A stretch of DNA of 64,000 nt from Candidatus Omnitrophota bacterium (lineage in GTDB: Bacteria > Omnitrophota > Gorgyraeia > Tantalellales > Tantalellaceae), in NCBI GenBank assembly GCA_043823005.1, contig JBDRBG010000013.1:25233-89232 (forward strand). The letters are read 5' to 3'. Below are positions 1 through 64,000 of this stretch, piece after piece. How positions within the stretch are numbered: position 1 is the stretch's first letter; each line of letters opens with the position of its first letter. The position numbers and the translations under genes are program-made. The notes under the pieces are model-generated. The model was given only the letters and a program-made list of their open reading frames with translations, made no database searches and had not been told where the DNA came from.

Positions 1-780
1 CAATCCCTTTCCCAGGGTAGGGTTTATTCGTACAGCAACCGGAATAGTAAGAGGTTTAAGGATTAAAGCAAAATATCGGTTTTTGGTCGCGACCCCTGTA
101 ATATATCCTGTTTTTTCCTGCGCCTGCTTTAAGGCTTTAACCTTCCAAACTTTTCCATCAATAAGCGCGTCTGCTTCTAAAAAACTCCTCCCAACAATTT
201 GCCCTGATTGTTCAAGAGAACAAGGGCCTATCATAGTATAATCGCTTCCAGTGCTATGAGAAGAAATGTTTTTAGTTTCTATAACAGCAGTTATAACTTC
301 CGCTTCTTTTTGAAAGTTATATGTTTTTGTTATTTCTATATTATTTTCTATTACTAGTTTATATTGTATAATATTATTGTTTAATATTAGTTCATATTTT
401 TTGTTGTCTAACCCTTTTGCTCTATTGCTTTTCAAGGAAAATAAGCCACTGGCGCTTTGCGTTAAATCCAACAAAACTAAGCTCTTATTGTTCTCTGTAT
501 ATTTTTTCAATAATATCTTTTTAAGTGCTCCGCCTCTATCAGAAAAAATAAAAGTATGCGTGTCTGTTTGAACCTCTGTCAAGTTTTCTTGAACAGACGG
601 AAAATCTTGCCGCTCTTCTGTCTCTGTTGTCTCAGCAAAAGATCCGGTCAACAGCTCTTGCTTATTACCTTCAACAGCGGCTATTGTCCCTACATCCACG
701 GGTTGAACTGGTTTCATTCTCTGAAAAACAACCAAAACCAATAACGATAACGCCATTGCGATTATTAATCTTTTTTCCAT
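1..780 (-). CDS. yidC: membrane protein insertase YidC, N-terminal 260 codons; 3' end lies beyond the window start
   Basis: Reverse-complement of 721-780 reads [20 protein letters not shown]. The open frame runs to the window edge with the codon boundary at position 1 and follows yidD in the conserved rpmH-rnpA-yidD-yidC order. It is absent from the ORF track because it has no in-window stop. Confidence 0.7.
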
Positions 781-1019
781 ATAACTTTTCCTCTATTATT
801 TTGTTTATTAGTAATAATGGGGTCATACCCGCCCGGGGAAAACGGATTGCATCTTAATATCCGCCAGAAAGCATAGATAGCTCCTCTAAACAATCCATAT
901 TGTTCGATTGCATTAACCGCATATTCTGAACATGACGGCAGAAACCTGCAACTCTTTTTAAAATAAGGGCTTATGTGTTTTTGGTAGCACCTTATCGCTT
1001 TAATAGTTATGTTTTTCAC
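765..1019 (-). CDS. yidD: membrane protein insertion efficiency factor YidD
   Basis: 84 aa with the [11 protein letters not shown]...[12 protein letters not shown] motif typical of YidD, located between rnpA and yidC. Confidence 0.85.
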
Positions 1020-1369
1020 ACTATCAACCCTTTTTTCTCAGTAAGATTTTTTAGTTCTTTTCTGATTTCTCGCGATAAAGCTGTTTTGGACAAACTTCTG
1101 GTGTTTTTTTCAAGCCTTACAATTATATCCGCTTCTTTATTAAAGGCTTGTCCGTGTTTACTAAAATACGCATATATAATCCGGCGCATATAGTTCCTGT
1201 CTACTGCTTTAGGGGCAAATTTTTTCGATATTATAATTCCGACCCTTATTAGAGCCGACTTTTTTTCTCCCGGTCGTATCCGGACAGAAACCAGTTCTTC
1301 GCTTTCTTTTCGGCTTGTCTTAAGGATATCCGCGAAATCCCTTGTCTTTAGCAAGTGTTTTACTTTCAC
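1016..1369 (-). CDS. rnpA: ribonuclease P protein component
   Basis: 117 aa basic protein ([23 protein letters not shown]) that follows rpmH. It has a GTG start overlapping the rpmH stop (GTGA). Confidence 0.85.
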
Positions 1370-1503
1370 GCGGATAAAACTTTCTGTCCTTTGCTTCTTT
1401 TTCTATTTAAAATCGCCTGTCCCCCCTTACTCTTACTGCGTACACGAAACCCGTGTTTTCTTTTTCTTTTTAAATTAGATTTTAGTTTTATATTTTTTTT
1501 CAC
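1366..1503 (-). CDS. rpmH: 50S ribosomal protein L34
   Basis: Hand-translated minus-strand ORF below the ORF-track size cutoff: [45 protein letters not shown]. It has a GTG start preceded by AAGGGG, and the KRKRxHGFR core matches L34. Confidence 0.8.
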
Positions 1504-1736
1504 CGTTATTCCCCTTTCTTGGTCCAAAAATAAGATTTCTGATTATATCATACTTATATATCAAGTCAAGGTAAATAACATCTCTATATCTCCCTGCTTT
1601 TTTACATCCCTGCTTTTTTATCTTTTTTTTTCTTTCCCGGCATTTTTTCTTGTTTTTAGCGTTTAAAAAAAACTTGCATTGTTTAATTTAAACATATATA
1701 ATGTGCTTATTGTTTTCTTTGTTTTTGTTCTCAGCC

Positions 1737-1745
1737 TGTGGATAA
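1737..1745 (-). promoter_or_regulatory. consensus DnaA box (TTATCCACA) upstream of dnaA, next to an AT-rich stretch at 1440-1700
   Basis: TGTGGATAA on the plus strand, the exact reverse complement of the DnaA box, in the rpmH-dnaA intergenic region. Confidence 0.6.
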
Positions 1746-1837
1746 CTTGTTGATATTTTGTTTTTTACCTGTGAAAAAGCCTTGTTTCCTGTTAATAACC
1801 TTTTCTCAAGCTTTTTCCTTATTTTTTAAAGACTTTT

Positions 1838-3244
1838 ATGGATATTATTTGGCAAAAATCTCTTTCCATCATAAAAACTCACATCAATGAACAAGTCTTT
1901 ACTGCTTGGTTTTTGTGTATTTCTCCGGCTTCGATGGATGAAGACTCCATAACATTAGGCGTTCCTAATAAATTCTTTGAAAACTGGATAAGAGAAAAAC
2001 ATATGGCCTTAATCTTATCCTCGGTTAAAGAAAGCGCTGGAAAACCGCTAAAAGTTAAATTTAAGATTGTAGAGATTCCTCAAGCTTTATCACCTCAAAA
2101 TTTTCTGGAACAGCCCGATTCTTCGCATATATCAACAATGAAAGAAAAAGAAGGAGCAGTAGGCTGGCTAAAGTCCGTCTTTTCCTCGACCCGGCAAGTC
2201 CCGGAAAGCCGCTACCAGGAAATCGGGCTAAACCCACAATATACCTTTGATAATTTTGTAATAGGACAAAGCAATCGTTTTGCTCACGCCGCGTCTTTGG
2301 CTGTCTGTGAAAATCTCTCAAAAGTATACAATCCTCTTTTTCTTTACGGCGGTGTGGGTCTGGGGAAAACCCACTTAATGCACGCGATAGGCCACGAATC
2401 TCTTAAAAAATATCCTAGAGCTAAAATTTTATATATTTCCAGCGAAGAATTTACTAACCAGCTTATACACGCTATCAGAACAAGAACTACTCAAAAATTC
2501 AGATCCATGTATCGAAACGTAGATGTTCTTCTTATAGATGACATCCAGTTTATCGCGGGAAAAGATTCTACACAGGAAGAATTTTTTCATACTTTTAATT
2601 CTTTGCATGATTCTCATAAACAGATTGTTTTGTGCAGCGACCGCTCTCCTCAAAAAATAAACGGATTGGAAGAGCGCCTGGTATCAAGATTTGCGTGGGG
2701 GTTGATCGCGGACATACAATTGCCGGACTTTGAAACACGAATGGCAATTTTAGAAAAGAAAAGTGAAAACGCGGCCGTTAAAGTAACTAACGAAGTTCTT
2801 TGTTTTTTAGCGGAACACATAAAAACCAATATCCGTGAAATGGAAGGAGCCCTTATCCGTGTAGTAGCTTATTCCAAACTTACAGGACAAGCCATGTCTC
2901 CCGGATTAGCCAGAGAAGTTCTTGGCGAAATGATATCCGCTGAAAAAAAAAGAATAACAATTTCTAATATACAAAAGACTGTTGCTGACTTTCACGGAAT
3001 AAATGAATCTGATATGAAAACTAAAAAAAGAACACGGGCGCTTGCGTACCCCCGGCAGATAGCTATGTACCTTGCCAGGGATTTAACTCCCCATTCTTTA
3101 CCGGATATAGGCACTTTTTTCGGGGGCAGAGACCACACAACGGTTCTGCATGCTTGTGATAAAATTGAAACAGAAATGAAAAATAAAAAAGAAACTCTGG
3201 CTGTAGTAAAAAACCTTACGTCTTTACTGAAAAACGGAAAATAA
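1838..3244 (+). CDS. dnaA: chromosomal replication initiator DnaA
   Basis: 468 aa with the AAA+ Walker A motif GVGLGKTHLMHAIGHE and the C-terminal DNA-binding domain. Confidence 0.95.
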   Translation: MDIIWQKSLSIIKTHINEQVFTAWFLCISPASMDEDSITLGVPNKFFENWIREKHMALILSSVKESAGKPLKVKFKIVEIPQALSPQNFLEQPDSSHISTMKEKEGAVGWLKSVFSSTRQVPESRYQEIGLNPQYTFDNFVIGQSNRFAHAASLAVCENLSKVYNPLFLYGGVGLGKTHLMHAIGHESLKKYPRAKILYISSEEFTNQLIHAIRTRTTQKFRSMYRNVDVLLIDDIQFIAGKDSTQEEFFHTFNSLHDSHKQIVLCSDRSPQKINGLEERLVSRFAWGLIADIQLPDFETRMAILEKKSENAAVKVTNEVLCFLAEHIKTNIREMEGALIRVVAYSKLTGQAMSPGLAREVLGEMISAEKKRITISNIQKTVADFHGINESDMKTKKRTRALAYPRQIAMYLARDLTPHSLPDIGTFFGGRDHTTVLHACDKIETEMKNKKETLAVVKNLTSLLKNGK

Positions 3245-3250
3245 ATAACC

Positions 3251-3363
3251 TGTGGATATACTCCAATTTATCAACAAACTATCCACAAGGGAACGGATAT
3301 TTCATCCACAGGTTATCCTTGGTGGAAAGCTTTACAGCACAACGAGTTCCGCTGTTATCCACA
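3251..3363 (+). promoter_or_regulatory. cluster of four DnaA boxes in the dnaA-dnaN spacer (probable oriC part)
   Basis: TGTGGATAT at 3251-3259, CTATCCACA at 3279-3287, TCATCCACA at 3302-3310 and a perfect TTATCCACA at 3355-3363. Confidence 0.65.
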
Positions 3364-3446
3364 GGTTTTCAGTAGCTTACTATTAAGACTACGGCTATTT
3401 TTTAAAAAAGATAACAACGGTAACAGTAATAAAACGAGGAGGCTTC

Positions 3447-4550
3447 ATGAATTTAAATGTATCTAAAGAATCTCTTATAGAAGGTATTCAAATTGTTCAA
3501 AACGCGGTTTCTTTGAAAAGTAGTCTTCCTATTTTAAGTAATGTTTTAATCGATGTTACTGGCGGGACAATGAAAATGACAGCTACTGATTTAGATATAG
3601 GAATTTCCGCGACAATATCAGTAGAATGTGAACAAGAAGGATCGATCACTGTTCCTGCCCGGAAATTTTTTGATATAATAAGAGCTTTGCCTGATGGAAG
3701 CGAGATCGCTATTACTTTAAAAAAGAACAATTTTGTCAGCATAAAAAGCGGGAAATCCGCCTTTAAAATAATAGGTTTACCTAAAGAAGAATTTCCTCAG
3801 CTGCCTCTATTTAAAAATAAAGACAGTATAACTATAAATCAAAAAAAATTAAAGGAGATGCTAACTCTTACTGATTTTGCTGTAAGTAAAGATGATACAA
3901 GGTACATACTAAACGGCCTTTTATTTAATATTAAAGAAGATAAAATAAGGCTTGTAGCAACAGACGGAAGAAGACTAGCCGCCATAGACCGAACGCTGAC
4001 AACTAAAACCTTAACCGAAAAAAAGGCTATAATTCCAACGAAAGCGCTTGTTGAAGTAAAGCGGATGCTGAAAGACGAAGGAGACATTAAAATAGAGTTC
4101 AGTGAGAACCAGGTTCTTTTTGATTTTTCGAATAGTTTTATCATATCAAGAATGATAGAAGGAGAATATCCTAATTATCAAAATGTAATTCCGGAAAAGA
4201 CACAGCAGGAAATCAGAGTTTCAAGAGAAGCGTTTTTATCAGCAACAAAAAGGGCCAGCATTTTTACCGATCAGGATTCTATGGCTATAAAACTGGATAT
4301 AAAAAAGAAAAAAATGACAATATCCAAAAACACCCCTTATTTGGGAGAAGCTAAAGAGGAAATAGATATAGAGTATACGGGAACAGAGGATATTGAAATA
4401 GGATTTAATCCTAAATATCTTATAGATGTTTTAAAATGTCTGGACGGGGAAGAAGTGGCTTTAGAAGTAACGTCTCCTAATAAGCCCGGAGTTATACGCT
4501 GGGGAGATGAATATACTTATGTTATATTGCCGATGCAGTTGACAACGTAA
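3447..4550 (+). CDS. dnaN: DNA polymerase III beta sliding clamp
   Basis: 367 aa preceded by an AGGAGG ribosome-binding site and located after dnaA. It has a three-domain clamp-like sequence. Confidence 0.93.
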   Translation: MNLNVSKESLIEGIQIVQNAVSLKSSLPILSNVLIDVTGGTMKMTATDLDIGISATISVECEQEGSITVPARKFFDIIRALPDGSEIAITLKKNNFVSIKSGKSAFKIIGLPKEEFPQLPLFKNKDSITINQKKLKEMLTLTDFAVSKDDTRYILNGLLFNIKEDKIRLVATDGRRLAAIDRTLTTKTLTEKKAIIPTKALVEVKRMLKDEGDIKIEFSENQVLFDFSNSFIISRMIEGEYPNYQNVIPEKTQQEIRVSREAFLSATKRASIFTDQDSMAIKLDIKKKKMTISKNTPYLGEAKEEIDIEYTGTEDIEIGFNPKYLIDVLKCLDGEEVALEVTSPNKPGVIRWGDEYTYVILPMQLTT

Positions 4551-4599
4551 CGTTGGTAGGGGAGGGGCATGCCCCTCCCTAAAAAGGATAAAGAAAAAA

Positions 4600-7418
<2,819 letters not shown>

Positions 7419-7446
7419 AAAGGAAAGAAGAAGAGAAAGGATCGAA

Positions 7447-9915
7447 ATGTATACGCGTAACGAAAAAATAGTACCTATTCACATAGAAGAGGAGATGAAA
7501 GATTCCTATATAAATTATGCGATGAGCGTAATTGTAGGAAGGGCCTTACCTGATGTCCGCGATGGATTAAAACCGGTGCACAGAAGAATTCTCTATGCGA
7601 TGAAAGATATGGGGATAGTTTATAATAAACCCTTTAAAAAAAGCGCCAGGATCGTGGGAGAAGTTCTTGGGAAATATCATCCGCACGGGGATTCCGCGGT
7701 ATATGACGCGCTGGTAAGAATGGTACAGGACTTTTCTCTCAGGTATCCGCTGATTAACGGACAGGGAAATTTTGGATCCATAGACGGCGATCCTCCGGCA
7801 GCTATGAGGTATACAGAGGCCAGAACACAGCAGATAACAGAATGGCTTTTAAAGGATCTGGAAAAAGAGACAGTGGGTTTTAAAGCGAACTTTGACGGAT
7901 CGCTTAAAGAACCGGAAATATTACCGGCAGTTCTGCCGAATCTTTTGATTAACGGATCCAGCGGGATCGCCGTAGGAATGGCTACGAATATACCGCCGCA
8001 TAATTTAAGAGAGATAGTCGACGCTGTCTGTTACCTTATAGATAATCCGGAGTGCAAAGTAAATGATTTAATCAAAATAGTGACAGGTCCTGATTTCCCA
8101 ACAGGAGCCCTTATCTGCGGACGGGAACCAATAAGACAAGCGTATAGAACGGGAAGAGGCGCTTTAAAAATGCACGCGAAAGCGCATGTAGAACAAAAAA
8201 AACAGGGCAGAGAAAGCCTTGTGATAACGGAGATACCTTATCAGGTGAACAAGACAAGACTGATAACCGCTATAGTCGATCTGGTGAAAAACAAAAAAGC
8301 GGAAGGAATCGTGGATATCAGGGACGAATCGGATCGGGACGGAATGCGCATTGTCGTGGATATAAAAAGAGGGGTGAACGCGGAGGTTATCTTGAACCAG
8401 CTCTATAAACACACGCAGATGCGGGAGACTTTTGGGGTAATAATGCTGGCAATCGTTGATGGTCAACCCAGGGTTCTTAACCTTAAAGAAACTTTGGAGC
8501 TTTTTATAAAACACAGAAAAGAAATAATAACAAAAAGAACCAAATTCGATCTTAGACGGGCGGAAGAAAGGGCGCACATTCTTGAAGGATTGAAAATAGC
8601 GATAAAAAATTTGGATGAAATAATAAAAGTAATAAGGACATCCAAAGATCCGGAAACAGCAAAACAAAAACTTATGGAGAAATTTATACTGACAGAAAGA
8701 CAAGCGCTGGCAATACTGGCTATGAGGCTTCAACAGCTTACAAATCTTGAAACAGAAAAAATAGAAAAAGAATATCTGGAACTTCTTAAAACTATTGAAA
8801 GGTTACAAGGAATTTTATCCAGCGGAAAAAAAGTAATGGATATCATAAAAGAAGAGTCTTTGGAAATAAAAGAAAAATTCGGAGACGCAAGAAGGACAGA
8901 AATAACAACAGACGAGGAAGACATAGAGATGGAGGACCTTATAGCCGAAGAAGATATGGTAATAACCCTGAGTCACGCCGGTTATATCAAGAGGTTTCCT
9001 GTAAGCTCTTACAAGAGACAGAGAAGGGGAGGCAAAGGAGTCACAGGAGCAGAAACAAAAGAGGAAGATTTTATAGAGCACTTGTTTGTCGCGTCAACGC
9101 ATGATTATATGCTTATTTTTACAAGCGACGGCAAAGTGCACTGGATAAAGGTGCATGAATTGCCTCAGGCAGGGCGAAGAACAAAGGGACGTCCTATTAT
9201 AAACCTTTTGGGAATATCCAGCGGAGAAAGCATAACATCTGTTGTTCCTGTCAGAGAGTTTACAGAAGGACAATTTGTTGTTATGGCTACGGAAGATGGG
9301 AAAATAAAGAAAACGCCGCTCACAGCTTTCCGAAATCCCCGACAAGGCGGGATTATCGCCATAACTCTTGGCAAAGGAGATAAACTTATAGGATCTGTTC
9401 TTTCCAGCGGCGAGGATGAGATATGTTTGGCAACATCCGACGGAAAAGCTATCCGGTTTAAGGAAAAAGGGATAAGAGCCATGGGAAGAAGCGCTCAGGG
9501 TGTTAAGGGAATATCTCTGGGGAAAAAAGACAGAGTTATAGGGATGGTAAGAGTGGATTTGGAAGGAAACCTTTTATCTATAACGGAAAAAGGCCTTGGG
9601 AAAAGAACATCTTTTGAAGAATATCGATTGCAGGCAAGAGGCGGGAGCGGCGTAATAAACATGAAAATAGTGGAGAAAAACGGAAAAGTTGTAAGTGTCA
9701 AAGCCGTAAAAGACGAACACGAAATCATGCTTATTTCAACACAAGGTATGGTTGTAAGAGTCGCGGTTAACGGAATAAGCAAAATCGGAAGGAGTACCCA
9801 GGGCGTAAGGGTTATTAACCTGAAACCCGGGGATAAAATAACCTCTGTGGCGTATGTTGTCTCAAAAACCGAAGAAGAAGAGGAAGAAACTGTCGCGGGA
9901 GAAGAAGAATCATAA
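7447..9915 (+). CDS. gyrA: DNA gyrase subunit A
   Basis: The track ORF starts at 7408, but the conserved N-terminus [29 protein letters not shown] begins at the ATG at 7447 and is preceded by AAAGGA. It has the active-site region and an acidic C-terminal tail. Confidence 0.93.
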
Positions 9916-9924
9916 AAAAAAGTG

Positions 9925-9953
9925 TTGCAAAGAAGGGGGCTATTGTGTAGAAT
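9925..9953 (+). promoter_or_regulatory. candidate sigma70-type promoter for tRNA-Glu
   Basis: TTGCAA, a 17-nt spacer, then TAGAAT, located 75 nt upstream of the tRNA. Confidence 0.4.
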
Positions 9954-10028
9954 AGCTTTTCTTGTGATGCTTTAAACTGAAAGACAGTGGTTTAGTGTAT
10001 CAGAAAAAAGAAAGCTTACAGACTTTGC

Positions 10029-10106
10029 GTCCCCATCGTCTAGCCCGGTCTAGGACACCAGATTTTCATTCTGGCGACAGGGGTTCGAATCCCCTTGGGG
10101 ATACCA
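10029..10106 (+). tRNA. tRNA-Glu (anticodon TTC)
   Basis: Cloverleaf closely resembling E. coli tRNA-Glu (GTCCCC...GGGGTTCGAATCCCC...CCA). The anticodon loop is TTTTCAT and CCA is encoded. Confidence 0.85.
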
Positions 10107-10263
10107 ATATTTCACAAAAGGCCTTTTCCGAAATTTATAAGGGAAGGCCTTTTTGTGTAGAGGGAGAGTGAAAAGCAGCGGCAAGCGTTATTTGGTAGAC
10201 ATTTGACGGTTAGCTGTTTGATAGTAAACGGTCAACGAACTAACGGTTAACCGTCAACTAAAA

Positions 10264-10302
10264 CCGTCTTTGCGAGGGAGCAAGAGCGCCCGCGGCAATC
10301 TA
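10264..10302 (+). repeat. family-1 intergenic repeat (CGTCTTTGCGAGG..GCGGCAATCT)
   Basis: CCGTCTTTGCGAGGGAGCAAGAGCGCCCGCGGCAATCT, preceded by the ACGGTTAACCGT palindrome module. Confidence 0.85.
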
Positions 10303-10364
10303 AAGAAGGGTATAGTCCGGGAGCATATGATATACTACATACGGAAAATACAAAAGAGGTAAAT

Positions 10365-10901
10365 ATGGACATAGAACAGTTATGGGAAAAAGCCCAGGAA
10401 AGAACAGAAGTTATAAGAGGCAGAGTTAAATCTCTCCCGACGTTTATGATTACAAAAGTGCCATATATATTTTTAACAGAATCCGTTATTAACGAAGGAC
10501 ATACAGTGATCAGACAAGGAAAGGTAATTGTGGATAAACCCTTGATCTTTCTGCCGGAAGATCTGCCGCAATTTGAAGGTTTTGATTTTGAGGAAAATTT
10601 CGATTTAGAACAAGGCGCGGTACAGATGTTTTTTCTTATGCGGGGGATACGATTTCCTTCTTTGAAATATAATCATTGTTTAGAGAAACTGGATTTAGAA
10701 GAATTATCTTTAACTAAGAGCATTGAAAAATATAAAAACCAGCTGGAAAGAAAAGAGAACACAACAACAGCGCTTATTATAGGACCGGAAGACTGTTGGC
10801 AGTTTTCCGTGCTTATTTATATGGCCGCTTTAGTGGGGCGATGCGCAAAGACAGATATAATAAACTTTATGGATAAGTTTCGAAACAACAGAGGAAGATA
10901 A
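10365..10901 (+). CDS. hypothetical protein
   Basis: 178-aa ORF immediately upstream of glmS with no recognisable motif. Confidence 0.4.
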   Translation: MDIEQLWEKAQERTEVIRGRVKSLPTFMITKVPYIFLTESVINEGHTVIRQGKVIVDKPLIFLPEDLPQFEGFDFEENFDLEQGAVQMFFLMRGIRFPSLKYNHCLEKLDLEELSLTKSIEKYKNQLERKENTTTALIIGPEDCWQFSVLIYMAALVGRCAKTDIINFMDKFRNNRGR

Positions 10902-10908
10902 CAGAAAA

Positions 10909-12765
10909 ATGTGCGGAATTATAGGATATACAGGAAACCGGGAAGCGGTACAAGTTTTGATGGAAGGATTAAGCCGTCTGGAATACCGCGGGTATGATTC
11001 GGCCGGAGTAGCTGTTCTGGAGGACGGGGAACTCTATCTTCGCAAGAAAAAGGGAAAACTCGCGGTATTGGCCGATGAGCTCAACCGGAATCCGCTTACC
11101 GGAGATACAGGGATAGGCCATACCCGGTGGGCAACGCATGGAGTGCCTAATGATGTAAACGCGCATCCGCATGCGGATAATAGATGTGATATCGCGGTTG
11201 TGCATAACGGAATAATTGAAAATTATCAGGAAATAAAAGAAGAACTTCAACGCAAAGGGTATGTTTTTTCTTCGGATACAGACAGCGAAGTAATCGCGCA
11301 TCTTGTGGCGGATAATTATAGAGGAGACCTCAGAATCGCATTAAAAACAGCGCTTGAAAAACTAAAAGGGTCTTTTGCTATCGGCGCGGTGCATAAAAAA
11401 GAAGCCGGGAGGATTGTGGGTGCTAGAAGGGATAGTCCGTTGATCCTGGGAATCGGGGAAAACGAGCATTTTATCGCAAGCGATATTCCCGCAGTTTTGG
11501 AATACACAAAAAACGTTATATATATAGAAAATAATGAAATGGTAGATTTGCATCCGGACAGATATGAGCTTTATGATATAAAGGGAGAAGAGATAAAGAG
11601 GAGTTCTACTTTTATTAAATGGGACATTTCTCAGGCAGAAAAAAAAGGGTATAAACATTTTATGCTTAAAGAAATTTTTGAACAACCAAAGGTATTAAAA
11701 AATATTTTCAAAGAACGGGTAAAAGCGGGAAAAGTAGAATTCGAAGAACTTGAAATACAGGAAGAAGATTTTAGAAATATTACGAACATAGCGATTGTTG
11801 CCTGCGGAACAGCTTATCACGCGGGACTTACAGCCAAGTATATTCTGGAAAAATACAGCAGGATACCCGTTTGGGTAGACACATCAAGTGAATTCAGATA
11901 CAGGGATCCGATTGTGAACGCGAAGAGCCTGGTTATAGTGATATCTCAATCAGGAGAAACCGCGGATACGCTGGCGGCATTAAGAGAGGCAAAAATACGG
12001 GGAGCCAAAGTTCTGGCAGTGTGCAATGTTCTGGGCAGTTCGATATCCAGAGAAGCAAACGGAGTTATTTATACGCACGCGGGACCCGAGATAGCGGTTG
12101 CTTCTACAAAAGCGTATACAGCCCAGCTGGCGATATTATATCTTTTCGCGTATTATCTCGCGAATATACAAAATAAAAAAGATCGATTTGAGCCGGAATT
12201 TTTAACCGAGATACAAAAAATTCCGGATATGACAGAAGAACTATTAAATGATTATTGCGGAGAAGATAATCAGATCGCAGAGTACGCGGCAAAATTTCAT
12301 GAATATTATCTTGCAAGAAACAATAAGAGCTGTTTTCTTTATCTCGGCAGGAACATTAACTATCCAAACGCTTTAGAAGGAGCTTTAAAACTGAAAGAAA
12401 TTTCTTATATCAGCGCAGAAGGATATCCCGCAGGAGAGATGAAGCACGGGCCCATAGCGTTGATTGACGAGAACCCATGGGTTGTGTGTATCGCTCCTCG
12501 ATCCGAGACGCACGAGAAGATGTTGTCTAATATGCAGGAAATAAAAGCAAGAGGCGGGATAGTTATTGCTATAGTGACAAAAGGGGAAAAAGGGATGAAA
12601 GAAAAAGGAGCGAATTATGTGATAAACATACCGTCGGTCCCGGAATTTTTTTCCCCGCTTTTTGTTGTGCTTCCGCTTCAGCTGTTGGCATACTATGTAG
12701 CGGCGGAGTTTGGATATGATATAGATCAGCCAAGGAATCTCGCGAAATCAGTTACTGTGGAATAA
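10909..12765 (+). CDS. glmS: glutamine--fructose-6-phosphate aminotransferase
   Basis: 618 aa with the N-terminal MCGIIGY Ntn-amidotransferase domain and two SIS domains. Confidence 0.95.
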   Translation: MCGIIGYTGNREAVQVLMEGLSRLEYRGYDSAGVAVLEDGELYLRKKKGKLAVLADELNRNPLTGDTGIGHTRWATHGVPNDVNAHPHADNRCDIAVVHNGIIENYQEIKEELQRKGYVFSSDTDSEVIAHLVADNYRGDLRIALKTALEKLKGSFAIGAVHKKEAGRIVGARRDSPLILGIGENEHFIASDIPAVLEYTKNVIYIENNEMVDLHPDRYELYDIKGEEIKRSSTFIKWDISQAEKKGYKHFMLKEIFEQPKVLKNIFKERVKAGKVEFEELEIQEEDFRNITNIAIVACGTAYHAGLTAKYILEKYSRIPVWVDTSSEFRYRDPIVNAKSLVIVISQSGETADTLAALREAKIRGAKVLAVCNVLGSSISREANGVIYTHAGPEIAVASTKAYTAQLAILYLFAYYLANIQNKKDRFEPEFLTEIQKIPDMTEELLNDYCGEDNQIAEYAAKFHEYYLARNNKSCFLYLGRNINYPNALEGALKLKEISYISAEGYPAGEMKHGPIALIDENPWVVCIAPRSETHEKMLSNMQEIKARGGIVIAIVTKGEKGMKEKGANYVINIPSVPEFFSPLFVVLPLQLLAYYVAAEFGYDIDQPRNLAKSVTVE

Positions 12766-12828
12766 GAAACAACGCGGGGCTTGACCCTGACAAGCGGCTG
12801 GGATATAATAAGCTTTTTAAAATTAATG

Positions 12829-12906
12829 GGGCGATTAGCTCAGCTGGTTTAGAGCGCTACCCTTACAAGGTAGATGTCGTAGGTTCGACTCCTACATCGC
12901 CCACCA
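12829..12906 (+). tRNA. tRNA-Val (anticodon TAC)
   Basis: GGGCGATTAGCTCAGCTGG...CTTACAA anticodon loop...GGTTCGACTCC...ATCGCCCACCA. Confidence 0.85.
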
Positions 12907-12977
12907 GCATTTTCGGCTATGCCAAAAGCCTTGCGCGGAAAAACACTAGAAGGGTAGAGAGGGAGAGCGACCCATAA

Positions 12978-13048
12978 CGTCTTTGCGATGGAGTGAAGGG
13001 GAGCGCGGTCCGCCAGAGGCGGATCCGCCTTTGGCGGACACTCTCGCA
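12978..13048 (+). repeat. family-1 repeat, long form, with GGCGGATCCGCC hairpin module
   Basis: CGTCTTTGCGATGGAG...CGCGGTCCGCCAGAGGCGGATCCGCCTTTGGCGGACA. Confidence 0.8.
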
Positions 13049-13167
13049 GTAAAAGGAAAAAGCTCTTTTAAAAAAGACCAAGCATTTTTCCGGAAACCTT
13101 TTTTTGTGAAGAACTAATAAATTTGACGAAAAAAGGTTTCTGTGCTATAAATAAAAACACATTTTTA

Positions 13168-13244
13168 GGGGTGGTAGTTCAGTTGGCTAGAACGTCGGAC
13201 TGTCGATCCGAAGGTCGCGGGTTCAAGCCCCGTCCGCCCCGCCA
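13168..13244 (+). tRNA. tRNA-Asp (anticodon GTC)
   Basis: GGGGTGGTAGTTCAGTTGG...CTGTCGA anticodon loop...GGGTTCAAGCCCC...CCGCCCCGCCA. Confidence 0.85.
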
Positions 13245-13248
13245 TAAA

Positions 13249-13286
13249 AATAAGGCAGCTTTTTAAAAAGCTGCCTTATTTTTTCA
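13249..13286 (+). terminator. rho-independent terminator after tRNA-Asp
   Basis: Perfect 9-10 bp stem TAAGGCAGC/GCTGCCTTA followed by a T-run. Confidence 0.7.
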
Positions 13287-13365
13287 GAGAGAGAAACAAT
13301 TCAAAGGACTGTTTCGAAATACCCTAAAAGTGTCATGTGTCAAAAGCCAACTTTTGTCTTTGCGA

Positions 13366-13418
13366 GGGAGCGAAGCGACCGCGGCCCTCCTTAGGCGGAT
13401 CCGCCTTTGGCGGACAAT
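13366..13418 (+). repeat. family-1 repeat, long form
   Basis: GTCTTTGCGAGGGAGCGAAGCGACCGCGGCCCTCCTTAGGCGGATCCGCCTTTGGCGGACA. Confidence 0.85.
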
Positions 13419-13675
13419 CCAATAAAAATATAGTTTACCCACAAAATTTATATTTTTATTGCTATTCGAGATTGCTTCGCCCGTTTCATGGGCTCGCAAA
13501 CACATTTTAACTCAGTCCCCTTATTTTCCCCAGTTACTTTTAAGTACACCCTAACAAATTACAATTTTACCCTTTGATTAAATGTTGTTCTTACAGTATA
13601 ATATATTTTAATTAAACCGAAAAAGAAAAAAGTTGCCGGATACCAAGAAAAATAAAATATAAAGAAGGGAGGCGT

Positions 13676-14038
13676 ATGGGAAAAATAATAAGCGGGGCAC
13701 AATATGTGCTAATCCTTTTTATGGTTTTCGCGCTTGTCGGTTGCGGAGTACCCAAAAGTGAACATGAAGTGCTTGAAAAAAAATACGAGCAAGTACAGAC
13801 AGAGATAGAAGCTTTTAACGAACAGGCTAAACAGGTTCAAACTAACAATGACGCGTTAAAAAAGAACGTCGAGGAGCTTAAGACGCAAGTGGCACAGCTT
13901 ACGATGGGGAATAGAAATTTAAAGAGTCAATACGAAAAGGCTTTAAAAGCAAATCAGGAGCTTGAGGCGAAAGCGGCAAATGAAACAGCCAAAAGAATAG
14001 AAGCCGGGAAAAGAACGGCAGATGAGTTAGCGGAATAA
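13676..14038 (+). CDS. coiled-coil lipoprotein, hypothetical
   Basis: Signal peptide plus lipobox (ALVGCG), followed by a Q/K/E-rich heptad region. Confidence 0.5.
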   Translation: MGKIISGAQYVLILFMVFALVGCGVPKSEHEVLEKKYEQVQTEIEAFNEQAKQVQTNNDALKKNVEELKTQVAQLTMGNRNLKSQYEKALKANQELEAKAANETAKRIEAGKRTADELAE

Positions 14039-14067
14039 TTTATTGATAACGGTCTAAATATATACCA

Positions 14068-14106
14068 ACAAAAAAGGAGAAGGCAAACAAAGGCTTCTCC
14101 TTTTTT
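14068..14106. terminator. bidirectional hairpin terminator between convergent genes
   Basis: AAGGAGAAG/CTTCTCCTT stem flanked by an A-run and a T-run. Confidence 0.6.
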
Positions 14107-14398
14107 ATTGGTTAAAAAGTTGATTTTGCAGGATCTTTTGTCCTGTCGGAGTTTTAATCAAAGCAGCGGTTACTGTACTTCCGGAATCGATTAGTTTACC
14201 GGCAAGGTTTCCTGTAACCGCGATAGTCGTACCCGCGGCGTCCGCTATTTTTCCGACAGAAGACGCGATCGCGCCCGTAGTTTTAAGCGCGTGTTTTGGA
14301 ATGTCCAGGATAGCGCAGCCGGACAGGAAAGAACAAAGAATGGAAAAGACTAAAAAACGCATAACATTAAGTATACCGAAAAAAACAGACCAAAACAA
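14105..14398 (-). CDS. small lipoprotein, hypothetical
   Basis: Signal peptide plus LSGCA lipobox, followed by a Gly/Ala/Thr-rich mature part. Confidence 0.45.
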   Translation of the reverse strand: MFWSVFFGILNVMRFLVFSILCSFLSGCAILDIPKHALKTTGAIASSVGKIADAAGTTIAVTGNLAGKLIDSGSTVTAALIKTPTGQKILQNQLFNQ

Positions 14399-14504
14399 AC
14401 GATAGACTACTATTAAAGAATAAAATTATTGTTTGTAACCTTGAAAAAGACAGGGTTACATGATAAGCTTTTGCCTGTGCAGACGCGCAAAAAAGGAGGG
14501 ATAA

Positions 14505-15548
14505 ATGAAAATAGGTATAATGGCTGCTTGGAATACAACAAGCGGTGTGGCCATGCACGCGGAGCCCATTGGCAAAGCCCTTAGGGCAATGGGACATAAA
14601 GTTACGGTGTTTTCTTTTGACAGGAACGACCATCACGGAGAAGGGATAACAGCGCACGATGAAAACTATGTTATACGGTGTTTTGGTACAAGAACGCACA
14701 CCAATCTATTAGATCCCCGGCCGTTTATTAACGCGGATTTTGATGTGCTGATGGTAGAAGACCTGGGAATGCTTCCTGTCGACAAACTGGCGAATATATT
14801 CCCTATTTTAAAAAAGAAAGCAAAAATAATTCATGTTGTTCACGAAAATAGACTTACCGAACATTCCTGGTTTTACAAACTGGATTGGGATAAAGTGGTT
14901 TATTTTGACCATCGCCAGGATTTTTTAAAAAAAGTCTATCCGGATGCTGTATATATTCCGTTCCCGTGTTTTCCTCTGCGAAGAGGAAACAAAGAAGCCG
15001 CGAGAAAAAAGCTAAAACTTCCTCTGGACAAAAAAATAATCTGTTCTTTTGAGCACAGAGGATATCATTCTTATTATAGGGATCTTCCTCCTGAGCTCAA
15101 GAAAAAAGCAGTATTATTGTATCTTATTACGCCTGATTATGAAATGCTGGAAGCTTTGACCCCGACCAGCTGGAGGATTATAAAAAAGAAAGCAACGTTA
15201 TCAACAAAAGAACTGGACAGTTATTTGTTTGCGTCGGATGTTATGATTCTTCATAAATTTCAGAGCCGGTTTCACGCAGTGGTATCTTCAACTGTTTTCC
15301 AGGCGCTGGGCACAGGTTGTCCTATTTTCGTTCCGCAACAATCCGATTTTTTCCATAGTTGGAAAGATGAAGTTGTTCATTACAGGGACAGTACGGCGCT
15401 TAATAAAAAACTGGAAGAATTACTTAAAGATGAAAACAAAAGAAAACGGCTAACATACGCGGCAGACAAATATGTTGTGGAACATTCACCCGAAAAAATA
15501 GCAAAACAATTTGTGGATTTATTCGAAAGCATATTAAAGAAGAAATAA
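14505..15548 (+). CDS. putative glycosyltransferase (GT-B / GT4-like)
   Basis: 347 aa with an N-terminus MKIGIMAAWNTTSGVAMH and a C-terminal half resembling GT4 folds. The assignment is from general resemblance only. Confidence 0.4.
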   Translation: MKIGIMAAWNTTSGVAMHAEPIGKALRAMGHKVTVFSFDRNDHHGEGITAHDENYVIRCFGTRTHTNLLDPRPFINADFDVLMVEDLGMLPVDKLANIFPILKKKAKIIHVVHENRLTEHSWFYKLDWDKVVYFDHRQDFLKKVYPDAVYIPFPCFPLRRGNKEAARKKLKLPLDKKIICSFEHRGYHSYYRDLPPELKKKAVLLYLITPDYEMLEALTPTSWRIIKKKATLSTKELDSYLFASDVMILHKFQSRFHAVVSSTVFQALGTGCPIFVPQQSDFFHSWKDEVVHYRDSTALNKKLEELLKDENKRKRLTYAADKYVVEHSPEKIAKQFVDLFESILKKK

Positions 15549-15587
15549 AACACAAAAGAACCGGTTAGTTGACAGGAGAGCCTTTTT

Positions 15588-15649
15588 TGCCTTTGAGAGC
15601 GACCCCCGGGAGAGCGGTCCTCCTGAGGCGGATCCGCCTTTGGCGGACA
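15588..15649 (+). repeat. family-1 repeat, degenerate long form
   Basis: TTGCCTTTGAGAGCGACCC..GAGCGGTCCTCCTGAGGCGGATCCGCCTTTGGCGGACA. Confidence 0.6.
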
Positions 15650-15673
15650 AGCTCATAAAGAAGGGGAAAAAAA

Positions 15674-16312
15674 ATGAGCGGACTTATAGCTAAAGAATTA
15701 AAAAAGCATATCCCGTTTACTGCGTTCGGAGCGCTGACAGGAATAGTTTTGATGGCGATTTTTTATAATCTTTCATATAGTGTCGCGTACAAGGCGTTTT
15801 ATTTTCTTCATCCACTGCATGTTGTTTTAAGCGCGATGGTTACAGCGGCTATGTATAAAAACTATAAATGCGCGAATGATAAAAAAAAACGTAATATTGT
15901 AACTTTACTGATTGTCGGTTTTGTCGGGTCTATCGGGATAGCAACTCTTAGTGACTCTATTCTTCCGTATCTGGGAGAAAGACTGTTAAACATGGAACAT
16001 GCGGAGCCTCATGTGGGGTTTATTGAAAAATGGAACATAATATTTCCGTTAGCCGGGTTAGGAATAGCCATAGCCTATATATATCCAAAAACACAGTTTC
16101 CTCACGCGGGACATGTTCTTATAAGTACATGGGCATCTCTTTTTCATATACTGATGGCTAACACGAGACCTTTAAGTTTTTTTGTTTCTTTAGGAATATT
16201 TTTGTTTTTGTTTCTTGCGGTATGGGTTCCGTGCTGTATAAGTGATATTGTTTTTCCCCTTCTTTTTGTGGGGAACAAAGAAACGACAAAAGCAAAGGGA
16301 ACAGATCTTTAA
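15674..16312 (+). CDS. integral membrane protein, hypothetical
   Basis: 212 aa with several hydrophobic helices. Confidence 0.45.
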   Translation: MSGLIAKELKKHIPFTAFGALTGIVLMAIFYNLSYSVAYKAFYFLHPLHVVLSAMVTAAMYKNYKCANDKKKRNIVTLLIVGFVGSIGIATLSDSILPYLGERLLNMEHAEPHVGFIEKWNIIFPLAGLGIAIAYIYPKTQFPHAGHVLISTWASLFHILMANTRPLSFFVSLGIFLFLFLAVWVPCCISDIVFPLLFVGNKETTKAKGTDL

Positions 16313-16333
16313 TCCCTTACAGAATGTTATACT

Positions 16334-16729
16334 ATGAAAGAAGAACGAAAAAATCCTCGTTATAAAGCGGCATATTTTCTGGAAATGGAAACCGGAAAGA
16401 AGAACATCGCGCTTGAGCTTATAGATTTAAGCAAATGCGGGATATCGTTTTTATCTCCCCAAAAACTCCGAAAAGGAACAAATCTCAGGGTAAGGATCTT
16501 TTTTAAAACAAAAAAGGTCAGTTTAGACGCGAAAGTGATAACCGCGGAAACTTCTGATAAAAACAAAACTCTTATAGGAGCAGAACTGCTTAGTGTCCCG
16601 GAAGAATTCAAAACCATTCTTGATAAAGAAATAGACGAAATCCAGAAACTTCAGATAAAACTAAACGTTCGAAGACAAGACCCAGTTTCTTTTAAACAAG
16701 CTTCCGCAGAATATTTAAATAATGAATAG
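16334..16729 (+). CDS. PilZ-domain protein (c-di-GMP binding)
   Basis: Contains RKNPR (RxxxR) and DLSKCGISF (DxSxxG) motifs. Confidence 0.6.
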   Translation: MKEERKNPRYKAAYFLEMETGKKNIALELIDLSKCGISFLSPQKLRKGTNLRVRIFFKTKKVSLDAKVITAETSDKNKTLIGAELLSVPEEFKTILDKEIDEIQKLQIKLNVRRQDPVSFKQASAEYLNNE

Positions 16730-16826
16730 TGTTTGGTGAACAGTGAATGGTGTCTTGTCCTGACATAGCTTGGAGGAGGAATGCAAAATAGCGGTTGGTG
16801 AATAGGAAAAAGGGAAAACATCCCAT

Positions 16827-16869
16827 CCGTCTTTGCGAGGCACGAGGCAAACGAGTGCCGCGGCAATCT
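16827..16869 (+). repeat. family-1 repeat
   Basis: CGTCTTTGCGAGGCACGAGGCAAACGAGTGCCGCGGCAATCTC. Confidence 0.85.
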
Positions 16870-17009
16870 CGAAAGAAACAGACATAAACACTCAATCTTT
16901 AAGCCCTTAAGATTTTCGGACAGCTCTTGCCGTAGATTAAATAGGGATGTACACTTGGGAAAATGAATTTGTAAAGTAAAAGCTATTCAATAAACACAAA
17001 AAGGGGGCC

Positions 17010-17606
17010 ATGATGAATAAAATATTTGCGGGTTTAATGGTATTAATTTTTATTTTTTCGATTTTACCGGATATTTCATACGCTCAGTCAGATTCAGGGG
17101 TACAACAGATAAAACAGGAGATAGAAAACCATAAAGCCGCTATACACAGGTTGAGAAACAAAATCGCCGAGATAAAAGGCGCTCCGCCTATTAGGGAATA
17201 CCAGGGGTCAGATGAAGGCGAATCTTACGCGGAAGAATATTACGATGAATCTGGTGATGAATATGCGGGCGACGAAAACACAACAACAGGAGAAGGATAT
17301 GAAGGCCGTCGTATGGGAGAACATAAAGTTCCCCCTCCTGGAATGAGAAAATATAAAGGCGCGGTTTCTCTGGACTTAAAACATAAACAGGGTATGCGGG
17401 ATAAAAAACTTATGTCAGGGGAAAGAAAAGGTTCTGTTGAAGTCCAGGGAAAAAGAGGAGGCCGTCCGGGAGGCCCCAAAGGGAAAGGCCCGGCTGGGAA
17501 GGGAAAAGGTTCTGGTGGATTTAAAGCTAAGCGGCTTGTAGGAAAACCAGGCGGTGGCGGAAATCGTCCGGTTGGCGGCGGCAGTTCCAGAGGCGGGCGA
17601 AGGTAA
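17010..17606 (+). CDS. secreted Gly/Lys-rich low-complexity protein, hypothetical
   Basis: Signal peptide followed by GKGxxG and GGG repeats. Confidence 0.45.
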   Translation: MMNKIFAGLMVLIFIFSILPDISYAQSDSGVQQIKQEIENHKAAIHRLRNKIAEIKGAPPIREYQGSDEGESYAEEYYDESGDEYAGDENTTTGEGYEGRRMGEHKVPPPGMRKYKGAVSLDLKHKQGMRDKKLMSGERKGSVEVQGKRGGRPGGPKGKGPAGKGKGSGGFKAKRLVGKPGGGGNRPVGGGSSRGGRR

Positions 17607-18030
17607 AACGATTTATACAAGATATTAAGATAGCAAAAAAGAGGCTCTTGGAAAATTTATTTTTCAGAGTCTCTTTTTTTGTCTGCGCTAGACAGAAACA
17701 AAAAAAGAACGCGGCAAATAATTAACAATACAAAAGTTATTTTTAATGATTGATAAAAAACGAGATTTTTGGAAAATAAAGGTAGCTTTGATTAAGTTAA
17801 CCAAGAGTTTTGAATAAATTTAGTGATACATCCTAGAGAGGAATACATCAAAGACGTTCTTCACAGTTTTTCATTCCACGCATTTTCAGAACGAACATTT
17901 ATATATCACAAAAATAACACGATCTAGACATGCAGTTTGTTTTTTTAACAGCTTTATTGCTTCCAGGGACAACAACTACGAAGAAGCTATTTTGCAGGAT
18001 TCGTTAAATAATTACTTTTAAGGAGGCAAT

Positions 18031-21000
18031 GTGTTTAAAAAAGTATTGGTTCTGGTGGTAAGTTTTTTATTAATCAGTCAAAACATTCCGTGTTTTTCTT
18101 CTCCCATTTCGGCTCACTCTCAGCAAAACGTACAAATAACGACATTGTTTAATTTAGCTGATCAGGAAGACGCCTATACGGTGGCTTTAGCAAAATATTT
18201 TTTTGTTTTTTTAGATAAATTAGATACAACATTACAGGGAGCCGATTTTAAGAATGTTGAAAAATTAATTAAGGCGCGGGTCGAACAATTCCAAGACGGA
18301 GCAAAAACCCTCATTAAACACGAGAGAGAGACAAAAAAAGGAATTGTTGAAAAAAATTTGCCAATGATTAAGGTTGATGAAAGCGCAGGCGAACTGTTAG
18401 TTATTATGTCTGATTATATCGTTAGGTATTATAACCCAAAAACATCTAAGAAAGATCAAATTTTAGGAGAAGAGACATTCAAAGAATATTCTTATAAGGT
18501 TAGCGAAGAAGACGATATTAATGGTCGATTGAGAAAACAAATACTCCAAAGAGGGAAAGAACCAGTTTTGGTAAAGTTGCTAATGGAAATGCAAGACAAA
18601 AAAGAGCGGGATGTAACAATAGACGAAATAGCTCAGTTATTGTTATCCCGCAACGAACAAGAATATGTTCTAAGCCTGATGCTTTATATCTTAAATGCTA
18701 TAGAAGAAGTAGGCGAAGATTTTGTGGATGATAAGGTAAATAGGATTTATGAGCAGGCAGACAATATAATAAAGACTGTGGAAAAAAAACTTTTAGATAC
18801 AAAAGATATCAAAAAAAAGATAAAAAACGAATCGAATATAAGAGAAATGTACAGGCATAATTATCCGTTTATTCGCAGGAAAGCCGATGTGGATGGAAAC
18901 TTAAATGAAATAGTGATACATGTTGGAGAGTATGCTTTGCGGTATTATAATGGACAGACAGCGTACGCGAAATATGAGCTTGAAGATCCTGAAGATTCGA
19001 AAAACGCGGAACCGGTCTTTTATTCAGCTGTACAAGAAGGTCCAGTTGATGGGGCTCTACGGGTGCAATTGTTGAAAGTCGAAGACGACGCTGATGCTTC
19101 TCCGGCAGAAACTCCAATAATCTCTGCGGTAAACGCGAGAAACGAACAAAACAAAAGTAATTATCCTTCAGATATAAAACGAGAAGATCCGTATCTGTTT
19201 TTCAGGTTAAGAGAGTTAAGAATGCCTATATATTCGCAGAAAGATGATACTTATTATGTCTGGGATAACGACAGCGTGGAAAAAGTAGTCAAGATGCGGC
19301 ATGATATGGGCGATAACGACGAGAAACTGCCCCCAGTTATTCAGATTGATGAAATGGGTAATGTGAAAGATAGAGTAAAAGAAGAGACTCCGTTATATGA
19401 TATTAATTTCAGAGCAGACCGGCAAAAACAATGGGTCGGGGTAATCCTGGAGAAATCTTTGACCCCGTTTAAGGTAGCGTATCAAATACTTAAAGCAGTT
19501 CTTGTTGTGACCACACAATATTTGCCGATAGTGAACAGCGAAAACGTAATTTTGGAAAAAACAAAAGTGGAAAACGGACTTGTCGAAGTCCTGACCAGAG
19601 AAGGTATTTATGTCAAATATGTATTTGACGCTGAAAAAGGAAAATTTATTCCCGCGTTTAGAGGCGGGCAGGAAGAGCCTTTTGATAAGGAACTGGAAGA
19701 CCTGGAATTTGGATCGATTTCAATGCCTGTTTTAATGACAGAAGAACAATGCAACAAACACGATCCTGCTGTAAAAATGAGGTTAAAAGATAAATATATC
19801 GGCTGGTTTTATGGCGATGTTCCAAAAGGATTAAAGCAGATACCGAATAAAGAATACAGAAAATATCCCGGATTAAGTATGTTTGTTTTAGCCAGAGCAA
19901 CCGCGACAAAAATAAGAGAAGCCAAAGAAGGTACGTTTGGTCTTACTAATCTTGACGGCCCGGATTTAATAGGCCATGTCGCAGGAAAAGACGTCGAGAA
20001 AATAACAGATCTTTTTGTTGAAACCGAAGAAGGCAAATTTGAATTAAAACAAGGGAACGGTTGGGATTGTGTTCTGGAGTGTCTTAAAATAGCTGACGCC
20101 GGACTTAATCTTATGATGAAAGAAGTAGAGGATAAAGAAGGAGTTTTTATTCTTGTTGGAGACCATGGGTCTGTGGATGATATGCGTTTTCCAAATCATT
20201 CGGCTAATGATGTTCCGATATTTATAATAGATTATGAGAATGAAGATATAAAACTTGTAAAATCTACAGGGAGTCAAAAGGATACGCAAGCAGATGTAGC
20301 TGTAACGATCCTTCATGTTTTAGGTATTGATAAACCGACGGAAATGACAGGAAAAAGTCTTTTGCCGGAAGATTATAAAGGAAGAAAAGACAGGATAGTA
20401 TGGCAGGTTATCTTAGACGGGTTCGGGCATACAGACCTTGATCCAGAGCAAAACGCTTTTCTCCGGGCAAGGGAAAAAGGCATAACGCCTACGATCAAAA
20501 AATTATATGACATGAAAAATTATGTGCTTCTTAAAGCCGCGGGGATGTATGCCGGACTGCGCGGGGGATGGGTGGAAGAAATATATGAAATGAATCAACA
20601 AGCAAAAAAAGAAGGAGGGGTTCAGTATGACCCTCTGAAAAGAAAAGCAATGATAACTCAACTGGAAAGCACACAAGACAATTATTGGAAAAAAATAAAA
20701 ATAGTGAATTATGATTATCGGGATATTCCGCAGGCACAGCTGTTGTGTTCTTATGAAAACGGGTTGGACATTCTTAAAAGGTCCAGTTTACTGCAGGATA
20801 AGATGTTTCTGGTTAATTATGACCAGGAGCACTTTATGACAAAAGATATTCCGGACAGAACCGTCGAGGTAGTTTGTCTTGATCTCAGACAAATAGGGTC
20901 AACTGAATATAATACATGGACGCTTGGTGCCGGACGTATAGTTGAACAATCTATAAGGCGTATAGATAAAAGATGGCTTAATGGCACAATGCTTAAGAGT

Positions 21001-22224
21001 AAAGCTCTCCAAAATTTCACAAAACACGCAAAACAAGAAGGCTATGCTCATATAGTCGGCATATTGCAGGAAGCAGGCGTACATGCGTCCGCAAGACAGT
21101 TATATTGGTTAATAGAACATTTAAAAAGGAACGGGGTGAATAGATTTGTATTAGATCTGGCGACTGACGGTAGAGATGAAGGGGGCAGGGACTCTTTGAT
21201 CAGGATAAAAGAACTTAGAGCCGCTTTAAAATTTTATGGCATACAGGATAAAGATTATGTCTTAAATTTGCGGGGCAGGGAGATCTGTTTTGACAGGGCA
21301 AAGAACTGGAACTTAACAGAAGCATGGATAAATGAACTTGTCTGGGGAAGTAGAATAGATAAAAGCATCGGCGCCGGATATATAACGAAAGAACTGATTT
21401 TAAATAGCTATGAAAAGGGGAAAGAACTCTGGGAAAAAATGATTGAAAAACGCTGGTTAGTAAAGGTTAATGACGAAGAAGCTAAAATACAGGACAAGGA
21501 ATGGAGGGAGGACGGAGATTTCGGAGGAGGACTTGATGAATACAAAAACTCTATAGAAGGTATTTTAAAACAGTCCAGATTCAAAAAACTGCTGGATAAC
21601 GAAGGGATCGTTGCGAATATCCTGCGTAATGCTTTCAGCGCATTGAACGAGAACCAAGAAAAACAAATATTGGCTTTTGATCTGGAGCTTGGGAATAAAA
21701 AAGCAGGCAGGTTGATAAAACAGCTTGTACAAGCTATTGAAGAAATGAAACAAGACAATATATTAAATAAGATCCTGAAAAACATAGAGATAATCAAAGT
21801 CAATGGAGCGGAGTTAGGTAACAGACTGGATATTTTGACTAAGAGCGAAACGGGCATAAAAAAAGAGAACATTATCATTATAGCGAAAAAGACAAATAAA
21901 AACTATTTTACGGGATATGATAGCGTCTCGACAATAGCGTATATAGATGATTCGGAACTATCGAAAGAAGACCTTCTTCCATTACCCGAAATAACGCTTT
22001 TTGCAATAGCAAAGCATCTGGGGTGGAGTGCGGATAAATTAGAGCATCTATATGCGTGCATTTTAAATGCAGAAAGTGTTAACAGCTTAGCTGAATTTAC
22101 TGAAAAATTCGGAAAAGACAAAACTTCCTTTATTGTAAAGATTATCCCTAAAGCCGTTAGGTTTGATATGCAGGAATTAAAGGAAGTTGTAGATCAAATG
22201 GTCAGGATATTAAAATACGCTTAA
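18031..22224 (+). CDS. large secreted protein with an embedded iPGM-like / alkaline-phosphatase-superfamily metalloenzyme domain
   Basis: 1397 aa with a signal peptide. The segment from about 19870 to 20400 has NLDGPDLIGHVAG, LVGDHGS and KPTEMTGKSLL, matching iPGM C-terminal motifs (PDMVGH, ADHG, PAEMTGKSL). Confidence 0.7.
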   Translation: MFKKVLVLVVSFLLISQNIPCFSSPISAHSQQNVQITTLFNLADQEDAYTVALAKYFFVFLDKLDTTLQGADFKNVEKLIKARVEQFQDGAKTLIKHERETKKGIVEKNLPMIKVDESAGELLVIMSDYIVRYYNPKTSKKDQILGEETFKEYSYKVSEEDDINGRLRKQILQRGKEPVLVKLLMEMQDKKERDVTIDEIAQLLLSRNEQEYVLSLMLYILNAIEEVGEDFVDDKVNRIYEQADNIIKTVEKKLLDTKDIKKKIKNESNIREMYRHNYPFIRRKADVDGNLNEIVIHVGEYALRYYNGQTAYAKYELEDPEDSKNAEPVFYSAVQEGPVDGALRVQLLKVEDDADASPAETPIISAVNARNEQNKSNYPSDIKREDPYLFFRLRELRMPIYSQKDDTYYVWDNDSVEKVVKMRHDMGDNDEKLPPVIQIDEMGNVKDRVKEETPLYDINFRADRQKQWVGVILEKSLTPFKVAYQILKAVLVVTTQYLPIVNSENVILEKTKVENGLVEVLTREGIYVKYVFDAEKGKFIPAFRGGQEEPFDKELEDLEFGSISMPVLMTEEQCNKHDPAVKMRLKDKYIGWFYGDVPKGLKQIPNKEYRKYPGLSMFVLARATATKIREAKEGTFGLTNLDGPDLIGHVAGKDVEKITDLFVETEEGKFELKQGNGWDCVLECLKIADAGLNLMMKEVEDKEGVFILVGDHGSVDDMRFPNHSANDVPIFIIDYENEDIKLVKSTGSQKDTQADVAVTILHVLGIDKPTEMTGKSLLPEDYKGRKDRIVWQVILDGFGHTDLDPEQNAFLRAREKGITPTIKKLYDMKNYVLLKAAGMYAGLRGGWVEEIYEMNQQAKKEGGVQYDPLKRKAMITQLESTQDNYWKKIKIVNYDYRDIPQAQLLCSYENGLDILKRSSLLQDKMFLVNYDQEHFMTKDIPDRTVEVVCLDLRQIGSTEYNTWTLGAGRIVEQSIRRIDKRWLNGTMLKSKALQNFTKHAKQEGYAHIVGILQEAGVHASARQLYWLIEHLKRNGVNRFVLDLATDGRDEGGRDSLIRIKELRAALKFYGIQDKDYVLNLRGREICFDRAKNWNLTEAWINELVWGSRIDKSIGAGYITKELILNSYEKGKELWEKMIEKRWLVKVNDEEAKIQDKEWREDGDFGGGLDEYKNSIEGILKQSRFKKLLDNEGIVANILRNAFSALNENQEKQILAFDLELGNKKAGRLIKQLVQAIEEMKQDNILNKILKNIEIIKVNGAELGNRLDILTKSETGIKKENIIIIAKKTNKNYFTGYDSVSTIAYIDDSELSKEDLLPLPEITLFAIAKHLGWSADKLEHLYACILNAESVNSLAEFTEKFGKDKTSFIVKIIPKAVRFDMQELKEVVDQMVRILKYA

Positions 22225-22321
22225 AAAATTAGAGGGAAAGTCATTTTTATTGACTTCATGATAAATGTGTGATAATTTATTGACCACGTAAAACACTATA
22301 TAGAAATACTATAAATAACGT

Positions 22322-22397
22322 GCCACGGTAGCTCAGTCGGTAGAGCAGGGGACTGAAAATCCCTGTGTCGGCGGTTCAATTCCGTCCCGTGGCACCA
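22322..22397 (+). tRNA. tRNA-Phe (anticodon GAA)
   Basis: GCCACGGTAGCTCAGTCGGTAGAGCAGGGGACTGAAAATCCC...GGTTCAATTCC...CCGTGGCACCA. Confidence 0.85.
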
Positions 22398-22400
22398 TTA

Positions 22401-22430
22401 AAAAAGGCTTTCTTAGGAAAGCCTTTTTTA
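22401..22430 (+). terminator. rho-independent terminator after tRNA-Phe
   Basis: AAAGGCTTTC/GAAAGCCTTT stem followed by a T-run. Confidence 0.7.
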
Positions 22431-22570
22431 ATGGTTAGTGTTATTTGCTGAGACATAAAAGTCTACTCGGAGCAAATAACACATGCTTTTGTCCGCATTA
22501 TTCACCTGTATCGTTCTAAAAAAGTTGACACTTTTTCTGTCGGAGCCGTCTCCTGACGGCGAACCTAATT

Positions 22571-22611
22571 CGTCTTTGCGAGGAGGAGCGTAGTGACGAC
22601 GCGGCAATCTC
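22571..22611 (+). repeat. family-1 repeat
   Basis: CGTCTTTGCGAGGAGGAGCGTAGTGACGACGCGGCAATCTC, preceded by the GAGCCGTCTCCTGACGGCGAACC module. Confidence 0.85.
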
Positions 22612-22874
22612 TTGTTTTTCAGGACAAGACACCATTTACCAAAGTTGGCTTAATTGTTCGTCTACAATGCAGAATGTAGGAAGAAAAAGGCTTCTTGCTA
22701 GAAGCTTTTTGTGGGATAGTGTTATTTTCTGCTTTACAAGTATGGATTTAGTATGCATTTAGGACTACAAATAAGAGCAAGTATGTAGTATAATAATGCC
22801 GCAAATGACCGGAGATGCTGCGTACAGGTTGTAACAAAAAACAAGTTAAAGAAAATTTGATATAAGGAGGGGAC

Positions 22875-23243
22875 ATGGCAAAAAAACGTATTCTGGTTAT
22901 TGATGATGAAAAAGGTTTTACAGAGCTTGTAGAAGAGGTTCTTTTGGATGCTGGTAAATATGAGGTTAGAATAGTTAATAGCGCTCATCATGCAGTGGCT
23001 GCTGCAAAGGAGTTCTTTCCGCAGTTAATCCTGCTGGATCTTATGATGCCGGAAATGGACGGAGCAGATGTGGCTGAAAAGATTAAGAAAGATGAGAGCA
23101 TTAAAGATATTCCAATTGTCTTTTTAACTGCTATGGTAACTTCAGAAGAAACAGAGATTGGAACCATAGGCGGGCATAAGTTCTTGGCAAAGCCTGTGGG
23201 GATCAGAGAATTGATGAGCTGTGTTGAGCAAAATATACGATAG
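22875..23243 (+). CDS. stand-alone response-regulator receiver (CheY-like)
   Basis: ILVIDDE...LILLDLMMPEMDG...KP receiver motifs with no output domain. Confidence 0.8.
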   Translation: MAKKRILVIDDEKGFTELVEEVLLDAGKYEVRIVNSAHHAVAAAKEFFPQLILLDLMMPEMDGADVAEKIKKDESIKDIPIVFLTAMVTSEETEIGTIGGHKFLAKPVGIRELMSCVEQNIR

Positions 23244-23445
23244 TTTTCCACTAAAATAACATAAGTTCTTTTCTTTTATAGAGAAGTATCTTAAGACTTA
23301 CCTTTTAGCCTCCTAAAAAATAACGCAAAATTAACACTTTAGCAACTGAAAATTAACCCTTTAATGGTATATTTAAGGCATAAAAAAGGGAGAGATGTTT
23401 CTCGTAAATAGTGCCTTGGGAATACAGACAACAAGGAGGGATTTC

Positions 23446-23832
23446 ATGGCAAAGGCTAAGATAAAAAAAATACTAATTGTTGATGATGAAAAAGATTTCA
23501 CGGAATTAGTAAAAACAGTTTTGGAAGAAACCGGCAAGTATATAGTGGAAACAGTGAATCATGGACAGCTTGCTCTTAGTGCGGCAAAAAATTTTAAACC
23601 GCATTTGATTTTGTTAGATCTTATGCTTCCGGATCTTGAGGGAGCTGTTGTTGCTGAACAATTAGGGGACGAAGGAAGCGGAGTCCAGGCAACGCCTGTT
23701 ATTTTTTTGACTGGGATGATAACTGTGGATGAAGAAAAAGAACGTGAGGGGAGTATCGGGGGGCGCAAGTTTTTAGCTAAGCCCGTAGGAATCAGGGAGC
23801 TTATAGAGTGTGTTGAACAAAATGTTTTGTAG
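23446..23832 (+). CDS. stand-alone response-regulator receiver, paralog of 22875-23243
   Basis: The ATG at 23446 follows AGGAGG, whereas the track ORF starts at 23395. It shares the C-terminal motif GGxKFLAKPVGIRELxxCVEQN with the upstream paralog. Confidence 0.8.
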   Translation: MAKAKIKKILIVDDEKDFTELVKTVLEETGKYIVETVNHGQLALSAAKNFKPHLILLDLMLPDLEGAVVAEQLGDEGSGVQATPVIFLTGMITVDEEKEREGSIGGRKFLAKPVGIRELIECVEQNVL

Positions 23833-23873
23833 GTAAATAGGGACGTCACCCGCCAGGGAGACGTCCCTATTTA
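23833..23873 (+). repeat. GACGTC-centred hairpin element (family 2), copy 1
   Basis: GTAAATAGGGACGTC-ACCCGCCAGGGA-GACGTCCCTATTTAC. The stop codon of the upstream gene lies in the left arm. Confidence 0.8.
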
Positions 23874-23947
23874 CATTAAGCTATTCTCCTGGTAAACTAG
23901 GAAAATATGCAGGCAAGTAATAATAGTTTCAAGCCAGAGATGTATTC

Positions 23948-24343
23948 ATGCTCAACAATTTGAACAAAAGAAAAGTTTTTGTTACGACACTTTACACAAG
24001 CATTTTTTTCTTGCTTGGAGTGTCTTTTTTGTTTGGGTCTTTTTTCTCTGGGATTTTAATGTTTTCATTGATAACAAGTCTTAAAATGCGACATCAGCAC
24101 AAAAACACAGCAGCAATCATTCTTTTAGTTCTATCCATACTATTTTTAGCATATCCCGGAACATTTATGACAGGAGAAACAGAGGATTTGTTCGCTGTAA
24201 AAATAATGCCGGTTATTTATCAAGAGCACTATCTAAAAGGAGAGGTCAGACAAATAAAAGGAAACATTGTTTTTTGTAAGCATGAAAAAATACCTTTTGC
24301 GCCTAAATGGGCGCTAGTCTTTTGTTTTAGCGGTAGTAAATAG
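23948..24343 (+). CDS. small membrane protein, hypothetical
   Basis: 131 aa with two or three TM segments. It lies between two identical hairpin elements. Confidence 0.4.
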   Translation: MLNNLNKRKVFVTTLYTSIFFLLGVSFLFGSFFSGILMFSLITSLKMRHQHKNTAAIILLVLSILFLAYPGTFMTGETEDLFAVKIMPVIYQEHYLKGEVRQIKGNIVFCKHEKIPFAPKWALVFCFSGSK

Positions 24344-24377
24344 GGACGTCACCCGCCAGGGAGACGTCCCTATTTAC
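24336..24377 (+). repeat. GACGTC-centred hairpin element (family 2), copy 2, identical to copy 1
   Basis: 42-nt identity with 23833-23873, including the embedded TAG stop. Confidence 0.8.
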
Positions 24378-24442
24378 CTACCCTATTTAATTCGTCCTTG
24401 AAAAAAAGGGCATTTAATTATACAATTTATCGGAAGGCCGGG

Positions 24443-24518
24443 GCCCGCGTAGCTCAGTTGGTAGAGCAAAGCATTCGTAATGCTTAGGTCGGTGGTTCGA
24501 CTCCACTCGCGGGCTCCA
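24443..24518 (+). tRNA. tRNA-Thr (anticodon CGT)
   Basis: GCCCGCGTAGCTCAGTTGGTAGAGCAAAGCATTCGTAATGCTT...GGTTCGACTCC...CGCGGGCTCCA. Confidence 0.85.
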
Positions 24519-24559
24519 TCTTTTTTATAGGCAGATAAAAACTATTTTTCATAAAAAAT

Positions 24560-25819
24560 ATGGTACGTTTTAGGGAAGTTCTGTTTAAAAGGAATTTTTT
24601 TGCTTTATGGTGCGGCCAGATAATTTCTGAATTCGGAGATAGATTAAACCAGATGGCTTTAATATCACTGGTTTATTCTAAAAATCCGGGATCTGCGATA
24701 GCTCTGGCAAAACTCCTGTTTTTTATTGTTATTCCTGTCTTTGTAGTTGGTCCTATTGCCGGTGTTTATGTTGATAGGTGGGACAGAAAAACCGTGATGA
24801 TAAATTCGGATATATTACGGGGCCTTTTTGTTCTTGCCATACCTTTATTTGTGTATTTGAACATGATGCCTGTAGTATATATTCTGGTATTTCTTATCTT
24901 TTCTGCTACAAGATTTTTCATTCCTTCTAAAATGGCGCTTATTCCGGCTATTGTTTCACAGGATAAGCTTGTAGTTGCTAATTCACTTTCGAATACGACC
25001 AGGATGATAGCTACTATTCTTGGTTTTGCGGCCGCAGGGTTTATTGTTAAATGGATAGGGTATATGTGGGGTTTTTATCTAGACAGCATAAGTTATTTTT
25101 TATCGGCCGGAATGATCGCGATTATTGCTCCCATAAGAAGAATAAAGAACGTAAAAGAAGATATCCTTTTGACAAGAAGTGTTATTAAAAAAGCAATTAG
25201 AAGGAATCTTTGGGTTGAAATAGCCGAGGGATTCGGCTATATGTTCGCCAGAAATAAGATGAAGATAGTAACAGCTACGTTTTTTCTTTTGATGGCAGGA
25301 GTTGGTTCGATTTTTTGTATCATAATAGTTTTTATCCAGGAATCTTTTGGGTCAATAACAGAGGCGCTTGGAAGTTTTGGAGTTTTTCTTGGCGCAGGGC
25401 TTTTTTTGGGGACGGTTTTGTTTGGTAAATTCGGACAAAAAGCGAATAAGGTTCAAACAATATTTTTAGGGTTTACTTTATGTGGTGTTGGAATAAGTTG
25501 TTTTGCGGTTTATGCTAACAATACACCTATTTTTATTCTGGGAGGAACTCTTATACTTTTAATAGGAACGGTTGCGGCTCCTATCTTGACATGCAGTAAT
25601 ACGTTGATACATATGCTGATTCCGGATCAAGTACGAGGGCGGATTTTTAGTTCAATGGAAGCGGTTATTCATCTTGCGTTTCTTTTTTTCATGGCATTAA
25701 CAGCATATCTTTCCAAATATTTATCTAATTTTGTGATTTTACTGGCTAGCGGGATATTTTTTATGCTATGCGGGCTAATCGGACAAATATGGGTTCGTTT
25801 GGATAAAAATATTGCTTGA
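24560..25819 (+). CDS. MFS transporter
   Basis: 419 aa with about 12 TM segments and an N-terminus characteristic of the MFS_1 family. Confidence 0.75.
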   Translation: MVRFREVLFKRNFFALWCGQIISEFGDRLNQMALISLVYSKNPGSAIALAKLLFFIVIPVFVVGPIAGVYVDRWDRKTVMINSDILRGLFVLAIPLFVYLNMMPVVYILVFLIFSATRFFIPSKMALIPAIVSQDKLVVANSLSNTTRMIATILGFAAAGFIVKWIGYMWGFYLDSISYFLSAGMIAIIAPIRRIKNVKEDILLTRSVIKKAIRRNLWVEIAEGFGYMFARNKMKIVTATFFLLMAGVGSIFCIIIVFIQESFGSITEALGSFGVFLGAGLFLGTVLFGKFGQKANKVQTIFLGFTLCGVGISCFAVYANNTPIFILGGTLILLIGTVAAPILTCSNTLIHMLIPDQVRGRIFSSMEAVIHLAFLFFMALTAYLSKYLSNFVILLASGIFFMLCGLIGQIWVRLDKNIA

Positions 25820-26085
25820 AAAGTTACGATCAAAGGGGCTTATTTGTTTGTGCAGGATAACGGAGCCCAGCAAAGGGGATAAAAACTGCATTTAGAACAA
25901 CAGATATTTTCACGATTTTGCTCTCCTCGATGCCATTTAGTTTCACATGTCCAGTAACTTTGGCATTTTTCACAGCAAATAAGTTTTTTCTTCTTTTTTT
26001 GGGACATAGGGCATTCTCCTCTACATGGTATTTGAAAGCAGTAACATAATTATATAATGAAAAAGTTTTTATTTCAATACCAATC

Positions 26086-26120
26086 TGAGGGACGTCACCC
26101 GACAGGGAGACGTCCCTATG
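26086..26120 (+). repeat. GACGTC-centred hairpin element (family 2), diverged copy 3, fused to a family-1 repeat
   Basis: GAGGGACGTCACCCGACAGGGAGACGTCCCTATG is immediately followed by CGTCTTTGCGAGG...GCGGCAATCT. Confidence 0.7.
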
Positions 26121-26124
26121 TATA

Positions 26125-26160
26125 CGTCTTTGCGAGGGAGCACAGCGACCGCGGCAATCT
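26125..26160 (+). repeat. family-1 repeat
   Basis: CGTCTTTGCGAGGGAGCACAGCGACCGCGGCAATCT. Confidence 0.85.
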
Positions 26161-26238
26161 TAATAATAATATGGTTTCCCCCTTTAGTGGTTCGCAAAAA
26201 CGTTATGACACAATCTGATGACAAGGACGTGCCTCATA

Positions 26239-26266
26239 TTGACAAAAAAGACTCAATATGTATAAT
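26239..26266 (+). promoter_or_regulatory. candidate sigma70 promoter of the rnf operon
   Basis: TTGACA, a 16-nt spacer, then TATAAT, located 42 nt upstream of the rnfC start. Confidence 0.5.
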
Positions 26267-26307
26267 GTAAGCTTATCTTTGTTTTCTAAATTCCAATTAA
26301 TAAAAAC

Positions 26308-27642
26308 ATGAAAAAATTTATGACTTTTACCTTTAAAGGAGGGATACACCCTTCTTATAAAAAAGAAATAAGCCTAAAAGAGTCTTTTAAACAGGTTGTT
26401 CTTCCCGATAAAATAGAAGTACCGATATCCCAGCATATTGGAAAACCGGCTGACCCTATTGTTAAAAAAGGGGATCTTGTAGAAGAAGGCAGTATTATTG
26501 CTGATTCCAACGCTTTTATTTCGTCCTGTATTCATTCTTCTGTAAGCGGGAAAGTTCTTGATATAAAGAAAGCTTTTCATCCCAGTTTGGGGCCGACACT
26601 ATCCATTTTCATAGAGAGAGACAAAAGCAAGGCGCCAAAGGAATATCCCAAGATAGAAGAACAATGTTGTTCAGCTCAAGAGATTATACAAAAGGTTCGG
26701 GACGCGGGAATCGTGGGTATGGGAGGAGCGGCTTTTCCGACTCATGTAAAATTAAGTGTTCCGGAAGGAAAGAAAATCGACACCTTGATCATTAACGGAG
26801 CGGAATGCGAGCCTTATCTTACATGTGACCATGTGATGATGTTAAACAAGACACAGGAAATATTAGAAGGGATAGGCCTTATTTTTCGGGTATTACAGCC
26901 GAAAAAAACCTATATAGCTATTGAAAATAACAAACAAAATGTGTTGGATGCTTTTCACTGTGGACTAAAAACAGCAGAATCGCTAAAAGGTGCAGAGGTA
27001 GAGATTATTGCGCTTGAAACAAAGTATCCTCAAGGAGGGGAAAAACAGCTTATTAGCGCTATTTCCGGCAAAGAAGTTCCGCCCGGAAAACTGCCTTTAG
27101 ATATAGGGTTTCTTGTGCAGAATATAGGAACAATATATGCCATATATGAAGCCGTTTATTTTAATAAGCCTCTTCTGCAAAGAATGGTTACGATTTCAGG
27201 GGATTGTGTGGAAAATCCGGGTAACTATATTGTAAAGATAGGAACAACTGTTACGGATTTAATAGAACTATGCGGGATCAAGTTTAAAAAGAACCCCAAA
27301 AAAGTTATTATAGGAGGACCTATGATGGGGTTTTCCCAGCCCGGGACAGATGCGGCTGTTCTTAAAAATACTTCGGGCATACTTTTTTTGTCTGAAGAGA
27401 CTGCTCCTGATTTTGAAGAAGGGCAATGTATAAGGTGCGCGAAATGTGTAGATGTATGTCCTGTAAGATTATCTCCTACGGATATTATGAGAAGCGCGAA
27501 AAAGAATTTATGGGACAAAACAGAAGAAGCCTACGTTACAGATTGTATGGAATGCGGGAGTTGTACATATGTTTGTCCCGCAAGGATTCCTCTTGTTCAA
27601 TATATAAAAGAAGCCAAAAGAATAATCGCAAAGAAAAAGTAA
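26308..27642 (+). CDS. rnfC: Rnf electron-transport complex subunit C
   Basis: 444 aa with two 4Fe-4S motifs (CIRCAKCVDVCP, CMECGSCTYVCP) and the INGAECEPYLTCD motif. Confidence 0.85.
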   Translation: MKKFMTFTFKGGIHPSYKKEISLKESFKQVVLPDKIEVPISQHIGKPADPIVKKGDLVEEGSIIADSNAFISSCIHSSVSGKVLDIKKAFHPSLGPTLSIFIERDKSKAPKEYPKIEEQCCSAQEIIQKVRDAGIVGMGGAAFPTHVKLSVPEGKKIDTLIINGAECEPYLTCDHVMMLNKTQEILEGIGLIFRVLQPKKTYIAIENNKQNVLDAFHCGLKTAESLKGAEVEIIALETKYPQGGEKQLISAISGKEVPPGKLPLDIGFLVQNIGTIYAIYEAVYFNKPLLQRMVTISGDCVENPGNYIVKIGTTVTDLIELCGIKFKKNPKKVIIGGPMMGFSQPGTDAAVLKNTSGILFLSEETAPDFEEGQCIRCAKCVDVCPVRLSPTDIMRSAKKNLWDKTEEAYVTDCMECGSCTYVCPARIPLVQYIKEAKRIIAKKK

Positions 27643-27646
27643 AGAG

Positions 27647-28591
27647 ATGAATAAACTTACTATAAATAGTTCACCCCATGTTTCTGCTCCGCTAGATACT
27701 CAGGGCATCATGAAAGGCGTTATAACAGCGCTTATTCCTGCCATGATTGCGGGTATATATTTTTTCAGATGGCAGGCAGTAAGCGTTATTATCGCAACAG
27801 TCGCGGGAAGTGTTGCCGCGGAATATCTGCTTCAGAAGCTTAGAAAGAAAAAAGTGCAAATAAAGGATTTTAGCGCAATTCTTACCGGCCTTCTTTTGGC
27901 ATTGGTTTTGCCTCCTGCAATTCCTCTTTGGATGGCTTTTTTTGGCGGAGTTTTCGCTATAAGTTTGGGTAAAGAAATATTCGGGGGATTGGGTAACAAC
28001 ATTTTTAATCCGGCGCTTCTTAGCCGGGCGTTTCTTATGGCGTCGTTTCCGGTTGTTCTGACAACATGGACCGCGCCTGTCGCTATAGATGCCGCGACTA
28101 TGGCGACACCGCTTGCTCTGGTAAAATTTGATCATATAATTACTCCATATTCAGATCTTTTTCTGGGTAATGTAGGAGGGTGTTTGGGAGAGACATCTTC
28201 CGCGGCATTGCTTTTAGGCGCGATATATCTTTTGTGGAAGAAAATAATTGATTACAGGATACCGTTAGCATATATAGGAACAGTAGTTGTTATTGCCGCG
28301 ATTACGCATATAATAAACCCGAAAGTTTTTGCGGGGCCTGTATTTCACGTGTTGGCAGGAGGCCTTTTAATCGGCGCGGTATTTATGGCGACAGATCCGG
28401 TAACCTCTCCGGTAACGCTTAAAGGAAGATGGATTTTTGGAATAGGATGCGGCTTTATTGCGATGGTTATACGTTTATGGGGAGGGTTGCCGGAAGGAGT
28501 GATGTATTCCATTTTATTGATGAACGCGTTGACTCCGCTTATTAATCGGGCGACAAAGCGGAAAAGGTTTGGAATAACGGGGGGGAAATAA
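27647..28591 (+). CDS. rnfD: Rnf complex subunit D
   Basis: 314 aa polytopic NqrB/RnfD-family protein. Confidence 0.85.
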   Translation: MNKLTINSSPHVSAPLDTQGIMKGVITALIPAMIAGIYFFRWQAVSVIIATVAGSVAAEYLLQKLRKKKVQIKDFSAILTGLLLALVLPPAIPLWMAFFGGVFAISLGKEIFGGLGNNIFNPALLSRAFLMASFPVVLTTWTAPVAIDAATMATPLALVKFDHIITPYSDLFLGNVGGCLGETSSAALLLGAIYLLWKKIIDYRIPLAYIGTVVVIAAITHIINPKVFAGPVFHVLAGGLLIGAVFMATDPVTSPVTLKGRWIFGIGCGFIAMVIRLWGGLPEGVMYSILLMNALTPLINRATKRKRFGITGGK

Positions 28592-28596
28592 AGATC

Positions 28597-29163
28597 GTGA
28601 AAAATTTTTTACAAAACAATGTTACAAAAATGATAGTTGCTCTGGCTGTGGTCGGAGCTGTTTCAGGTCTTAGTCTGGTTTTTGTTTATAAGTACGCGAT
28701 GCCCAAAATTAAAATAAACATAAATAAAGAAATGGACAAAGCAATAAAGAGTATTTTTCCGGGGACGGATAAAACGGAGAAAATAGAGGGTCAGCAAGAT
28801 GTTTTTAAGGTCAGAGATAAGAAAGGGATTTTATTGGGATATGCTTTTGTTGCAGAGGGAAACGGATACCAGGGGATAATAAAAATAATAGTTGGTGTGG
28901 ATGAAAAGATTATAAAAACCAAAGGGATGGAAGTTCTTGAGTCTCAAGAAACACCCGGGCTCGGAGCTGAAATCGCGAACGGAAAATTTAAAGATCAGTT
29001 TAAGGGGTTGTCTATTGTCCAGGCAATAGAGTATGTTAAGAACCAGAACCCGCAAAAACCTTATGAAATAGAAGCCATAACAGGCGCTACAATTTCATCA
29101 AGGGCAGTTGTAAATATAATCAACAAGAAACTAGCGGAAATACGCGAGGCGTTGCGTAAATAA
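28597..29163 (+). CDS. rnfG: Rnf complex subunit G (FMN-binding)
   Basis: 188 aa with an N-terminal TM segment and the EAITGATISSRAV FMN-binding motif. Confidence 0.8.
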   Translation: MKNFLQNNVTKMIVALAVVGAVSGLSLVFVYKYAMPKIKININKEMDKAIKSIFPGTDKTEKIEGQQDVFKVRDKKGILLGYAFVAEGNGYQGIIKIIVGVDEKIIKTKGMEVLESQETPGLGAEIANGKFKDQFKGLSIVQAIEYVKNQNPQKPYEIEAITGATISSRAVVNIINKKLAEIREALRK

Positions 29164-29176
29164 GGAAAAACAGGTC

Positions 29177-29797
29177 ATGATAAAAGATTTTGTAAAAGGA
29201 TTATGGCGGGAAAATCCGGTGTTCGTTCAGGTCTTAGGAATGTGTCCGACCCTGGCGGTTACGACAAAAGCGCTGTTTGGACTTTCTATGGGCATGGCGA
29301 CTACATTTGTGGTTGTTTCTTCCAGCATAGTGGTATCTGTTATAAGAAAATTTGTCCCCGAGCAGGTCAGAATTCCGATGTTTACGGTTATAATCGCCAC
29401 TTTTGTAACGCTAGCGGATTATTTCTTAAAAGCTAATTTTTTTCAGATAAGCAAGGCGTTAGGGCCTTATATTCCATTGATAGTGGTCAATTGTCTTATT
29501 TTGGGCAGAGCAGAAGCCTTTGCTTCTAAGCAAGGGCCAGTAAGAGCGTTTTTTGACGCTTTAGGTATGGGGATCGGGTTTACTTTAGCTTTAATTGTTT
29601 TAGGCTCAATAAGAGAGATTTTAGGAGCAGGAACTATTTTTGAAGCGCGTATAATGGGACAGGGCTTTACGAATTGGATTGTTATGGTTCTTCCTGCCGG
29701 AGCGTTTATAACGCTGGGGCTTCTGGTTGGTGTGTTTAATGTTATTGATGAGAAAAAAAAGAGTAAACAAAAAAAGTTTAGGGTAAACGAAAAATGA
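29177..29797 (+). CDS. rnfE: Rnf complex subunit E
   Basis: 206 aa RnfA/RnfE-family protein (GMCPTLAVTT). Confidence 0.85.
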   Translation: MIKDFVKGLWRENPVFVQVLGMCPTLAVTTKALFGLSMGMATTFVVVSSSIVVSVIRKFVPEQVRIPMFTVIIATFVTLADYFLKANFFQISKALGPYIPLIVVNCLILGRAEAFASKQGPVRAFFDALGMGIGFTLALIVLGSIREILGAGTIFEARIMGQGFTNWIVMVLPAGAFITLGLLVGVFNVIDEKKKSKQKKFRVNEK

Positions 29798-30375
29798 AAC
29801 AACTTATATTGGTTTTTATCGCGGCAAGCATAACCAACAATTTTGTGTTAACATATTTTTTAGGAATATGCCCTTTTATTGGAGTTTCTAATAAGATAGA
29901 CAGCGCGATCGGTCTTGGCATGGCCACTACTTTTGTTATGACCATGGCCGCGACAGTTACGTGGCTTATTTATCATTATATTCTGGTGCCGTTTAATGTC
30001 GCATTTTTGCAGTATGTTACTTTTATTATAGTCATAGCTAGTTTTGTGCAATTTGTGGAGATGTTTATAAAAAAAGTATCGCCCGCTTTGTATAAAGCTT
30101 TAGGCATATTTTTGCCGCTTATAACTACTAATTGCGCGATACTCGGACTTACTTTATTTATGGTTCTGAGGAATTATGCTTTTTTGGAGTCCGTTATTTT
30201 TGGACTCGGCGCGGGAGTGGGCTTTACTATAGCGCTGGTGATAATGGCTGGTATCAGAGAGGATCTTGTTTTTTCTGAAATACCCAAACCATTACAAGGA
30301 GCAGGCATAACTTTGATAATAGCCGGAATGCTTGCTTTAGCGTTTATGGGTTTTGGCGGAATCATAGGCGGATAG
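29794..30375 (+). CDS. rnfA: Rnf complex subunit A
   Basis: 193 aa RnfA-family protein (LGICPFIGVS). Its stop overlaps the rnfE start. Confidence 0.85.
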   Translation: MKQLILVFIAASITNNFVLTYFLGICPFIGVSNKIDSAIGLGMATTFVMTMAATVTWLIYHYILVPFNVAFLQYVTFIIVIASFVQFVEMFIKKVSPALYKALGIFLPLITTNCAILGLTLFMVLRNYAFLESVIFGLGAGVGFTIALVIMAGIREDLVFSEIPKPLQGAGITLIIAGMLALAFMGFGGIIGG

Positions 30376-30443
30376 CACAAAAAGAGTCGTTGGTCGTTAG
30401 TTGTTAGTAAGAGCCGCCTCAGTGGGCCGACGGCGAAACCTTT

Positions 30444-30483
30444 CCGTCTTTGCGAGGAGGTCGCAGGCCGACGCGGCAATTTC
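30444..30483 (+). repeat. family-1 repeat
   Basis: CGTCTTTGCGAGGAGGTCGCAGGCCGACGCGGCAATTTCTC. Confidence 0.85.
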
Positions 30484-30488
30484 TCCGC

Positions 30489-30525
30489 TGTCTTTGCGAG
30501 GGAGCAAGAGCGACCGCGGCAATCT
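30489..30525 (+). repeat. family-1 repeat in tandem with the preceding copy
   Basis: GTCTTTGCGAGGGAGCAAGAGCGACCGCGGCAATCTC. Confidence 0.85.
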
Positions 30526-30564
30526 CTTTGGTGAATAGCGTCTTGTCTTGAAAGTACAGAGAAG

Positions 30565-30675
30565 AAAGAGCTGGAATGCGCGGCTGGAAGGGCAAACATT
30601 CCGTGCTCAAACAGTCCTCGGATGATCTCTTGATCATCCTGCGGAACTGTGCGCGGAATGCTTGCCCTTCCAGCT
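30565..30675. repeat. ~110-bp nested imperfect palindrome inside the rnfA-rnfB repeat block
   Basis: The outer arms AGCTGGAA...TTCCAGCT include 21-nt arms GCTGGAAGGGCAAACATTCCG / CGGAATGCTTGCCCTTCCAGC. The inner palindrome is GGATGATCTCTTGATCATCC. Confidence 0.6.
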
Positions 30676-30685
30676 GAAAAGATTC

Positions 30686-30720
30686 CGTCTTTGCGAGGAG
30701 CGAAGGGGAGCGCGGCAGTT
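30686..30720 (+). repeat. family-1 repeat, variant 3' end
   Basis: CGTCTTTGCGAGGAGCGAAGGGGAGCGCGGCAGTT. Confidence 0.75.
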
Positions 30721-30821
30721 TATTCAGTGAATAGTGGTGAGTGAATGGTGAATAGTTGCAGGAGCCGTCTCTTCGCCATAATAAGCGGATCCGCCTCAGT
30801 GGGCCAGCGGCGAACCCCTTC

Positions 30822-30863
30822 CGTCATTGCGAGGAGGCGCGGAGCGGCGACGCGGCAATATCG
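30822..30863 (+). repeat. family-1 repeat (GTCATTGCGAGG variant)
   Basis: CGTCATTGCGAGGAGGCGCGGAGCGGCGACGCGGCAATATCG. Confidence 0.8.
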
Positions 30864-30966
30864 ATAAAAGCAAAAAGGAAAAAGACAGAAACATATAAAT
30901 TTAAGATATGTAGTTTCTGAGGGCGAATAAGAAAATAGTTTAAAAAAGTAACAACAGAACAAAATA

Positions 30967-31773
30967 ATGGATAATTTGATTTTGGCATCAGTACTAAGCA
31001 TGACGGGATTGGCAATAATATTTGCCGCTGTTTTGGCTTTCGCGGATAAAAAATTAAGGGTTGAAGAAGACCCAAGAGTAGATAAGATCAATCATCTTTT
31101 ACCGGGGCTCAATTGCGGGGCCTGTGGATTTTTAAGCTGTCATGATTTTGCCGAACACATAGTGTTTGAAAACGCGGATCCGGGAAAATGCAGGGTTTTG
31201 GATGCGGAAACCAGAGAAGAACTGTTTAAACTTATAGGCCGGGAAGGGGCAAACCTTTATCCTAAAATTCCGGTTATTCATTGCGCGGCCGGATCAGAAA
31301 ATAAAAAAATAATGGCAGACTATAAGGGTATTAAAACGTGTTTAGCCGCGGATCTTATTTTTGGAGGCGGGATGCAGTGTGAATACGGCTGTATGGGGCT
31401 GGGCGATTGTGTAAGAGAATGTCCGTTTGACGCGTTAACGATGAAAGACGGCCTTCCTCTGGTGGATCAGGAAAAATGTACGGGCTGCGGTAAATGCGAA
31501 AAGGCGTGTCCCCGGAATATAATCAAGATCGAAGAAAAAAAACATAAAAAACTTTTTTACGTGGCATGCAGTTCTCATGATAATGCCTTAAGGGTTAGAC
31601 AGGTATGCGGAGTCGGCTGTATTGCTTGCGGGATCTGTGAGAAATTATCTCCGGAAGGATTTTTTAAAGTTACAGAAAACCTTTCGTACGCGGATTATTC
31701 GAAACAGGATAAACAGGAAGAAGTTGAAATCCTTAGTATGAAATGCCCGACTAAGGTTATAAAGAATATGTAA
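30967..31773 (+). CDS. rnfB: Rnf complex subunit B
   Basis: 268 aa with the N-terminal LPGLNCGACGFLSCHDFAEHI Fe-S motif plus CxxCxxCxxxCP ferredoxin motifs. It is separated from rnfA by a 590-bp repeat block. Confidence 0.8.
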   Translation: MDNLILASVLSMTGLAIIFAAVLAFADKKLRVEEDPRVDKINHLLPGLNCGACGFLSCHDFAEHIVFENADPGKCRVLDAETREELFKLIGREGANLYPKIPVIHCAAGSENKKIMADYKGIKTCLAADLIFGGGMQCEYGCMGLGDCVRECPFDALTMKDGLPLVDQEKCTGCGKCEKACPRNIIKIEEKKHKKLFYVACSSHDNALRVRQVCGVGCIACGICEKLSPEGFFKVTENLSYADYSKQDKQEEVEILSMKCPTKVIKNM

Positions 31774-31791
31774 CACAGTGGGGACACGTCG

Positions 31792-31865
31792 GAAAGGGAC
31801 ACACTTCACTGACAGAATATATATGAAGTGTGTCCCTTTCAGTCATGTCCCCGAATTTTATTTTT
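31792..31865 (+). terminator. strong hairpin with T-rich tail after rnfB
   Basis: Perfect 17-bp stem GAAAGGGACACACTTCA / TGAAGTGTGTCCCTTTC with a 15-nt loop, followed by TTTTATTTTTATTT. Confidence 0.6.
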
Positions 31866-31897
31866 ATTTGTCATTGCGAAAACACAAGGATAAAAAC

Positions 31898-32503
31898 ATG
31901 AACATAGCAGTTTTTGCCTCAGGGAAAGGAACCAATTTGCAGTCGCTTATTGACGCGGAAAAAAGCGCGAATTTGGCAGAAGGACACATACGTTTAGTTA
32001 TAAGTGACAAAAAAGACGCTTATGCGCTTATTCGTGCCGCAAAAGCTGAAATAAATACTTTTGTTCTTGAAAGCAAAGAATGTTCTTCCCGGGAGGAATA
32101 CGAGAAGAAATTAATGATAAGATTGAAAAAAGAAAACATAGATCTAATTGTGCTTGCCGGTTTTATGCGTATTCTTAGCGCGGATTTTGTTGAAGCATAT
32201 AAGGGGAGGATTATAAATATACACCCGGCTCTATTGCCCAGTTTTAAGGGGATGCATGGAATAAAAGATGCTTTTGATTATGGAGTAAAAATTACCGGAG
32301 TAACTGTTCATTTCGTGGACAAAGAAATCGATGAAGGCCCAATAATATTGCAGAAAAGTATTTTAGTCGAAGACCATGATAACCTGGAAACTTTGGAAGA
32401 AAAAGTTCATAAAGAGGAACATGTTTTATATCCTTTAGTTGTTAAATTGTTTGTTGAGGGCAGACTTAAAATAGAAGGAAGGAAAGTGCGAATCGCGGAA
32501 TAA
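31898..32503 (+). CDS. purN: phosphoribosylglycinamide formyltransferase
   Basis: MNIAVFASGKGTNLQSLIDA matches the PurN N-terminus. The track ORF start at 31778 would run through the hairpin, so the ATG at 31898 is preferred. Confidence 0.8.
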   Translation: MNIAVFASGKGTNLQSLIDAEKSANLAEGHIRLVISDKKDAYALIRAAKAEINTFVLESKECSSREEYEKKLMIRLKKENIDLIVLAGFMRILSADFVEAYKGRIINIHPALLPSFKGMHGIKDAFDYGVKITGVTVHFVDKEIDEGPIILQKSILVEDHDNLETLEEKVHKEEHVLYPLVVKLFVEGRLKIEGRKVRIAE

Positions 32504-32559
32504 TATTAACGCATCAGTTTTTATCGAAAGAATAAATCTGGAGAGTCTGATGTTTTTAA

Positions 32560-34118
<1,559 letters not shown>

Positions 34119-34149
34119 CGGTGACTAACGGTTAACCGTCAACCAAAGT

Positions 34150-34186
34150 CGTCTTTGCGAGGGAGCGAAGCGACCGCGGCAATCTC
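34150..34186 (+). repeat. family-1 repeat
   Basis: CGTCTTTGCGAGGGAGCGAAGCGACCGCGGCAATCTC, preceded by the ACGGTTAACCGTCAAC module. Confidence 0.85.
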
Positions 34187-34201
34187 AATAAAAAAATAAA
34201 T

Positions 34202-35170
34202 CTATCTATTATATTTTTTTAAAAATCGTTGAACTTGAAACAAATTATGAAGGTTTTCAGTAGCGCCTGTACCTCCGCAGATAAGAGCGGATACTGCTGA
34301 AGCAAAAACAAGGTCTTCTTTGGTGATATCAAGAGGACCTTGTTTTTTTTGAACGCAGTATCTGAAAAGGAGTCCCGCAGTAAAACCATCTCCCGCGCCG
34401 ATAGTATCTACAAGAGGAATCTTAAAAGCCGGACAGAATATTCTCTTTTTGTTTTTATAAAAAAAAGACCCTTTTCCTCCAAGAGTTATAACGACTTTTT
34501 GGGGAAGTTTTTTTAAAGCAGAAGAAAGAGTTTTAGAGGAAGTAATCCCAAGGGCGTCTTGTTCGCTGAGTTTTAAGAGATCAACATACCGGAGAAGCTT
34601 TTTTATCCGGATACGGGCCATTTTTTTGTTTTTGATTCTGTTTTCGCGCCAGTTAGGGTCATAGGAGATAAGAATATTCTTTTTCTTTGCCTGTTGCATC
34701 AAAGAGAGAGTGTTCTCAAAGGTAAAATTATTATAAGAAAAAGCAGAAGCAGTATGGAATGCTTTGATATTGTTGAAAATAGATGATGGAATTTCTTTTT
34801 TTGAAAAAGCAGTAATTTTGCCTTGTGTTTTATAGAAGATATACGAAGAATCTCCTTTTTTATTAATTTTGGCAATAGCTAAACCGGGTTTTATATTTTT
34901 ATTATAAACAATATTTTTTGTGTTAAGTTTTTCTTTTAACATGATGTGACAAAGATTTTTGGAAAGAAAATCAGTGCCTGTTTTTGCTAAAAGAGAAACA
35001 CGAAGGCCCAATCGGGATAAAAGAATAGCTGTATTAAAGACAGACCCGCCCGGCCGGGCGGAAAAGTCCAGGGTTGGTTCTTGTTTTTTGCCTTTTGATA
35101 TAAGGTCAAAAGCTATGTTTCCACAGCAAAGTATCATGTCGGTATTATAGCACAAGTTGTGGTGCGCCAA
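34202..35170 (-). CDS. PfkB-family carbohydrate kinase (fructokinase/ribokinase-like)
   Basis: Has the DTIGAGDGFTAGLL anion-hole motif and an N-terminal GG motif. The true start may be the internal ATG at about 35137 (MILCCGN). Confidence 0.7.
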   Translation of the reverse strand: MAHHNLCYNTDMILCCGNIAFDLISKGKKQEPTLDFSARPGGSVFNTAILLSRLGLRVSLLAKTGTDFLSKNLCHIMLKEKLNTKNIVYNKNIKPGLAIAKINKKGDSSYIFYKTQGKITAFSKKEIPSSIFNNIKAFHTASAFSYNNFTFENTLSLMQQAKKKNILISYDPNWRENRIKNKKMARIRIKKLLRYVDLLKLSEQDALGITSSKTLSSALKKLPQKVVITLGGKGSFFYKNKKRIFCPAFKIPLVDTIGAGDGFTAGLLFRYCVQKKQGPLDITKEDLVFASAVSALICGGTGATENLHNLFQVQRFLKKYNR

Positions 35171-35261
35171 ACAAAAAATTAGTTCAGAGGGACACCCCAG
35201 GGATTGAAATTGGGACAGGTCTGGGATTAATTTCAGAACCGTCCCTGATTTCCGCTCTTCT

Positions 35262-35337
35262 GTCTTTGCGAGGGAGCAAGTGTGATTGCGTCAATTCTCC
35301 GTCTTCGCGAGGAGCGTGAGCGACGCGGCAAACTCGG
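35262..35337 (+). repeat. two tandem family-1 repeats, the first degenerate
   Basis: GTCTTTGCGAGGGAGCAAGTGTGATTGCGTCAATTCTC followed by CGTCTTCGCGAGGAGCGTGAGCGACGCGGCAAACTCGG. Confidence 0.75.
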
Positions 35338-35686
35338 ATAGAAATAGAATAAAAAGAAAAAATAAACCACAGAGAGCACAGAGGCACAGAGGGGGAAATA
35401 AGGCGCCTTTGGCGCCGTTCACGGGTCAAGGGTGAAGGGAAAGCGCTTCATCCGTCATTGGAGGAGTGTAGATATTAGGGACGGTTCTGAATTTGAACCT
35501 ACACCTGTCCCAAAATTAATCCCACACCTGTCCCCTAACCGTCGAAAGTTGGGTTTTGAATGGCTCTGTGACTCAGAGGCTCTGTGGTGAAAAATCTGGA
35601 AATCGGTCTTTAAAAAAGTGAATCGTCGTTAGTGAATGGTGAATAGTGAGATTGCCGCGGTCGCTCGTGCTCCCTCGCAAAGACAG
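35338..35686 (+). repeat. upstream flank block of the giant gene: modules Y (CACAGAG-rich), Z and X (CTCTGTGACTCAGAG-containing), then an inverted family-1 copy
   Basis: Shares long stretches with 50840-51072, for example ...AGAAATAGAATAAA..AGAAAAAA..CAGAGAGCACAGAG.CACAGAGGGGG and TTGGGTTTTGAAT.GCTCTGTGACTCAGAG.CTCTGTGG.GAAAAATCTGGAAATCGGTCTTTAAAAAAG. Confidence 0.75.
35648..35686 (-). repeat. family-1 repeat, inverted orientation
   Basis: GAGATTGCCGCGGTCGCTCGTGCTCCCTCGCAAAGACAG. Confidence 0.85.
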
Positions 35687-35707
35687 AAAAGGAGGAATGA
35701 CCCATTT

Positions 35708-35750
35708 CGTCATTGCGAACCCTGAGCCAAGCGAAGGGTGCGGCAATCTC
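35708..35750 (+). repeat. family-1 repeat, diverged
   Basis: CGTCATTGCGAACCCTGAGCCAAGCGAAGGGTGCGGCAATCTC. Confidence 0.7.
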
Positions 35751-35820
35751 TAGAAAAAGTAAAAAAAAGACAGGGCTGGGAGTGGATTCAACCTGTTTTC
35801 AATCTTCAGGAAAGCTTTCA

Positions 35821-35850
35821 TTAGACTAACTAGCTTTTCCGTGATATAAT
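35821..35850 (+). promoter_or_regulatory. candidate promoter of the giant gene
   Basis: TTAGAC, an 18-nt spacer, then TATAAT, located 75 nt upstream of the ATG at 35926. Confidence 0.35.
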
Positions 35851-35925
35851 GCACGAAATATTTTTGCAAATAATGCATATATATTAGAAAATGTTAATAA
35901 TCAATACGAATAATATAACGAAACA

Positions 35926-38900
35926 ATGATACGACATCAAACAAAATACAAATTCTGGATAAAAAGTATCACAATAGCTGTTTTATGTTTGTTTGTGGTA
36001 AATGATTTTGTGTTCGCGATTAATACTATTAAGGAACGAATGCCAAAATATACATTAGCGCCTGTTTCGCGGCTTAGCCCTATGGTGACAATCACAGGAA
36101 CAGGCAAGGACTTGTCTATTGTCGAAGAATTTTCTGACATATCTAATTTAGCCGAAGAATTTAAAAAAGACATTAGTTTTTCTTATATAACGCAGTTAAT
36201 CTCCCAGGTATTAACTGATTATGGCGTTAAAATTACTGCTCAAGGATTAATAAAACTTATCAGTCAGGATCTTGCTCATATTGATTTTAAAAAATACAGA
36301 TTTGACGGATTGTATCAGGATGAAGAGGTTTTTTATCTTCCCTGTTGTCTAAGCTGTATGGGAAAAGAATGGGAAAACAAGATTTACCTCAGGTATTATC
36401 CTAAAAAATATAAACCCCAAGGATCTTTTGATGAATATAAAGTTTTAAAAACGATTGATCTGAAAAGCGAAGAAATTATTTGTGAAGTATGTTGTTTGAA
36501 AAAAGATAATCCTGAGATATTGCAGAAGTTTGTTCTTGAAAACCCGCAGAAAAAACCCGAAGACAAGAAAAACGACATGATAGATACGCGTCCTGTTAAA
36601 GCTAACCTTCTTCACGAACTATACGTCGAACATGACATGGCAGTTAAAGAGATTATAAATCTTGAAAACAAACTATTAACAGCTGTATATGGCGGAGCAG
36701 GAGCAGATATATCGAATTTTTTATTGTCTACTAACGCGCAAAAAGGATATTTTATTTCACAATATAAAAACTTTTGGTCAGAACTATCAGCACAAGACCT
36801 GAAAGAATGTTTCGAGTCTCTCAGTGCAGAAGCATATATAAAAAAATATTGCAGTAAATGGTACTCTAAAAGTAAATATCATGATGGTTATGGAACTGCC
36901 GCGTTTATCTGGACTAATTGGCAGATAATAGCAGCGCTGGCTTTAGAGCTAAAAGCAATAGGAGTTGATCTAAGCACAGTTAAAGTGATCAAAGAAAAAG
37001 GATGTCCTGCAATACAATTTAAATGGAATTATTCCGGGGCAGAAGAAAAAGAATATAAAATAATTTTTGTAAATGCGGATATAACACGTCCTGAAGAATA
37101 TCAAGACATATTAAAGGACGAGAAAATAGACATTTATTATCAGCGCGCAGGGCTTGAAATCGCAAAAAATTATAAGAAGAAAACGAAAAGTTTTATTAAT
37201 TTTATTAACCAATGCATGAGAAAAGATGGATATTATGTTACAGATGATAATATCTGGTCTTCATTTTGGTTTATAAAGGCTAAGACTCCGCCTTTTCCAG
37301 TGAAAGCTAAAGAAATAAAAACCCCCAGAATTATAGACATGGACAAAAAGGTCCTAAAATTACGGAAGTGGTGTTTTCTGGCAGCAGATAATATTAAGGC
37401 TTATGGAGTTTGCGTAAATATCAGAAAAAAGCTTGATACGGAAAACGAACAAGATATTAATAATAATATCGATCAGCGCCTAGTTAAAGCCGGTCTTCTC
37501 CACGAACTATATGTCGAACATGATATGGCGGTTAAGGAAATAGTCAACCCGGACAATAAACCCTTAACAGTAGTATATGGCGGAGCAGGAGCTGATATAT
37601 CAAATTTTCTTTTGTCTACAAACGCTATAAAAGCTTTTTTTGTGGATAAAGTAGAAATTGATATTGAAAGAATACAAAAGCTTAAATATGAAAGCTGGGA
37701 CAAGCTAGAGCAACTTATAGAACAGGTTAAAACAGAAGAAGGAGAATCTTACAGGGCGTATAAAGAACGGTTTGGGTATGGGATTACTTGGGGAGAAACA
37801 GAAGAAGAAAAAAAGGATCTGGAACTTCTTATTCTTTTTGAATTAAAAGCCATAGGAGTTAATAAAAACTCGATCAGGATCAGAAACAATAAAGGCTTTC
37901 CGGAGATCAAGTTCAAGTGGACTTATTTAAATGGTGTTCAAAAACAATATTCGATTACATTTATTAATACTGCTATTGATGAACCGGAAAAATACCCAAA
38001 ATTATTACAAGATGTCTTAAAGAAAAAAATAGATATTTATTATCAGAGAGCAGGTAATTATATTGCTTCTAATTATGAAAAATTCCTTCCTTTGATAGCA
38101 TCAAAATTAAAAGCGGGAGGATTTTTAATTACAGATGACTTTTTGCCTATTGGGACCAGCGGATCTTTTTTGAAAAAACTCGTACAAAAGCATTTAAAAG
38201 ATATGTATATAGCTAATCCAGATTTGCTTTTGGCAGATAAAGAGCGGTCAATTTTTACTCAAAAAGATGAAATGAAAAATGACAGGATAAAACAAGCGGA
38301 GAGAAAAATCATAGAAGATAGACAACGTTATGTAAAGGATAGCAGCGGCAATTTTTCCCACTATGGCTGGGATGTTCATTTGCGCCAAAAAATAAGGTCT
38401 GTGAATACTGTCAAACCGCCTCCGGGGACGCCTGCTACGTTATTAAAATATATGTATGATAACAAAATATTTAAGGATAACGCGAAAACAGCTATGGATA
38501 TGGCAGGGCAAAGAGGCGGCAAAGATAGCCTTTCTACAATATATTATGAACTAAACGTTTTAAGAAGAGTTGGTTTAGCGATAAAATCCGGGACAAGGTA
38601 TTATTTGCGGGAGGAGGCCATAGAGATGCTTCCGGAGACAATAATAAATGAAAACCCTGAATTAAATATTGCTTACCCTTCGGAACAAGAGAAAACCAGG
38701 ATGAAAGAGCGGCTCAAAACCGGGTTTTCTCCAAAGACAAAAATTGATTTTTTGCGAAACCAGGGTTTTATCGGGCCGAAAGATATTATGAACGAATTTG
38801 GCAGGAAAAGAAAAAAAGGAGAACAGCAGTTTTTATGGGACGATGTGACGGATCCTGCAAAACTTTTTATGATAAATAAACTTGCCGGAAGTTTTGGGAT

Positions 38901-41900
38901 ACAGCCGGGAGAATTAACCGTGGGCCATTTCATGAAGAATAGGGAAGTTTTTAACGGCAAAAACATTCGAAGTCTTATTAACTGGTTTGATGCAAAATCC
39001 GGATGTAACGGCAGTTATAAGGAAGCATTAAAAAAACTGAAACAATATTTTAAAATACAAGATTTAATAGACAGGCAAATTCAAACAAGTGAACTTTTGC
39101 GTTTAATAAGACAAGGAAGAGCAAAAGAGGGAATAAATATATGGGAAAGAAGCATAAAATCGGCAAAATTATTTGTTCTTCAAATAGTTTCCGCAAAGAG
39201 AAGAAAGAAGATAGAACAGTTAAATGTTTATGATATTAGGGGCGGATTAGCCTGTTTTAAAGGCAACGGTGTTTCAGGGATCATCGATTGGGCGATGCGG
39301 AAGTTTTACTGCAAAAACAGCAGTGGAGTAGGAGTTCACCGTTTGAAAAAGTATTTAGGCAAACAAGACAAGGTTCCTCCGCATCCGGTATTATGTTTAT
39401 TTTGTACGGATTGGGAAGAGGCGATTAAGTCCGGAGTATTGTCATGCAAGACGTTAGCCGAAGAAGTAAGAGCCGTAGATTTAAAGGTAAGAGAATCTTT
39501 TAACGGAGAGGATGAACCGCATTATAATGCCGAATATTTTTCAACTGTAAGAATATTAGAAAAAAAAGATTTTATATTGCCTGTTTTAAAACAATGGAGT
39601 GGAGCCAAAAACAAGATTGGGATTGAAAGCCTTATGCGGATATATTGCCGGCAAATAAGGCCCATATTATATGGGCTCGATGAAAAGAAAAAATCAGGTT
39701 GTGATAGTATTGATGTTCCATCCCGGAATCTTGTTTCGGAAAAGCCGGTTCCTGATAAGCAAGAAAACAAAATAATTTTTAGAGGAATCGGCAAAAATGA
39801 AGATATGGATTATACGAATCTTTTCAGGGATCTGGATGCGGAAACCAGGGCCTTAGGCTGGCCTTTAGCGCGCAGACAAAGATATTTAACCCTTTTAGCT
39901 TCTATTAATAGCCTTGAAAGTAGAATGAAAGAGCTGACAGAGCGGGAATTACAGGCAAAAACAAAGGAATTTAAGGCGAGATTAGATTTAGAAGAAACAC
40001 TTGACGATCTTTTACCCGAAGCTTTTGCTGTTGTCAGGGAAACCGCGCGGCGCGTAATAAACGAAAGGCCGCATGATATACAAATTCTGGCCGGTATAGC
40101 TATGCATGAAGCTAAAGGAATAGAAATGGATTCCAGCCAGGGCAAAACTTTGACCGCGATGATGCCGGCTTATTTAAATGCTTTGACAGAACGGGGAGTG
40201 CAAATACATACGACTAACAATTATTTAGCTAAAAGAGACGCCGATTATATCGGTCGGATTTTTGACTTTTTGGGCCTAACCAGCGGAGCTATTACTTCAA
40301 AAGGATCTTTTTTGTTTAAAAAAGAAGGTAATCCGCGGACAACAAGTAAAATAAGAAACCTTTGCGTATTACCGCACAAAAATCAGGAGGAAATCAGGGT
40401 TTCTAAAAGAAGGATATATAATACTGATGTTGTGTATGGTTGGGCGAGAGAAATAGTTTTTGATAAGCTTAAGGATGACCTGGCTGACGGAAGGGGCAAT
40501 CTGGTTCAAAGAAACCTTGCTCCGGAGCTTATTATTGTGGATGAAGCAGACAGCCTTTTAATTGATGAGAATAAAGACATGTTGGTTTTAGCCGCGCAAA
40601 ATAAGAACTTTTTTGAGAGAAGATTTTTTGAATTAATATATGACTTTTCCGGCCGTTATATTCCGAAAATAGATTACAGCGTCGATATATACGAAAGAAC
40701 AGTATCTTTAACAGGAACAGGGAAAGTTTTGATCGAAGAGCTGTTATTGGAATCTCCGGCGCTTAAAAAAATAGACAGAGAGTATCTTGTTCTATTAATG
40801 GAAAAAGCCCTGGAAATACAGTTTTACGCGAAGGATGAAGATTATACTGTATGTTCGGGGAAAAAAGTTGTTATTGTTGATAAGTATAGCGGCAGGTTAA
40901 AAGACGGAAATGTCTGGGAACATGGGGTACAGCAATTTATAGAAAAACAGGAAAAGACTGTTTTACATGAGATGATCTTTTCGGTGCATGAGATGACGTA
41001 TAAAAACTATTATGGGCATCAGGAGAAAATAGCTCCTATGAGCGCTACTCTTTTGAGCGAGGAAGAAGAAATATCAGCTAATTATGGAGTAGAAATAGTA
41101 AAGATGCCTTTGCGAGTAGAGTCAAGACGCGAAAATTTGTATCCTTTAGTTTTTTTAACAAAAGAAGAAAAAAGGGCCGCTATATGTAAAGATGTTCTAG
41201 CTATGCAAAAGAAAAGGCGTCCTGTTCTGATCGGGGTGTCAACTATCAGGGAAGCTGAGAATATAAAAAAAATATTGAATAAAGCGGGTATTTTTCCGGA
41301 AATTCTGGACGGTAGGAACGAAACGATTGAAAGCAGTATTATAGAACGAGCCGGACAGTGTTCGGGCGTAACTATAGTTACACCGGCCGGAGCAAGAGGA
41401 GTGCATATACGGCTTGGGCAAGGTGTTTCTGCGCGCGGCGGTTTGCATGCAATAGGAGGGGTTTTTTATGAGAACAAGAGAATGGAGGATCAATTTAATA
41501 AACGCGCGGCCAGAGGCGGAGACCCCGGAAGTTCAAGAAATTATATATCGTTAGATGAAGAGAATATACGGATTTTTGGAGGAGATGACAGAAAAAAACT
41601 AAAACAAGCCCTGAAAAACCTTGAACAATTGGGCCTTTCACAGGAAGAAGCGATTTTATCTTCTGAAGGCAGAGAAATAATAAGAAATATTCAACATTTG
41701 CTCGGCAGGATTCGTAAGCGGCAGGAAGATTACGTCAGGCGGTCAAGAGAACGATTTTTAAAATATGATGATATTATAGATCCTTTTAGGGAATGTTTTT
41801 TCTCTTTTCGCCGAAGCATTCTTGAACTTGAGGATGAGGGGGAAAGAAGAAAAACATTAAAACTGATTGATGATTTATGGATACGATGTCAATTGGATTT

Positions 41901-44900
41901 AAGCAGGTTAAAGGGCCGGGTAGATATAAAAAAATATGAAAAAATAGTAAATATGAAATTTGACAAAATAGCGGATTGTATTAAAAATAATTGTAAAATA
42001 ATTCCCGCCCCAAAACAAAATATTCCGGGCGGTGAAAATATCGAGCTGATGGAACAAATGGCTTTTAGTCCGGAAACACAAAACATATATATCCATAAAA
42101 ACTCGATTTTAATAAAAGAATATGAATTTATGTTCGAAGCAGGAGAAAAACAATTAAAAGAGCAGGTTCTCTTAATAAGCGATTTTATGGGCGGAAACAT
42201 CCCAAAGATCAACTTGATGGAACTCATCAAAAGAAAACAGGAAAGGATTGAAAAAGCGATAATAGCCAGGGCAATACTGCAGACTGAAAGCGACAGAGAG
42301 ACAGCAGAACTTTTGAATTGTGAAGAACGGTTTGGTTATAATAAAAGAAAACAATACGGATGGGACAGAAAGGAATGGCATAAAATAATAGAATATTCCG
42401 AGGGTGTACCGTATGTTCCGTTTTTGGGAATAGATCTAAAAAAAATATTAAAGGAAGTACGGGAAACGCTCGGACAGTATTTAGTTAAAGGGGCGCTTTT
42501 TTGGACAACCGGCGACAAAACAAAAGCCCTGGAAAAACTGGGAGTAAATATTGATACAGGAAAGGAGATAACGGAGTTATTGGCAAAATACAGGGGAGAT
42601 AAGCAATATGTCGCGCAAAAATTACATATAACAAAAAATCAACTGAATTTATGTCTTCAGGAAACAAAAGAAGTTTTAGGGTGGCTAGAAGATGTGTGCG
42701 CGTTGGAAGTGCCTGAAGAACCAAAAACCTGTGTATTTGAGGATATTCGGGGATATTCTTATCAAAATGATTTGAAATGCGGATTTATCCAATCAAAAAC
42801 AGGAAAAGCGCCTGAAGCACTGGGGAAAATACGCAAAGAACAAAGAGAAAAGCTTTCGCCGGTCAATATTCCGGATTCCGAAGATCTTGTAAATTATATT
42901 CAAACAAAAATAGATCTATTTCCTCAAAGCTTTTTGCAAACAAATTTACCTGAATGGATAACGATGCAGGTTTCTGTTTGCCGCAGAGAATTCAATGGAG
43001 CTCTTGAAAGGATCAAAAATAATAAAATATTTTCTTTCAAAGCCTTGATATATGACGATGAAGATTATGCTTTAGGATACGGGGATGAGGAAGAAATAGG
43101 GATAGCAGAAGAACTTTTAGGTTTAGAAAAACCTCTTTTAGCCGAATATCTTTTTCATGAAGCAATTTGTTTTAAGGTGGGACATAAAAAGGCAAGAGAA
43201 TTGCAGAGTTTTCTTTTCCCTGAAAACTATAGCACAACAGACGCCGGCATTCGAAAAAGTAAATTACAGGAAGAGCTTCGAGCCGTTATAAAGAAGAAGG
43301 TAGATTCAAAAGAGCCGGAATCAAAAAAAGAAGAAGCAGATGCTTTGGAAGAAAAGGGCATAGAACAAGAAGAAAAATTTACAGGAATACGATTTTTAAA
43401 AGACAGAATTCTTATAATAAAGAAAGATTTCAGGTTTTCATTACAGACTCCGCGCGTTAAAGACGCGTTATCTCGTATGCATAATTTTATGCGCAAAAAA
43501 CTTCCCTCTATTGACATGAATCAATTGATAAAAAAGATAAAGGAAGAAATAGAAAAACCATTAATTGCCGGAGCTTTTGTTCAAACAAAAGGAAAGAAAT
43601 GCCAGGCTATAGAATTACTTGATATGTATTCGGCAGAATTTCACAATAAATTTCAAAAGTACAATTTCTTGGATACTGAACTTTTGCGGGAATATGCTAA
43701 AAACGTTCCCGTAATCCCGGCTGAAGGAATAGAGTTAAAAAAAATAATCAAAGAGGCAGTTAATAAATTAGAGAAACATTTAATTGTCAGGACATTGAAG
43801 CAGACAAAGGGACATAGAAGCGAAACAGCTAAACGGTTAAAAGTTTCTCTGGCCGGATTGTGGTATAAAATAAATCAGCTTTTTGAAGAGAACGACGGCA
43901 TTTCTAAAGTTTCAACAGGGACTAAAAGGAGAGAGGATATGCCTGTGGATACAGAGCCGGCAATAGAGGTGTCAGACAGCCTTAGTGGCGATAAATTAGA
44001 AGCAGGTGGGCAGGTAGAGGATGTTGTTACATCAAAAAAGCCTGCTTGGGCCGGGTTCAAAGGGCTTTCGCTCAAAGAAATGGATGAAATAATAGCTATC
44101 ATAAATAGGAACGCACATCTAAAACAAGCCGCGGCTAAACTCGGAATGTCGCATTACAAGCTTGGAACAAAGATACAAGAAATAAGAGAGAGCGCTTTAG
44201 TCCGGGAAGATAAAAGGCGTATCGAGAGCCTGGACAGGGCTTTAGTATTTTTGCCGAGTTATACTAATAGGTTATTAAACGCGTTAAAAAAGACAAACGG
44301 GAATCAAACAATGGCAGCGCAAAGATTGGGACAGCAGCCCGCGTATATCAGTATGATGCTAAAAACAGCAAAAAAAGCCATTATTAACAAGGGCAACGGT
44401 TATTTGTTTGCGAAATATGATCAGTTGCCGGTTTCTAAGCGCGGAAAAGGAAGAAAGAAAAAAGAAGAAGGCATAATGCCGCATATCAATAAAGCTGAGG
44501 CAATAGTGGAAACAACAACTACAGAAGATAACATTCCGGAAGAAAAAATTGAACCAAAAACAATAGAAAATCTGAGAGATGCAGGAGAACTTCATAGCGA
44601 TACAGAAGAGACAAAAGATAGAGAAGCCGTAATTGATGCGGCGATAGAGGAAATAACAACTACAGAAGATAATAGTCTGAAAGAAAATATTGAACCAAAA
44701 ACTGATGTTCAAGAAACAGAAGAAATGCAAGAGACACAAACAATTGCAGAACCTGTTTTGCAGGAAGAAGAACAAGTTCAAGTAGAAGATATAGAACTGC
44801 CGGAAAATAAAGAAATCTTACAGAAAGTAAAAGACCTTGGATGGGATAACAAAACAATTGTGAGGTATTTGGGACAGCTGAACAGGATTAATGAATTAGA

Positions 44901-47900
44901 AAAAGACATACAAGCTTTGTCTGACAAAGAACTGGCGCTAAAAACGCAAGAGTTCAAATTAAAATTAAAAGACAAAACGACACTTGATGATATTTTACTC
45001 GAAGCTTTTGCTGTTGTCAGGGAAACTGCCTGGCGTGTAATCGGCAAAAAACCTTATGATGAACAAATATTAGCCGGGATCGCTATACACGAAGGCAAAG
45101 CAGTGGAAATGATATCAGGCGAAGGCAAGACTTTAGCCGCAATTATGCCCGCGTATTTAAATGCGTTAACGGAAAAAGGCGTACATATACATACAGTTAA
45201 TGATTATTTAGCTAAAAGAGACGCAAATCTTATGGGACAGGTGTTTGATTTTCTTGGATTACGGACAGGGGTCATTGTGCAGGGTAAATCATATTTATTT
45301 GATAAACAACTTAAGCGTACAAGAGAAGAAGATTTTAATTTTCTTAGACAATCCAACAGGGCTATCATGATGACCAAAAAAGACGCGTATGAGGCAGATA
45401 TCGTATACGGATATAACAGGGAACTGGCGTTTGATCATTTACGCGATAATTTAATACATAAAGCAACCGCGAGAGTGAACGGAAGATCTCCGGTGCTTAC
45501 AATTGTGGACGAAGGAGACAGCATCTTAATCGATGAAAATATAGAACCTTTAGTAATATCCATACCTAGGACAGATAATCTTTTAAAATATATATTTAGA
45601 GAGGTTTATAAGTTTTCCAAGAACTTGGTTTATGGAATAGACTACGAAATAAATAGTTTAGAAAAAATAGCTATTTTAACCGAAAAAGGGAAAGAACGGA
45701 TTAAAGACTATATAAAGGAGAATCAGTACTTAAGCAATATGGATATTTATTTATTAATTGATTTTACGGAAAACGCGATAGCAAGTGAACTGTATGTGAA
45801 AGATGTAGATTATGTGGTAGAAAAAAACAATGCCGGCGAACAAGAAATAGTTGCTTATGATGAAATTTCGGGAAAATTAAAATCTCAAAGTGTATGGGAA
45901 AAGGGATTACAGCAGTTTATTGAATTAAAAGAAGACTGCATTCTTACAGCTGTCTCACCTGTTGTAATAGCGATCTGTTATAAGAATTATTATTCTAAAA
46001 TGGAGAAGCTATCCGCGATGAGCGGAACCTTTGAATCCGTGGCCCAGGAAGCAAAGAAATATTACGGTTTAGAATTTTTGAAAATACCTATGCGTAATGA
46101 ATCTCAGAGAAAAGACTTGCCTGATATTATTGTAGCCACTGATAAAGAAAAGTGGACTCTGATAATAAATGATATTTGCGAAAAATACACAAAAGGACAG
46201 CCAGTTTATGTTGGGACGAGGAGCATAAAAGAAGCAAAGTGGCTGAAGGAACAAGTACAAAAGAAAGGGATTCATGCTAATGTTTTTGACGGACTGGATC
46301 CTCGCAATGAAGAAAGAATAATCGGGGATGCCGGCCGGCCCGGGGCTGTAACGATTACAACGCAAATAGGAGGAAGAGGCGTAGACATTGAAGTTCCGGG
46401 TGTTTCGGTGCGAAGAGGAGGGTTGTATGTGATAGGATCTGGTTTGTATAAAGATAAACGGGTAAAAGGCCAGTTGAGATTTCGGACAGGAAGAAACGGA
46501 CAGGTTGGGAGCACGGTATTTTATGTTTCTTTAGAGGAAGAAGATATTGTTTTGTTCGGAGAAGAAGAGCTCATTAACCTCAAGAAGGAAGTAGATTCTT
46601 TGACAAAAATGAGCAGAAAAGAAAGAACAGGGCGGGATGATGTCCGAAGGGATATTTTGAAAAAACAAATAAAACAGAGGGTGGAAACGATCCAAAAACA
46701 GATGCAAGAATATAGGTTTAATATGCGGGAATATGCAATTCAAATAGACGATAGACTAGATTATAAAAGACGATTTTTTTATTGTATGAAAAACATGAAT
46801 AGTCAACGGCATAATTCAGACAAGGGTTTGATAAGATTAAATAGTTTATGGGCATCTTATTTTAGTAATATATGGCCAACAAGAAACAGGATTTCAAAAG
46901 CAAAAAATATACAGGAAGACATTTTTGATAAAGGATTTCAACAAATGATTAGAAAAATAAAACAGGTCCCTTCTTTATATGAAGAACTATGGGATGTAAA
47001 TGTTCCTTCTGGTTTTTATGATTTATTAAAAGATATCAATCGGGAACAGAAAACTCAGGAAATAGGTATTTTTGAAAAAGGAGAGAGAGAGTTTGATTTA
47101 ATAAATAAAACGTGCGGATTTAAATTTAGTATCGGGCAAAGCGGTTATGGTAACACCGTCGAATTATTAAAAAATCGTATGCATGGGATAAAACTACGGG
47201 ATTTCATAACCGCGATAACTCAGGAAACTGAGAAGTTTTTAATATTAAAAGGTTTAGCAGAAACCGGCGGGAAGAAAGAATCGGTTGCAAAATTATTAAA
47301 AATGGGCATTAATACTTTAACTGATCGAATCCAAAAATATCACTTAGAAAAAAGTGAAAGTTTAAAGAAAAATATTAGAAATAACGCAGGCCTTTTGTTT
47401 GAAAATAAACATTTTTATCAAAGGGTTAAATCGATAGTTGAGGAATCTGAAAATTGTCTGATAATGTGTGTTTTAAGAGAACAGGATTTTGATGTAAAAA
47501 AAACAGCTAAAATATTAGATGTCAGTTTAGGGTATATCATTTTTAAAGTTTTAGAGATAAATGCAAAAATAGAGTTTAAAAAAAACCTTTATTGTGACAT
47601 GACAGAAAAGACAGAAGAAGAGAATGAGGAAATGCCTGTTGTGTCCGGTTCGTTTTCACAAAAAGACGTGGCGTATAAGATAGTTATCCAAAACAACGGA
47701 CTTAATATAGAGGGAAAAGATTTTAATATGACAATCTCAACGCCGCGAATAAAACAGTGTTTGCTTTCAATCGCAAATTTTGCAAAAGGGAGGGAAGCTC
47801 AAATAAATTTAATGGAAATAAAAGAGGAAATAGGGAATGAATTAATGAAGAGTATTTTTTGCAAAACTAAAGAGAACAACATGCATAGTTTTGATATTGC

Positions 47901-50718
47901 TCAATTAACGGAAGAAGAAGGAAATGAATTAAAAAGAAGAATAGAGATAGACGGCTTAAGTTCTTTGCAAGGGGCAAAAGAATACACAAGAAATGTGTTT
48001 GTGGTGTTTAAAGGGAAAATAGATCTTTTAGGGCGGAAAGAAGATATAACAACTGCTATAGAAAAATATGTGATTGTGCAAGCTCTTAAGATGGCGCAGG
48101 GTGAAAAAGAATTAGCGGCGCGAAAACTTCTTATTCCGGAAACTGTGCTGTATCCCAAAATAGAACAAATTATGACACCAGGGACTCTGGATAAAACAAC
48201 TGTTAGTATTGAATATGATTTTACGGATCCGGAATTATTTAAAGAAGCTAAGGAAAGAGAAAATTTAGCTATTGAAAGGCAGATCCGGGATTTTTCAAAA
48301 GGGGAAAAAGATACTATTGATTTAAACGAACTCAAGGGATTAATGAAAAGGGAAATAAATTTTGCAATGGTTTCCTGGGCATTGAAACAATCAGGAGGAA
48401 ACAAGGCTAAAGCGGCGGAATTATTAGGTGTTAGCAAAAGGACGTTGTGGAACAAAACAGAAGAGCAGAATCTGGGGTATGCGGATATACAGGAACTAGA
48501 CGCGGTAAGAGCCGTAGAGACATCTGATAAGACTATAACATTAATTGAAAGGGTGCGCAAAACTAACCAAAAACTGGAGGAATATTTGATGGTCCAGGCA
48601 TTAATATTGACAAAAGGAAACAAACAAGAGGCAGCACGTAAATTAGGGATTTCAAGACGTACTTTGTATGACTATTTAGAACGGAGTAACAAGAGAGAAG
48701 ACTATGCCCCAAAAAGCTTTTGCTGTATGAAACAAGATATCGAGTTAGACAAACTTCTAAAAGAGATTAGATGCTATTTTAGGGCGCGAGAACAAGAAGA
48801 ACTTTTAGTTGATTCTAATATGTTGAAAAAAGAATGGCTGAAGGAAGAAAAAATGGAAGAGAGTGTAGCTTTTTTCTTATCTTTTTTTTCTGAAGGAATG
48901 GTAGATATTGTTAATGAGATCAGACAATTTGAAATGAACGCAATAGAGAATATTGATTTGACAAAACTAATACAAAGAATAGCAAACGAAATAGAAGCGA
49001 TGATAATTTCTGAAATATTACATAAAACAAAAGGTCATAGAACTAAAACAGCAGAATTGTTAGAAGTGAGCAGAAGGACGCTTTATGAGAGGATGGAACA
49101 ATGCAAACTGCTTTATCCTGAAAGAACAGCACAATACGCGGAAAAAGCGAAATGGGGCAAAGATGTTCATGTTAAGTTAAAAGATGTGCGGGCAAAGATC
49201 GATGACAAAATGAAAGAATATTTAAGCAGAGTTGCTTTGTTGAAAACCAAAAGGAATCGCACAGCAGCGGCGTGTTGTCTAGGGATTTCCAAACGTACTT
49301 TATATGACTATTTAATTGAAATAAACAGTGCAAGAGGCGACAAAGAGTATTCATTAGCATTTGTTAAAGAATTCAAGAGTTTACCCGTACTGCTAGAAGA
49401 AATCTTACAATGTTTGACGAAACCTTGTTCGCTTGAAAAGAATATATTCCGGGAAGAAATGGATAGCCTTGTCGGCCATGCAAAACCAGAAAAAAAAGAC
49501 ATACTTACTATAGACGAAGCCTATCAATATGTTGCTAAAGCAACAGAAAATATTGATACGGACAAGTCAATGGCTATAACAGAAGAGATTTTAAAGTACC
49601 CAATAAACGATATTTTGGTTGTGGGCACAGGTTTGATCGGGATGTCGTTTTTATTGGCGCTTATGGATAAACAAGTGACTTTTGTGGATCCTTGCGTGGA
49701 CAAGGTCCGGGATATGGAGCGATGGGCTCAAGCAATAGAGCAACAGACAGGACAACCCCTAAACATACAATTTGTTTGCGCATCAATCGATGAAATTAAT
49801 GAACAAAAGTATGATCTTATTACTTTGATTGATTTTGAAGAAAACGCATTAGGTGTCGAATTTGACAAAGCATTATCAAAGGCTCGGGAAATTCTTCGCG
49901 AAAGAGCATATCTTGTAATAGATAGTAACTATAACGGAAAGGGAATAAAAGTTCTAGAGGATTATTTTAAGACCTGGCAAATGTCCGGTAACAATAAGTT
50001 TTATGAGGGGAGAATCTCTAAGTATGCAAAGAACCGGATTGTTTTAGTCGAAAATCCGGAGGTAGCAGAACCAGAGAAAGAGATATTTGAGCAAGAGCAA
50101 AACAGTGCAGGAAAAGATTTTTTTGATGAACTGATTATTCAAGCAATTAAGGCAAAGCGACGCAGAGAAAAAATATTGATAGCTATTGATATAAGCTGGA
50201 TCCCTGAGATGCATCAATCTTTTATGCAGGGGGTTTTAAATCAATTGGCGCGGATATACAGAAAAAAAGGCCTGGATAATGTTTTAATACATAGAAGGCC
50301 TGACGCGGAAAGGACGATAAAGATGATAAAAGACACAATTTTTTATGAAGATATTAAACTATCAAATGTTATAGCTGTTACAGGAAAAGAAACAATAGAA
50401 TCCGGATTTTTTAATGAAATAAGAAGCAGTGAAAATGAAAAAAAAGCGCTTTTACTCGGGATCAGCAATAAGGATTTGAACGGAGAAATTGATTTGGAGG
50501 ATATGGTCAATTATATCGGAATTTTAGAAATGCTTACAGGTGCTTTAAAATTAGTTTCTTGTAAAAAAGAACCGGAATCAATCGAAATTCCCGGTGTCGG
50601 AGAATTTAAAAGAATAACACCGCGTACCTGGGTAGTATTTCCCAAAGAACGCAGACTAGTTGAAGAAGTAAAAAAAGAATATAAAACCCAAAAAAAACAC
50701 ATAAAATCCGCCGCATAA
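35926..50718 (+). CDS. giant multidomain protein (4930 aa): TM N-terminus, tandem ~300-aa repeats, two SecA-like ATPase modules, multiple Fis/NtrC-type HTH modules and a C-terminal Rossmann-like domain
   Basis: Uninterrupted 14.8-kb ORF. SecA hallmarks occur twice ([10 protein letters not shown], GxGKTL, [9 protein letters not shown](R/K)GV(Q/H)IHT(T/V)N(N/D)YLAKRDA, IVDE(A/G)DS(L/I)LIDE, GGRGVDI/GARGVHI, GDPGSSR-like). There are 12 or more HTH units of the form ...TKGN(K/R)[18 protein letters not shown]. Confidence 0.8.
   Translation: [4930 protein letters not shown]
39880..41830 (+). other. SecA-like motor module 1 within the giant ORF (NBD1, NBD2, helical scaffold-like)
   Basis: [13 protein letters not shown]...[16 protein letters not shown]...[37 protein letters not shown]...[12 protein letters not shown]...[10 protein letters not shown]...[21 protein letters not shown]...[12 protein letters not shown]. 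Confidence 0.75.
44870..46790 (+). other. SecA-like motor module 2 within the giant ORF
   Basis: [17 protein letters not shown]...[16 protein letters not shown]...[37 protein letters not shown]...[12 protein letters not shown]...[11 protein letters not shown]...GGLYVIGSG...[27 protein letters not shown]. Confidence 0.75.
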
Positions 50719-50803
50719 ACCCCGGAAATGGGGACGGTTGTTGTATACGCTCAATAATTTGGTAACATTTTTTAAGGGGGCCTTACTGCTAACTTCGTTT
50801 GTC

Positions 50804-50839
50804 GTCATTGCGAGAAGCAAGAGCGACGCGGCAAACTCG
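50804..50839 (+). repeat. family-1 repeat
   Basis: CGTCATTGCGAGAAGCAAGAGCGACGCGGCAAACTCG. Confidence 0.8.
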
Positions 50840-51072
50840 AATGAAAATAGAATAAAGAAAAAAAATTAACCTCAGAGAGCACAGAGACACAGAGGGGGGA
50901 AACAAACTGAGGCGAGAAGAGGGAAAAAAGATATTGTTGGGTTTTGAATAGCTCTGTGACTCAGAGACTCTGTGGAGAAAAATCTGGAAATCGGTCTTTA
51001 AAAAAGCGAATAGTAGTTGGTGCATAGTGGAAAGAGATTGCCGCGGTCGCTCAAGCTCCCTCGCAAAGACGG
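50840..51072 (+). repeat. downstream flank block of the giant gene, homologous to 35338-35686
   Basis: Modules Y and X and an inverted family-1 copy occur in the same order as upstream. Confidence 0.75.
51034..51072 (-). repeat. family-1 repeat, inverted orientation
   Basis: GAGATTGCCGCGGTCGCTCAAGCTCCCTCGCAAAGACGG. Confidence 0.85.
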
Positions 51073-51171
51073 ATGAGGTTCGCTTTCGGACGTGTCCTGC
51101 GCCTGAGCAACGCGAATGGAACAGGGAGATGGCTCCGACTAACGACCCCCGACTAACGACTAACGTGCCGG

Positions 51172-51250
51172 AATGGGGACGTTTCTGAAACTAATCCCAG
51201 ACCCGTCCCAATTTCAATCCCACACCTGTCCCCTAACAGTTGATAGGCAG
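51172..51250 (+). repeat. module Z (AATCCCAGACCCGTCCCAATTTCAATCCCACACCTGTCCCCTAAC)
   Basis: Direct copy of 35463-35550 and inverted copy of 35190-35250. Confidence 0.7.
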
Positions 51251-51358
51251 TTTGTAGATGGTCCTGAAACTGATGCAGTAGATGTCCCTAATATAAAAAT
51301 CACTTGCGTTGTTTAGCGTTATTTGATAGAATCACAGCTTACAAGAATCACATTCTAT

Positions 51359-51433
51359 CGCGGGGTGGAGCAGAGGTAGCTCGTGAGGCTCATAACCTCA
51401 AGGTCGGAGGTTCGATTCCTTCCCCCGCAACCA
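51359..51433 (+). tRNA. initiator tRNA-fMet (anticodon CAT)
   Basis: CGCGGGGTGGAGCAG...GGCTCATAACC...GGTTCGATTCC...CCCCGCAACCA. The C1-A72 mismatch and three G-C pairs in the anticodon stem match bacterial initiator tRNA. Confidence 0.85.
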
Positions 51434-51437
51434 AAAA

Positions 51438-51482
51438 ATAAGGGATTTCAAATATATATTTTTGAAATCCCTTTATTTTTTA
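51438..51482 (+). terminator. rho-independent terminator after tRNA-fMet
   Basis: AGGGATTTCAAA/TTTGAAATCCCT stem followed by a T-run. Confidence 0.7.
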
Positions 51483-51626
51483 AACATTGATACAATAACT
51501 GTGTTAAAGCATATCTGCTTATTTCGATATAAATTGACAGAACTATATTATATATGATATAAAAAATACTCTAGCCAGAGAAGCATATCGCAAATTTTCT
51601 TATTAAAATGAAAGGGAGAAGCAAAG

Positions 51627-52922
51627 ATGATAGAAAGATATACCCGTCCGGAAATGGCAAAAATATGGACAGAAAAGAATAAATTCCAGAAAATGCTTGA
51701 TGTAGAGATCCTTGCGTGCGAGGCTTTTGCTAAAATGGGCATTATGCCTAAGGAAGCAGTCAAGATCATACGGGAAAAAGCGGATTTTGACGTAGAACGC
51801 ATAAAAGAGATTGAAAGTAAAACTAATCATGATGTTGTAGCTTTTATTAAAAATGTATCTGAAAATGTAGGGGAAGAAGCAAAATATCTGCATTATGGCC
51901 TAACTTCCAGTGATGTTTTGGATACAGGACTGTCGATCATGATGGTAGAAGCTATGGATATCCTTATACAAGGGGTCAAGGATCTGATGGGAGCTTTAAA
52001 AGAGAAGGCTCTTAAATATAAAAATACGCCTATGATGGGCCGGTCACATGGCGTACATGCTGAACCCATATCGTTTGGGCTTAAAATGGCGCTTTTTTAT
52101 AAAGAAATGGAACGTAATCTCAAAAGGCTTAATGAAGCCAGAGAGACTATTGCAGTCGGGAAAATATCCGGATCTGTAGGTACTTTTGCTAATGTGGATC
52201 CTTTTGTGGAAGAATATGTATGTAAAAAACTTGACTTAAAACCCGCAGGTGTATCTAGTCAGGTTTTGCAAAGGGACAGGCATGCTTATTATTTGAACGC
52301 GATTGCTATTGTAGGTACTACTCTTGAAAAAATAGCCATTGAAATACGCGGTCTTCAAAAAACAGAGATAAGTGAAGTGCAGGAATTTTTTGCCAAGGGG
52401 CAGACAGGATCTTCAAGTATGCCGCATAAGAAGAACCCTATAATCTGTGAGAGGATAACGGGATTGGCGCGTGTATTAAGAGCAAATGCTATTGCCGGCA
52501 TGGAAAATGTCGCGTTATGGCATGAACGAGATATCTCGCATTCTTCGGTAGAAAGAATAATTGTTCCGGATTCAACCATTCTTTTGGACTATATGCTGGA
52601 TAAAGCAACAAAACTAGTTTCATTGCTTGTTGTAAACGAAGAAAAGATGATGAAAAATATAGGAGCAACACACGGATTGATTTATTCTCAGCGGATGATG
52701 CTCGAACTAATAAAAAAAGGCGCTAACCGAATGCAGGCTTATGATATTATTCAGGGGACTGCTTTGGAATGTTATGAAACGGGCGCGGAATTTAAAGAAT
52801 TGGCGCTTACCAGTGAAATAATAAAACAGTATCTTTCAGAACAAGAAATACAAGAATGTTTTAGTCTGGAGTATCATTTAAGACATATGGATATGATCTA
52901 TAAAAAAATCGGAATAAAATAA
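51627..52922 (+). CDS. purB: adenylosuccinate lyase
   Basis: 431 aa with the MIERYTRPEM N-terminus and the fumarate-lyase signature SSSMPHKKNP. Confidence 0.93.
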   Translation: MIERYTRPEMAKIWTEKNKFQKMLDVEILACEAFAKMGIMPKEAVKIIREKADFDVERIKEIESKTNHDVVAFIKNVSENVGEEAKYLHYGLTSSDVLDTGLSIMMVEAMDILIQGVKDLMGALKEKALKYKNTPMMGRSHGVHAEPISFGLKMALFYKEMERNLKRLNEARETIAVGKISGSVGTFANVDPFVEEYVCKKLDLKPAGVSSQVLQRDRHAYYLNAIAIVGTTLEKIAIEIRGLQKTEISEVQEFFAKGQTGSSSMPHKKNPIICERITGLARVLRANAIAGMENVALWHERDISHSSVERIIVPDSTILLDYMLDKATKLVSLLVVNEEKMMKNIGATHGLIYSQRMMLELIKKGANRMQAYDIIQGTALECYETGAEFKELALTSEIIKQYLSEQEIQECFSLEYHLRHMDMIYKKIGIK

Positions 52923-52934
52923 AGGATATAGTAC

Positions 52935-53939
52935 ATGCCAAAAGATATTACATACAAAAAGGCCGGAGTTGATATTGATAAAGCTAATAAGCTTGTTAAA
53001 GATATGAAAAATTTGATTAGTTCTACTCGAATCAAAGGAAGTCTGGGGTCAATCGGAGGGTTTGGCGGGTTTTTTGATCCAAAAGCCCTGAAGATTAAAA
53101 ACCCGATTCTTGTTGCGGCTACTGACGGTGTTGGCACGAAATTAAAAATAGCTGAGATAGCAGATAAACATGACACTATAGGTATAGATCTGGTTGCTAT
53201 GTGTGTAAATGATATTCTTTGTTCAGCCGGCCGGCCGCTGTTTTTTCTGGATTATTTTGCTTCAGGTAAACTTAATGAGAAGACCTGGGTTGAAGTTATC
53301 AAAGGAATAGTCAAGGGGTGCAAAGACGCCGGATGTGTACTTTTGGGCGGAGAAACAGCAGAGATGCCCGGGATGTACAAAGGCGGAGAATATGATCTTG
53401 CGGGTTTTTCAGTAGGCATAGTTGATAAACGCAAAGTAATAGACGGCAAAAAGGTAAAAGCAGGAGATGTGATTCTGGGGGTGGCTTCAAGCGGTTTGCA
53501 TTCTAATGGATATTCTTTGGTACGCAAGATATTTAGTCCCGCTGAGATAAAAAAGCAATACAAAATCCTTCTTAAGCCTACGATTATTTATGTGAAACCT
53601 TTTTTAGAAATTAGCCAAAGGGTAACAATAAAAGCAGTTGCGCATATAACAGGAGGCGGGTTTTACGATAATATACCGAGATCTCTGCCAAAAGGGAAAA
53701 AAGCTGTTATTTATAAAGGCAGCTGGCAAATGCCCAGGGTATTTGATCTTATTAAAAGCAAAACGAAAATAAAAGAAGAAGAACTTTACAGGACCTTTAA
53801 TATGGGCATTGGCATGACCTGGGTGCTTTCAAAAAAAGACGCGGATAAAGCAAAAGAAATGCTTACCCGGAAATATAAAATTAAGAGTTGGATAATAGGA
53901 GAGATTATAAACGGAAAAGTTGGTGTAGCGATAAATTAG
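52935..53939 (+). CDS. purM: phosphoribosylformylglycinamidine cyclo-ligase (AIR synthase)
   Basis: Motifs ATDGVGTKLKIA and GGETAEMPGMY. Confidence 0.93.
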   Translation: MPKDITYKKAGVDIDKANKLVKDMKNLISSTRIKGSLGSIGGFGGFFDPKALKIKNPILVAATDGVGTKLKIAEIADKHDTIGIDLVAMCVNDILCSAGRPLFFLDYFASGKLNEKTWVEVIKGIVKGCKDAGCVLLGGETAEMPGMYKGGEYDLAGFSVGIVDKRKVIDGKKVKAGDVILGVASSGLHSNGYSLVRKIFSPAEIKKQYKILLKPTIIYVKPFLEISQRVTIKAVAHITGGGFYDNIPRSLPKGKKAVIYKGSWQMPRVFDLIKSKTKIKEEELYRTFNMGIGMTWVLSKKDADKAKEMLTRKYKIKSWIIGEIINGKVGVAIN

Positions 53940-53954
53940 ACGGAGGAAAGAATA

Positions 53955-55229
53955 GTGAATATTTTGGTTATAGGTTCAGGCGGCAGGGAACATGCCTTAT
54001 GCTGGAAATTAAAACAAAGTACTTTTACTGAATCAATATATTGCGCGCCCGGGAACGGCGGGACTTCTCAAGAAGCTGTTAATGTAGAGCTGGATGTTGC
54101 TCAGCATAAAAAAGTGACGGATTTTTGCAAAGAAAAAAACATTGATTTAGTAGTTGTAGGCCCTGAAGCGCCGCTGGCGCTTGGTATGGCAGATGATCTA
54201 GAAAGAGCGGGAATAAAGGTTTTTGGGCCGTCTTATGCCGGCGCAAGGATGGAATCCAGTAAGATTTTCGCGAAAGAGCTCATGGGAAGATATAACATTC
54301 CAACAGCCGCTTTTAGAATATTTGAGGATTTTAAACAGGCGGAGGAATATATTAATTCTAAAGGGGCGCCTATAGTGGTTAAAGCTTACGGGCTTGCCGC
54401 GGGCAAAGGCGTAATAATCGCGGAAACAATCGAAGATGCAGTTAAAGCCGCGGAAGATATGCTTGTGAAAAACCGGTTTGGTTCTGCCGGCCAAAAAATA
54501 ATAGTCGAAGAGTTTTTGACAGGAGAAGAAGCTTCTATTTTGATAATAACGGACGGTACAAATATTATACCTCTTGTTACCAGCCAGGATCACAAAAGGG
54601 TTTATGACGGAGACAAAGGGCCTAACACAGGAGGGATGGGAGCTTATTCACCGGCGCCTATTGTTAGCGAAGAACTTTTTGATGAAGTAATGGAAAAAAT
54701 AGCGCGTCCTACTATTGATAGCCTGCGGAATGAAGGGATCACGTATAAAGGAGTTCTGTATATCGGGTTAATGATAACGGATGCCGGGGTCAAGGTTCTT
54801 GAATATAACGTGCGTTTTGGCGATCCGGAAACTCAGGTAGTTGTTCCGCGTTTAAAATCAGATTTAGCGGAGCTTTTAATGCGAGCCGCAGAAGGAGACA
54901 TATCCGGGCTGGAACTTGAATGGGATAAAAAAGAATATGTATGTGTTGTATGCGCTTCAGCAGGATACCCGGGTGATTATGATAAAGGCAAACTGATCAC
55001 CGGACTGGACGAGGCCAGGAAACTGGGAGCCCTGGTGTTTCATGCCGGAACACAAGTAGAGGACAACGGAATTGTAACTTTCGGAGGACGGGTACTTAAT
55101 GTAGTCGGATGCGGAGAAGGAATACAGCAGGCAATAGAAAATACATATAAAGCTGTTAAACAAATAAATTTTGAAGGAATGCATTTTCGAAAAGATATCG
55201 GGCACAGGGCAGTTGCAAATAGTCGTTAG
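53955..55229 (+). CDS. purD: phosphoribosylamine--glycine ligase
   Basis: MNILVIGSGGREHALCWKL N-terminus and an ATP-grasp domain. The last codons (NSR plus stop) lie in the repeat module AGTCGTTAGTCGTT. Confidence 0.93.
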   Translation: MNILVIGSGGREHALCWKLKQSTFTESIYCAPGNGGTSQEAVNVELDVAQHKKVTDFCKEKNIDLVVVGPEAPLALGMADDLERAGIKVFGPSYAGARMESSKIFAKELMGRYNIPTAAFRIFEDFKQAEEYINSKGAPIVVKAYGLAAGKGVIIAETIEDAVKAAEDMLVKNRFGSAGQKIIVEEFLTGEEASILIITDGTNIIPLVTSQDHKRVYDGDKGPNTGGMGAYSPAPIVSEELFDEVMEKIARPTIDSLRNEGITYKGVLYIGLMITDAGVKVLEYNVRFGDPETQVVVPRLKSDLAELLMRAAEGDISGLELEWDKKEYVCVVCASAGYPGDYDKGKLITGLDEARKLGALVFHAGTQVEDNGIVTFGGRVLNVVGCGEGIQQAIENTYKAVKQINFEGMHFRKDIGHRAVANSR

Positions 55230-55278
55230 TCGTTGGTCGTTCGTTGTTAATAGCCCTCTCCCGACGGCGAACCTCACC

Positions 55279-55320
55279 CGTCATTGCGAGGAGGAACGAA
55301 GTGACGACGCGGCAATCTCG
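55279..55320 (+). repeat. family-1 repeat
   Basis: CGTCATTGCGAGGAGGAACGAAGTGACGACGCGGCAATCTCG, preceded by the AGTCGTTAGTCGTT and CCCTCTCCCGACGGCGAACC modules. Confidence 0.85.
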
Positions 55321-55360
55321 ATAAAAATCAAAAGAATACAATAAAAAAAGGAGATTTAAT

Positions 55361-55858
55361 ATGGCGGAGAAAACAATAGTAAGTATAGTTATGGGGAGCG
55401 ATTCGGATCTTCCTGTTATGAAAGAGGCAAGCAGTATGCTTAAAAAATTTGATATAACGCATGAAGTTAAGATCTTTTCCGCGCACAGGTCGCCTGATAT
55501 GACAGCTGAATTCGCGAAAACAGCGCGGCAGAGAGGAATAAAGATCATTATAGCAGGCGCAGGAGGGGCCGCTCATCTGGCAGGTATAATTGCCGCGCAT
55601 ACAACACTTCCTGTAATAGGCGTACCTATGGAAAGCAGATTAGATGGAATAGATTCGCTTCTGTCAACAGTACAAATGCCTGCAGGGGTTCCTGTTGCCA
55701 CGGTGTCTGTGGGCAAGCCCGGGGCGATAAATGCCGCGATATTATCCGCGGAGATTCTGGGAGTTCATGATAAAGATATTGAAAAAAAACTGGAAGAGCA
55801 CAAAAAAGAGCTTGTTCGTAAAATAGAAAATAAAAACAAGGAAATACAAAGCACTTGA
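55361..55858 (+). CDS. purE: N5-carboxyaminoimidazole ribonucleotide mutase
   Basis: Motifs [12 protein letters not shown]...AGGAAHL. Confidence 0.9.
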
Positions 55859-56337
55859 TGTTTGGAATAAATGATATGAAAAATATAAAGAAAATATTAT
55901 TTGTGTGCACGGGAAACAGCTGTCGCAGTATAATGGCAGAAGCATATTTAAAAGAACGGATTAAAGAGGAAAACCTTTTAATTGAAGTCAGGTCTGCCGG
56001 TACATCGGGAATGGACGGATCTTTGCCTACAAGAGAGACGCTTAGCGTACTCAAAGAAGACGGAATCGTTGTGGAAGGATATGAATCCAAAATGCTGACA
56101 GAAGATTTTGTCAAATGGGCGGATCTGATTTTAGTTATGGAACCCCGACATCAAGAAAGGATTCAGGATATTCTGCCCGGTTGCGGTGAAAAAGTTCATG
56201 GCCTGGCTGAATTTGATAAAGAAGCGCGGGAAAGAATAGTATACGATCCCATAGGCGGGACTCTTGATTTTTACAGAAAGACTTTTGAACGGATAAAAAG
56301 TGCAATCGAGGAGTTGATATTATGGCTAAAACAATAG
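55855..56337 (+). CDS. low-molecular-weight protein phosphatase (LMW-PTP / ArsC-like family)
   Basis: CTGNSCRS P-loop (CX5R(S/T)) near the N-terminus. An alternative start lies at the ATG at 55876. Confidence 0.8.
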
Positions 56338-56777
56338 TGATAGCGGCTGATCACGGCGGGTTCGCGCTTAAAGAAAAGGTCAAAAAAATTTTAAAGAAAA
56401 GCAGGTATAAGCTGGAAGATAAAGGTACTTTTTCTCCGGAATCATGCGATTATCCGGAATATGGATTTAATGCCGGCCGAATGGTTTCTCAGGGGAAAGC
56501 GTATCGAGCTATAATAATATGCAAGAGCGGTATTGGTATGGCAGTTGTAGCAAACAAACTTCCGGGTGTACGCGCCGGAGTATGTACTTCGGTTGAAGAC
56601 GCAGTTTCTTCTCGACAGCATAATGATACTAATGTGCTGGTTCTTGCGGCAAATAAGACTTCAAAGGAAAAAGCGGAAGAAATCATCAAGGTTTGGCTAA
56701 GAACCAGAACTCTTGGCGGACGCCATAGCCGGCGCGTCAAACAGATCAAGGCTTTGGAGAAGAAGGTTTTTAAATAG
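56322..56777 (+). CDS. rpiB: ribose-5-phosphate isomerase B
   Basis: Motifs AADHGG...ICKSGIGMAVVANK of the LacAB_rpiB family. Confidence 0.85.
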   Translation: MAKTIVIAADHGGFALKEKVKKILKKSRYKLEDKGTFSPESCDYPEYGFNAGRMVSQGKAYRAIIICKSGIGMAVVANKLPGVRAGVCTSVEDAVSSRQHNDTNVLVLAANKTSKEKAEEIIKVWLRTRTLGGRHSRRVKQIKALEKKVFK

Positions 56778-56829
56778 TGAGTAGTTATTAGTGAATGGTG
56801 AATAGTGTTTTGTCCTAAAAATAGACAAA

Positions 56830-56876
56830 GGGAGATTGCCGTGCTACTCGCTAGGCTTGCGGCTCGCAATGACAAA
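56830..56876 (-). repeat. family-1 repeat, inverted and diverged
   Basis: GAGATTGCCGTGCTACTCGCTAGGCTTGCGGCTCGCAATGACAAAAG. Confidence 0.7.
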
Positions 56877-56887
56877 AGCTTGTTCGT

Positions 56888-56926
56888 TAGTGCGAAGGCC
56901 GAGGCAAACGAGGTCTGCGGCAATCT
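56888..56926 (+). repeat. family-1 repeat with a degenerate 5' end
   Basis: GTGCGAAGGCCGAGGCAAACGAGGTCTGCGGCAATCTC. Confidence 0.7.
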
Positions 56927-57018
56927 CAAAAAAGTGGCAACCTTTTTAGAGTGATACAGAATTAACTAAAACAATCAACGAATTTAACGGCATACGATAC
57001 GATAACGAAAGGAAAGAA

Positions 57019-58281
57019 ATGAGACATTTAAAGAACACGGATCCTGAAATATTTCAGACAATACTTGATGAAACTAAAAGACAGAATCAAGGCATAGAAC
57101 TCATAGCAAGTGAAAATTTTACCAGCCGGGCGGTTATGGACGCGGCAGCATCTTCTATGACCAATAAATACGCTGAAGGTTATCCGCACGCGCGTTATTA
57201 TGGAGGATGCGAATTTGTGGATAAAGCAGAGGATATAGCCATACAACGGGCGAAAAAACTTTTCGGCGCTGAACATGTTAATGTACAGCCTCATTCAGGG
57301 TCACAGGCTAATATGGCGATTTATTTTGCCATGCTGAACATAGGCGATACAGTTATGGCTATGGATCTTGCGTGCGGAGGCCACCTGACACACGGACACA
57401 AAAAGAACTTTTCAGGCAAATATTTTAATATGGTTTTTTACGGTGTAAACAAAGATACTGAAAAACTGGATTTTAATGAGATAAGACAAAAAGCCTTGGA
57501 ACATAAACCAAAAATGATCATAGCCGGCGCTTCCGCGTACCCCCGTACCATAGATTTTAATAAGTTCAGAGAAATCTGTGACGAAATAGGGGCTATCTTA
57601 ATGGTGGATATGGCACACATAGCAGGGTTAGTCGCGGTCGGTCTGCATCCCAATCCTGTGCTTGTCGCAGAGTTTGTGACAACTACTACGCATAAGACTT
57701 TAAGGGGGCCCAGAGCCGGAATGATTCTGTGCAGAGAAGAATATGCTAAAAAAATAAATTCTGAAATATTTCCCGGCATTCAGGGAGGCCCTCTTATGCA
57801 TATTATCGCGGCTAAAGCTGTCGCCTTAAAAGAAGCGCTGGAACCTGATTTTAAAAAATATCAGGAAAGGATCATAAAAAACGCGGGATGTCTTGCGCAG
57901 GAACTGACAAAACATGGATACAGAATCGTTTCCGGCGGTACGGATAATCATCTGATGCTGGTGGACCTTTCGAATAAAGGGATAACAGGGAAAGAAGCGG
58001 AAATCTGTTTGGATAAAGCAGGCATTACCGTGAATAAGAACCTGATTCCTTTTGACGAAAAAAGTCCGTTTATTACCAGCGGGATTAGATTGGGAACTCC
58101 TGCGGTAACAACAAGAGGTATGAATGAAAAAGAAATGATAAAAATAGCGGAGTTGATTGATAAAGCGTTATCTCTACGGGAGGACGAAACCAAACTTAAT
58201 GGCATGCGAAAAGAAGTTCGGGACTTTTTAACGGATTTTCCGTTATATAAAGAACTGATAAATGATATGGAAAATTTATAA
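57019..58281 (+). CDS. glyA: serine hydroxymethyltransferase
   Basis: Motifs HLTHGH...[13 protein letters not shown]. Confidence 0.95.
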
Positions 58282-58297
58282 GAGGATCGAGCAAACA

Positions 58298-58804
58298 ATG
58301 AAACAGGAGAATTTGGGAATAAACAAAGAAATAATTTCAGGGAGCCGGGATAGGAACATAAAACGGCCTTCCTGGGATGAATACTTTTTAAGTATATCAA
58401 AACTGGTTGCTACCCGTTCAACGTGTATGAGGCGACAGGTAGGCGCGGTTGTCGTTAAAAACAAACAGATACTTGCTACAGGATATAACGGAGCGCCTTC
58501 AGGCATAAGACATTGTGACGCTGTAGGGTGTATTAGGCAGGAACTTAATGTGCCTTCGGGAGAGCGGCACGAACTTTGCCGTGCTCTTCATGCGGAACAG
58601 AACGCGTTTTTACAGGCCGCCCGGCATGGTGTGAATTTAGACGGCGCTTCATTATATGTTACGACACAACCGTGCAGTATATGCGCTAAGATGATAATAA
58701 ATGCCGGGATAAAGAAGGTCATAATGCAGGGGGCATATCCCGATGAATTAGCTCTTCAGTATTTGCAAGAGGCAAATATTGAGATGAAGGTGGTAAAGCC
58801 GTGA
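58298..58804 (+). CDS. dCMP / cytidine-deoxycytidylate deaminase
   Basis: HAEQNA...PCSICAKMI zinc-binding motifs. The ATG at 58298 follows AGAGGA, whereas the track start at 58262 overlaps glyA. Confidence 0.8.
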
Positions 58805-59250
58805 GATGTCCATATTGCAGCAGTATAGAGGATAAGGTTATAGATTCCCGCATGAGCGGCGAGGGGGTCAGTATCCGCAGGAGGAGAGAATGTCTGAAAT
58901 GCGGGAAAAGGTTTACGACATATGAGTATGTTGAAAAAGCTATTTTAATGGTGATAAAGAGAAACGGGACAAGAAAAAAATTTGACAGAGAACGAATAAA
59001 AGAAGGTATAGTTAAAGCATGCGAAAAACGGCCCGTTAGTATGGATAAGATAGACAAGATAGTAGAGGACATAGAAAGGGAAATTCAGAAAAAAGCGGAC
59101 ACAGAAATAAAATCAACAGTAATCGGCAATATGGTTATGAAAGAACTATATGATCTTGACGAAGTCGCGTATGTCCGTTTCGCCTCGGTGTACAGACGGT
59201 TTAAAGATGTTTCTTATTTTATGAAAGAACTCAAAAAGTTTCTGGAATAG
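58801..59250 (+). CDS. nrdR: transcriptional repressor NrdR
   Basis: [17 protein letters not shown]...[12 protein letters not shown] zinc ribbon plus an ATP-cone domain. Confidence 0.9.
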
Positions 59251-59340
59251 ATCTTTTGATCTTTTTTCTTTTTATTGAGAGGGCATTGACATTCTCTAGG
59301 CTCGCGTCTCATGATCAGGCTATGTCGCAATTCAGATTTC

Positions 59341-59378
59341 GTCTTTGCGAGGGAGCAAGAGCGACCGCGGCAATCTCC
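59341..59378 (+). repeat. family-1 repeat
   Basis: CGTCTTTGCGAGGGAGCAAGAGCGACCGCGGCAATCTC. Confidence 0.85.
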
Positions 59379-59506
59379 ATAATAATATAATTTACCTGCA
59401 AAATTTATATTTTTATTGCTACATGAAAGTGCTTTACGCCAGAGTCGGATCCGCATATTACGGCAGAGAGAGGGCTCCTACTAACGATTCTGCCACCATT
59501 CACTAT

Positions 59507-60952
59507 TTATATTTTATCCAACGGTGTTTTTAAAATCAATTGCGTAGCATTTTCTTTTATCCAGACATCCATGGCAGCGGCTTGTTTTCTTATAAGAAGA
59601 TTCTGTTCGATTGTTTTTTTTTGATCCTCAAAAGCTGTCTCGTCTGCCGGGATTATTTCCTCTATGCGGGCAAGAAGAATACCTTTCTTAATGTTTATCG
59701 GACGAAGCATTTTGCCTTGACCTGTTTTTAAGGCCGCGGATACGAATCTTTCAGCCGGGCCGATATTTTCTATATAACCATCAATGGTTACACTAGAGGA
59801 AACAGCCACGGTTTGTCCGATTTCACGAGCCTTATTTTCAAGAGAAGACGATGAGGATGTTATCTCTTCGTAAAAAGAGTTTGCTTTTTGCTCCGCAAGG
59901 GAGAGACTTTTTCGTTCTTCAAGTTTTTTTTCTATTTCTCCGCGCACTTGAGTAAAAGTCTTATACTTGCGGGGAATGTTTTTGATTTTTCGAAGAATAT
60001 ACACGGACCCGGTATCTCCGGGCGAGAACAGAGGGTCGCTAATAGCGCCTTCTTGCAGAGTAAAAGCCTCTTTGTGAAAATTTTCAAAAAAAGGCACGTC
60101 CGGAATTACCTCGTTTTGAGCGAATGCCGCAGGATTTTTATAATTCAGGTTAGATTGCCGCGAAATATTTTTAAACTGCAGCGGAGACTTTTTTATTCGC
60201 GTTAGAATATTTTTTAACTGTGATGTTTGGGAATTATTCGCATAAGGAAATTCTATGTATTCAATCTCTGCTTTTTCGGGTTCAAAAAAAATATCTTTGT
60301 TCGCGGTATAATAGTTCATGGATTCATCTTCGGATACTGAAGCCTGCGCGGAAAAAAGATCTTTATCTATTAAAAGATATGAAAATTTTACTTTATCATT
60401 ATGCTGTTTGTAATAATCACGCAGTTCCGTTTCTGAGACAGCAATGTTTTTAAGTATACTGCCGCGTAATATTTGGACTGCCAGATTTTGACGAACCAAT
60501 TCTTCGAAATGACGGGGATCCGTTCCGATCGTATTTCGAAGGATATACTGATAGGTTCTTTTATCAAAACTTCCGTTGCGCAGAAAAAGCGGATGCTGAG
60601 AAAGAAAGGCGAGCACATCATTGTTGTTAATACGGATTTTTTTGTCCCGGGATTTGTTAAGCAGAATAAGCCGTTCCCATGCCATATAATTTAACATTGA
60701 TCTGTTCTGAAAAATCTGGTTTAGCGCGTTAAAATTCCCATAATAGGAAAAAAGTATTTGTACTTTTACTCCCAGCCTGCTTTCTTCAATGTCATCCGTA
60801 TAGACCTTATGTTTTCCTATTTGTCCCACAAGCTGGGGACGGTTTTGCAGGCTTCCGACTCCCCATAGGATAAAAGCCGGGATTATTAAAATAAGTATCG
60901 CGGTCATGATGCGTTTAGCAAATTTTTTGCTTCTAAGTATATGAAGTACCAT
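59507..60952 (-). CDS. PpiD/SurA-family periplasmic chaperone with parvulin-like PPIase
   Basis: 481 aa with an N-terminal TM anchor MVLHILRSKK...ILILIIPAFILWGVGSL resembling the PpiD N-terminus. Confidence 0.65.
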   Translation of the reverse strand: MVLHILRSKKFAKRIMTAILILIIPAFILWGVGSLQNRPQLVGQIGKHKVYTDDIEESRLGVKVQILFSYYGNFNALNQIFQNRSMLNYMAWERLILLNKSRDKKIRINNNDVLAFLSQHPLFLRNGSFDKRTYQYILRNTIGTDPRHFEELVRQNLAVQILRGSILKNIAVSETELRDYYKQHNDKVKFSYLLIDKDLFSAQASVSEDESMNYYTANKDIFFEPEKAEIEYIEFPYANNSQTSQLKNILTRIKKSPLQFKNISRQSNLNYKNPAAFAQNEVIPDVPFFENFHKEAFTLQEGAISDPLFSPGDTGSVYILRKIKNIPRKYKTFTQVRGEIEKKLEERKSLSLAEQKANSFYEEITSSSSSLENKAREIGQTVAVSSSVTIDGYIENIGPAERFVSAALKTGQGKMLRPINIKKGILLARIEEIIPADETAFEDQKKTIEQNLLIRKQAAAMDVWIKENATQLILKTPLDKI

Positions 60953-61225
60953 TATTTGATCCTTTCTTATTTTTTAAACAATGTACTAAAAGCTTATTAT
61001 AAGACAAACTGCCTATTGTAAACAAGAGGATAATTAATAACAGTTCTCAGTTAAGGCGGCGGTCGTTTGTAGGAGCCCTTTTTCCGTCGTAATATGTGAA
61101 TCCGCCTTTGGAGGACCGCATCGTCTCTTTCCGCCTGAGGCGGACCCGTCCTTTGGCGGGCGTTCCTTCTCGCAAAAACAAAAAAGATCTATTCCTCCAT
61201 TAGGCTGTGGTGCAATTTAAACTCT

Positions 61226-61262
61226 GTCTTTGCGAGGGAGCAAAGCGACCGCGGCAATCTCC
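61226..61262 (+). repeat. family-1 repeat
   Basis: GTCTTTGCGAGGGAGCAAAGCGACCGCGGCAATCTCC. Upstream (61060-61175) has GGCGGA/TCCGCC-type modules. Confidence 0.85.
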
Positions 61263-61382
61263 TTTACAAGAAGAGTATAGACTAATTGTACCCGAGATAT
61301 TATTTTTATTCTTGCTTGCTGTATATGGGCTGTGTTAAATTAAAGCATGGGAACATGACTGAAAGTAAAGAAAGGTGAAAAC

Positions 61383-61598
61383 ATGACAATTCCGGGATAT
61401 ATAGATTATAAAAGAAGAGAGTATTGTAAAGATGTAAGCTGTCCGGTACAAATAGATCTTGATAGTCAGGAACAGGGTTCAGATAAATATGAAGAAATAA
61501 GACAAATATGTAAAGCAGGATGTAAATATACAACATATCAGTTTCATCATTGGCTGATAGAAAAAGGGTACTTGATTGTTAAACAAGGAGGAATATAA
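61383..61598 (+). CDS. small Cys-rich hypothetical protein
   Basis: 71 aa preceded by AAAGGTGA, with CxxC and CxxxC pairs. It ends 1 nt before the aldolase start. Confidence 0.3.
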   Translation: MTIPGYIDYKRREYCKDVSCPVQIDLDSQEQGSDKYEEIRQICKAGCKYTTYQFHHWLIEKGYLIVKQGGI

Positions 61599-61599
61599 A

Positions 61600-62394
61600 A
61601 TGGATTGGGGAATGAAAAATCGTTTGAGCAATCTTTTCCAGGCAGACGGACATTGTTTCTTTTTGCCTATAGATCATGGTTATTTTCAAGGGCCTACACA
61701 TTGTTTGGAAAAACCCGGAGAGACTATAGCTCCGCTTCTTAAATATTGTGACGCGCTTTTTGTTACACGGGGCGTATTACGTTCGTGTGTGGAACCGGGC
61801 ATCGAAAAACCCATTATATTAAGGGTTTCCGGAGGCACCAGTGTTGTGGGAAAGGATCTGGCAAATGAGATTTTGACGACTTCTATAGAAGAAATCCTCA
61901 GGCTTAATGTGTCAGCTGTCGGAGTTTCGGTGTTTATCGGAAGCGATTATGAAAAAGAAACATTACGCAATCTCGCGGATCTTGTAAATAAATGTGAAGG
62001 GTACGGTATTCCTGTAATGGCTGTGACTGCGGTAGGAAAAGAGATGGTAAAACGAGAAGCAAGATATCTCGCGTTATGCTGCCGTATTGCCGCGGAATTA
62101 GGCGCAAAAGTGGTAAAAACCTATTGGTGCGCGAAAGATTTTGATAAAGTTATAAAAGGATGTCCGGTACCGGTAGTTATGGCTGGAGGGCCTAAATGTG
62201 AAACAGCGCTTGAAGTTCTGGAATTTGTTTATGACGGTATGCAGAAAGGTTCTGTCGGCATAAACCTGGGAAGAAATGTATGGCAGAACGCTCATCCTGT
62301 TGCTATGGCAAAATCTTTATACGCGGTTATTCATGAAAAAGCTACGCCAAAAGAAGCGTATGAAATATTTAATGAAGAGATCAATAGTCGTTAG
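61600..62394 (+). CDS. class I aldolase of the DhnA/FbaB (DeoC-like) family
   Basis: The ATG at 61600 is preceded by AGGAGG. The family assignment is by general resemblance and I did not locate the Schiff-base lysine. The last codons (NSR plus stop) are provided by the AGTCGTTAGTCGTT repeat module. Confidence 0.65.
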   Translation: MDWGMKNRLSNLFQADGHCFFLPIDHGYFQGPTHCLEKPGETIAPLLKYCDALFVTRGVLRSCVEPGIEKPIILRVSGGTSVVGKDLANEILTTSIEEILRLNVSAVGVSVFIGSDYEKETLRNLADLVNKCEGYGIPVMAVTAVGKEMVKREARYLALCCRIAAELGAKVVKTYWCAKDFDKVIKGCPVPVVMAGGPKCETALEVLEFVYDGMQKGSVGINLGRNVWQNAHPVAMAKSLYAVIHEKATPKEAYEIFNEEINSR

Positions 62395-62483
62395 TCGTTC
62401 GTCGTTAGTAGGAGCCCTCTCCTGAGGGCGAACAGAATGAAGGGAAAAGAGAAAAGGAAAAAGTTGGGGAGAGAATTTTTTTC

Positions 62484-62526
62484 CTCTTTGCGAGGCCTGA
62501 GGCAGACGAAGGCCGCGGCAATCTCG
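62484..62526 (+). repeat. family-1 repeat
   Basis: CCTCTTTGCGAGGCCTGAGGCAGACGAAGGCCGCGGCAATCTCG. Confidence 0.8.
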
Positions 62527-62544
62527 ACATAGGAGCAAAATTAT

Positions 62545-63561
62545 ATGAAAGTAGGCGTATACTACAACAACAACGATGTCCGAGTAGAAGAACGTTCTAT
62601 TCCCAAAATAGGGCCGGATGAAGTATTGGTAAAAGTCATTGCCAGCGGTATTTGCGGAAGCGATGTAATGGAATGGTACCGCATAAAAAAAGCTCCTTTA
62701 GTATTAGGACATGAAATATCCGGAGAAATAGCTGAAATAGGAGAAAATGTAGATAGATATAAAATAGGGGACAGGGTATTTGTTGCGCATCATGTGCCGT
62801 GTAATACTTGCCATTACTGCTTGAAGGATGAACAGACTGTTTGCGATACTTTACTTTCTACCAATTATGATCCCGGAGGATTTGCAGAATACATTAGAGT
62901 GCCAGAGATCAATGTGGATCGGGGGATATTTTTGCTTCCCGAAGAATTAACGCATGAACACGGTGTTTTTGCCGAACCGCTTGCTTGTGTCGTACGCGGA
63001 CAAAGAAAAGCAGGAGTAAGACCGGGGCAGAGTGTTCTTATTCTGGGCAGCGGGATGTCAGGATTATTGCATCTTTTATTGGCCCGGGCGCAAGGAGCGG
63101 GCCGGATTATGATGACTGATATAGATGAATTTCGCCTGAAAAAAGCTCAAGAGTTGGGAGCAGACGCTGTTATCAACGCTAAAAGCGATATTCCCGGCCA
63201 GGTAATGGCGCTTAATAGCAGGCTTGCGGATATAGTTATTGTATGTACAAGCGCGTTAACTGCGTTTAATCAGGCAATAAATTCTGTAGATCGAGGCGGA
63301 ATTATTTTATTGTTTGCTCCGTTAGACCCGGATAAATATCTCTCTCTTCCGCTTTTTAATGTTTGGCGTAATGGAACAAAACTAATACCTTCATACGGAA
63401 ACAGCCCTCCGGATGCTGAAGAAGCCATAGAATTAATGCGTTCAAAAAAAGTTTCCATAGACAAACTGATAACCCATAAACTTAAATTAGACGATATAGC
63501 ACAGGGTTTTAATCTTGTCAGCCAGGCCAAAGAATCCATTAAAGTTATTATCTACCCCTGA
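62545..63561 (+). CDS. zinc-dependent alcohol dehydrogenase (MDR family, threonine/sorbitol dehydrogenase-like)
   Basis: Motifs GICGSDV...GHEISGEIAEIG...GSGMSG. Confidence 0.8.
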   Translation: MKVGVYYNNNDVRVEERSIPKIGPDEVLVKVIASGICGSDVMEWYRIKKAPLVLGHEISGEIAEIGENVDRYKIGDRVFVAHHVPCNTCHYCLKDEQTVCDTLLSTNYDPGGFAEYIRVPEINVDRGIFLLPEELTHEHGVFAEPLACVVRGQRKAGVRPGQSVLILGSGMSGLLHLLLARAQGAGRIMMTDIDEFRLKKAQELGADAVINAKSDIPGQVMALNSRLADIVIVCTSALTAFNQAINSVDRGGIILLFAPLDPDKYLSLPLFNVWRNGTKLIPSYGNSPPDAEEAIELMRSKKVSIDKLITHKLKLDDIAQGFNLVSQAKESIKVIIYP

Positions 63562-63567
63562 CGTGTT

Positions 63568-63711
63568 ATAAATGGGGACGAGTGTACGCGCTCAACAATT
63601 AAGTAACAGTTCTTAAGGGGGTACTTCCTGCTAACTTCGTCTGTCGTCATTGCTGGAGCATGAGCGACGCGGCAAACTGGGTGGGAAGTAAATGGTGACG
63701 TCCCCATTTAT
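63568..63711. mobile_element. MITE-like 144-bp element with perfect 13-bp terminal inverted repeats
   Basis: ATAAATGGGGACG at 63568-63580 and CGTCCCCATTTAT at 63699-63711. The interior carries a family-1 repeat copy and is homologous to 50725-50840. Confidence 0.6.
63644..63680 (+). repeat. family-1 repeat inside the MITE-like element
   Basis: CGTCATTGCTGGAGCATGAGCGACGCGGCAAACTGG. Confidence 0.75.
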
Positions 63712-63728
63712 CTAATTTAAACAAAAAA

Positions 63729-63935
63729 ATGTGGTATAATATAACTATGAAAATGGCAAGAAATAAAACTAAACTAATTAAGATGTCTAAAAAGGACAAT
63801 CCTTTTGTTGCCGATTCGCCACAACAATGTATTAGTTTTATGTGGGAACTCACGGCTGAATTGTGGTCATTGCAAGGATCAGAATATGTTAAACGAAGAT
63901 TACAAAGAAATATTACAAATCTTATTAAACAATAA
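63729..63935 (+). CDS. small hypothetical ORF, possibly paired with a downstream truncated ORF
   Basis: 68-aa ORF. A following ORF opens at 63937 (KFLIVGAYAMGAQGYPRATG...) and is cut by the window end. Confidence 0.25.
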   Translation: MWYNITMKMARNKTKLIKMSKKDNPFVADSPQQCISFMWELTAELWSLQGSEYVKRRLQRNITNLIKQ

Positions 63936-64000
63936 GGTAAAATTCCTTATTGTCGGTGCGTACGCGATGGGCGCGCAAGGCTATCCTCGCGCAACTGGAG

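Follow-up and report, generated by a model that had tools for sequence, protein, structure and literature searches.

Intergenic hairpin repeats of a Candidatus Omnitrophota bacterium as probable members of the Ssn-related motif (SRM) class

Results

Repeat copies and their placement in the window

The window analysed in this study, a 64-kb stretch of an Omnitrophota MAG, encodes rnfA-rnfB, purD-purE and nrdR-ppiD gene pairs and a giant ORF (35926-50718) with four Fis-type HTH domains (HTH_8). An Rfam scan of the window returned six tRNAs only, and the repeat described here reached the threshold of no family. Non-coding DNA makes up about 10.3 kb, and all 25 copies of this repeat are located in it. 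They extend from 10265 to 63679, in agreement with the coordinates and the minimum of 24 copies given by the first-pass annotation.

The consensus reads CGTC(T/A)TTGCGAG, a variable stem-loop, then GCGGCAATCTC. The 5' box CGTCWTTGCGAGG was matched 21 times in the window with at most one mismatch, against 0.09 matches expected from shuffles. A regular expression joining the 5' box to the 3' box identified 18 full copies of 36-43 nt, and the covariance model R1 recovered the same 18 at E<1e-4 together with weaker and partial ones. These strong copies were supplemented by seven degenerate or interrupted ones: three interrupted (12978, 13355 and about 15585), three degenerate (30686, 35261, 56885) and the copy at 63645-63679.

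The first full copy (10265..10302, + strand; R1 40.3 bits, E=2e-9) lies between tRNA-Glu and an ORF at 10365. Downstream on the + strand, a copy at 12978..13045 (5' box with one mismatch; repeat family D9) carries a 30-nt insert between GCGG and CA(A/C)TC; the same insert is found in the 3' box of the copy at 13355..13420 (families D9/D20; partial R1 match at 13362-13385, 23.3 bits) and in a degenerate copy at 15587..15654 (family D20, 80% identity to the 13352 copy). The insert is a double hairpin (TCCGCC-NNN-GGCGGA, twice), and a mosaic clustering of copies with other small modules was also observed in the window.

Single + strand copies were located at 22571..22611 (R1 42.9 bits; GA-rich stem type with a GCCGTC/GACGGC hairpin module before it; families D7/D8), 26125..26161 (48.9 bits), 30822..30862 (36.8 bits), 34150..34186 (55.5 bits, the top score of all copies, with a GCGAAGC apex), 50803..50838 (35.5 bits; just downstream of the giant ORF), 55279..55319 (45.3 bits; purD-purE spacer), 59340..59377 (49.9 bits; nrdR-ppiD spacer) and 61225..61261 (50.0 bits). 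Degenerate + strand copies are present at 30686..30722 (exact 5' box; 14.3 bits, E=0.08) and, read directly, at 63645..63679 (CGTCATTGCTGGAGCATGAGCGACGCGGCAAACTG, preceded by the module that also stands upstream of the 50803 copy). Two tandem pairs were found on this strand: 30445..30483 (46.3 bits), in the rnfA-rnfB spacer, with 30489..30526 (44.8 bits), and the degenerate copy 35261..35299 (5' box with one mismatch) abutting 35300..35335 (27.5 bits). The - strand carries three copies, 35648..35685 (44.3 bits), 51034..51071 (48.8 bits) and 56832..56874 (26.8 bits), the first head-to-head with 35708..35750 (+; 37.8 bits) and the last with the degenerate 56885..56927 (+; 12.1 bits; family D3).

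The repeat thus occurs in both orientations, singly or in tandem, as described earlier. The 22:3 strand split (binomial p=1.6e-4) is confounded, because the + strand is the coding strand and also the lagging-strand template. The proposed association with gene ends holds in that every copy is intergenic and no more than 305 bp from a gene end; about half, and not almost all, are within 100 bp.

Conserved boxes and hairpin structure

The earlier description was borne out: the repeat is dispersed between genes, forms a hairpin and combines conserved ends with a variable core. Among the 18 full copies no variation occurs at T3, C4, T6 and G8-A11 in the 5' box or at C2-A7 and T10 in the 3' box, whereas 17 of these copies differ in their cores. 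The head starts with C or T, followed by G (17/18), T (18/18), C (18/18) and then T or A; a C stands directly 3' of the palindrome (GCAAT-C) in 16 of 18. Reciprocal stem insertions of CAC/GTG (16828..16870, +; R1 46.1 bits) and CCT/AGG (62483..62525, +; 33.2 bits; its end 19 nt upstream of the ATG at 62545) had been noted before and are real, and a third pair, CCCT/AGGG, lengthens the stem of the 35708 copy.

The suggestion that these are compensatory stem changes could be confirmed across genomes. For 64 distinct copies the covariation score was 0.212 against 0.049 in shuffles (0/500), and 87.4% of the cells were paired, compared with 75.4% in shuffles and at most 56% when the partners were slid. 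Among cells that do not form Watson-Crick pairs, tandem G·A/A·G predominate (115 cells); G·T and T·G together account for 26 cells and A·C and C·A for 9. A C-GNA-G triloop, a hallmark of DNA hairpins, was present in 44 of 101 cores on the top strand and in 2 of 101 on the reverse strand. DNA folding of ten window copies showed the top strand to be 0.4-2 kcal/mol more stable than its complement in all ten. Since the single-strand stability of the ten copies was unremarkable (z -2.1 to +1.35) and minimum free energy folding missed the canonical shape in three of them, the structural case rests on the covariation. The core is a genuine covarying hairpin with compensatory changes, and the asymmetry in G·A pairs and GNA loops marks it as a single-stranded hairpin and not a duplex site.

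The architecture is 5'-CGTC / (A/T)TTGC / GA / G-variable stem-loop-C / GCG / GCAA(T) / CTC-3'. Conservation extends to the GTC head, the outer helix ATTGC/GCAAT, the GA/GCG internal loop, which is small, and the C that follows the palindrome; the distal stem varies freely while pairing holds, and tandem G·A pairs and a GNA triloop are often found in it.

Comparison with a syntenic relative

Comparison of orthologous intergenic regions, as recommended in the first-pass annotation, was possible with the syntenic Omnitrophota relative L206. No copy was present in 21 kb of this relative, which has an ortholog of the giant ORF. Its spacers measure 4 (nrdR-ppiD), 31 and 49 nt, and purD and purE overlap, versus 256, 241, 150 and 131 nt in the window, where each of these spacers holds copies. 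With spacers this much shorter and free of copies in the relative, the window copies represent insertions specific to their lineage; because the orthologous spacers do without them, they are not conserved regulators.

Distribution among bacteria and linkage to a GIY-YIG gene

A restriction of the copies to the window, which would have suggested local duplication, was decisively contradicted: the exact boxes occur in about 19 bacterial phyla, at 116 or more loci, with Rickettsia and the sphingomonad Sphingopyxis among the carriers. In these other genomes orientation was unbiased with respect to local GC skew (31 vs 36) and to the neighbouring genes (52 vs 45), and 95 of 119 adjacent pairs are convergent +/- doublets.

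The only gene family recurrently adjoining the copies in the 116 loci is a single-domain GIY-YIG ORF of about 96 aa, situated within 300 nt of a copy in four of these pattern-selected loci. The neighbouring proteins (96-98 aa) contain one domain, Pfam PF01541 (E=5e-16 to 9e-10). From the gene side, 80 metagenome loci encoding relatives of this protein were inspected, and a copy was located within 300 nt of the gene in 78 of them, on both sides in 68. Repeat density was 6.06 copies/kb near the gene and 0.22/kb farther off, a 28-fold excess. Upstream of the gene, the closest copy is in + orientation in 58 of 75 loci (median distance 25 nt); downstream, it is in - orientation in 60 of 71 (median 6 nt). 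Relatives of 95-104 aa form at least 7,999 clusters; no solved structure was found for them. In the 64-kb window itself tblastn detected no GIY-YIG/ssn gene, nor does any ORF there resemble the GIY-YIG protein.

Discussion

Relation to the NTS and Ssn-related motifs

The idea that the repeat is unrelated in sequence to known elements is not supported: CGTCATT...GCGG(G/C)AATC is common to it and to the Neisseria NTS (CGTCATTCCCGCGMAVGCGGGAATCYRG; variant NTSvar, CGTCATACTCGGG..CCCGAGTATC), and it belongs to a published class, the SRM (Chenal et al. 2025, Nat Commun 16:2388, PMC11893778). SsnA, a GIY-YIG (cd10448) ssDNA endonuclease, binds the NTS hairpin only as ssDNA, cuts just upstream of it and does not bind RNA. 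The GTC just 5' of the palindrome is critical for cleavage and the C just 3' for binding, and in N. meningitidis this C matters more to SsnA binding than any other base. Only 2% of NTS are located in genes, SRM-rich taxa include Rickettsia and Sphingomonas, and the Neisseria NTS/SsnA system limits transformation (PMC11893778).

The window copies retain both critical elements, GTC before the palindrome and C behind it. The non-palindromic (H)GTC(W)(Y) head that orients an SRM stands directly 5' of their palindrome, and with 36-43 nt they are imperfect inverted repeats able to fold as hairpins within the 20-50 nt of the class. The flanking gene for a single-domain GIY-YIG protein of about 95 aa is found in other genomes, not within the window; the spacing of Y9/Y20/E67 in the proteins encoded beside the repeats equals that of the catalytic Y6/Y17/E64 that Chenal et al. 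mutated.

The published search string, HGTCWYN(0-2)YYVSBRHN(0-5)WNVSBRGN(0-2)RNCYNB (PMC11893778), matched none of the window copies and none of three cross-phylum consensus types, because it demands YY after the head, where the present repeat has TGCGAG and a longer core. The subfamily therefore falls outside the published operational definition. This string is an operational pattern and not a biological criterion, and the window repeats belong to the class of Ssn hairpins described in 2025. The lone window match to the string, at 30766, is not a copy.

Taken together, we consider it likely that the window repeats are SRM, NTS-like single-strand DNA hairpins on which an Ssn protein is predicted to act. 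The cognate Ssn, a single-domain GIY-YIG endonuclease of about 95 aa, is predicted, by homology with the Neisseria system, to bind the top strand in its folded, single-stranded state and to introduce a nick a few nucleotides upstream of the CGTC head. A complete unit is SRM(+)–ssn–SRM(−), an arrangement like that of an insertion sequence, and the solitary window copies would be non-autonomous derivatives that invaded and lengthened the Omnitrophota spacers. We infer that this Ssn is encoded outside the window, and that it binds and cuts these copies and drives their spread.

Alternative explanations

The copies could instead be fossils of a former SRM–ssn element that has lost its nuclease, leaving neutral, decaying spacer DNA without a partner. 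The lack of an ssn gene in 64 kb and the seven copies that are degenerate or split by another insert fit this proposal, as does the report that, among genomes carrying over 200 SRMs, 19% have no detectable Ssn homolog (PMC11893778). The boxes, however, are near-invariant in 18 copies of which 17 differ in their cores, and compensatory stem changes occur within the window. These features point to constraint that still operates, or to a recent spread that started from diverse masters, and not to free decay, and we regard fossilization as unlikely.

Less probable still is an RNA role, with the hairpins being transcribed within 5'/3' UTRs and operon spacers and affecting the stability, processing or attenuation of mRNAs, as REPs of E. 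coli can. Co-orientation of 22 of the 25 copies with genes, positions within operons (rnfA-rnfB, purD-purE), the copy ending 19 nt before a start codon and the excess of G·U-compatible pairs over A·C would all suit it. Nevertheless, even permissive Rfam scans (of a doublet and the rnfA-rnfB spacer) gave matches at chance level, for instance CRISPR-DR31 with 15.8 bits against a threshold of 35. The 11 terminator-like and 35 promoter-like sites located between 50.5 and 64 kb all lie clear of the copies, and shuffles predict the same number of each. The neutral orientation and convergent doublets in other genomes, the copy-free spacers of the relative and the DNA-typical C-GNA-G triloops also argue against this role, and SsnA does not bind RNA (PMC11893778).

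A classical REP/REPIN family with a RAYT (IS200/IS605-like Y1 HUH transposase) as its mobilising enzyme is already largely refuted and has a negligible probability. Such a family would account for the short imperfect palindromes between genes, their conserved 5' head, the inverted doublets in other genomes and the BIME-like mosaic clustering with other modules, but the head is CGTC and not GTAG, and the recurrent neighbour is the GIY-YIG ORF, linked to copies in 78 of 80 loci from the gene side. The earlier remark that the window has no RAYT or IS200-like gene stands, none being present among about 30 ORFs scanned with Pfam.

Equally improbable are duplex-DNA sites of a regulator such as the giant ORF, an idea raised as speculation in the first-pass annotation and suggested by the bipartite conserved ends, the copies on both sides of this ORF and its four HTH_8 domains, but at odds with a repeat in about 19 phyla, strand-specific G·A pairs, GNA loops and core covariation unexpected for a duplex site, a cognate gene encoding a nuclease of about 96 aa, and a relative that has the orthologous ORF and no copies.

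Comparison with known systems

The Correia elements are MITEs of 100-155 bp with 26-bp terminal inverted repeats, and their sequence is unrelated to that of the window repeat. The NTS is the long form of Neisseria dRS3 (ATTCCC-N8-GGGAAT), and the window repeat is its counterpart with ATTGC...GCAAT. IS200/IS605 elements (IS608) share strand-specific recognition of ssDNA hairpins with cleavage a short distance 5' of the hairpin. IS608-type elements reportedly have their active strand on the lagging-strand template, as attributed to Ton-Hoang et al. (2010), and the window copies mostly place their putative active strand there as well; this bias is absent in other genomes, and the repeats are only about 40 nt long and carry neither cargo nor TnpA/TnpB.

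The resemblance to REP/BIME elements pointed out earlier was borne out as an analogy. Like the repeat described here, REPs, REPINs and BIMEs are short hairpins that abound between genes, have a conserved 5' head, form inverted doublets and are arranged in mosaics with small modules, and REPs and REPINs also share one cognate nuclease gene between two inverted repeats and action on ssDNA hairpins. The cognate protein here is GIY-YIG and not HUH/Y1, the head differs (CGTC, not GTAG), and REP sequences vary between genera whereas the boxes of the window type are nearly identical across phyla. Solitary SRM copies may relate to ssn as REPs relate to RAYT genes.

Compared with the NTS and other SRM, the window stem begins with TTGCGAG instead of TTCCCGCG, position 5 is T and not A in most copies, and the conserved GA/GCG internal loop leads into a distal stem that covaries freely and contains tandem G·A pairs. 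The window shows no ssn gene, and the host is an Omnitrophota MAG without evidence of natural competence. Shared with the SRM and NTS are the CGTCAT(T) head, the palindrome, the ...GCGG(G/C)AATC tail with its following C, the form of a directional hairpin of 30-45 nt that is intergenic and often clustered, and an occurrence in many phyla, Rickettsia and sphingomonads among them. Inverted copies on both sides of a gene for a single-domain GIY-YIG protein of about 95 aa are likewise common to both, and the repeat(+)/GIY-YIG gene/repeat(-) order of the metagenome loci matches the NTS-ssnA-NTS layout of Neisseria.

Repeat copies in the window

A search with the 5' box CGTCWTTGCGAGG gave 21 matches at no more than one mismatch, against 0.09 expected, and a two-box regular expression found 18 complete copies of 36-43 nt. 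The same 18 were recovered at E<1e-4, together with weaker ones, by a covariance model of the repeat (R1). Three interrupted copies (at 12978, 13355 and about 15585), three degenerate ones (30686, 35261 and 56885) and a further copy at 63645-63679 bring the count to 25, spanning 10265-63679. The dispersed family that the first-pass annotation had described over this range is thereby confirmed, as are its reciprocal stem inserts CAC/GTG and CCT/AGG, to which a third one, CCCT/AGGG, can be added; CGTCTTTGCGAGG is a variant of the repeat. The earlier statement that almost all copies lie within ~100 bp of gene ends applies to about half of them only, all being located within 305 bp.

All 25 copies are situated between genes. 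Non-coding DNA makes up ~10 kb of the 64 kb and holds ~2.4 copies per kb. Almost every long spacer near oriC is filled by these hairpins. Twenty-two copies are in (+) and 3 in (−) orientation (p=1.6e-4). Across the 18 full copies the boxes are near-invariant, while 17 cores differ.

Hairpin structure

Analysis of 101 distinct cores showed that the variable part of the repeat pairs from the outside inward: the first core pair is G-C in 98/101, and further inside the pairs are of the Watson-Crick type or tandem G·A/A·G. The structure proposed here consists of ATTGC/GCAAT, a G-C pair, an A·G/bulged-G internal loop and five variable pairs. In a 64-sequence alignment, 87.4% of its cells were paired versus 75.4% in shuffles, the covariation score was 0.212 versus 0.049 (0/500), and all partner slides scored much worse than the proposed pairing. 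The selection on a hairpin suggested in the first-pass annotation is supported by this covariation.

G·A and A·G cells together numbered 115, their equivalent on the other strand being C·T mismatches, and G·T plus T·G amounted to 26 versus 9 for A·C plus C·A. Apical triloops of the form C-GNA-G were present in 44/101 cores when the top strand was read, versus 2/101 for the reverse strand; the mini-hairpins d(C-GNA-G) and d(GCGAAGC) stand out in DNA for their unusual stability. When ten window copies were folded as DNA with a nearest-neighbour model, the architecture was recovered in seven and the top strand was favoured by 0.4-2 kcal/mol in all ten. DNA-fold z-scores of individual window copies were not significant (−2.1 to +1.35), so covariation, rather than stability, is what the structural case is built on.

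No Rfam family matched the repeat at gathering or permissive thresholds, and none of the terminator-like or promoter-like sites in 50.5-64 kb overlaps a copy. Readings as a small ribozyme (no model matches), CRISPR (neither regular arrays nor cas genes), attC site (no GTTRRRY cores) and K-turn RNA (internal loop not of the canonical K-turn form) were dropped. The window repeat is a real, well-supported family with a genuine hairpin under selection.

Comparison with a syntenic relative

The Omnitrophota locus L206 is syntenic with the window in the order giant ORF–purB–purM–purD–purE–…–glyA–…–nrdR–ppiD–deoC–adh, its PpiD being 49% identical to that of the window. No copies were found in L206 over 21 kb. 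The spacers there are also shorter: the purD and purE genes overlap (131 nt in the window), rpiB–glyA measures 31 nt (241 nt), nrdR–ppiD 4 nt (256 nt) and deoC–adh 49 nt (150 nt), and copies are present in each of these four window spacers. This comparison of orthologous spacers, proposed in the first-pass annotation, indicates that the window copies are insertions, not conserved regulators.

The giant ORF (35926-50718, + strand) encodes 4930 aa with two SecA-like modules (SecA_DEAD x2, SecA_PP_bind x2, P-loop_SecA x4); close to its C-terminus it has four HTH_8 domains of the Fis type. At its syntenic position, L206 carries an ORF of >3704 aa (19244-21458).

Distribution in other genomes

One scan of species-representative genomes with the pattern CGTCWTTGCGAG-N12-24-GCGGCAATCTC gave at least 116 loci from about 19 phyla with near-identical boxes, so the copies are not restricted to the window. 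Among the matches listed, the hosts include Alpha- and Gammaproteobacteria (Rickettsia, Sphingopyxis, Kangiella, Thiohalobacter), 'Deltaproteobacteria', Bacteroidota, Planctomycetota, Chloroflexota, Nitrospirota, Calditrichia, Omnitrophica, Elusimicrobia, Firmicutes, Campylobacter and three CPR lineages, among others. No DNA is shared between the window and any other locus examined. A phage origin of the repeat is unlikely, because just 9 viral contigs among 2.9 million have the exact pattern. Crude greedy ORF calling placed 95/292 copies 'inside ORFs' at GC-rich loci, which is regarded as an artefact of these calls.

Some loci showed higher-order arrangements. A Pseudomonadota MAG (L073, 6230-6782) has a regular tandem array of five copies with a 129-nt period, and a Prolixibacteraceae locus (L031, 6394-7800) has tandem repeat units of 208-225 nt. 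Seven loci of marine Gammaproteobacteria (L024, L051, L055, L093, L107, L113, L115) have a longer composite in common, consisting of GGAACCTCTGATTTATT, a 35-nt (+) copy, ~22 nt with CTGATTCC and a 29-nt (−) copy, which looks like a REPIN-style doublet unit.

Association with a GIY-YIG protein

ORFs of the 116 pattern-selected loci were clustered in search of copy-adjacent families, and the sole such family was a ~96-aa protein (VYIMTNK..LYTG.T.NL..R..QHK), the gene of which adjoins a copy in L062, L069 and L116 and is frameshifted in L102. GIY-YIG is its sole domain (PF01541, with E-values as low as 5e-16). From the gene side, 80 metagenome loci encoding relatives 59-72% identical were analyzed: the repeat was located within 300 nt of the gene in 78/80 and on both sides in 68/80, with a density of 6.06 copies/kb near the gene versus 0.22/kb farther off. 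The detection regex gave 6 matches in 1.16 Mb of shuffled sequence. In the typical unit the gene is bracketed by a (+) copy, the end of which lies ~25 nt ahead of the start codon, and a (−) copy beginning ~6 nt past the stop. The family is very large: proteins of 95-104 aa annotated as 'GIY-YIG nuclease family protein' form at least 7,999 clusters. No ssn gene is located within the 64-kb window, and a PDB search for a solved Ssn gave only the UvrC N-terminal domain (E=0.0016).

Identification as an Ssn-related motif

A full-text literature search with the repeat sequence retrieved unrelated primer matches only. In Neisseria, which are naturally competent, the small GIY-YIG nuclease SsnA (94 aa, single-domain, cd10448) recognizes the NTS, CGTCATTCCCGCGMAVGCGGGAATCYRG, with NTSvar being CGTCATACTCGGG-N5-CCCGAGTATC; Ssn-related motifs (SRMs) are the broader class flanking SsnA homologs, and SRM-rich genomes include Rickettsia, Wolbachia and Sphingomonas (Chenal et al. 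2025, PMC11893778). SsnA binds the hairpin as ssDNA only, not dsDNA, RNA or the reverse strand, and cleaves a few nucleotides upstream of it; by mutagenesis, cleavage depends most on the three bases 5' of the palindrome and binding most on the C directly 3' of it, while the loop can be replaced or extended, and the NTS-ssnA-NTS layout is insertion-sequence-like (PMC11893778). SsnA-associated repeats have already been used as a benchmark class in a 2026 preprint.

Features in common between the window repeat and NTS/SRM are the head CGTC(A/T)TT, the palindrome, GCGG(C)AATC, and both the GTC and the C that are critical. The distal stem of the window repeat varies freely, in keeping with the replaceable loop of NTS; on these grounds the repeat was assigned to the SRMs. 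The repeat thus belongs to the Ssn/SRM system, described only recently. The first-pass idea of a REP-like hairpin was right in spirit, but the accompanying view that the sequence is unrelated to known elements is not supported, given these matches to the Neisseria NTS, and the giant ORF as a binder of the repeat is unsupported.

The printed degenerate SRM search string gave 0 matches to window copies, since TGCGAG stands where two pyrimidines are required and the core is longer. This string is a search device, not a biological definition, and because the copies escape it the TTGCGAG subfamily may have been under-counted so far. The Ssn/SRM system is hereby extended to Omnitrophota and to a subfamily outside the published search pattern, and the conspicuous repeat density of an Omnitrophota chromosome is explained by a system characterised only in 2025. 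The variable yet covarying distal stem agrees with the replaceable loop and is relevant to the proposed ssDNA tools.

Mosaic organization of the spacers

Several small repeat modules make up the window spacers in mosaic fashion. SRM copies adjoin other small modules, hairpins or heptamers, on their 5' (cleavage) side, where Ssn would cut. The same ~34-nt module, ending GACGGCGAACC(N5) (module families D7/D8; 22537-22570, 30411-30444, 30788-30821, 55245-55278), precedes all four GA-rich 'GAGGAGG...GACGAC' copies, which indicates that SRM types travel with specific upstream modules. Three copies (12978-13045, 13355-13420, 15587-15654) contain a 30-nt double-hairpin insert (TCCGCC-NNN-GGCGGA twice) at an identical point of the 3' box, between GCGG and CA(A/C)TC; it is either a nested insertion or a mark of a composite subfamily.

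Next to SRM copies there are runs of the heptamers (GTGAATR)n, (AGTCGTT)n and (CACAGAG)n (runs at 16713, 30718, 35609, 50997, 56768; 30382, 55218, 62383; 35370, 50873), and a similar run abuts a repeat copy in a Calditrichia locus (L065). These short tandem runs recall the STRR repeats of cyanobacteria. A mosaic of ~400 nt, SRM copies included, occurs on both giant-ORF flanks (35300-35692 and 50803-51271) with 74-89% identity and slightly rearranged order (families D11, D12, D13, D15). The 42-nt palindromic hairpin GTAAATAGGGACGTCACCCGCCAGGGAGACGTCCCTATTTAC (family D14) is present in two identical copies, each right after a gene stop (23833-23874, 24336-24377), and in a third, 79% identical, that immediately precedes an SRM copy (26082-26123).

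Within the rnf genes (26308-31773), a 591-nt spacer with four SRM copies and a heptamer run parts rnfC, rnfD, G, E and A from rnfB. A same-orientation SRM copy is located 71-173 nt downstream of the tRNA genes for Glu, Val, Asp and Phe (10029-13244, 22322-22397), four out of six in the window.

Strand bias and possible spreading by Ssn

The dnaA, dnaN, gyrB and gyrA genes at the window start mark the replication origin, GC skew being positive after ~2 kb, and nearly all window genes are on the + strand, so that this strand serves as lagging-strand template and is the coding strand at once. With the 22:3 bias, the cleavable strand would come to lie on the lagging-strand template, a placement confounded with transcription direction. 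Orientation bias as a family-wide property was rejected (31 vs 36 singletons with local GC skew as reference, 52 vs 45 with flanking genes as reference). Convergent +/− doublets prevail in other genomes (95/119 adjacent pairs), whereas the window has none, its pairs being ++ and −+ only.

Filled spacers, the 22:3 bias, joins on the 5' side and the same-point insert form the footprint expected if Ssn spreads repeats at forks. That the 96-aa GIY-YIG nuclease might be a replication-fork-coupled ssDNA transposase or 'repeat spreader', a class apart from HUH/Y1 that builds BIME-like mosaics, with the TTGCGAG subfamily as perhaps the most widespread Ssn/SRM branch, is a speculative and rather improbable proposal. 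Copies that are dense, strand-biased and inserted relative to a syntenic relative make this genome a useful one in which to ask whether Ssn is what spreads its repeats, and this question is of remaining interest together with the cross-phylum ubiquity, the escape from the search pattern, and the strand bias and mosaic joins. Comparable lagging-strand-template placement is reported for ssDNA elements of the IS608 type, which the bias of the cleavable strand in the window resembles.

Follow-up and report, generated by a model that had tools for sequence, protein, structure and literature searches.

A probable phosphoglycerate mutase with a circularly permuted core in a large, leader-bearing protein of Omnitrophota

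A 1,397-aa protein of a Candidatus Omnitrophota bacterium contains, at amino acids (aa) ~356–1113, an entire cofactor-independent phosphoglycerate mutase (iPGM) that is circularly permuted. Because its phosphoglycerate-binding residues are retained and its relatives are encoded beside, or are fused to, PGK, enolase, TIM, or PFK, we propose that it is a phosphoglycerate mutase. Judging from the sequence, it is fairly probable that the enzyme works via a phosphorylated Thr958, and that the modules at the ends of the protein address it or bring it together with other tagged enzymes of glycolysis.

The gene lies at 18,031..22,224 (+) of the window (the whole 64-kb stretch of DNA that was analyzed). 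No other long open reading frame lies in that span, which bears out the 1,397-aa frame of the preliminary description. From stop to stop, the frame starts at 18,022, so the earliest possible start is the GTG at 18,031. The signals around the gene are:

18,020..18,026 (+), Shine-Dalgarno sequence AAGGAGG, read directly, 4 nt upstream of the GTG; the frame opens just 3 codons upstream
22,322..22,435 (+), tRNA-Phe and then a terminator-like hairpin (19 bp), context only

The hairpin shares 4 nt with the 3' end of tRNA-Phe, and this stretch is the end of the transcription unit. The gene's neighbors in the window encode a glycosyltransferase, a PilZ protein, response regulators, and a tRNA, and no glycolysis genes are among its immediate neighbors there. 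An enolase gene 10 kb downstream is canonical and lacks a leader, so a separate cytoplasmic pathway is present.

The preliminary description had recognized three iPGM-like motifs between 19,870 and 20,400. All three are real, lie within that interval, and are far above chance (each was located in the translation):

19,948..19,986 (+), motif NLDGPDLIGHVAG, aa 640–652
20,149..20,172 (+), motif ILVGDHGS, aa 707–714
20,332..20,364 (+), motif KPTEMTGKSLL, aa 768–778

The motifs had been taken for an isolated C-terminal domain with about 600 unassigned residues on each side. The core is indeed a metalloenzyme of the alkaline phosphatase (AP) superfamily, but the whole two-domain enzyme is present: aa ~356–640 and ~785–1113 of those flanks are the rest of it. 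The segments of the core are:

19,096..19,266 (+), family-specific insertion at the start of the permuted core, aa ~356–412, 'ARNEQNKSNYPSDI...PIYSQKDDTYYVWD' (model pLDDT ~90)
19,267..19,560 (+), transferase domain, second half (iPGM ~217–310), aa ~413–510, with R461 and R464 (R261 and R264 of iPGM)
19,561..20,367 (+), phosphatase domain, C-terminal part (iPGM ~311–511), aa ~511–779, with K536, D645, H649, D711, H712, and H723
20,398..20,946 (+), phosphatase domain, N-terminal part (iPGM 1–76), aa ~790–972, with ILDGFGH including D796
20,947..21,369 (+), transferase domain, first half (iPGM 77–~216), aa ~973–1113, with H1018, R1048, D1049, R1083, and R1089

In canonical iPGMs, the phosphatase domain is split (1–76 plus 311–511) and the transferase domain (77–310) is inserted between its halves. 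The linear order of phosphatase-N, transferase, and phosphatase-C is not kept here, as iPGM ~217–511 precedes iPGM 1–216. The chain begins midway in the transferase domain, at iPGM ~217. It continues through the C-terminal half of the phosphatase domain and a ~14-residue linker to the former N-terminus (ILDG...), and stops at iPGM ~216. Thus, it is now the transferase domain that is split, whereas the phosphatase domain runs uninterrupted. The core (~760 residues) also holds four family-specific insertions totaling ~250 aa. The one at its N-terminus is kept in permuted relatives but is missing from canonical iPGMs. Two more lie in the C-terminal part of the phosphatase domain, which houses the three motifs: one after K336 and one after the PDLIGH motif. 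The last (~100 aa, aa ~845–945) lies just before GSTEYN, the home of T958 (nt 20,902–20,904).

Both Pfam families named in the preliminary description score above their gathering cut-offs: Metalloenzyme (PF01676, E = 5e-11, 43 bits against a cut-off of 24.3) at aa 683–768, and iPGM_N (PF06415, E = 1e-26, 94 bits against 27) at aa 978–1156. A phmmer comparison with PDB entry 1EJJ (E = 2e-27) pairs query residues 425–555 with iPGM 225–356, 682–778 with 415–509, and 946–1107 with 50–209. Escherichia coli GpmM aligns in four segments, in the order 231–355, 419–510, 10–57, and 54–202. Canonical iPGMs can be aligned with the family over their full length once they are permuted artificially. The NCBIfam equivalog for iPGM (TIGR01307) matches in 4 separate stretches and scores 178.9 bits against a cut-off of 330.65; the protein is not an ordinary ortholog. 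The core is also predicted to have the three-dimensional fold of iPGM. With an AF2 model (pLDDT 75.9, pTM 0.73) as the query, the best 8 Foldseek matches in the PDB are all iPGM structures (probability 1.00), and every other match has E > 0.3. The TM-scores are capped at ~0.48 because the aligner depends on sequence order.

All six metal ligands are present (D796, D645, H649, D711, H712, and H723, corresponding to Asp12, Asp403, His407, Asp444, His445, and His462), and these Asp and His residues are invariant in all aligned members. The eight substrate-binding residues are present as well (H1018, R1048, D1049, R1083, R1089, R461, R464, and K536, corresponding to His123, Arg153, Asp154, Arg185, Arg191, Arg261, Arg264, and Lys336). 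The query has the canonical residue at 15 of the 16 catalytic positions that we checked, and 14 of the 16 are canonical in each of the 13 permuted members with insertions (at D154, one relative has Glu). The metal-binding residues listed in the preliminary description are thus kept as far as Asp and His are concerned, but the nucleophile Ser62 is replaced by Thr958 (GNSEVGH becomes GSTEYNT). Thr is found in 13 of 13 insertion-bearing permuted members, and Ser is kept only by a basal permuted form without insertions (P0024) and by the canonical enzymes. His66 is replaced by Thr962 in the query and is T, L, or H among the 13.

The chemistry is probably unchanged: D796, T958, D711, and H712, together with D645, H649, and H723, would form the binuclear metal site. 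The phosphate of 3-phosphoglycerate (3PG) would pass to Thr958; H1018, R1048, D1049, R1083, R1089, R461, R464, and K536 would hold and re-orient the glycerate; and the phosphate would go back to O2. The net reaction would be the reversible conversion of 3PG to 2PG, between PGK and enolase.

The family of the permuted core points to the same pathway. About 23 relatives are colinear with all or part of the core (E from 1e-282 to ~1e-35), and in nine of these the alignment covers most of its length. Canonical iPGMs score just ~85–115 bits, in 3–4 separate pieces. The relatives come from NCBI MAGs, JGI, Logan, and one single-cell genome; the permuted module has so far been found only in Omnitrophota and is mostly annotated as 'hypothetical.' It occurs in three settings: standalone beside glycolytic genes, fused to glycolytic enzymes, or framed by end modules as in our protein. 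Standalone genes adjoin PGK, enolase, FBPase, PPDK, or PFK genes. Among the relatives, one cluster (L002/L010) has the permuted iPGM followed by PGK, enolase, FBPase_3, and PPDK; P0004 has PFK upstream; the query's ortholog in L006 has a PFK-domain protein downstream; and L008 has a PGK-TIM fusion downstream that carries a leader (leader + PGK + TIM). Fusions with PGK, TIM, or enolase give proteins of 1,700–6,100 aa: P0006 is PGK + TIM + permuted iPGM, P0016 is permuted iPGM + PGK, and P0020 continues from the iPGM into what looks, by eye, like the N-terminus of an enolase. Relatives of the module are also found in proteins of 2,300–6,100 aa with HEAT, TPR, kinase, and methyltransferase domains. 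In P0004, P0013, and L008, the circle is cut at a second, different point.

Canonical iPGMs (GpmI/GpmM; 1EJJ, 1O98; PF06415 + PF01676; TIGR01307) share with our protein a two-domain fold (predicted here), the metal ligands and substrate-binding residues, and, through its relatives, the pathway context. They differ in that ours is cut at ~216/217, has the four insertions, and lies within a far longer chain with a leader and extra modules.

Some differences from canonical iPGMs count against a mutase. An alternative is that the permuted scaffold is active on another phospho-acid or phospho-sugar, or in intermolecular phosphate transfer, with the insertions and the Ser-to-Thr and His66 changes re-tuning its specificity. 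The score under the equivalog cut-off, the Thr nucleophile and loss of His66 in insertion-bearing members, and the location of the gene outside any glycolytic cluster in the window all fit with this. The four insertions are conserved, one of them is immediately ahead of the nucleophile loop, and their ~250 aa could have changed the specificity. The organism also encodes a canonical enolase, so a paralogous activity is possible. We nevertheless consider such a change of function unlikely. The eight residues that in canonical iPGM bind the glycerate carboxylate and the phosphate are kept among members of just 30–60% identity, except for the one conservative Asp-to-Glu change in a single relative, and the neighbors and fusion partners are exactly the makers of 3PG and the users of 2PG.

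The preliminary description had suggested a secreted phosphoesterase or sulfatase-like enzyme with extra binding domains, and a hydrolase of the AP superfamily (a phosphodiesterase included) could scavenge phosphate or break down polymers outside the cell. The leader does resemble a Sec signal peptide. Phosphopentomutase (DeoB) and the nucleotide pyrophosphatase/phosphodiesterases (NPP) have a binuclear metal core with a Thr nucleophile, and Thr is typical of NPP-type phosphodiesterases in this superfamily. There are weak matches to phosphopentomutase (NF003766, E = 0.0011, in the C-terminal part of the core at aa 683–778) and, at E = 0.006, to the C-terminal domain of a sulfatase. However, iPGM is by far the best match in both sequence and fold, and the formylglycine motif of sulfatases (C/S-x-P/A-x-R) is nowhere in the protein. 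DeoB, NPP, and the hydrolases of this superfamily do not have the transferase domain of iPGM with its Arg/His/Lys substrate cage, which is complete here. The supposed binding domains are the remainder of the enzyme plus modules that match no known binding domain. We see little chance that the protein is a hydrolase. Finally, it is very improbable that the permuted iPGM is a non-catalytic relic that, like other poorly conserved domains of large Omnitrophota proteins, has a structural or adhesive role in a surface or coat protein: although the protein is far larger than the enzyme within it, and such proteins are rich in divergent domains that resemble enzymes but have no clear role (West-Roberts et al., 10.1101/2023.11.21.568195), the metal ligands and substrate-binding residues are strictly conserved across a divergent family, which implies selection on catalysis.

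The leader, a duplicated N-terminal module, and a C-terminal module lie outside the probable mutase and are a common frame:

18,031..18,114 (+), Sec-type signal-peptide-like leader, aa 1–28, from hydropathy and inspection, with a putative cleavage site
18,115..18,579 (+), N-terminal family module, copy 1, aa ~29–183, from an HMM, with the motif 'ELLVIMSDYIVRYYNP'
18,616..19,080 (+), N-terminal family module, copy 2, aa ~196–350, from Smith-Waterman alignment, with 'EIVIHVGEYALRYYNG'
21,370..21,570 (+), charged linker, aa 1114–1180, with no family match; probably helical
21,571..22,221 (+), C-terminal family module, aa 1181–1397, from an HMM, alignment, and an AF2 model

An HMM of the N module built from 10 relatives, with the query left out, matches aa 4–183 (E = 2e-20). 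Copy 2 has only a weak HMM match (aa 257–310, iE = 0.012), but the Smith-Waterman score of aa 31–195 against aa 196–400 is 101, as compared to 36 ± 6 for shuffled sequences (z = 11, 0 of 300). The HMM of the C module, also built without the query, matches aa 1181–1397 (E = 1.3e-54). Matches to both HMMs occur only at protein termini. The C module (~215 aa) is always at the extreme C-terminus of the relatives, where it ends in '...IP.A..F...EL......L..A', and is modeled as an alpha/beta domain with 5 strands (pLDDT 76.6, pTM 0.79). Copy 1 of the N module has no match in Pfam, NCBIfam, or the PDB, the C module has no relative by sequence or fold in the PDB, and neither has a known relative that gives a function. 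The query fits an Omnitrophota family with a leader and an 'RYYN' N module first and the C module last. Elsewhere, the same modules enclose PGK, enolase, kinases, deaminases, and other cargo, and other proteins with this frame also carry HEAT, TPR, kinase, and methyltransferase domains. The frame probably addresses its cargo to one common place, on the extracytoplasmic side or at the membrane, and/or assembles it there.

The layout is reminiscent of type IX secretion cargo, in which an N-terminal Sec signal and a conserved C-terminal domain flank a variable enzyme. However, the type IX domain is a beta-sandwich of ~80–100 aa, in contrast to the larger alpha/beta C module and the additional conserved N module here, and we saw no secretion genes adjoining the genes with these modules.

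The leader, which the preliminary description had called a signal peptide, has the features of a Sec signal by inspection: a positive n-region (MFKK), an h-region of 12 hydrophobic residues (VLVLVVSFLLIS), and a c-region (QNIPCFSSPISA) with a putative cleavage site at ...SPISA|HS. By inspection it has neither a Tat motif nor a lipobox. In a scan of the whole protein, it is the sole segment whose 19-residue Kyte-Doolittle mean exceeds 1.6, and no hydrophobic segment follows it. In related proteins, nearly all of 27 leaders have a positive n-region and a hydrophobic core of 11–18 residues (our crude measure of the core undercounted 3 of the 27). The leader would be either a Sec signal peptide or a signal anchor, as its features fit both, and the protein would act as an exported or membrane-tethered enzyme. 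Its presence in a large protein with such a core is, as first described, an unusual architecture. It is hard to see what a mutase step beyond the cytoplasm would be for if the protein really is exported.

Several enzymes of sugar breakdown appear to be tagged or fused in this way in Omnitrophota. In very large Omnitrophota proteins termed Archaeovorins, TIM, GPI, FBPase, PGM/PMM, aldolase, and PPDK domains have been described, and the authors predict, with explicit doubt, an extracellular location for these proteins (West-Roberts et al. 2023 preprint, 10.1101/2023.11.21.568195). The main text of the preprint is silent on phosphoglycerate mutase, its permutation, and the N and C modules that our protein shares with its relatives. 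Our protein is from the same phylum but has only 1,397 aa and one enzymatic cargo. In Thermotoga, PGK and TIM are fused. Stramenopiles have TPI-GAPDH fusions with targeting peptides (PMC3527533). Like L008, these cases place consecutive glycolytic enzymes in one chain and/or have N-terminal targeting, but they are analogies only: they are from other lineages and are not known to involve a permuted iPGM or bacterial Sec-type leaders.

A doubtful but conceivable extension is that part of glycolysis or gluconeogenesis in Omnitrophota runs outside the ordinary cytoplasm. Sec-type leaders would address PFK, FBPase, TIM, PGK, permuted iPGM, enolase, and PPDK. These enzymes would be joined head to tail by the N and C modules, or covalently in giant fusions, and would work in an enlarged periplasm or internal compartment, at the cell surface, or inside prey. 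If so, the permuted mutase would take its place in a tethered assembly line for glycolysis, which these ultra-small, possibly predatory bacteria would use to exploit host metabolites.

In this protein, a two-domain textbook enzyme occurs in a naturally circularly permuted form, in which the continuous and the split domain have traded places. As the family preserves a basal Ser form, an insertion-rich Thr form, and a second cut of the circle, it is a ready-made system in which to study how permutation arises via fusion in multi-domain proteins. Because the module scores well under the NCBIfam cut-off, reconstructions of Omnitrophota metabolism may wrongly count the phosphoglycerate mutase step as absent. 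More broadly, central-pathway enzymes with leaders, common end modules, or giant fusions raise the question of where glycolysis takes place in these uncultivated, possibly predatory nanobacteria.

The query protein matches a solved structure of cofactor-independent phosphoglycerate mutase (iPGM; PDB 1EJJ) at E = 2e-27, and its alignments to solved iPGMs are out of order: query residues 425-555 correspond to iPGM residues 225-356, 682-778 to 415-509, and 946-1107 to 50-209. E. coli GpmM likewise aligns piecewise: along the query, its four segments run 231-355, 419-510, 10-57, and 54-202. A cut after residue ~215 and an exchange of the resulting pieces bring canonical iPGMs into end-to-end alignment with the query. 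This makes the core of the protein (aa ~356-1113) a complete, circularly permuted iPGM.

In the iPGM of Geobacillus, the phosphatase domain comprises residues 1-76 and 311-511 and the transferase domain comprises residues 77-310. By these domain limits, the permuted chain has its phosphatase domain in one piece and its transferase domain in two. The alignment also shows four insertions in the core that are conserved across the family:

Insertion 1, ~55 aa, at the new N-terminus of the core
Insertion 2, ~45 aa, after the Lys336 region
Insertion 3, ~30 aa, after PDLIGH
Insertion 4, ~100 aa, directly before the nucleophile loop

With 9 sequences as input, AF2 modeled the core at a pLDDT of 75.9 and a pTM of 0.73; confidence is high where the old C-terminus now joins the old N-terminus. 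When this model was compared to the PDB with Foldseek, the best eight matches were all iPGM structures (probability 1.00) and all others had E > 0.3.

An out-of-order alignment could also arise from a tandem duplication whose outer halves have decayed. We rejected this in favor of permutation: the outer 400 and 290 residues of the query have no leftover similarity to either iPGM half, and no decayed duplicate was found. Specifically, self-BLASTP of the query gave no internal match, and Smith-Waterman alignments of aa 30-424 and aa 1110-1397 to both halves of iPGM were at the level of shuffled sequences (z = −1.1 to 1.5). HMMs show that these outer parts are independent modules, which are described below.

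The preliminary description of this gene had proposed a secreted protein of the alkaline phosphatase (AP) superfamily with an internal iPGM-like segment. The three motifs quoted for that segment do lie within it (aa 640-652, 707-714, and 768-778), and the iPGM-type similarity is confirmed by Pfam (Metalloenzyme, E = 5e-11; iPGM_N, E = 1e-26). The NCBIfam model for iPGM matches at E = 1e-52, yet this is under its equivalog cut-off. The superfamily and the unusual context were recognized correctly, but the extent of the enzyme, which is a complete permuted iPGM, was not, and neither the phosphoesterase nor the sulfatase-like activity that was suggested is supported.

The active site is conserved when 14 permuted members are aligned with 6 canonical enzymes. 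All six metal ligands, whose conservation the preliminary description had left to be checked, are invariant (canonical D12, D403, H407, D444, H445, and H462, which are D796, D645, H649, D711, H712, and H723 in the query). The substrate ligands H123, R153, D154, R185, R191, R261, R264, and K336 are also kept (query H1018, R1048, D1049, R1083, R1089, R461, R464, and K536); the sole exception among metal and substrate ligands is a Glu at D154 in P0002, the closest ortholog of the query. The nucleophile, Ser62, is replaced by Thr in every permuted member that bears the insertions (GSTEYN; T958 in the query). One permuted member has GATEIN instead, so that the Thr is retained while the adjacent Ser is gone, which identifies the Thr as the conserved residue of this loop. 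The position of His66 is occupied by Thr, Leu, or His in permuted members. A sulfatase-like activity seems unlikely because the query protein lacks the formylglycine motif of sulfatases; it also has no Tat motif and no lipobox.

Relatives of the query came from searching 1.84 billion representatives exhaustively with HMMER and from a core-only search. About 23 proteins, with E-values between 1e-282 and ~1e-35, are colinear with the core or with part of it, and nine of these cover most of the core. Canonical iPGMs match the core with only ~85-115 bits, in 3-4 pieces. A word-index search with the full-length query matched only the query itself, and the same type of search with the C-terminal module alone gave no match. 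The family is lineage-restricted: all of the relatives with a named source are from Candidatus Omnitrophota/Omnitrophica, and GTDB species genomes, when scanned, yielded six loci, of which four are labeled Omnitrophota (one of these a single-cell genome), one is labeled Planctomycetia, and one is labeled "uncultured bacterium."

In a neighbor-joining tree (without support values), the permuted family is monophyletic and P0024 is basal. P0024 is a 5027-aa protein from a Logan assembly whose iPGM (aa ~3855-4376) has the same breakpoint, retains GNSEVGH and PDMVGH, and has zero insertions, and it looks like an evolutionary intermediate. Another relative, P0004, is nested within the query-type clade despite having the parts in another order (query 877-1111 and then 367-853), which means that the same circle was opened at a second, different point. 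Therefore, the family has been re-cut at least twice. P0013 and a protein from the single-cell genome (L008 1-6222) share the order of P0004; both are outside the tree.

What does the permuted enzyme do? In two Omnitrophota MAGs (loci L002 and L010), a gene for a permuted iPGM of 844-868 aa is followed directly by genes for phosphoglycerate kinase (PGK, 1053 aa), enolase (491 aa), FBPase_3 (1033 aa), and PPDK; in L002 (GCA_023818945.1), this glycolysis/gluconeogenesis cluster lies at 10001-22535. PFK precedes P0004. P0002 (locus L006) has the same architecture as the query, with N-terminal module, core, and C-terminal module, and the next gene encodes a leader-bearing 871-aa PFK protein. A protein with a leader, PGK, and TIM comes after the permuted iPGM in the single-cell genome. 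There are also fusions: P0006 (3450 aa) combines PGK, TIM, permuted iPGM, and a methyltransferase; P0016 combines permuted iPGM and PGK; and in P0020, the iPGM runs into an enolase-like N-terminus (as seen by eye in the sequence). Two further loci with relatives have uninformative or non-glycolytic surroundings. These neighborhoods and fusions and the intact substrate cage are most economically explained if the permuted module is still a phosphoglycerate mutase, in which case catalysis would proceed via phospho-Thr958.

We also noticed an SCSTNG stretch, which recalls the active-site SCTTNC of GAPDH, upstream of the PGK domain in P0028 (aa ~900-1200) and in P0025. Pfam gave no match for the P0025 fragment at E ≤ 1e-3 and only PGK for P0028 at E ≤ 1e-5. 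The stretch may belong to a very divergent GAPDH-like domain.

The query gene's own neighbors are non-glycolytic. The features of the window that we refer to are:

1838-9915 (+), dnaA, dnaN, gyrB, and gyrA, at the start of the window
16334-16729 (+), PilZ-domain protein, upstream of the query gene
18031-22224 (+), query gene
26308-31773 (+), complete Rnf-type operon (RnfC, RnfD, an FMN-binding subunit, two Rnf-Nqr membrane subunits, and an RnfB-like Fe-S protein)
32575-33861 (+), canonical leaderless enolase, 428 aa (Enolase_C, E = 2.5e-135)
34202-35170 (−), PfkB-family sugar kinase
35926-50718 (+), ORF of 4930 aa with two SecA modules

The query ORF is real, as first described, and is the sole long ORF at its locus; its protein is identical to a "hypothetical protein" from a Candidatus Omnitrophota MAG. 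The frame opens three codons upstream of the GTG at 18031, and AAGGAGG lies 4 nt before this GTG. Just past the preceding gene, the upstream gap of 424 nt has a stem-loop and then a T run (by eye; a terminator scan was silent), and the query gene is followed by a tRNA-Phe and then a strong hairpin, so the transcription unit looks monocistronic. Rfam found no riboswitch in the upstream gap; its only matches were tRNAs. GC skew is strong, constant, and positive across the whole window, and almost every gene lies on the + strand; the window is chromosomal DNA from the leading strand of the replication-origin region.

A STAS + PilZ protein is also found directly upstream of another relative, P0005 (L017 4106-4828). 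PilZ may be a recurring neighbor tied to c-di-GMP signaling, or this may be a coincidence. The Rnf-type operon fits with the fermentative or acetogenic metabolism that has been described for Omnitrophota (Seymour et al.). The 4930-aa ORF (SecA_DEAD in two stretches, E = 3.5e-146; two SecA_PP_bind and four P-loop_SecA matches) has four Fis-type HTH_8 domains near its C-terminus; the duplication of SecA within a giant protein is odd.

Outside of its core, the query begins with a leader, in which a positive n-region precedes a hydrophobic core of 12 residues; the protein has no other hydrophobic segment. One module, the N module, then occurs twice, at residues ~29-183 and ~196-350 (z = 11), and an HMM for this module from ten other proteins matches the query at E = 2e-20. 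An HMM for the C module, from the last ~225 residues of 18 other proteins, matches aa 1181-1397 at E = 1.3e-54. Both modules are strictly terminal in all proteins examined. The 4930-aa ORF has neither, and the window contains no other member. The cargo between the modules in other members is highly varied:

PGK (P0028)
Enolase (P0037), and HEAT repeats with enolase (metagenome contig L012)
Cytidine deaminase with GNAT
LMW phosphotyrosine phosphatase with TPR
GH13 domain
Protein kinases
HTH with TPR and methyltransferase
HATPase_c with CofD

Metagenomes were scanned for the C module with a tightened alignment of the module. On two metagenome contigs (L012 2-15023 and L015 2-14701), genes of this type are in tandem: a protein of > 3500 aa ends in a C module and, after a gap of ~15-40 nt, the next gene starts with a leader and an N module. 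This second gene has HEAT repeats, enolase, and a C module in L012, and HATPase_c, CofD, and a C module in L015.

The AF2 model of the C module is a five-stranded alpha/beta domain (pLDDT 76.6). The C module has no match in Pfam or NCBIfam, and Foldseek of its model against the PDB found no fold relative (best E = 0.04, TM < 0.35). The best match of its profile to the PDB (TAL repeats, E = 0.0026) is spurious. Several weak hints of a relationship to the SIS fold were rejected, as hhalign against the SIS domains of the window's GlmS gave a probability of 0.6%. We infer that the leader and the two modules serve in targeting or assembly; the protein may be exported or held at the membrane. The leader and modules form a previously undescribed modular frame, within which the core of the query is a variant of the known iPGM family.

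Leaders of the same type are found on the glycolytic enzymes that the L002 cluster encodes as separate proteins and on giant fusion proteins. Every enzyme of the L002 and L010 clusters, including the permuted iPGM, has a hydrophobic leader and then an (L/A)RR(I/V)K/R motif, and LR(V/I/A)P is in the equivalent place in P0004, P0013, P0007, and L008. This motif may be a processing or sorting signal. Because the enolase in the window is leaderless, the source organism has an ordinary cytoplasmic enolase beside the leader-bearing permuted mutase.

TIM, GPI, FBPase, PGM/PMM, aldolase, and PPDK domains were already noted in giant proteins of Omnitrophota, and were predicted, doubtfully, to be extracellular (West-Roberts et al., 10.1101/2023.11.21.568195). 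Neither that preprint nor the other Omnitrophota papers that we examined mention iPGM, the permutation, or the terminal modules, and our literature search found nothing on permuted iPGM or on leader-bearing glycolysis in Omnitrophota. The finding would gain much in weight should the tagged enzymes of glycolysis turn out to act outside of the ordinary cytoplasm.

Follow-up and report, generated by a model that had tools for sequence, protein, structure and literature searches.

Two identical palindromes at gene ends in an Omnitrophota chromosome resemble GTAG-tagged REP sequences

Introduction

A 42-nt palindrome, GTAAATAGGGACGTCACCCGCCAGGGAGACGTCCCTATTTAC, occurs in two exact copies on the plus strand of a 64-kb stretch of Omnitrophota DNA (the window), on either side of a gene for a small membrane protein of 131 amino acids. 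The copies, designated HP1 (23833-23874) and HP2 (24336-24377), are assigned with moderate confidence to a REP-like family of short palindromic repeats resembling the GTAG-tagged superfamily. This assignment is based on the exact repetition beyond chance, on the very stable hairpin, on the GTAG at the feet and on the positions at gene ends. It is further based on the insertion that holds a third copy, on the widened interval between tRNA-Phe and tRNA-Thr, on a palindrome within the tsaD gene of another Omnitrophota lineage, on the core of a palindrome in contig L045, on arm sequences that recur in a MITE-like element elsewhere in the window, and on a C-terminal extension (SGSK) of the 131-aa open reading frame.

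REP sequences have been divided into two superfamilies, tagged either with GTAG or with CGTC (Di Nocera et al. 2013, PMC3733652). The GTAG REPs were described as palindromes of 20-40 bp with a GTAG end and stems of 6-13 bp, located mostly less than 20 bp after the 3' ends of open reading frames, with sites between divergent genes forming a minority class (PMC3733652). Intragenic copies were identified in several species, and the GTAG termini "often provide the stop codon (TAG)"; most dimers are inverted, with a spacing of 1-100 bp, a head-to-tail arrangement being rare (PMC3733652). For the TnpA-REP system, the GTAG located 5' of the hairpin was shown to be a recognition and guide element (PMC8266576).

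The window covers an origin-proximal part of the core chromosome with dnaA, dnaN, gyrB, gyrA, six tRNA genes, the rnf operon, purine genes and the gene for enolase, and nearly all of its genes are on the plus strand. The intergenic regions are packed with G+C-rich repeats, foremost of the family CGTCTTTGCGAGG...GCGGCAATCT. No transposase, integrase, recombinase, HUH enzyme or RAYT is encoded in the 64 kb. The features discussed below are listed in Table 1.

Table 1. Coordinates of the hairpin copies and of neighbouring or related features in the window
Feature	Position	Strand	Description
tRNA-Phe(GAA)	22322..22397	+	left conserved anchor of the variable interval
tRNA-Phe terminator hairpin	22394-22435	+	A-tract/T-tract
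Lineage-specific interval	22436..24395	+	about 1.96 kb, between tRNA-Phe terminator and tRNA-Thr promoter
Second stand-alone response-regulator receiver gene	23395..23832	+	likely start 23446, 128 aa (NCBI annotation)
HP1	23833..23874	+	palindromic 42-nt repeat, 15-bp perfect stem, loop ACCCGCCAGGGA with inner CCC/GGG, no T-run after it
Candidate promoter	23870..23898	+	TTTACA-17-TAAACT with TG; consensus match only; -35 overlaps last bases of HP1
131-aa ORF	23948..24343	+	divergent member of a small protein family
HP2	24336..24377	+	second copy, identical to HP1
Outer right-arm duplicate CCCTATTTA	24381..24389	+	13 nt downstream of first occurrence (24368-24376)
tRNA-Thr promoter	24398-24426	+	TTGAAA-17-TACAAT
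tRNA-Thr(CGT)	24443-24518	+	right conserved anchor
HP3	26082..26123	+	diverged copy; 9-bp stem, left outer arm replaced, 79% identity
MITE-like element	63568..63711	+	terminal inverted repeats TAAATGGGGACG; ends ATAAATGGGGACG / CGTCCCCATTTAT resemble hairpin arms

Sequence, Fold, and Flanks of HP1 and HP2

HP1 and HP2 are spaced 503 bp apart in direct orientation. The number of exact pairs expected by chance was zero (100 shuffles). The pair had been noticed in an earlier, sequence-only reading, in which HP1 was ended one base too early, at 23873; the exact identity itself is real. On folding, the 15-bp perfect stem proposed there was seen in both copies, followed by an A.A mismatch, an inner CCC/GGG stem and a 4-nt loop. 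The arms follow the pattern GGGACGTC-N12-GACGTCCC, with 15 nt each and a 12-nt spacer, the outer stem being A/T-rich and the inner stem G/C-rich. A folding energy of -31.8 kcal/mol (z = -7.7) was obtained, and the reverse strand is equally foldable. The hairpin copies, three including HP3 and two of them identical, carry no covariation, and Rfam searches at gathering and permissive thresholds returned only tRNAs and sub-threshold chance matches.

The identity of HP1 and HP2 ends abruptly at 42 nt, and the flanks have no significant similarity. Their sole likeness is a GTAG on the immediate 5' side of each copy, with a 1-nt offset at HP2. At the foot of HP1 it occupies 23829-23832, where it is read TTG TAG; at the left foot of HP2 it occupies 24333-24336 and shares 1 nt with the repeat. 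HP2 is followed by CTAC (24378-24381), which is GTAG on the minus strand and lengthens the stem with a 1-nt bulge to -38.5 kcal/mol. The additional copy of CCCTATTTA further downstream could be what remains of an arm, or else ancestral sequence. A target-site duplication was found at none of three sites, the flanks being ..TTTTGTAG / ATTAAG.. for HP1, ..GCGGTA / CTACCC.. for HP2 and ..GTGTT / CTAATT.. for the element at 63568.

Both hairpins are located at a stop codon, with a promoter-like site 0-20 nt further on. The receiver gene ends with TTG TAG, its stop being the TAG of the GTAG at the foot of HP1. The earlier reading had placed this stop within the left arm of HP1; the in-frame codon (23830-23832) lies directly 5' of the repeat, and the TAG at 23838-23840, within the arm, is not in frame with the receiver gene. 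For the 131-aa ORF, the stop codon (24341-24343) does lie inside the left arm of HP2, as had been read.

The tag is not confined to these two hairpins. A further GTAG-tagged hairpin follows dnaN (4555-4579), and among the Omnitrophota loci examined, GTAG was the top-enriched 4-mer at hairpin feet, with 8 observed against 1.6 expected, of which only about five are independent.

A Third Copy in an Inserted Segment

HP3 is a diverged copy of the hairpin, in which the 28-nt core (26089-26116) differs from HP1 and HP2 by one change in the loop. A repeat of the CGTCTTTGCGAGG...GCGGCAATCT (CGTC) family starts within 2 nt after it and covers 26125-26172, in agreement with the earlier description of a diverged copy near 26086-26120 joined to a family-1 repeat. 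HP3 has no GTAG, and no gene has its 3' end there. It lies between two divergent promoters, in a conserved promoter region which extends from a small minus-strand ORF (25840-26007) to rnfC (26308).

In three related contigs (L060, L061, L062), two conserved blocks of this region, TTTATTTCAACCA and ATTGACAAACAA, are about 30 nt apart, compared to about 145 nt in the window. The insertion of 115-140 nt consists of HP3, the CGTC repeat and further sequence. At the same spot, L059 and L063 have unrelated insertions of their own; that of L059 is a short palindrome, and that of L063 is made up of other repeats over about 140 nt. Since HP3 lies inside an insertion when compared to four related contigs, the hairpin sequence is primarily an inserted repeat and not an ancestral terminator.

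The Interval Between tRNA-Phe and tRNA-Thr

HP1 and HP2 are part of a larger variable interval. For the comparison, relatives were chosen via the downstream MFS transporter, which has 70-74% identity in other Omnitrophota, and five contexts were compared. The order common to them downstream is MFS, a small Cys-rich minus-strand ORF, rnfCDGEAB, purN and eno, from which L062 departs between MFS and rnfC. Homologues of the receiver protein were of no use as synteny anchors, being too common, too distant (at most 56% identity) and placed in unrelated contexts.

The distance from tRNA-Phe to tRNA-Thr is 92-130 nt in L059, L060 and L062 and about 2 kb in the window, and on this ground the sequence from the tRNA-Phe terminator up to the promoter of tRNA-Thr is lineage-specific. 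It contains CGTC-type repeats (22537-22611), two receiver genes, HP1, the 131-aa ORF and HP2. The tRNA-Thr promoter, TTGAAAAAAAG...TACAAT, is kept in all relatives. HP2 ends 20 nt ahead of its conserved -35 element, which is the slot occupied by the tRNA-Phe terminator in L062 and L060. The repeat is thus DNA that was inserted or copied into intergenic spots, as is seen directly for HP3 and, for HP1 and HP2, at the level of the whole interval.

Related Palindromes Elsewhere

Within the window, the arms TAAATRGGGACG of HP1 and HP2 recur as the inverted ends of the MITE-like element at 63568-63711. The right end of this element is a loop-less palindrome, TAAATGGTGAC|GTCCCCATTTA. A related left end was found at 50725, and both 50725 and 63568 are 7 nt past a stop codon. 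The likeness of the element's termini to the hairpin, suggested earlier, was borne out by the terminal inverted repeats and the arms in common, and judged by their sequence the hairpin arms are related to these terminal inverted repeats.

Outside the window, an exact-pattern scan of 185,579 species genomes, the source genome not being among them, gave 42 single-site matches, attributed mostly to chance or to GC-rich genomes. With a loop-specific pattern, only two other sites were identified in metagenomes, a palindrome in tsaD and a T-run terminator. One match among viral contigs was taken as chance, and nothing relevant was found in plasmids and phages. Paired hairpin copies were present at no locus in the species-genome, metagenome or viral-contig scans.

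Of the two metagenomic sites, the first is found in another Omnitrophota lineage (L016, L029, L043), where a palindrome identical at 35 of 42 positions lies in-frame in tsaD and corresponds to a 14-aa addition relative to E. coli TsaD. That it was inserted is not certain; it might have arisen in place, since its right arm overlaps conserved coding sequence. At the second site (L006, L044, L045), a core identical at 27 of 28 positions stands 38 nt past an outer-membrane-like gene, with an A-tract on one side and a T-run on the other. In L045, the core palindrome has an apparent canonical terminator arrangement.

The 131-aa Membrane Protein Gene

The ORF between the hairpins codes for a protein that has two hydrophobic stretches, residues 10-45 and 51-76. 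Its coding score is the lowest among the genes of the window, and a word-indexed search retrieved only the 94-aa annotation of the source itself. By an exhaustive HMMER search, three remote relatives were identified, P0122 (37%, E = 3e-12), P0123 (32%) and P0124 (25%), so the question whether homologues exist elsewhere could be answered in the affirmative. The matches span residues 18-126, which indicates that the length of 131 aa is right. The ORF is a real, though very divergent, gene for a membrane protein.

In all three contexts, the homologue is located directly downstream of a gene whose product is a membrane protein about 130 aa long; these upstream partners are homologous to one another. 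The two genes form a conserved module, and in the window the 131-aa ORF stands alone as a displaced member of it; a partner gene was not found in the 64 kb. Neither flanking hairpins nor direct repeats are present at the three homologues.

GGTAG, together with the TAAATAG of HP2, codes for the last four residues of the ORF (SGSK) and for its TAG stop. The C-terminus is thereby 4 aa longer than those of P0122 and P0124, P0123 having a C-terminal extension of its own. Since it is the hairpin foot that codes for these additional residues, the foot of HP2 seems to have replaced the original stop codon, and the extension would fit with a repeat that landed on it.

Could the Hairpins Be Ordinary Terminators?

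The earlier reading had compared the arrangement to a duplicated terminator or a cassette. In the first case, a local terminator would have been copied with a rearrangement and kept identical by gene conversion or selection, without being mobile. HP1 and HP2 are indeed in a terminator-type position, at the end of a unit and ahead of the next promoter. As in intrinsic terminators, a G/C-rich stem is enclosed by complementary A/T-rich arms, after stop codons and directly before promoters, and the architecture matches that of the A-tract/T-tract terminators in the window at 13246, 14070, 22394 and 51440. The nearly identical core in L045 is a T-run terminator.

The T-tract, however, is poor. With a T-run defined as at least 5 T in 8 bases, none follows the main stem, the tails past the full stem being ATTAAGCT for HP1 and CTACCCTA for HP2, and the tail of the G/C-rich core, TATTTAC(A), has only 4 T in its first 8 bases. 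Terminator activity of HP1 and HP2 is uncertain on this account. The other terminators of the window are all unique sequences, so that exact repetition is not the rule among them. Three further observations speak against plain terminators, namely the location of HP3 between divergent promoters, in an insertion absent from the relatives and away from any gene end; the presence of a palindrome of the same family inside the coding sequence of tsaD; and the arms in common with the MITE-like element. A purely non-mobile origin is therefore considered unlikely, though the fit of HP1 and HP2 to terminator positions stands. Under the REP-like reading, too, HP1 and HP2, once placed, probably serve as a terminator or as an mRNA 3'-end hairpin ahead of the promoters.

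Could the Gene Be a Mobile Cassette?

The second explanation, a hairpin-bounded mini-cassette, supposes that a 503-bp unit consisting of the ORF and one hairpin was inserted at an ancestral single hairpin of the form GTAG-stem-loop-stem-CTAC, located between the receiver gene and the tRNA-Thr promoter, which left direct copies on both sides. Two routes of entry are conceivable, a circular intermediate recombining through the hairpins and a single-strand reaction of the IS200/IS605 type with the same-orientation hairpins as left and right ends. The ends of IS200/IS605 elements are known to be same-strand hairpins (PMC8266576).

This would account for the direct orientation, the 42/42 identity and its sharp end, and for the lineage-specific tRNA-Phe/tRNA-Thr interval in which the unit lies. 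GTAG on the outer side of HP1 (23829-23832) and CTAC on that of HP2 (24378-24381) complement each other, and if one 503-bp unit were deleted, the remaining hairpin would again have a perfect 19-bp stem, with -41.8 kcal/mol. However, HP2 has a left GTAG of its own, so a 50-nt family consensus accounts for the complementarity just as well. The absence of the partner gene, which the homologues follow in three other contexts, likewise speaks for a cassette. Against it, the composition of the ORF is native-like (GC 0.34, GC3 0.31). Furthermore, the ORF is very diverged and the hairpins are identical, which fits a recent copying of the hairpin better than an old joint transfer.

A search for supporting loci gave neither an empty site nor a second cassette nor paired copies in any public match. 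The nearest relatives (70-74% identical in MFS) are without receiver genes, and no empty site of the 503-bp unit was found among them. A second copy of the 461-bp segment was present neither in the window nor in the phage and plasmid collections. The 64 kb are devoid of a recombinase or transposase gene, and the hairpin is devoid of integron attC core sites. A cassette is thus held to be quite unlikely. The broader idea that REP-type hairpins act as recombination or transposition ends, by which single genes are excised and reinserted at any hairpin copy, is considered improbable. If true, it would amount to gene capture without attC or integron integrase at a tRNA-flanked variable site in Omnitrophota.

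Several known classes of elements were compared with the arrangement. With integron cassettes it has in common a promoter-poor small ORF followed by an imperfect palindrome; unlike them, it has no core sites, no extrahelical bases, no IntI and only one "cassette". An attC site was rejected, since the outer ends are GTAAATA ... TATTTAC as compared to RYYYAAC/GTTRRRY and no integrase is encoded in the window. A Xer/dif-like site was rejected for the wrong core motifs and for the 12-nt spacer between 15-nt arms, and a CRISPR because only two repeats, 503 bp apart, are present. Integration at a tRNA 3' end would also seem unlikely: the insert lies between two tRNA genes, but contains no integrase gene.

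As in MITEs, the arms resemble terminal inverted repeats, in this case those of the element at 63568-63711, and inverted ends are present in the HP1-HP2 segment; a MITE was rejected for this segment for want of a target-site duplication. As in IS200/IS605-derived (PATE-like) elements, two same-orientation hairpins bracket a short segment, but TnpA is not encoded in the window, and HP1 and HP2 are perfect and identical and not distinct left and right ends. Unlike both MITEs and PATE-like elements, the segment carries as its "cargo" a membrane protein gene of a conserved family instead of a transposase remnant, with no target-site duplication. The tRNA-Phe/tRNA-Thr interval, variable between conserved flanks, would resemble a minimal-mobile-element site, a type of site known, alongside NIME-dRS3 arrays, from Neisseria.

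The Possibility of an Assembly Artefact

Since the source is a metagenome-assembled genome, and since repeats and palindromes can confuse assemblers, a mis-join or loop at the 42-nt palindrome might have produced a bracket that does not exist in the cell; this is very hard to credit, as 42 nt is shorter than usual final k-mers or reads, both junctions are unique sequence, the ORF runs continuously into HP2 with a homologous C-terminus, and the register of the conserved tRNA-Thr promoter that comes next is as expected.

Comparison to REP Sequences and a Possible Mechanism

Like GTAG REPs, HP1 and HP2 are palindromic, carry GTAG at one foot, and have a TAG stop provided by the tag or the arm. 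Both are located at, or a few bases from, the 3' ends of ORFs in gene pairs of the same direction. Their stem has an internal irregularity, the A.A mismatch, as is found in REPs, and a CGTC-type repeat family is present alongside. A relative's copy lies inside a coding gene, as do some REPs. Finally, REPs have already been reported from bacteria of the Planctomycetes-Verrucomicrobia-Chlamydiae (PVC) group, in the Planctomycetes/Verrucomicrobia species R. baltica and O. terrae (PMC3733652).

Differences have to be noted as well. The stem of 15 bp is longer than the 6-13 bp of GTAG REPs, the loop has 12 nt, and the total of 42 nt exceeds the range of 20-40. The head-to-tail arrangement over 503 bp differs from published REP dimers, HP3 is untagged, and no RAYT gene is present in the 64-kb window. 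Only three copies were identified in the window, all of them within 2.3 kb. REP families, in contrast, are as a rule recognised by copies in the tens to hundreds. Omnitrophota are included in the PVC group. A likeness also exists to the Rickettsia palindromic elements (RPE), in that the member in L016, L029 and L043 lies in-frame in the essential tsaD gene and adds about 14 residues in a loop. However, the copies in the window are extragenic or overlap only a stop codon, and RPE are longer, with about 100-150 bp.

Under the REP-like reading, the following course of events may be proposed. The palindrome would spread by a single-strand, hairpin-recognising enzyme of the RAYT or IS200/IS605 type (HUH Y1 transposase) encoded elsewhere, or by recombination between copies, and HP1 and HP2 would have become identical through recent copying or gene conversion over 503 bp. 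A copy at the end of a gene would be transcribed as a very stable 3' stem-loop, which may protect the upstream mRNA. The stem-loop may also halt, at least in part, read-through into the next promoter, that of the ORF after HP1 and that of tRNA-Thr after HP2. In addition, the hairpin and its GTAG foot would supply stop codons, as in GTAG REPs.

Conclusions

The REP-like reading changes no general concept, and a wider interest would arise only under the cassette explanation. The locus nevertheless provides a comparative example in which palindromic repeats have entered both a conserved promoter region and the spacer between two tRNA genes, where they occupy positions normally held by terminators. 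It is also relevant for annotation: such repeats give rise to stop codons, lengthen ORFs and lead to spurious or truncated gene calls, as illustrated by the membrane protein gene, which is annotated with 94 instead of 131 aa. A description of such repeats in Omnitrophota was not found in a literature search. If the REP-like reading is true, tagged REP-like palindromes would reach into this poorly studied, uncultured phylum.

Insertions in the tRNA-Phe/tRNA-Thr interval and upstream of rnfC

The spacer between tRNA-Phe(GAA) and tRNA-Thr(CGT) extends over about 2 kb in the window (22398-24442), whereas it comprises 92-130 nt in three related Omnitrophota contigs, L059, L060 and L062, identified by their MFS transporter homologues. 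In two further contigs of this kind, L061 and L063, still other content is present upstream of tRNA-Thr. On comparison of these sequences, the interval looks like an insertion hot spot flanked by conserved sequence. Upstream of tRNA-Phe, the window codes for a 1397-aa protein (18031-22224) of unusual architecture, with iPGM_N and Metalloenzyme domains in its C-terminal half only.

In the conserved region upstream of rnfC, L059 (~7540-7590) and L063 (~8540-8690) contain independent insertions (alignment columns 128-245) at the exact point at which the diverged third copy of the hairpin is located in the window. The L059 insert is a short palindrome, GTAG-TACCCCCCGGGGGT-GTAG, and the one in L063 consists of other repeats (~140 nt). 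The window also contains a 55-aa Cys-rich ORF on the reverse strand (25840-26007), located between MFS and rnfC. Since L059, L060 and L061 each have a gene call of 61-64 aa at this position, the ORF probably represents a real small protein. It is preceded by a near-consensus promoter (26077-26049), which points away from that of rnfC (26239-26266).

The GTAG motif was also identified at other hairpins. L059 carries a hairpin, GATCAGCC ccg GGCTGATC (358-380), immediately after a homologous stand-alone receiver gene (47% identity) which ends in GGG TAG. The layout of a GTAG stop plus hairpin is the same as in the window, although the stems are unrelated. In the window, a GTAG-tagged hairpin, GGTAG-GGGAGGGGC-at-GCCCCTCCC, is present at 4555-4579, 10 nt downstream of the dnaN stop.

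The family of the 131-aa ORF

The 131-aa membrane-protein ORF located between the first two hairpin copies is a member of a small uncharacterised family, found elsewhere as part of a two-gene module without Pfam match. There, the family members always directly follow a homologous membrane protein of ~130 aa. The motifs IYGYPS and ILGGC, conserved in the family, have been lost from the window copy. At 94 aa, the window gene is probably annotated too short in NCBI.

Coordinates of the compared features (CGTC repeats: among others)
Feature	Sequence	Coordinates	Remark
Short tRNA-Phe/tRNA-Thr spacer	L059	5801-5892
	L060	5775-5904
	L062	2359-2473
Two-gene module	L050	3563-4338
	L053	5532-6363
	L055	5654-6450
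tsaD palindrome	L016	1324-1371	in-frame within tsaD
	L029	567-614	in-frame within tsaD
	L043	2865-2908	in-frame within tsaD
CGTC repeat	window	10264-10301, 13355-13402, 22571-22611, 26125-26172, 30488-30526, 34150-34197, 59340-59389, 61225-61272
	window	35648-35686, 51034-51072	(-) strand
Mosaics bordering 4930-aa ORF	window	35171-35925, 50719-51358

A related palindrome in tsaD

In other Omnitrophota MAGs, a palindrome was identified within tsaD. The L016 copy, GGGAAAAATAGGGACGTCACCCGCG.GGGTGACGTCCCTATTTTTCCC, is a perfect palindrome of 48 nt and shares 35/42 identical positions with the window hairpin. Like Rickettsia palindromic elements (RPE), the palindromes of L016, L029 and L043 lie in-frame within a coding gene. 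They directly follow the HxxxH motif and account for ~14 extra residues compared to E. coli TsaD. Because the right arm and the conserved coding sequence for P-x-F-P-F overlap, the palindrome may instead have been formed in place by inverted duplication.

Repeat mosaics of the window

An abundant repeat of the window, CGTC(T/A)TTGCGAGG...GCGGCAATCT(C), is present in both orientations. With CGTC at its start, followed by an AT-initial stem (ATTGC...GCAAT), it is similar to the CGTC-tagged superfamily of repetitive extragenic palindromes (REP) described by Di Nocera et al. (PMC3733652).

A 4930-aa ORF (35926-50718), which contains an internal 300-nt repeat (at 39957 and 44940, 72% identity), has repeat mosaics of ~650-750 nt at both ends. 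Several modules are common to both mosaics, in the same or inverted order (repeat families D11-D13, D15 and I2).

The elements at 63568-63711 and 50725-50840 share a module of ~110 nt, AAATGGGGACG...TACGCTCAA.AATT..GTAACA..TTAAGGGGG..CTGCTAACTTCGT.TGT, with a CGTC repeat after it. In the former, TAAATGGGGACG (63569-80) and TAAATGGTGACG (63689-700) form direct repeats around 108 nt, and its right end consists of a palindrome without loop, with the same arms as the window hairpin. One possibility is a palindrome split by a nested insertion. In the window, the CGTC repeats are often fused with other modules, and the resulting arrays are BIME-like mosaics, clusters of REP-type repeats.

Follow-up and report, generated by a model that had tools for sequence, protein, structure and literature searches.

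The rnf operon of this Omnitrophota bacterium raises the question of why its last gene stands apart from the other five. In the window, the 64-kb stretch of DNA that was analysed, Pfam matches identify rnfC (26308-27642), rnfD (27647-28591), rnfG (28597-29163), rnfE (29177-29797) and rnfA (29794-30375), all on the + strand and, by their ORF coordinates, separated by +4, +5, +13 and -4 nt. The rnfB gene (30967-31773), also on the + strand and matched by Pfam, starts only after a gap of 591 nt; it is full length, with residues 1-268 aligning with relatives. A sequence-only reading of the same DNA had put the separation at ~590 bp, which the measured gap bears out, and had described rnfC to rnfA as tightly packed with overlapping stops and starts. 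The packing holds, with a single true overlap, that of -4 nt.

Modules of the spacer

Roughly 75% of the 591 nt consists of repeat modules or a single long hairpin. Families dispersed elsewhere in the window account for ~329 nt (56%) and a single-copy palindrome for ~113 nt, and two segments, 30539-30573 and the A-rich 30865-30966, have no match elsewhere in the window. The description of the block as built entirely of repeat modules was therefore overstated; every motif named in that description was found in the gap.

All of the modules lie on the + strand. Ten nt past the rnfA stop is the tandem heptamer array H1 (30385-30408; AGTCGTT, GGTCGTT, AGTTGTT and AGT, detected by TRF with a period of 7), followed by B1 (30407-30440), a degenerate GTAG-type hairpin of the form GTAA-GA-GCCGCCTCAGTGGGCCGACGGC-GAA that derives by deletion from the long B form (30758-30818). 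Two copies of the family-1 repeat, here termed the C unit, come next. C1 (30442-30485) is a CGTC-tagged, REP-like hairpin found by nhmmer and by a covariance model (49.8 bits), and C2 (30486-30528), placed head-to-tail with C1, carries a TGTC tag, belongs to the consensus subtype (54.7 bits) and is 100% identical to 59341-59377 over 37 nt. A heptamer remnant, GGTGAATAG, and a linker that is single-copy in the window (30529-30573) lead to the long nested hairpin (30574-30686). Beyond it lie C3 (30683-30724; 39.5 bits), with a degenerate 3' half in which GCAG replaces GCAA; H2 (30726-30755), a heptamer array of the GTGAAT type with copies at 35617-35647 and 56790-56806; B2 (30758-30818), a long GTAG-type form with GCGGATCCGCC and a second CCGCCTCAGTGGGCC, the long form being also present at 59430-59478 (- strand) and 61071-61120 (+ strand); and C4 (30819-30864; 45.1 bits), of the CGTCATTGCGAGGAGG subtype and 85% identical to a B-C composite at 55265-55326. 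The spacer ends in a non-repeat rnfB leader of 102 nt (30865-30966) that is 56% A, is predicted to be unpaired over its final ~40 nt and has no Shine-Dalgarno motif within 20 nt of the rnfB ATG.

The H and B modules recur in other parts of the window. AGTCGTTGGTCGTTAG at 30385-30400 and AGTGAATGGTGAATAG at 30740-30755 represent a motif with eight matches in the window, all on the + strand, against 0.06 expected, and arrays related to H1 are found at 55220, 62385, 51136 and 35617. The heptamers are of the RGTCGTT and RGTGAAT types, and the arrays touch or run across stop codons; all seven point the same way as the gene before them. The best B copy (62406) reads GTAG-GA-GCCCTC-TCCT-GAGGGC-GAA, and its stem covaries among copies, becoming GCCGTC/GACGGC at 22545. 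The B form fits at 62406 and 59478 (- strand), a clean GTAG is present in two of about six copies, and the copies in the gap are degenerate, with GTAA and GCAG replacing GTAG. CCGCCTCAGTGGGCC has its sole two window copies at 30414 and 30791; a longer pattern containing it had been reported to occur twice, and the first of these copies is exact whereas the second has one mismatch. Both B-C junctions of the gap are 88-89% identical and have in common a 15-mer that is absent elsewhere in the window. This private 15-mer, common to two H-B-C composites, indicates additional local duplication.

A CRISPR array, integron attC sites, an intrinsic terminator and an internal promoter were each rejected on anatomy, and at gathering score Rfam finds tRNAs alone in the window. 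It is hardly credible that the block is an assembly artefact, such as a chimeric join or a repeat collapsed in error, or that it hides a small gene or small RNA. Misassembly is common in repeat-rich DNA, but the units here are at most 50 nt long with unique sequence between them, the genes on either side are intact, in frame and in the expected order, and mosaics of a comparable kind occur at 35171-35925 and 50719-51358. Mechanical ORFs can be drawn in the gap (54 aa on the + strand, 72-141 aa on the - strand), yet they pass through the repeat modules. No Rfam family came at or near its gathering score; a permissive scan of 30300-31000 gave best E values of 0.49-0.5 at 15.8-18.6 bits, where the gathering scores are 37-62.

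The C unit and the long palindrome

By their core motif, which has 19 matches in the window against 0.15 expected, the C units of the gap start at 30446, 30490, 30687 and 30823. In the 64-kb window, nhmmer returned 23 significant copies and the covariance model 24, including a weaker match at 63642 (E 0.03). All 24 are intergenic, where intergenic DNA makes up 13% of the window, and of the 23 intergenic regions that reach 100 nt, 15 hold one copy or more. The genes that the repeat modules adjoin are unrelated, among them purD-purE, rpiB-glyA, a DeoC-like gene, an alcohol dehydrogenase gene, tRNAs and a giant gene, so nothing points to an adaptation specific to rnf. Sixteen copies lie between co-oriented genes, two between convergent and five between divergent genes, and one is near the window end. 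Two head-to-head pairs (35646 on the - strand with 35705 on the + strand, and 56830 on the - strand with 56882 on the + strand) and one tail-to-tail pair were found, the rest being single or head-to-tail. C units are on the + strand in 21 of 24 cases, but the window lies on a single replichore beside dnaA with nearly all genes on that strand, so this strong bias cannot be assigned to replication or transcription. The C unit is also present in viral contigs of 41-60% GC; a B-module search of viral contigs found nothing. Full-text literature searches with the repeat sequence, its translated peptides and Omnitrophota repeats brought up nothing beyond primer matches without relation to it and papers on other subjects.

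The tag of the C unit is CGTC in 16 of the 24 window copies, TGTC in six, and CCTC and CGTT in one each. In a raw MAFFT alignment the variable inner part was misaligned, which left RNAalifold with no more than a 4-bp stem; a covariance-model alignment with manual parsing was used instead. The parse gives the order tag, TTGC, GA, S2, GAG-N5-6-CGA, S2', GCG, GCAA and TCTC. The stem is thus bipartite, with 4-5 bp (TTGC/GCAA), an internal loop (GA/GCG) and then a covarying helix of 2-5 bp around the conserved GAG-N5-6-CGA core, which encloses the loop. The loop measures 11-12 nt if GAG/CGA are counted as loop, or 5-6 nt if they form a G-C pair and tandem G.A pairs. Compensatory changes occur in the inner stem around the core, where all five pairs are changed on both sides. 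The alignment gave 31 changed cells against 12.5 in shuffles (score 0.222 vs 0.090; 0 of 500 shuffles as high), a count biased towards the proposed structure since the structural alignment was fitted to the model; in slid controls covariation was far lower than for the inner-helix pairing. The covariation analysis shows the C unit to be a structured hairpin, with an inner stem kept by compensatory changes. Individual units are no more stable than shuffled sequence (z -1.5 to +0.4), and a strand-of-folding test gave nine G-U against five A-C mismatches.

The remaining large element of the spacer is the palindrome. That it is nested was recognised correctly in the sequence-only reading, but the coordinates given there, 30565-30675, have to be replaced by 30583-30674, or 30574-30686 with the outer pairs. 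Its 27-nt arms (30583-30609 and 30648-30674) are 89% complementary and enclose an inner hairpin, GGATGATCTCTTGATCATCC, at 30620-30639. Folding the RNA, as had been suggested, gives -70.2 kcal/mol (z = -9.5) and a predicted stem of ~25 near-continuous bp plus a further stem. A suggested search for other copies returned none in the window or in loci L001-L080. Four matches in viral contigs are unrelated hairpins with only 10-nt arm ends in common, and comparison with Rfam gave only miRNA and snoRNA matches at chance level (E 0.5-1.8). The flanks of the palindrome show no direct repeat or target-site duplication, and no ORF is visible. This -70 kcal/mol hairpin could serve incidentally as an RNase III or mRNA-stability site.

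Related loci and transcription across the spacer

Comparison with relatives, also proposed beforehand, gives the block an evolutionary direction. Across 44 related rnf loci of Omnitrophota, the distance from rnfA to rnfB has a median of 16 nt and is mostly -8 to +40 nt; in outgroups it is mostly 7-50 nt. The 591-nt block is absent from the related loci, and the tight junction in relatives marks it as derived. Scans of genomes and metagenome contigs placed the nearest relatives at ~89% RnfA and 72% RnfB identity. Contiguity as the normal state of rnf genes is a sound premise for every other junction, each of which reaches 90 nt in 0-2 loci, but has to be qualified for rnfA-rnfB, which measures at least 90 nt in 12 of the 44. 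These enlarged gaps usually hold other lineage-specific repeats, such as heptamer arrays, or GTAG-GGGC palindromes immediately 3' of the rnfA stop (L086, L088 and L091). C-like units separate rnfE from rnfA in L009 and L061. Judged from this content, the rnfA-rnfB junction is a recurrent landing site for repeats in the phylum. One relative (L017 = L084) carries a 23S_rRNA_IVP gene between rnfG and rnfE, flanked by inverted heptamer arrays, and a tblastn search for further such genes with flanking arrays returned this organism only. That heptamer arrays are the termini of 23S_rRNA_IVP cassettes is a lead only.

The operon appears to be bounded by a promoter before rnfC and a terminator after rnfB. 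A sigma-70-type promoter (TTGACA-16-TATAAT, 26239-26266, + strand) lies ~40 nt 5' of rnfC; it is the sole 12/12 sigma-70 match in the 64-kb window and is presumed to be the operon promoter. On the same strand, 3' of rnfB, a long hairpin (31780-31852; -44.3 kcal/mol, z = -6.3) is followed by a U-rich tract, the whole spanning 31780-31870, and forms a predicted, terminator-like end of the rnf unit. The + strand of the gap has no sigma-70 match of at least 10/12, and no hairpin with a T-run occurs anywhere in 30376-30966; the sequence 3' of the C units is A-rich and that 3' of the palindrome is TGAAAAG. Of 14 sliding 78-nt windows of the gap, 10 have a C/G ratio under 1, the maximum being 1.16, and the whole spacer folds with z = -5.4. 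Being G-rich and strongly folded, the gap would make a poor Rho entry site. As it holds no comparable promoter or terminator, read-through from rnfA to rnfB is likely, with co-transcription and any effect on rnfB expression judged from motif scans alone.

These scans bear directly on the proposal that rnfB is an independent transcription unit and that the block is ordinary intergenic DNA holding the rnfCDGEA transcript end and an rnfB promoter, which we consider very improbable. The last 102 nt are A/T-rich, non-repetitive and promoter-like, weak 9/12 sigma-70-like matches occur at 30939-30975, and REPs often lie at the 3' ends of transcription units (PMC3733652). However, the 9/12 matches extend over the start codon of rnfB and would yield no translatable rnfB mRNA, and nothing of at least 10/12 is found in a gap whose operon has a consensus-grade promoter before rnfC. 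A-rich sequence, not a T-run, follows the C units, and a clear hairpin with a U-tract is found only after rnfB.

Lacking an internal promoter or terminator, the block should be transcribed, and it could then be a selected internal control region, the second reading offered from the sequence alone, in which an RNase III-processed hairpin and decay-barrier REP-like hairpins set a lower or independently regulated level of RnfB relative to RnfCDGEA. The strong long duplex, the folding of the spacer next to an open rnfB leader and the enlargement of this junction in 12 of 44 loci are consistent with such a role. Repeats that are cleaved by RNase III or protect transcripts are documented for the Correia elements of Neisseria (PMC2649163), and mRNA stabilisation is a proposed role of REPs (PMC3733652). 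We nonetheless think selection for control unlikely. The same modules adjoin unrelated genes all across the window, most relatives function with the short gap, and the palindrome offers no second copy or homologue by which conservation could be judged. The content of enlarged junctions differs wholly between lineages, only the tolerance of insertions being conserved.

Most probably, small non-coding repeats of the REP/mosaic type have piled up in a tolerant operon junction to form the spacer, which is specific to this lineage. The earlier suggestion of repeated insertion into the operon agrees with this, and is supported by the dispersed families, the tight junction in relatives and the private 15-mer. 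The block contains two related H-B-C composites, two further C units and an orphan hairpin of ~110 nt, with rnfA on one side and what would be the original A-rich rnfB leader on the other. The elements probably arrived by insertion, most likely through hairpin-recognising, single-strand DNA transposition supplied in trans, as proposed for REPs, with later growth by local duplication. There is no transposase in the window and no Y1_Tnp/RAYT (PF01797) match among the Pfam-scanned ORFs. The elements could persist because rnfB is the last cistron and has its own unstructured leader, with no need for translational coupling. A single transcription unit would start at the 26239-26266 promoter and end at the hairpin and U-tract after rnfB. 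On this transcript the hairpins could act as barriers to 3'-exonucleases and the long duplex as an RNase III site, and together they might uncouple the mRNA levels of rnfCDGEA and rnfB. Such uncoupling is regarded as a side effect and not as the cause of the block's existence.

Likeness to known repeat systems

The closest comparison for the C unit is the CGTC-tagged REP superfamily of Di Nocera, De Gregorio and Rocco (2013), which includes dRS3 of Neisseria and RPE-4 and RPE-6 of Rickettsia. According to that paper (PMC3733652), its members have an unpaired CGTC tag with TGTC and CCTC as accepted variants, a continuous stem of 8-9 bp with complementary A/T at the first two positions, a loop of 4-5 nt and a 3-nt unpaired tail with the consensus CCA; they are multicopy and intergenic, form mainly head-to-head dimers, prefer co-oriented or convergent ORFs, and have no known mobilising enzyme. 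Set against this description, the C unit agrees in its unpaired 5' CGTC tag with TGTC and CCTC variants and in a stem that starts with A/T pairs ((A/T)TTGC...GCAA(T)). It has a short, conserved 3' tail, which reads TCTC in place of CCA. It is likewise high-copy and strictly intergenic, with no transposase nearby; most copies have co-oriented or convergent neighbours and lie close to the 3' end of the gene before them. It differs in its bipartite stem with the asymmetric GA/GCG loop, in seldom forming head-to-head dimers and in its host phylum, Omnitrophota not being among the phyla listed in the sections of the survey consulted.

As a mosaic, the block resembles the BIMEs of E. coli and the NIMEs of Neisseria, in which diverse short repeats are interleaved with REP-type hairpins over hundreds of bases, also inside operons. 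The partner modules differ, being heptamer arrays and a GTAG-type hairpin. BIMEs (PMC2817692) consist of REPs that regularly alternate in orientation with defined linker motifs, whereas the four C units of the gap are all on the + strand, as are most in the window. The B module recalls the GTAG REPs of the REPIN-RAYT system, which RAYT (TnpA-REP) transposases mobilise, as its best copy has the tag, GW extra bases, stem, 4-nt loop and 3-nt tail, and three relatives (L086, L088, L091) have the classical palindromes noted above. It departs from that system in its few clean GTAG tags, the absence of inverted doublets and the absence of a RAYT gene from the window.

The ~110-nt hairpin, with terminal inverted repeats inside a presumably transcribed unit, is similar to Correia and ERIC-like MITEs, but is single-copy in the data examined and has no target-site duplication. 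Its predicted duplex is long enough for RNase III, as in Correia elements and the excised intervening sequences of 23S rRNA, and the 23S_rRNA_IVP gene of L017/L084 lies in the same operon. The STRR repeats that Mazel et al. reportedly described in 1990 are tandem heptamers of cyanobacteria, intergenic and of several types per genome. The short 7-nt arrays here are also intergenic and of several types, but their heptamers are RGTCGTT/RGTGAAT and they sit at stop codons, co-oriented with the upstream gene. The repeat mosaic is a lineage-specific version of the known REP and mosaic clusters, not a new kind of system.

A bolder reading, which we regard as distinctly unlikely, would make the C unit a distinct, widespread and unnamed structured element, whose sense-strand hairpin is the target either of a transposase acting on single-strand DNA or of a nuclease or other protein that binds RNA. 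This lineage would have recruited it, with the heptamer arrays, as general punctuation of operon mRNAs, and the block would be a processing and stability switch setting RnfB stoichiometry. The occurrence of the C unit in viral contigs would fit horizontal spread.

If the pile-up of REP/mosaic-type repeats is accepted, dense REP-type mosaics exist in Omnitrophota, a phylum whose members are known almost entirely through metagenomics, and operons essential for energy conservation can host such mosaics and survive. With about one C copy per 2.7 kb, strongly biased to one strand, and with clear subfamilies, a lineage of this kind would suit a search for the mobilising enzyme of CGTC repeats, and would allow testing of whether C units act as DNA or RNA. 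Operon predictors that rely on short intergenic distances would wrongly part rnfB from rnfCDGEA, and in such blocks gene callers can be expected to report false ORFs and misplaced starts. The purN ORF as called (31778) is an apparent case, as its Pfam match begins at residue 41 and the real start is probably the ATG at 31899.

The rnfA-rnfB junction and its counterparts in relatives

Pfam matches place rnfC (26308-27642), rnfD (27647-28591), rnfG (28597-29163), rnfE (29177-29797), rnfA (29794-30375) and rnfB (30967-31773) in a single series. Spacings of +4, +5, +13 and -4 nt join the genes from rnfC to rnfA, against 591 nt between rnfA and rnfB. This agrees with the gene order and the split operon described in the sequence-only reading. 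The tight packing of rnfC to rnfA also stands, but the overlapping stops and starts described there reduce to one true overlap, the 4 nt at rnfE-rnfA.

No conspecific sequence was found among the sequences searched, the closest relatives being Omnitrophota MAGs with an RnfA identity of 84-89%. Across the related loci the median gap is 2 nt at rnfC-rnfD and 0 nt at rnfD-rnfG (38 loci each, none with at least 90 nt), -1 nt at rnfG-rnfE (42 loci, two with at least 90 nt, both from one organism) and 3 nt at rnfE-rnfA (44 loci, one with at least 90 nt, plus locus L009 by manual reading). The rnfA-rnfB junction has a median of 16 nt, with 12 of 44 loci reaching at least 90 nt, and outgroup gaps at this junction are mostly 7-50 nt. 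As the junction is tight in both relatives and outgroups, the tight state is taken as ancestral and the 591-nt block as derived. The premise that these genes are normally contiguous is correct for the other junctions and needs qualification at rnfA-rnfB.

Where the rnfA-rnfB junction of relatives is expanded, it contains other repeats, specific to the lineage. L003, L006/7, L019 and L028 have heptamer arrays with inverted partners, and GTAG-GGGC palindromes lie 0-3 nt past the rnfA stop in L086/87, L088 and L091, with two small unannotated inserted ORFs also present in L088. Judged from these loci, what is conserved at rnfA-rnfB is a tolerance of insertions and no sequence. Other junctions are hit occasionally. 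In two other Omnitrophota lineages, L009 (150-424) and L061 (4830-5000), rnf is interrupted at rnfE-rnfA, over 274 and 165 nt, by units of the form CGTC-ATTGCGA...GCAATCTC, which share the architecture of the C unit, a CGTC-tagged REP-like hairpin; L009 has four in alternating orientation and L061 one. The 450-nt rnfG-rnfE junction of a related Omnitrophota MAG (L017 3951-4400, equal to L084) encodes a 121-aa 23S_rRNA_IVP protein (Pfam E = 8e-35) of the Avd-like four-helix-bundle type, its gene lying between inverted heptamer arrays (GGTTTTA..., ...CCTAAAA). This hints that small cassettes could end in heptamer arrays, and the ORF-less inverted arrays in L003, L006/7 and L028 may be remnants of such cassettes.

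Composition of the block

From the rnfA stop onwards the block consists of a tandem heptamer array (H1, 30385-30408), a GTAG-type hairpin module (B1, 30407-30440), two C units (C1, 30442-30485; C2, 30486-30528), a heptamer remnant with linker (30529-30573), a long hairpin (30574-30686), C3 (30683-30724), a second heptamer array (H2, 30726-30755), a long form of the B module (B2, 30758-30818), C4 (30819-30864) and the A-rich leader of rnfB (30865-30966; 102 nt, 56% A). All motifs quoted in the sequence-only reading were located in place, and their repeat character is borne out by recurrence in the window far above chance: the 12-nt core of the C unit has 19 matches against 0.15 expected and the heptamer-pair pattern 8 against 0.06. 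The bounds of the palindrome required correction to 30583-30674, or 30574-30686 with the outer pairs. The description of the gap as built entirely of repeat modules does not hold, as neither its last 102 nt nor 30539-30573 has a match elsewhere and the palindrome is single-copy. That the block is an artefact or conceals a gene is extremely improbable.

The gap contains two paralogous H-B-C composites, with B1 corresponding to B2 minus ~26 nt internally. The B-C junctions of the two show 88-89% identity and have in common a 15-mer absent from the rest of the window, which indicates that local duplication made part of the block's growth. The B-C composite recurs at 22542-22613 and 55252-55320. 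The best B copies follow the GTAG-type scheme (GTAG-GA-stem-loop-stem-GAA) and their stem covaries between copies (GCCCTC/GAGGGC vs GCCGTC/GACGGC); both gap copies have degenerate tags.

The duplex of the long hairpin has 15 + 10 bp and a single mismatch, with more stem beyond. Twelve nucleotides of the rnfA 3' coding end (CGGAATGCTTGC, within 30318-30335) recur exactly in its right arm (30654-30665) and are complementary at 11 of 12 positions to its left arm (30592-30603). A partial third copy (GCTGGAATGC, 30566-30579) lies just upstream. The rough chance expectation for the match is ~0.005-0.01, and rnfA sequence could have seeded the hairpin, or the hairpin could pair alternatively with the rnfA coding end.

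The C unit and its dispersal

Read 5' to 3', a C unit comprises a (C/T)GTC tag, T or A, TTGC, GA, S2, GAG, 5-6 nt, CGA, S2', GCG, GCAA and TCTC, where S2 is a covarying stem of 2-5 bp (GG/CC, GGCAC/GTGCC, GGCCT/AGGCC, ACCCT/AGGGT, AGGCC/GGTCT). Two-sided changes occur at all five pairs of the inner stem in a model-fitted alignment, which leans towards the model. There are 31 two-sided changed cells vs 12.5 in shuffled alignments, none of which (0 of 500) came as high, and register-shifted controls score far lower. Single units show no unusual stability (z from -1.5 to +0.4); given this and the lean of the alignment, the hairpin is backed by covariation and not by energy. Tags are CGTC in 16 units, TGTC in 6 and CCTC in 1.

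The CGTC-tagged REP superfamily, with four families, was defined by Di Nocera et al. (PMC3733652). It shares with the C unit the tag and its variants, an A/T stem start, a short tail and an intergenic location without a neighbouring transposase. In the C unit, however, the stem is not an unbroken 8-9 bp and head-to-head dimers are not the prevailing arrangement. Its tail reads TCTC where the superfamily consensus is CCA, and its loop measures 11-12 nt with GAG and CGA counted in, or 5-6 nt if these are read as paired, against 4-5 nt in the superfamily. On this sequence comparison it is regarded as a novel structural variant that is related to the superfamily but falls outside its four families. 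Near-identical units (TGTCATTGCGAGGGAGCGCAGCGACCGCGGCAATCTCC) occur in four IMG/VR contigs classed as viral (L098-L101), whose 41-60% GC indicates that the family crosses very different genomes; in L100 and L101 the unit adjoins a classical GTAG-GGGC palindrome (GTAG-GGGCGAGGCGTGCCTCGCCC). Across ~390 kb of rnf loci from related Omnitrophota, C units are rare, which points to a strong expansion in this lineage.

Within the window nhmmer finds 23 significant C units and a covariance model 24, including a weaker match at 63642 (E 0.03). All 24 are intergenic, although intergenic DNA is only ~13% of the window, and 15 of the 23 intergenic regions that reach 100 nt hold at least one. By strand, 21 are on plus and 3 on minus. 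The window begins in the replication origin region (dnaA 1838-3244, dnaN, gyrB, gyrA) and GC skew changes sign there, near 2-3 kb, so the whole region is one replichore and the plus-strand bias could stem from replication or from transcription. Nearly all genes downstream of the dnaA region run with replication.

Smaller H-B-C blocks lie between co-oriented genes at purD-purE, rpiB-glyA and between a DeoC-like and an alcohol dehydrogenase gene. Heptamer arrays either adjoin the upstream gene's stop codon or overlap it, and H or H-B composites share that gene's orientation in 7 of 7 cases, among them a minus-strand composite (59430-59506) directly 3' of a minus-strand SurA-like gene. Arrays begin a few nucleotides before the stops of purD (55217-55229), rpiB (56773-56777), the DeoC-like gene (62385-62394) and a PilZ gene (16723-16729), whose final codons and stop appear from the sequence to be supplied by the array. 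The period of 7 places TAG/TGA triplets in all three frames.

A giant gene (4930 aa, 35926-50718) is flanked by large mosaics comparable to the rnf block at 35171-35925 (four C units) and 50719-51358 (two). Both contain a composite in which a CACAGAGG array and GGGACAGGTGTGGGATT-type arms occur together with C units and heptamer arrays. In the upstream mosaic, 200 nt separate the arms of a 73-nt inverted repeat (35189-35261, 35462-35534). A palindromic family, GTCCGCCAGAGGCGGATCCGCCTTTGGCGGAC, occurs at 13008-13039, 13386-13415, 15617-15648 and 61090-61160, in two cases joined to the 3' half of a truncated C unit, and its core GCGGATCCGCC is also present in the long B module of the rnf gap. 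A further hairpin family, (GTAAA)TAGGGACGTCACCC-N4-GGGAGACGTCCCTA(TTTAC), has copies at 23833-23874, 24336-24377 and 26095-26120, two of them identical across 42 nt; it directly follows the stops of two genes and also precedes the rnfC promoter.

Transcription and origin of the block

The single 12/12 sigma-70 consensus match in the window lies at 26239-26266, ~40 nt upstream of rnfC. A plus-strand motif scan found no match of at least 10/12 in the rnfA-rnfB gap, and the 9/12 matches there overlap the rnfB ATG; that rnfB has an independent promoter is highly doubtful. No hairpin followed by a T-run occurs in the gap, which is G-rich (C/G under 1 for 10 of the 14 sliding windows, maximum 1.16). 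Directly past the rnfB stop, a 73-nt hairpin (31780-31852; -44.3 kcal/mol, z = -6.3) is followed by a U-rich tract. A single transcript of rnfCDGEA, spacer and rnfB would be the most economical reading. The spacer folds with z = -5.4 and its final ~40 nt before rnfB are predicted to be open. rnfB would be translated independently from the A-rich leader, which has no Shine-Dalgarno motif; the same seems to hold for rnfC.

Mosaic REP clusters within operons have long been known from enterobacteria and Neisseria. New here are the host phylum, a hairpin variant that has both a GA/GCG internal loop and a GAG...CGA box, the combination of C-type hairpins with heptamer arrays sited at stop codons, and the recurrent use of the rnfA-rnfB junction. 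The block is probably an accretion of REP-type elements and an orphan hairpin at the junction that, of all those in the operon, is the most tolerant. REP-type elements would have inserted between rnfA and rnfB, local duplication would have enlarged the block further, and the whole would ride along on the operon mRNA. An adaptive switch of rnf stoichiometry is unlikely, with nothing specific to rnf in its favour, and an independent promoter, or an artefact or hidden gene, is less likely still. On the message, the many hairpins of the accreted spacer may impede 3'-exonucleases; mRNA stabilisation is one proposed role of REPs (PMC3733652). The long duplex is of a size cut by RNase III, as in the Correia elements of Neisseria (PMC2649163), and may be cleaved.

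Several neighbouring reading frames merit mention. The called purN ORF has a GTG start at 31778 and a Pfam match only from residue 41, so its start is probably the ATG at 31899; the first 120 nt of the call comprise the 31780-31852 hairpin, the U-rich tract and a C-unit fragment (GTCATTGCGA, 31871). Divergent from rnfC, a cysteine-rich 55-aa ORF (MSQKKKKKLICCEKCQSYWTCETKWH..., 25840-26007, minus strand), for which no Pfam match was found, is equipped with a GAGGAG ribosome-binding site and, at 26077-26049, with an 11/12 sigma-70 promoter. At 18031-22224 a 1397-aa protein has iPGM_N and Metalloenzyme domains solely in its second half, an architecture of unusual length for a phosphoglycerate-mutase-like protein.
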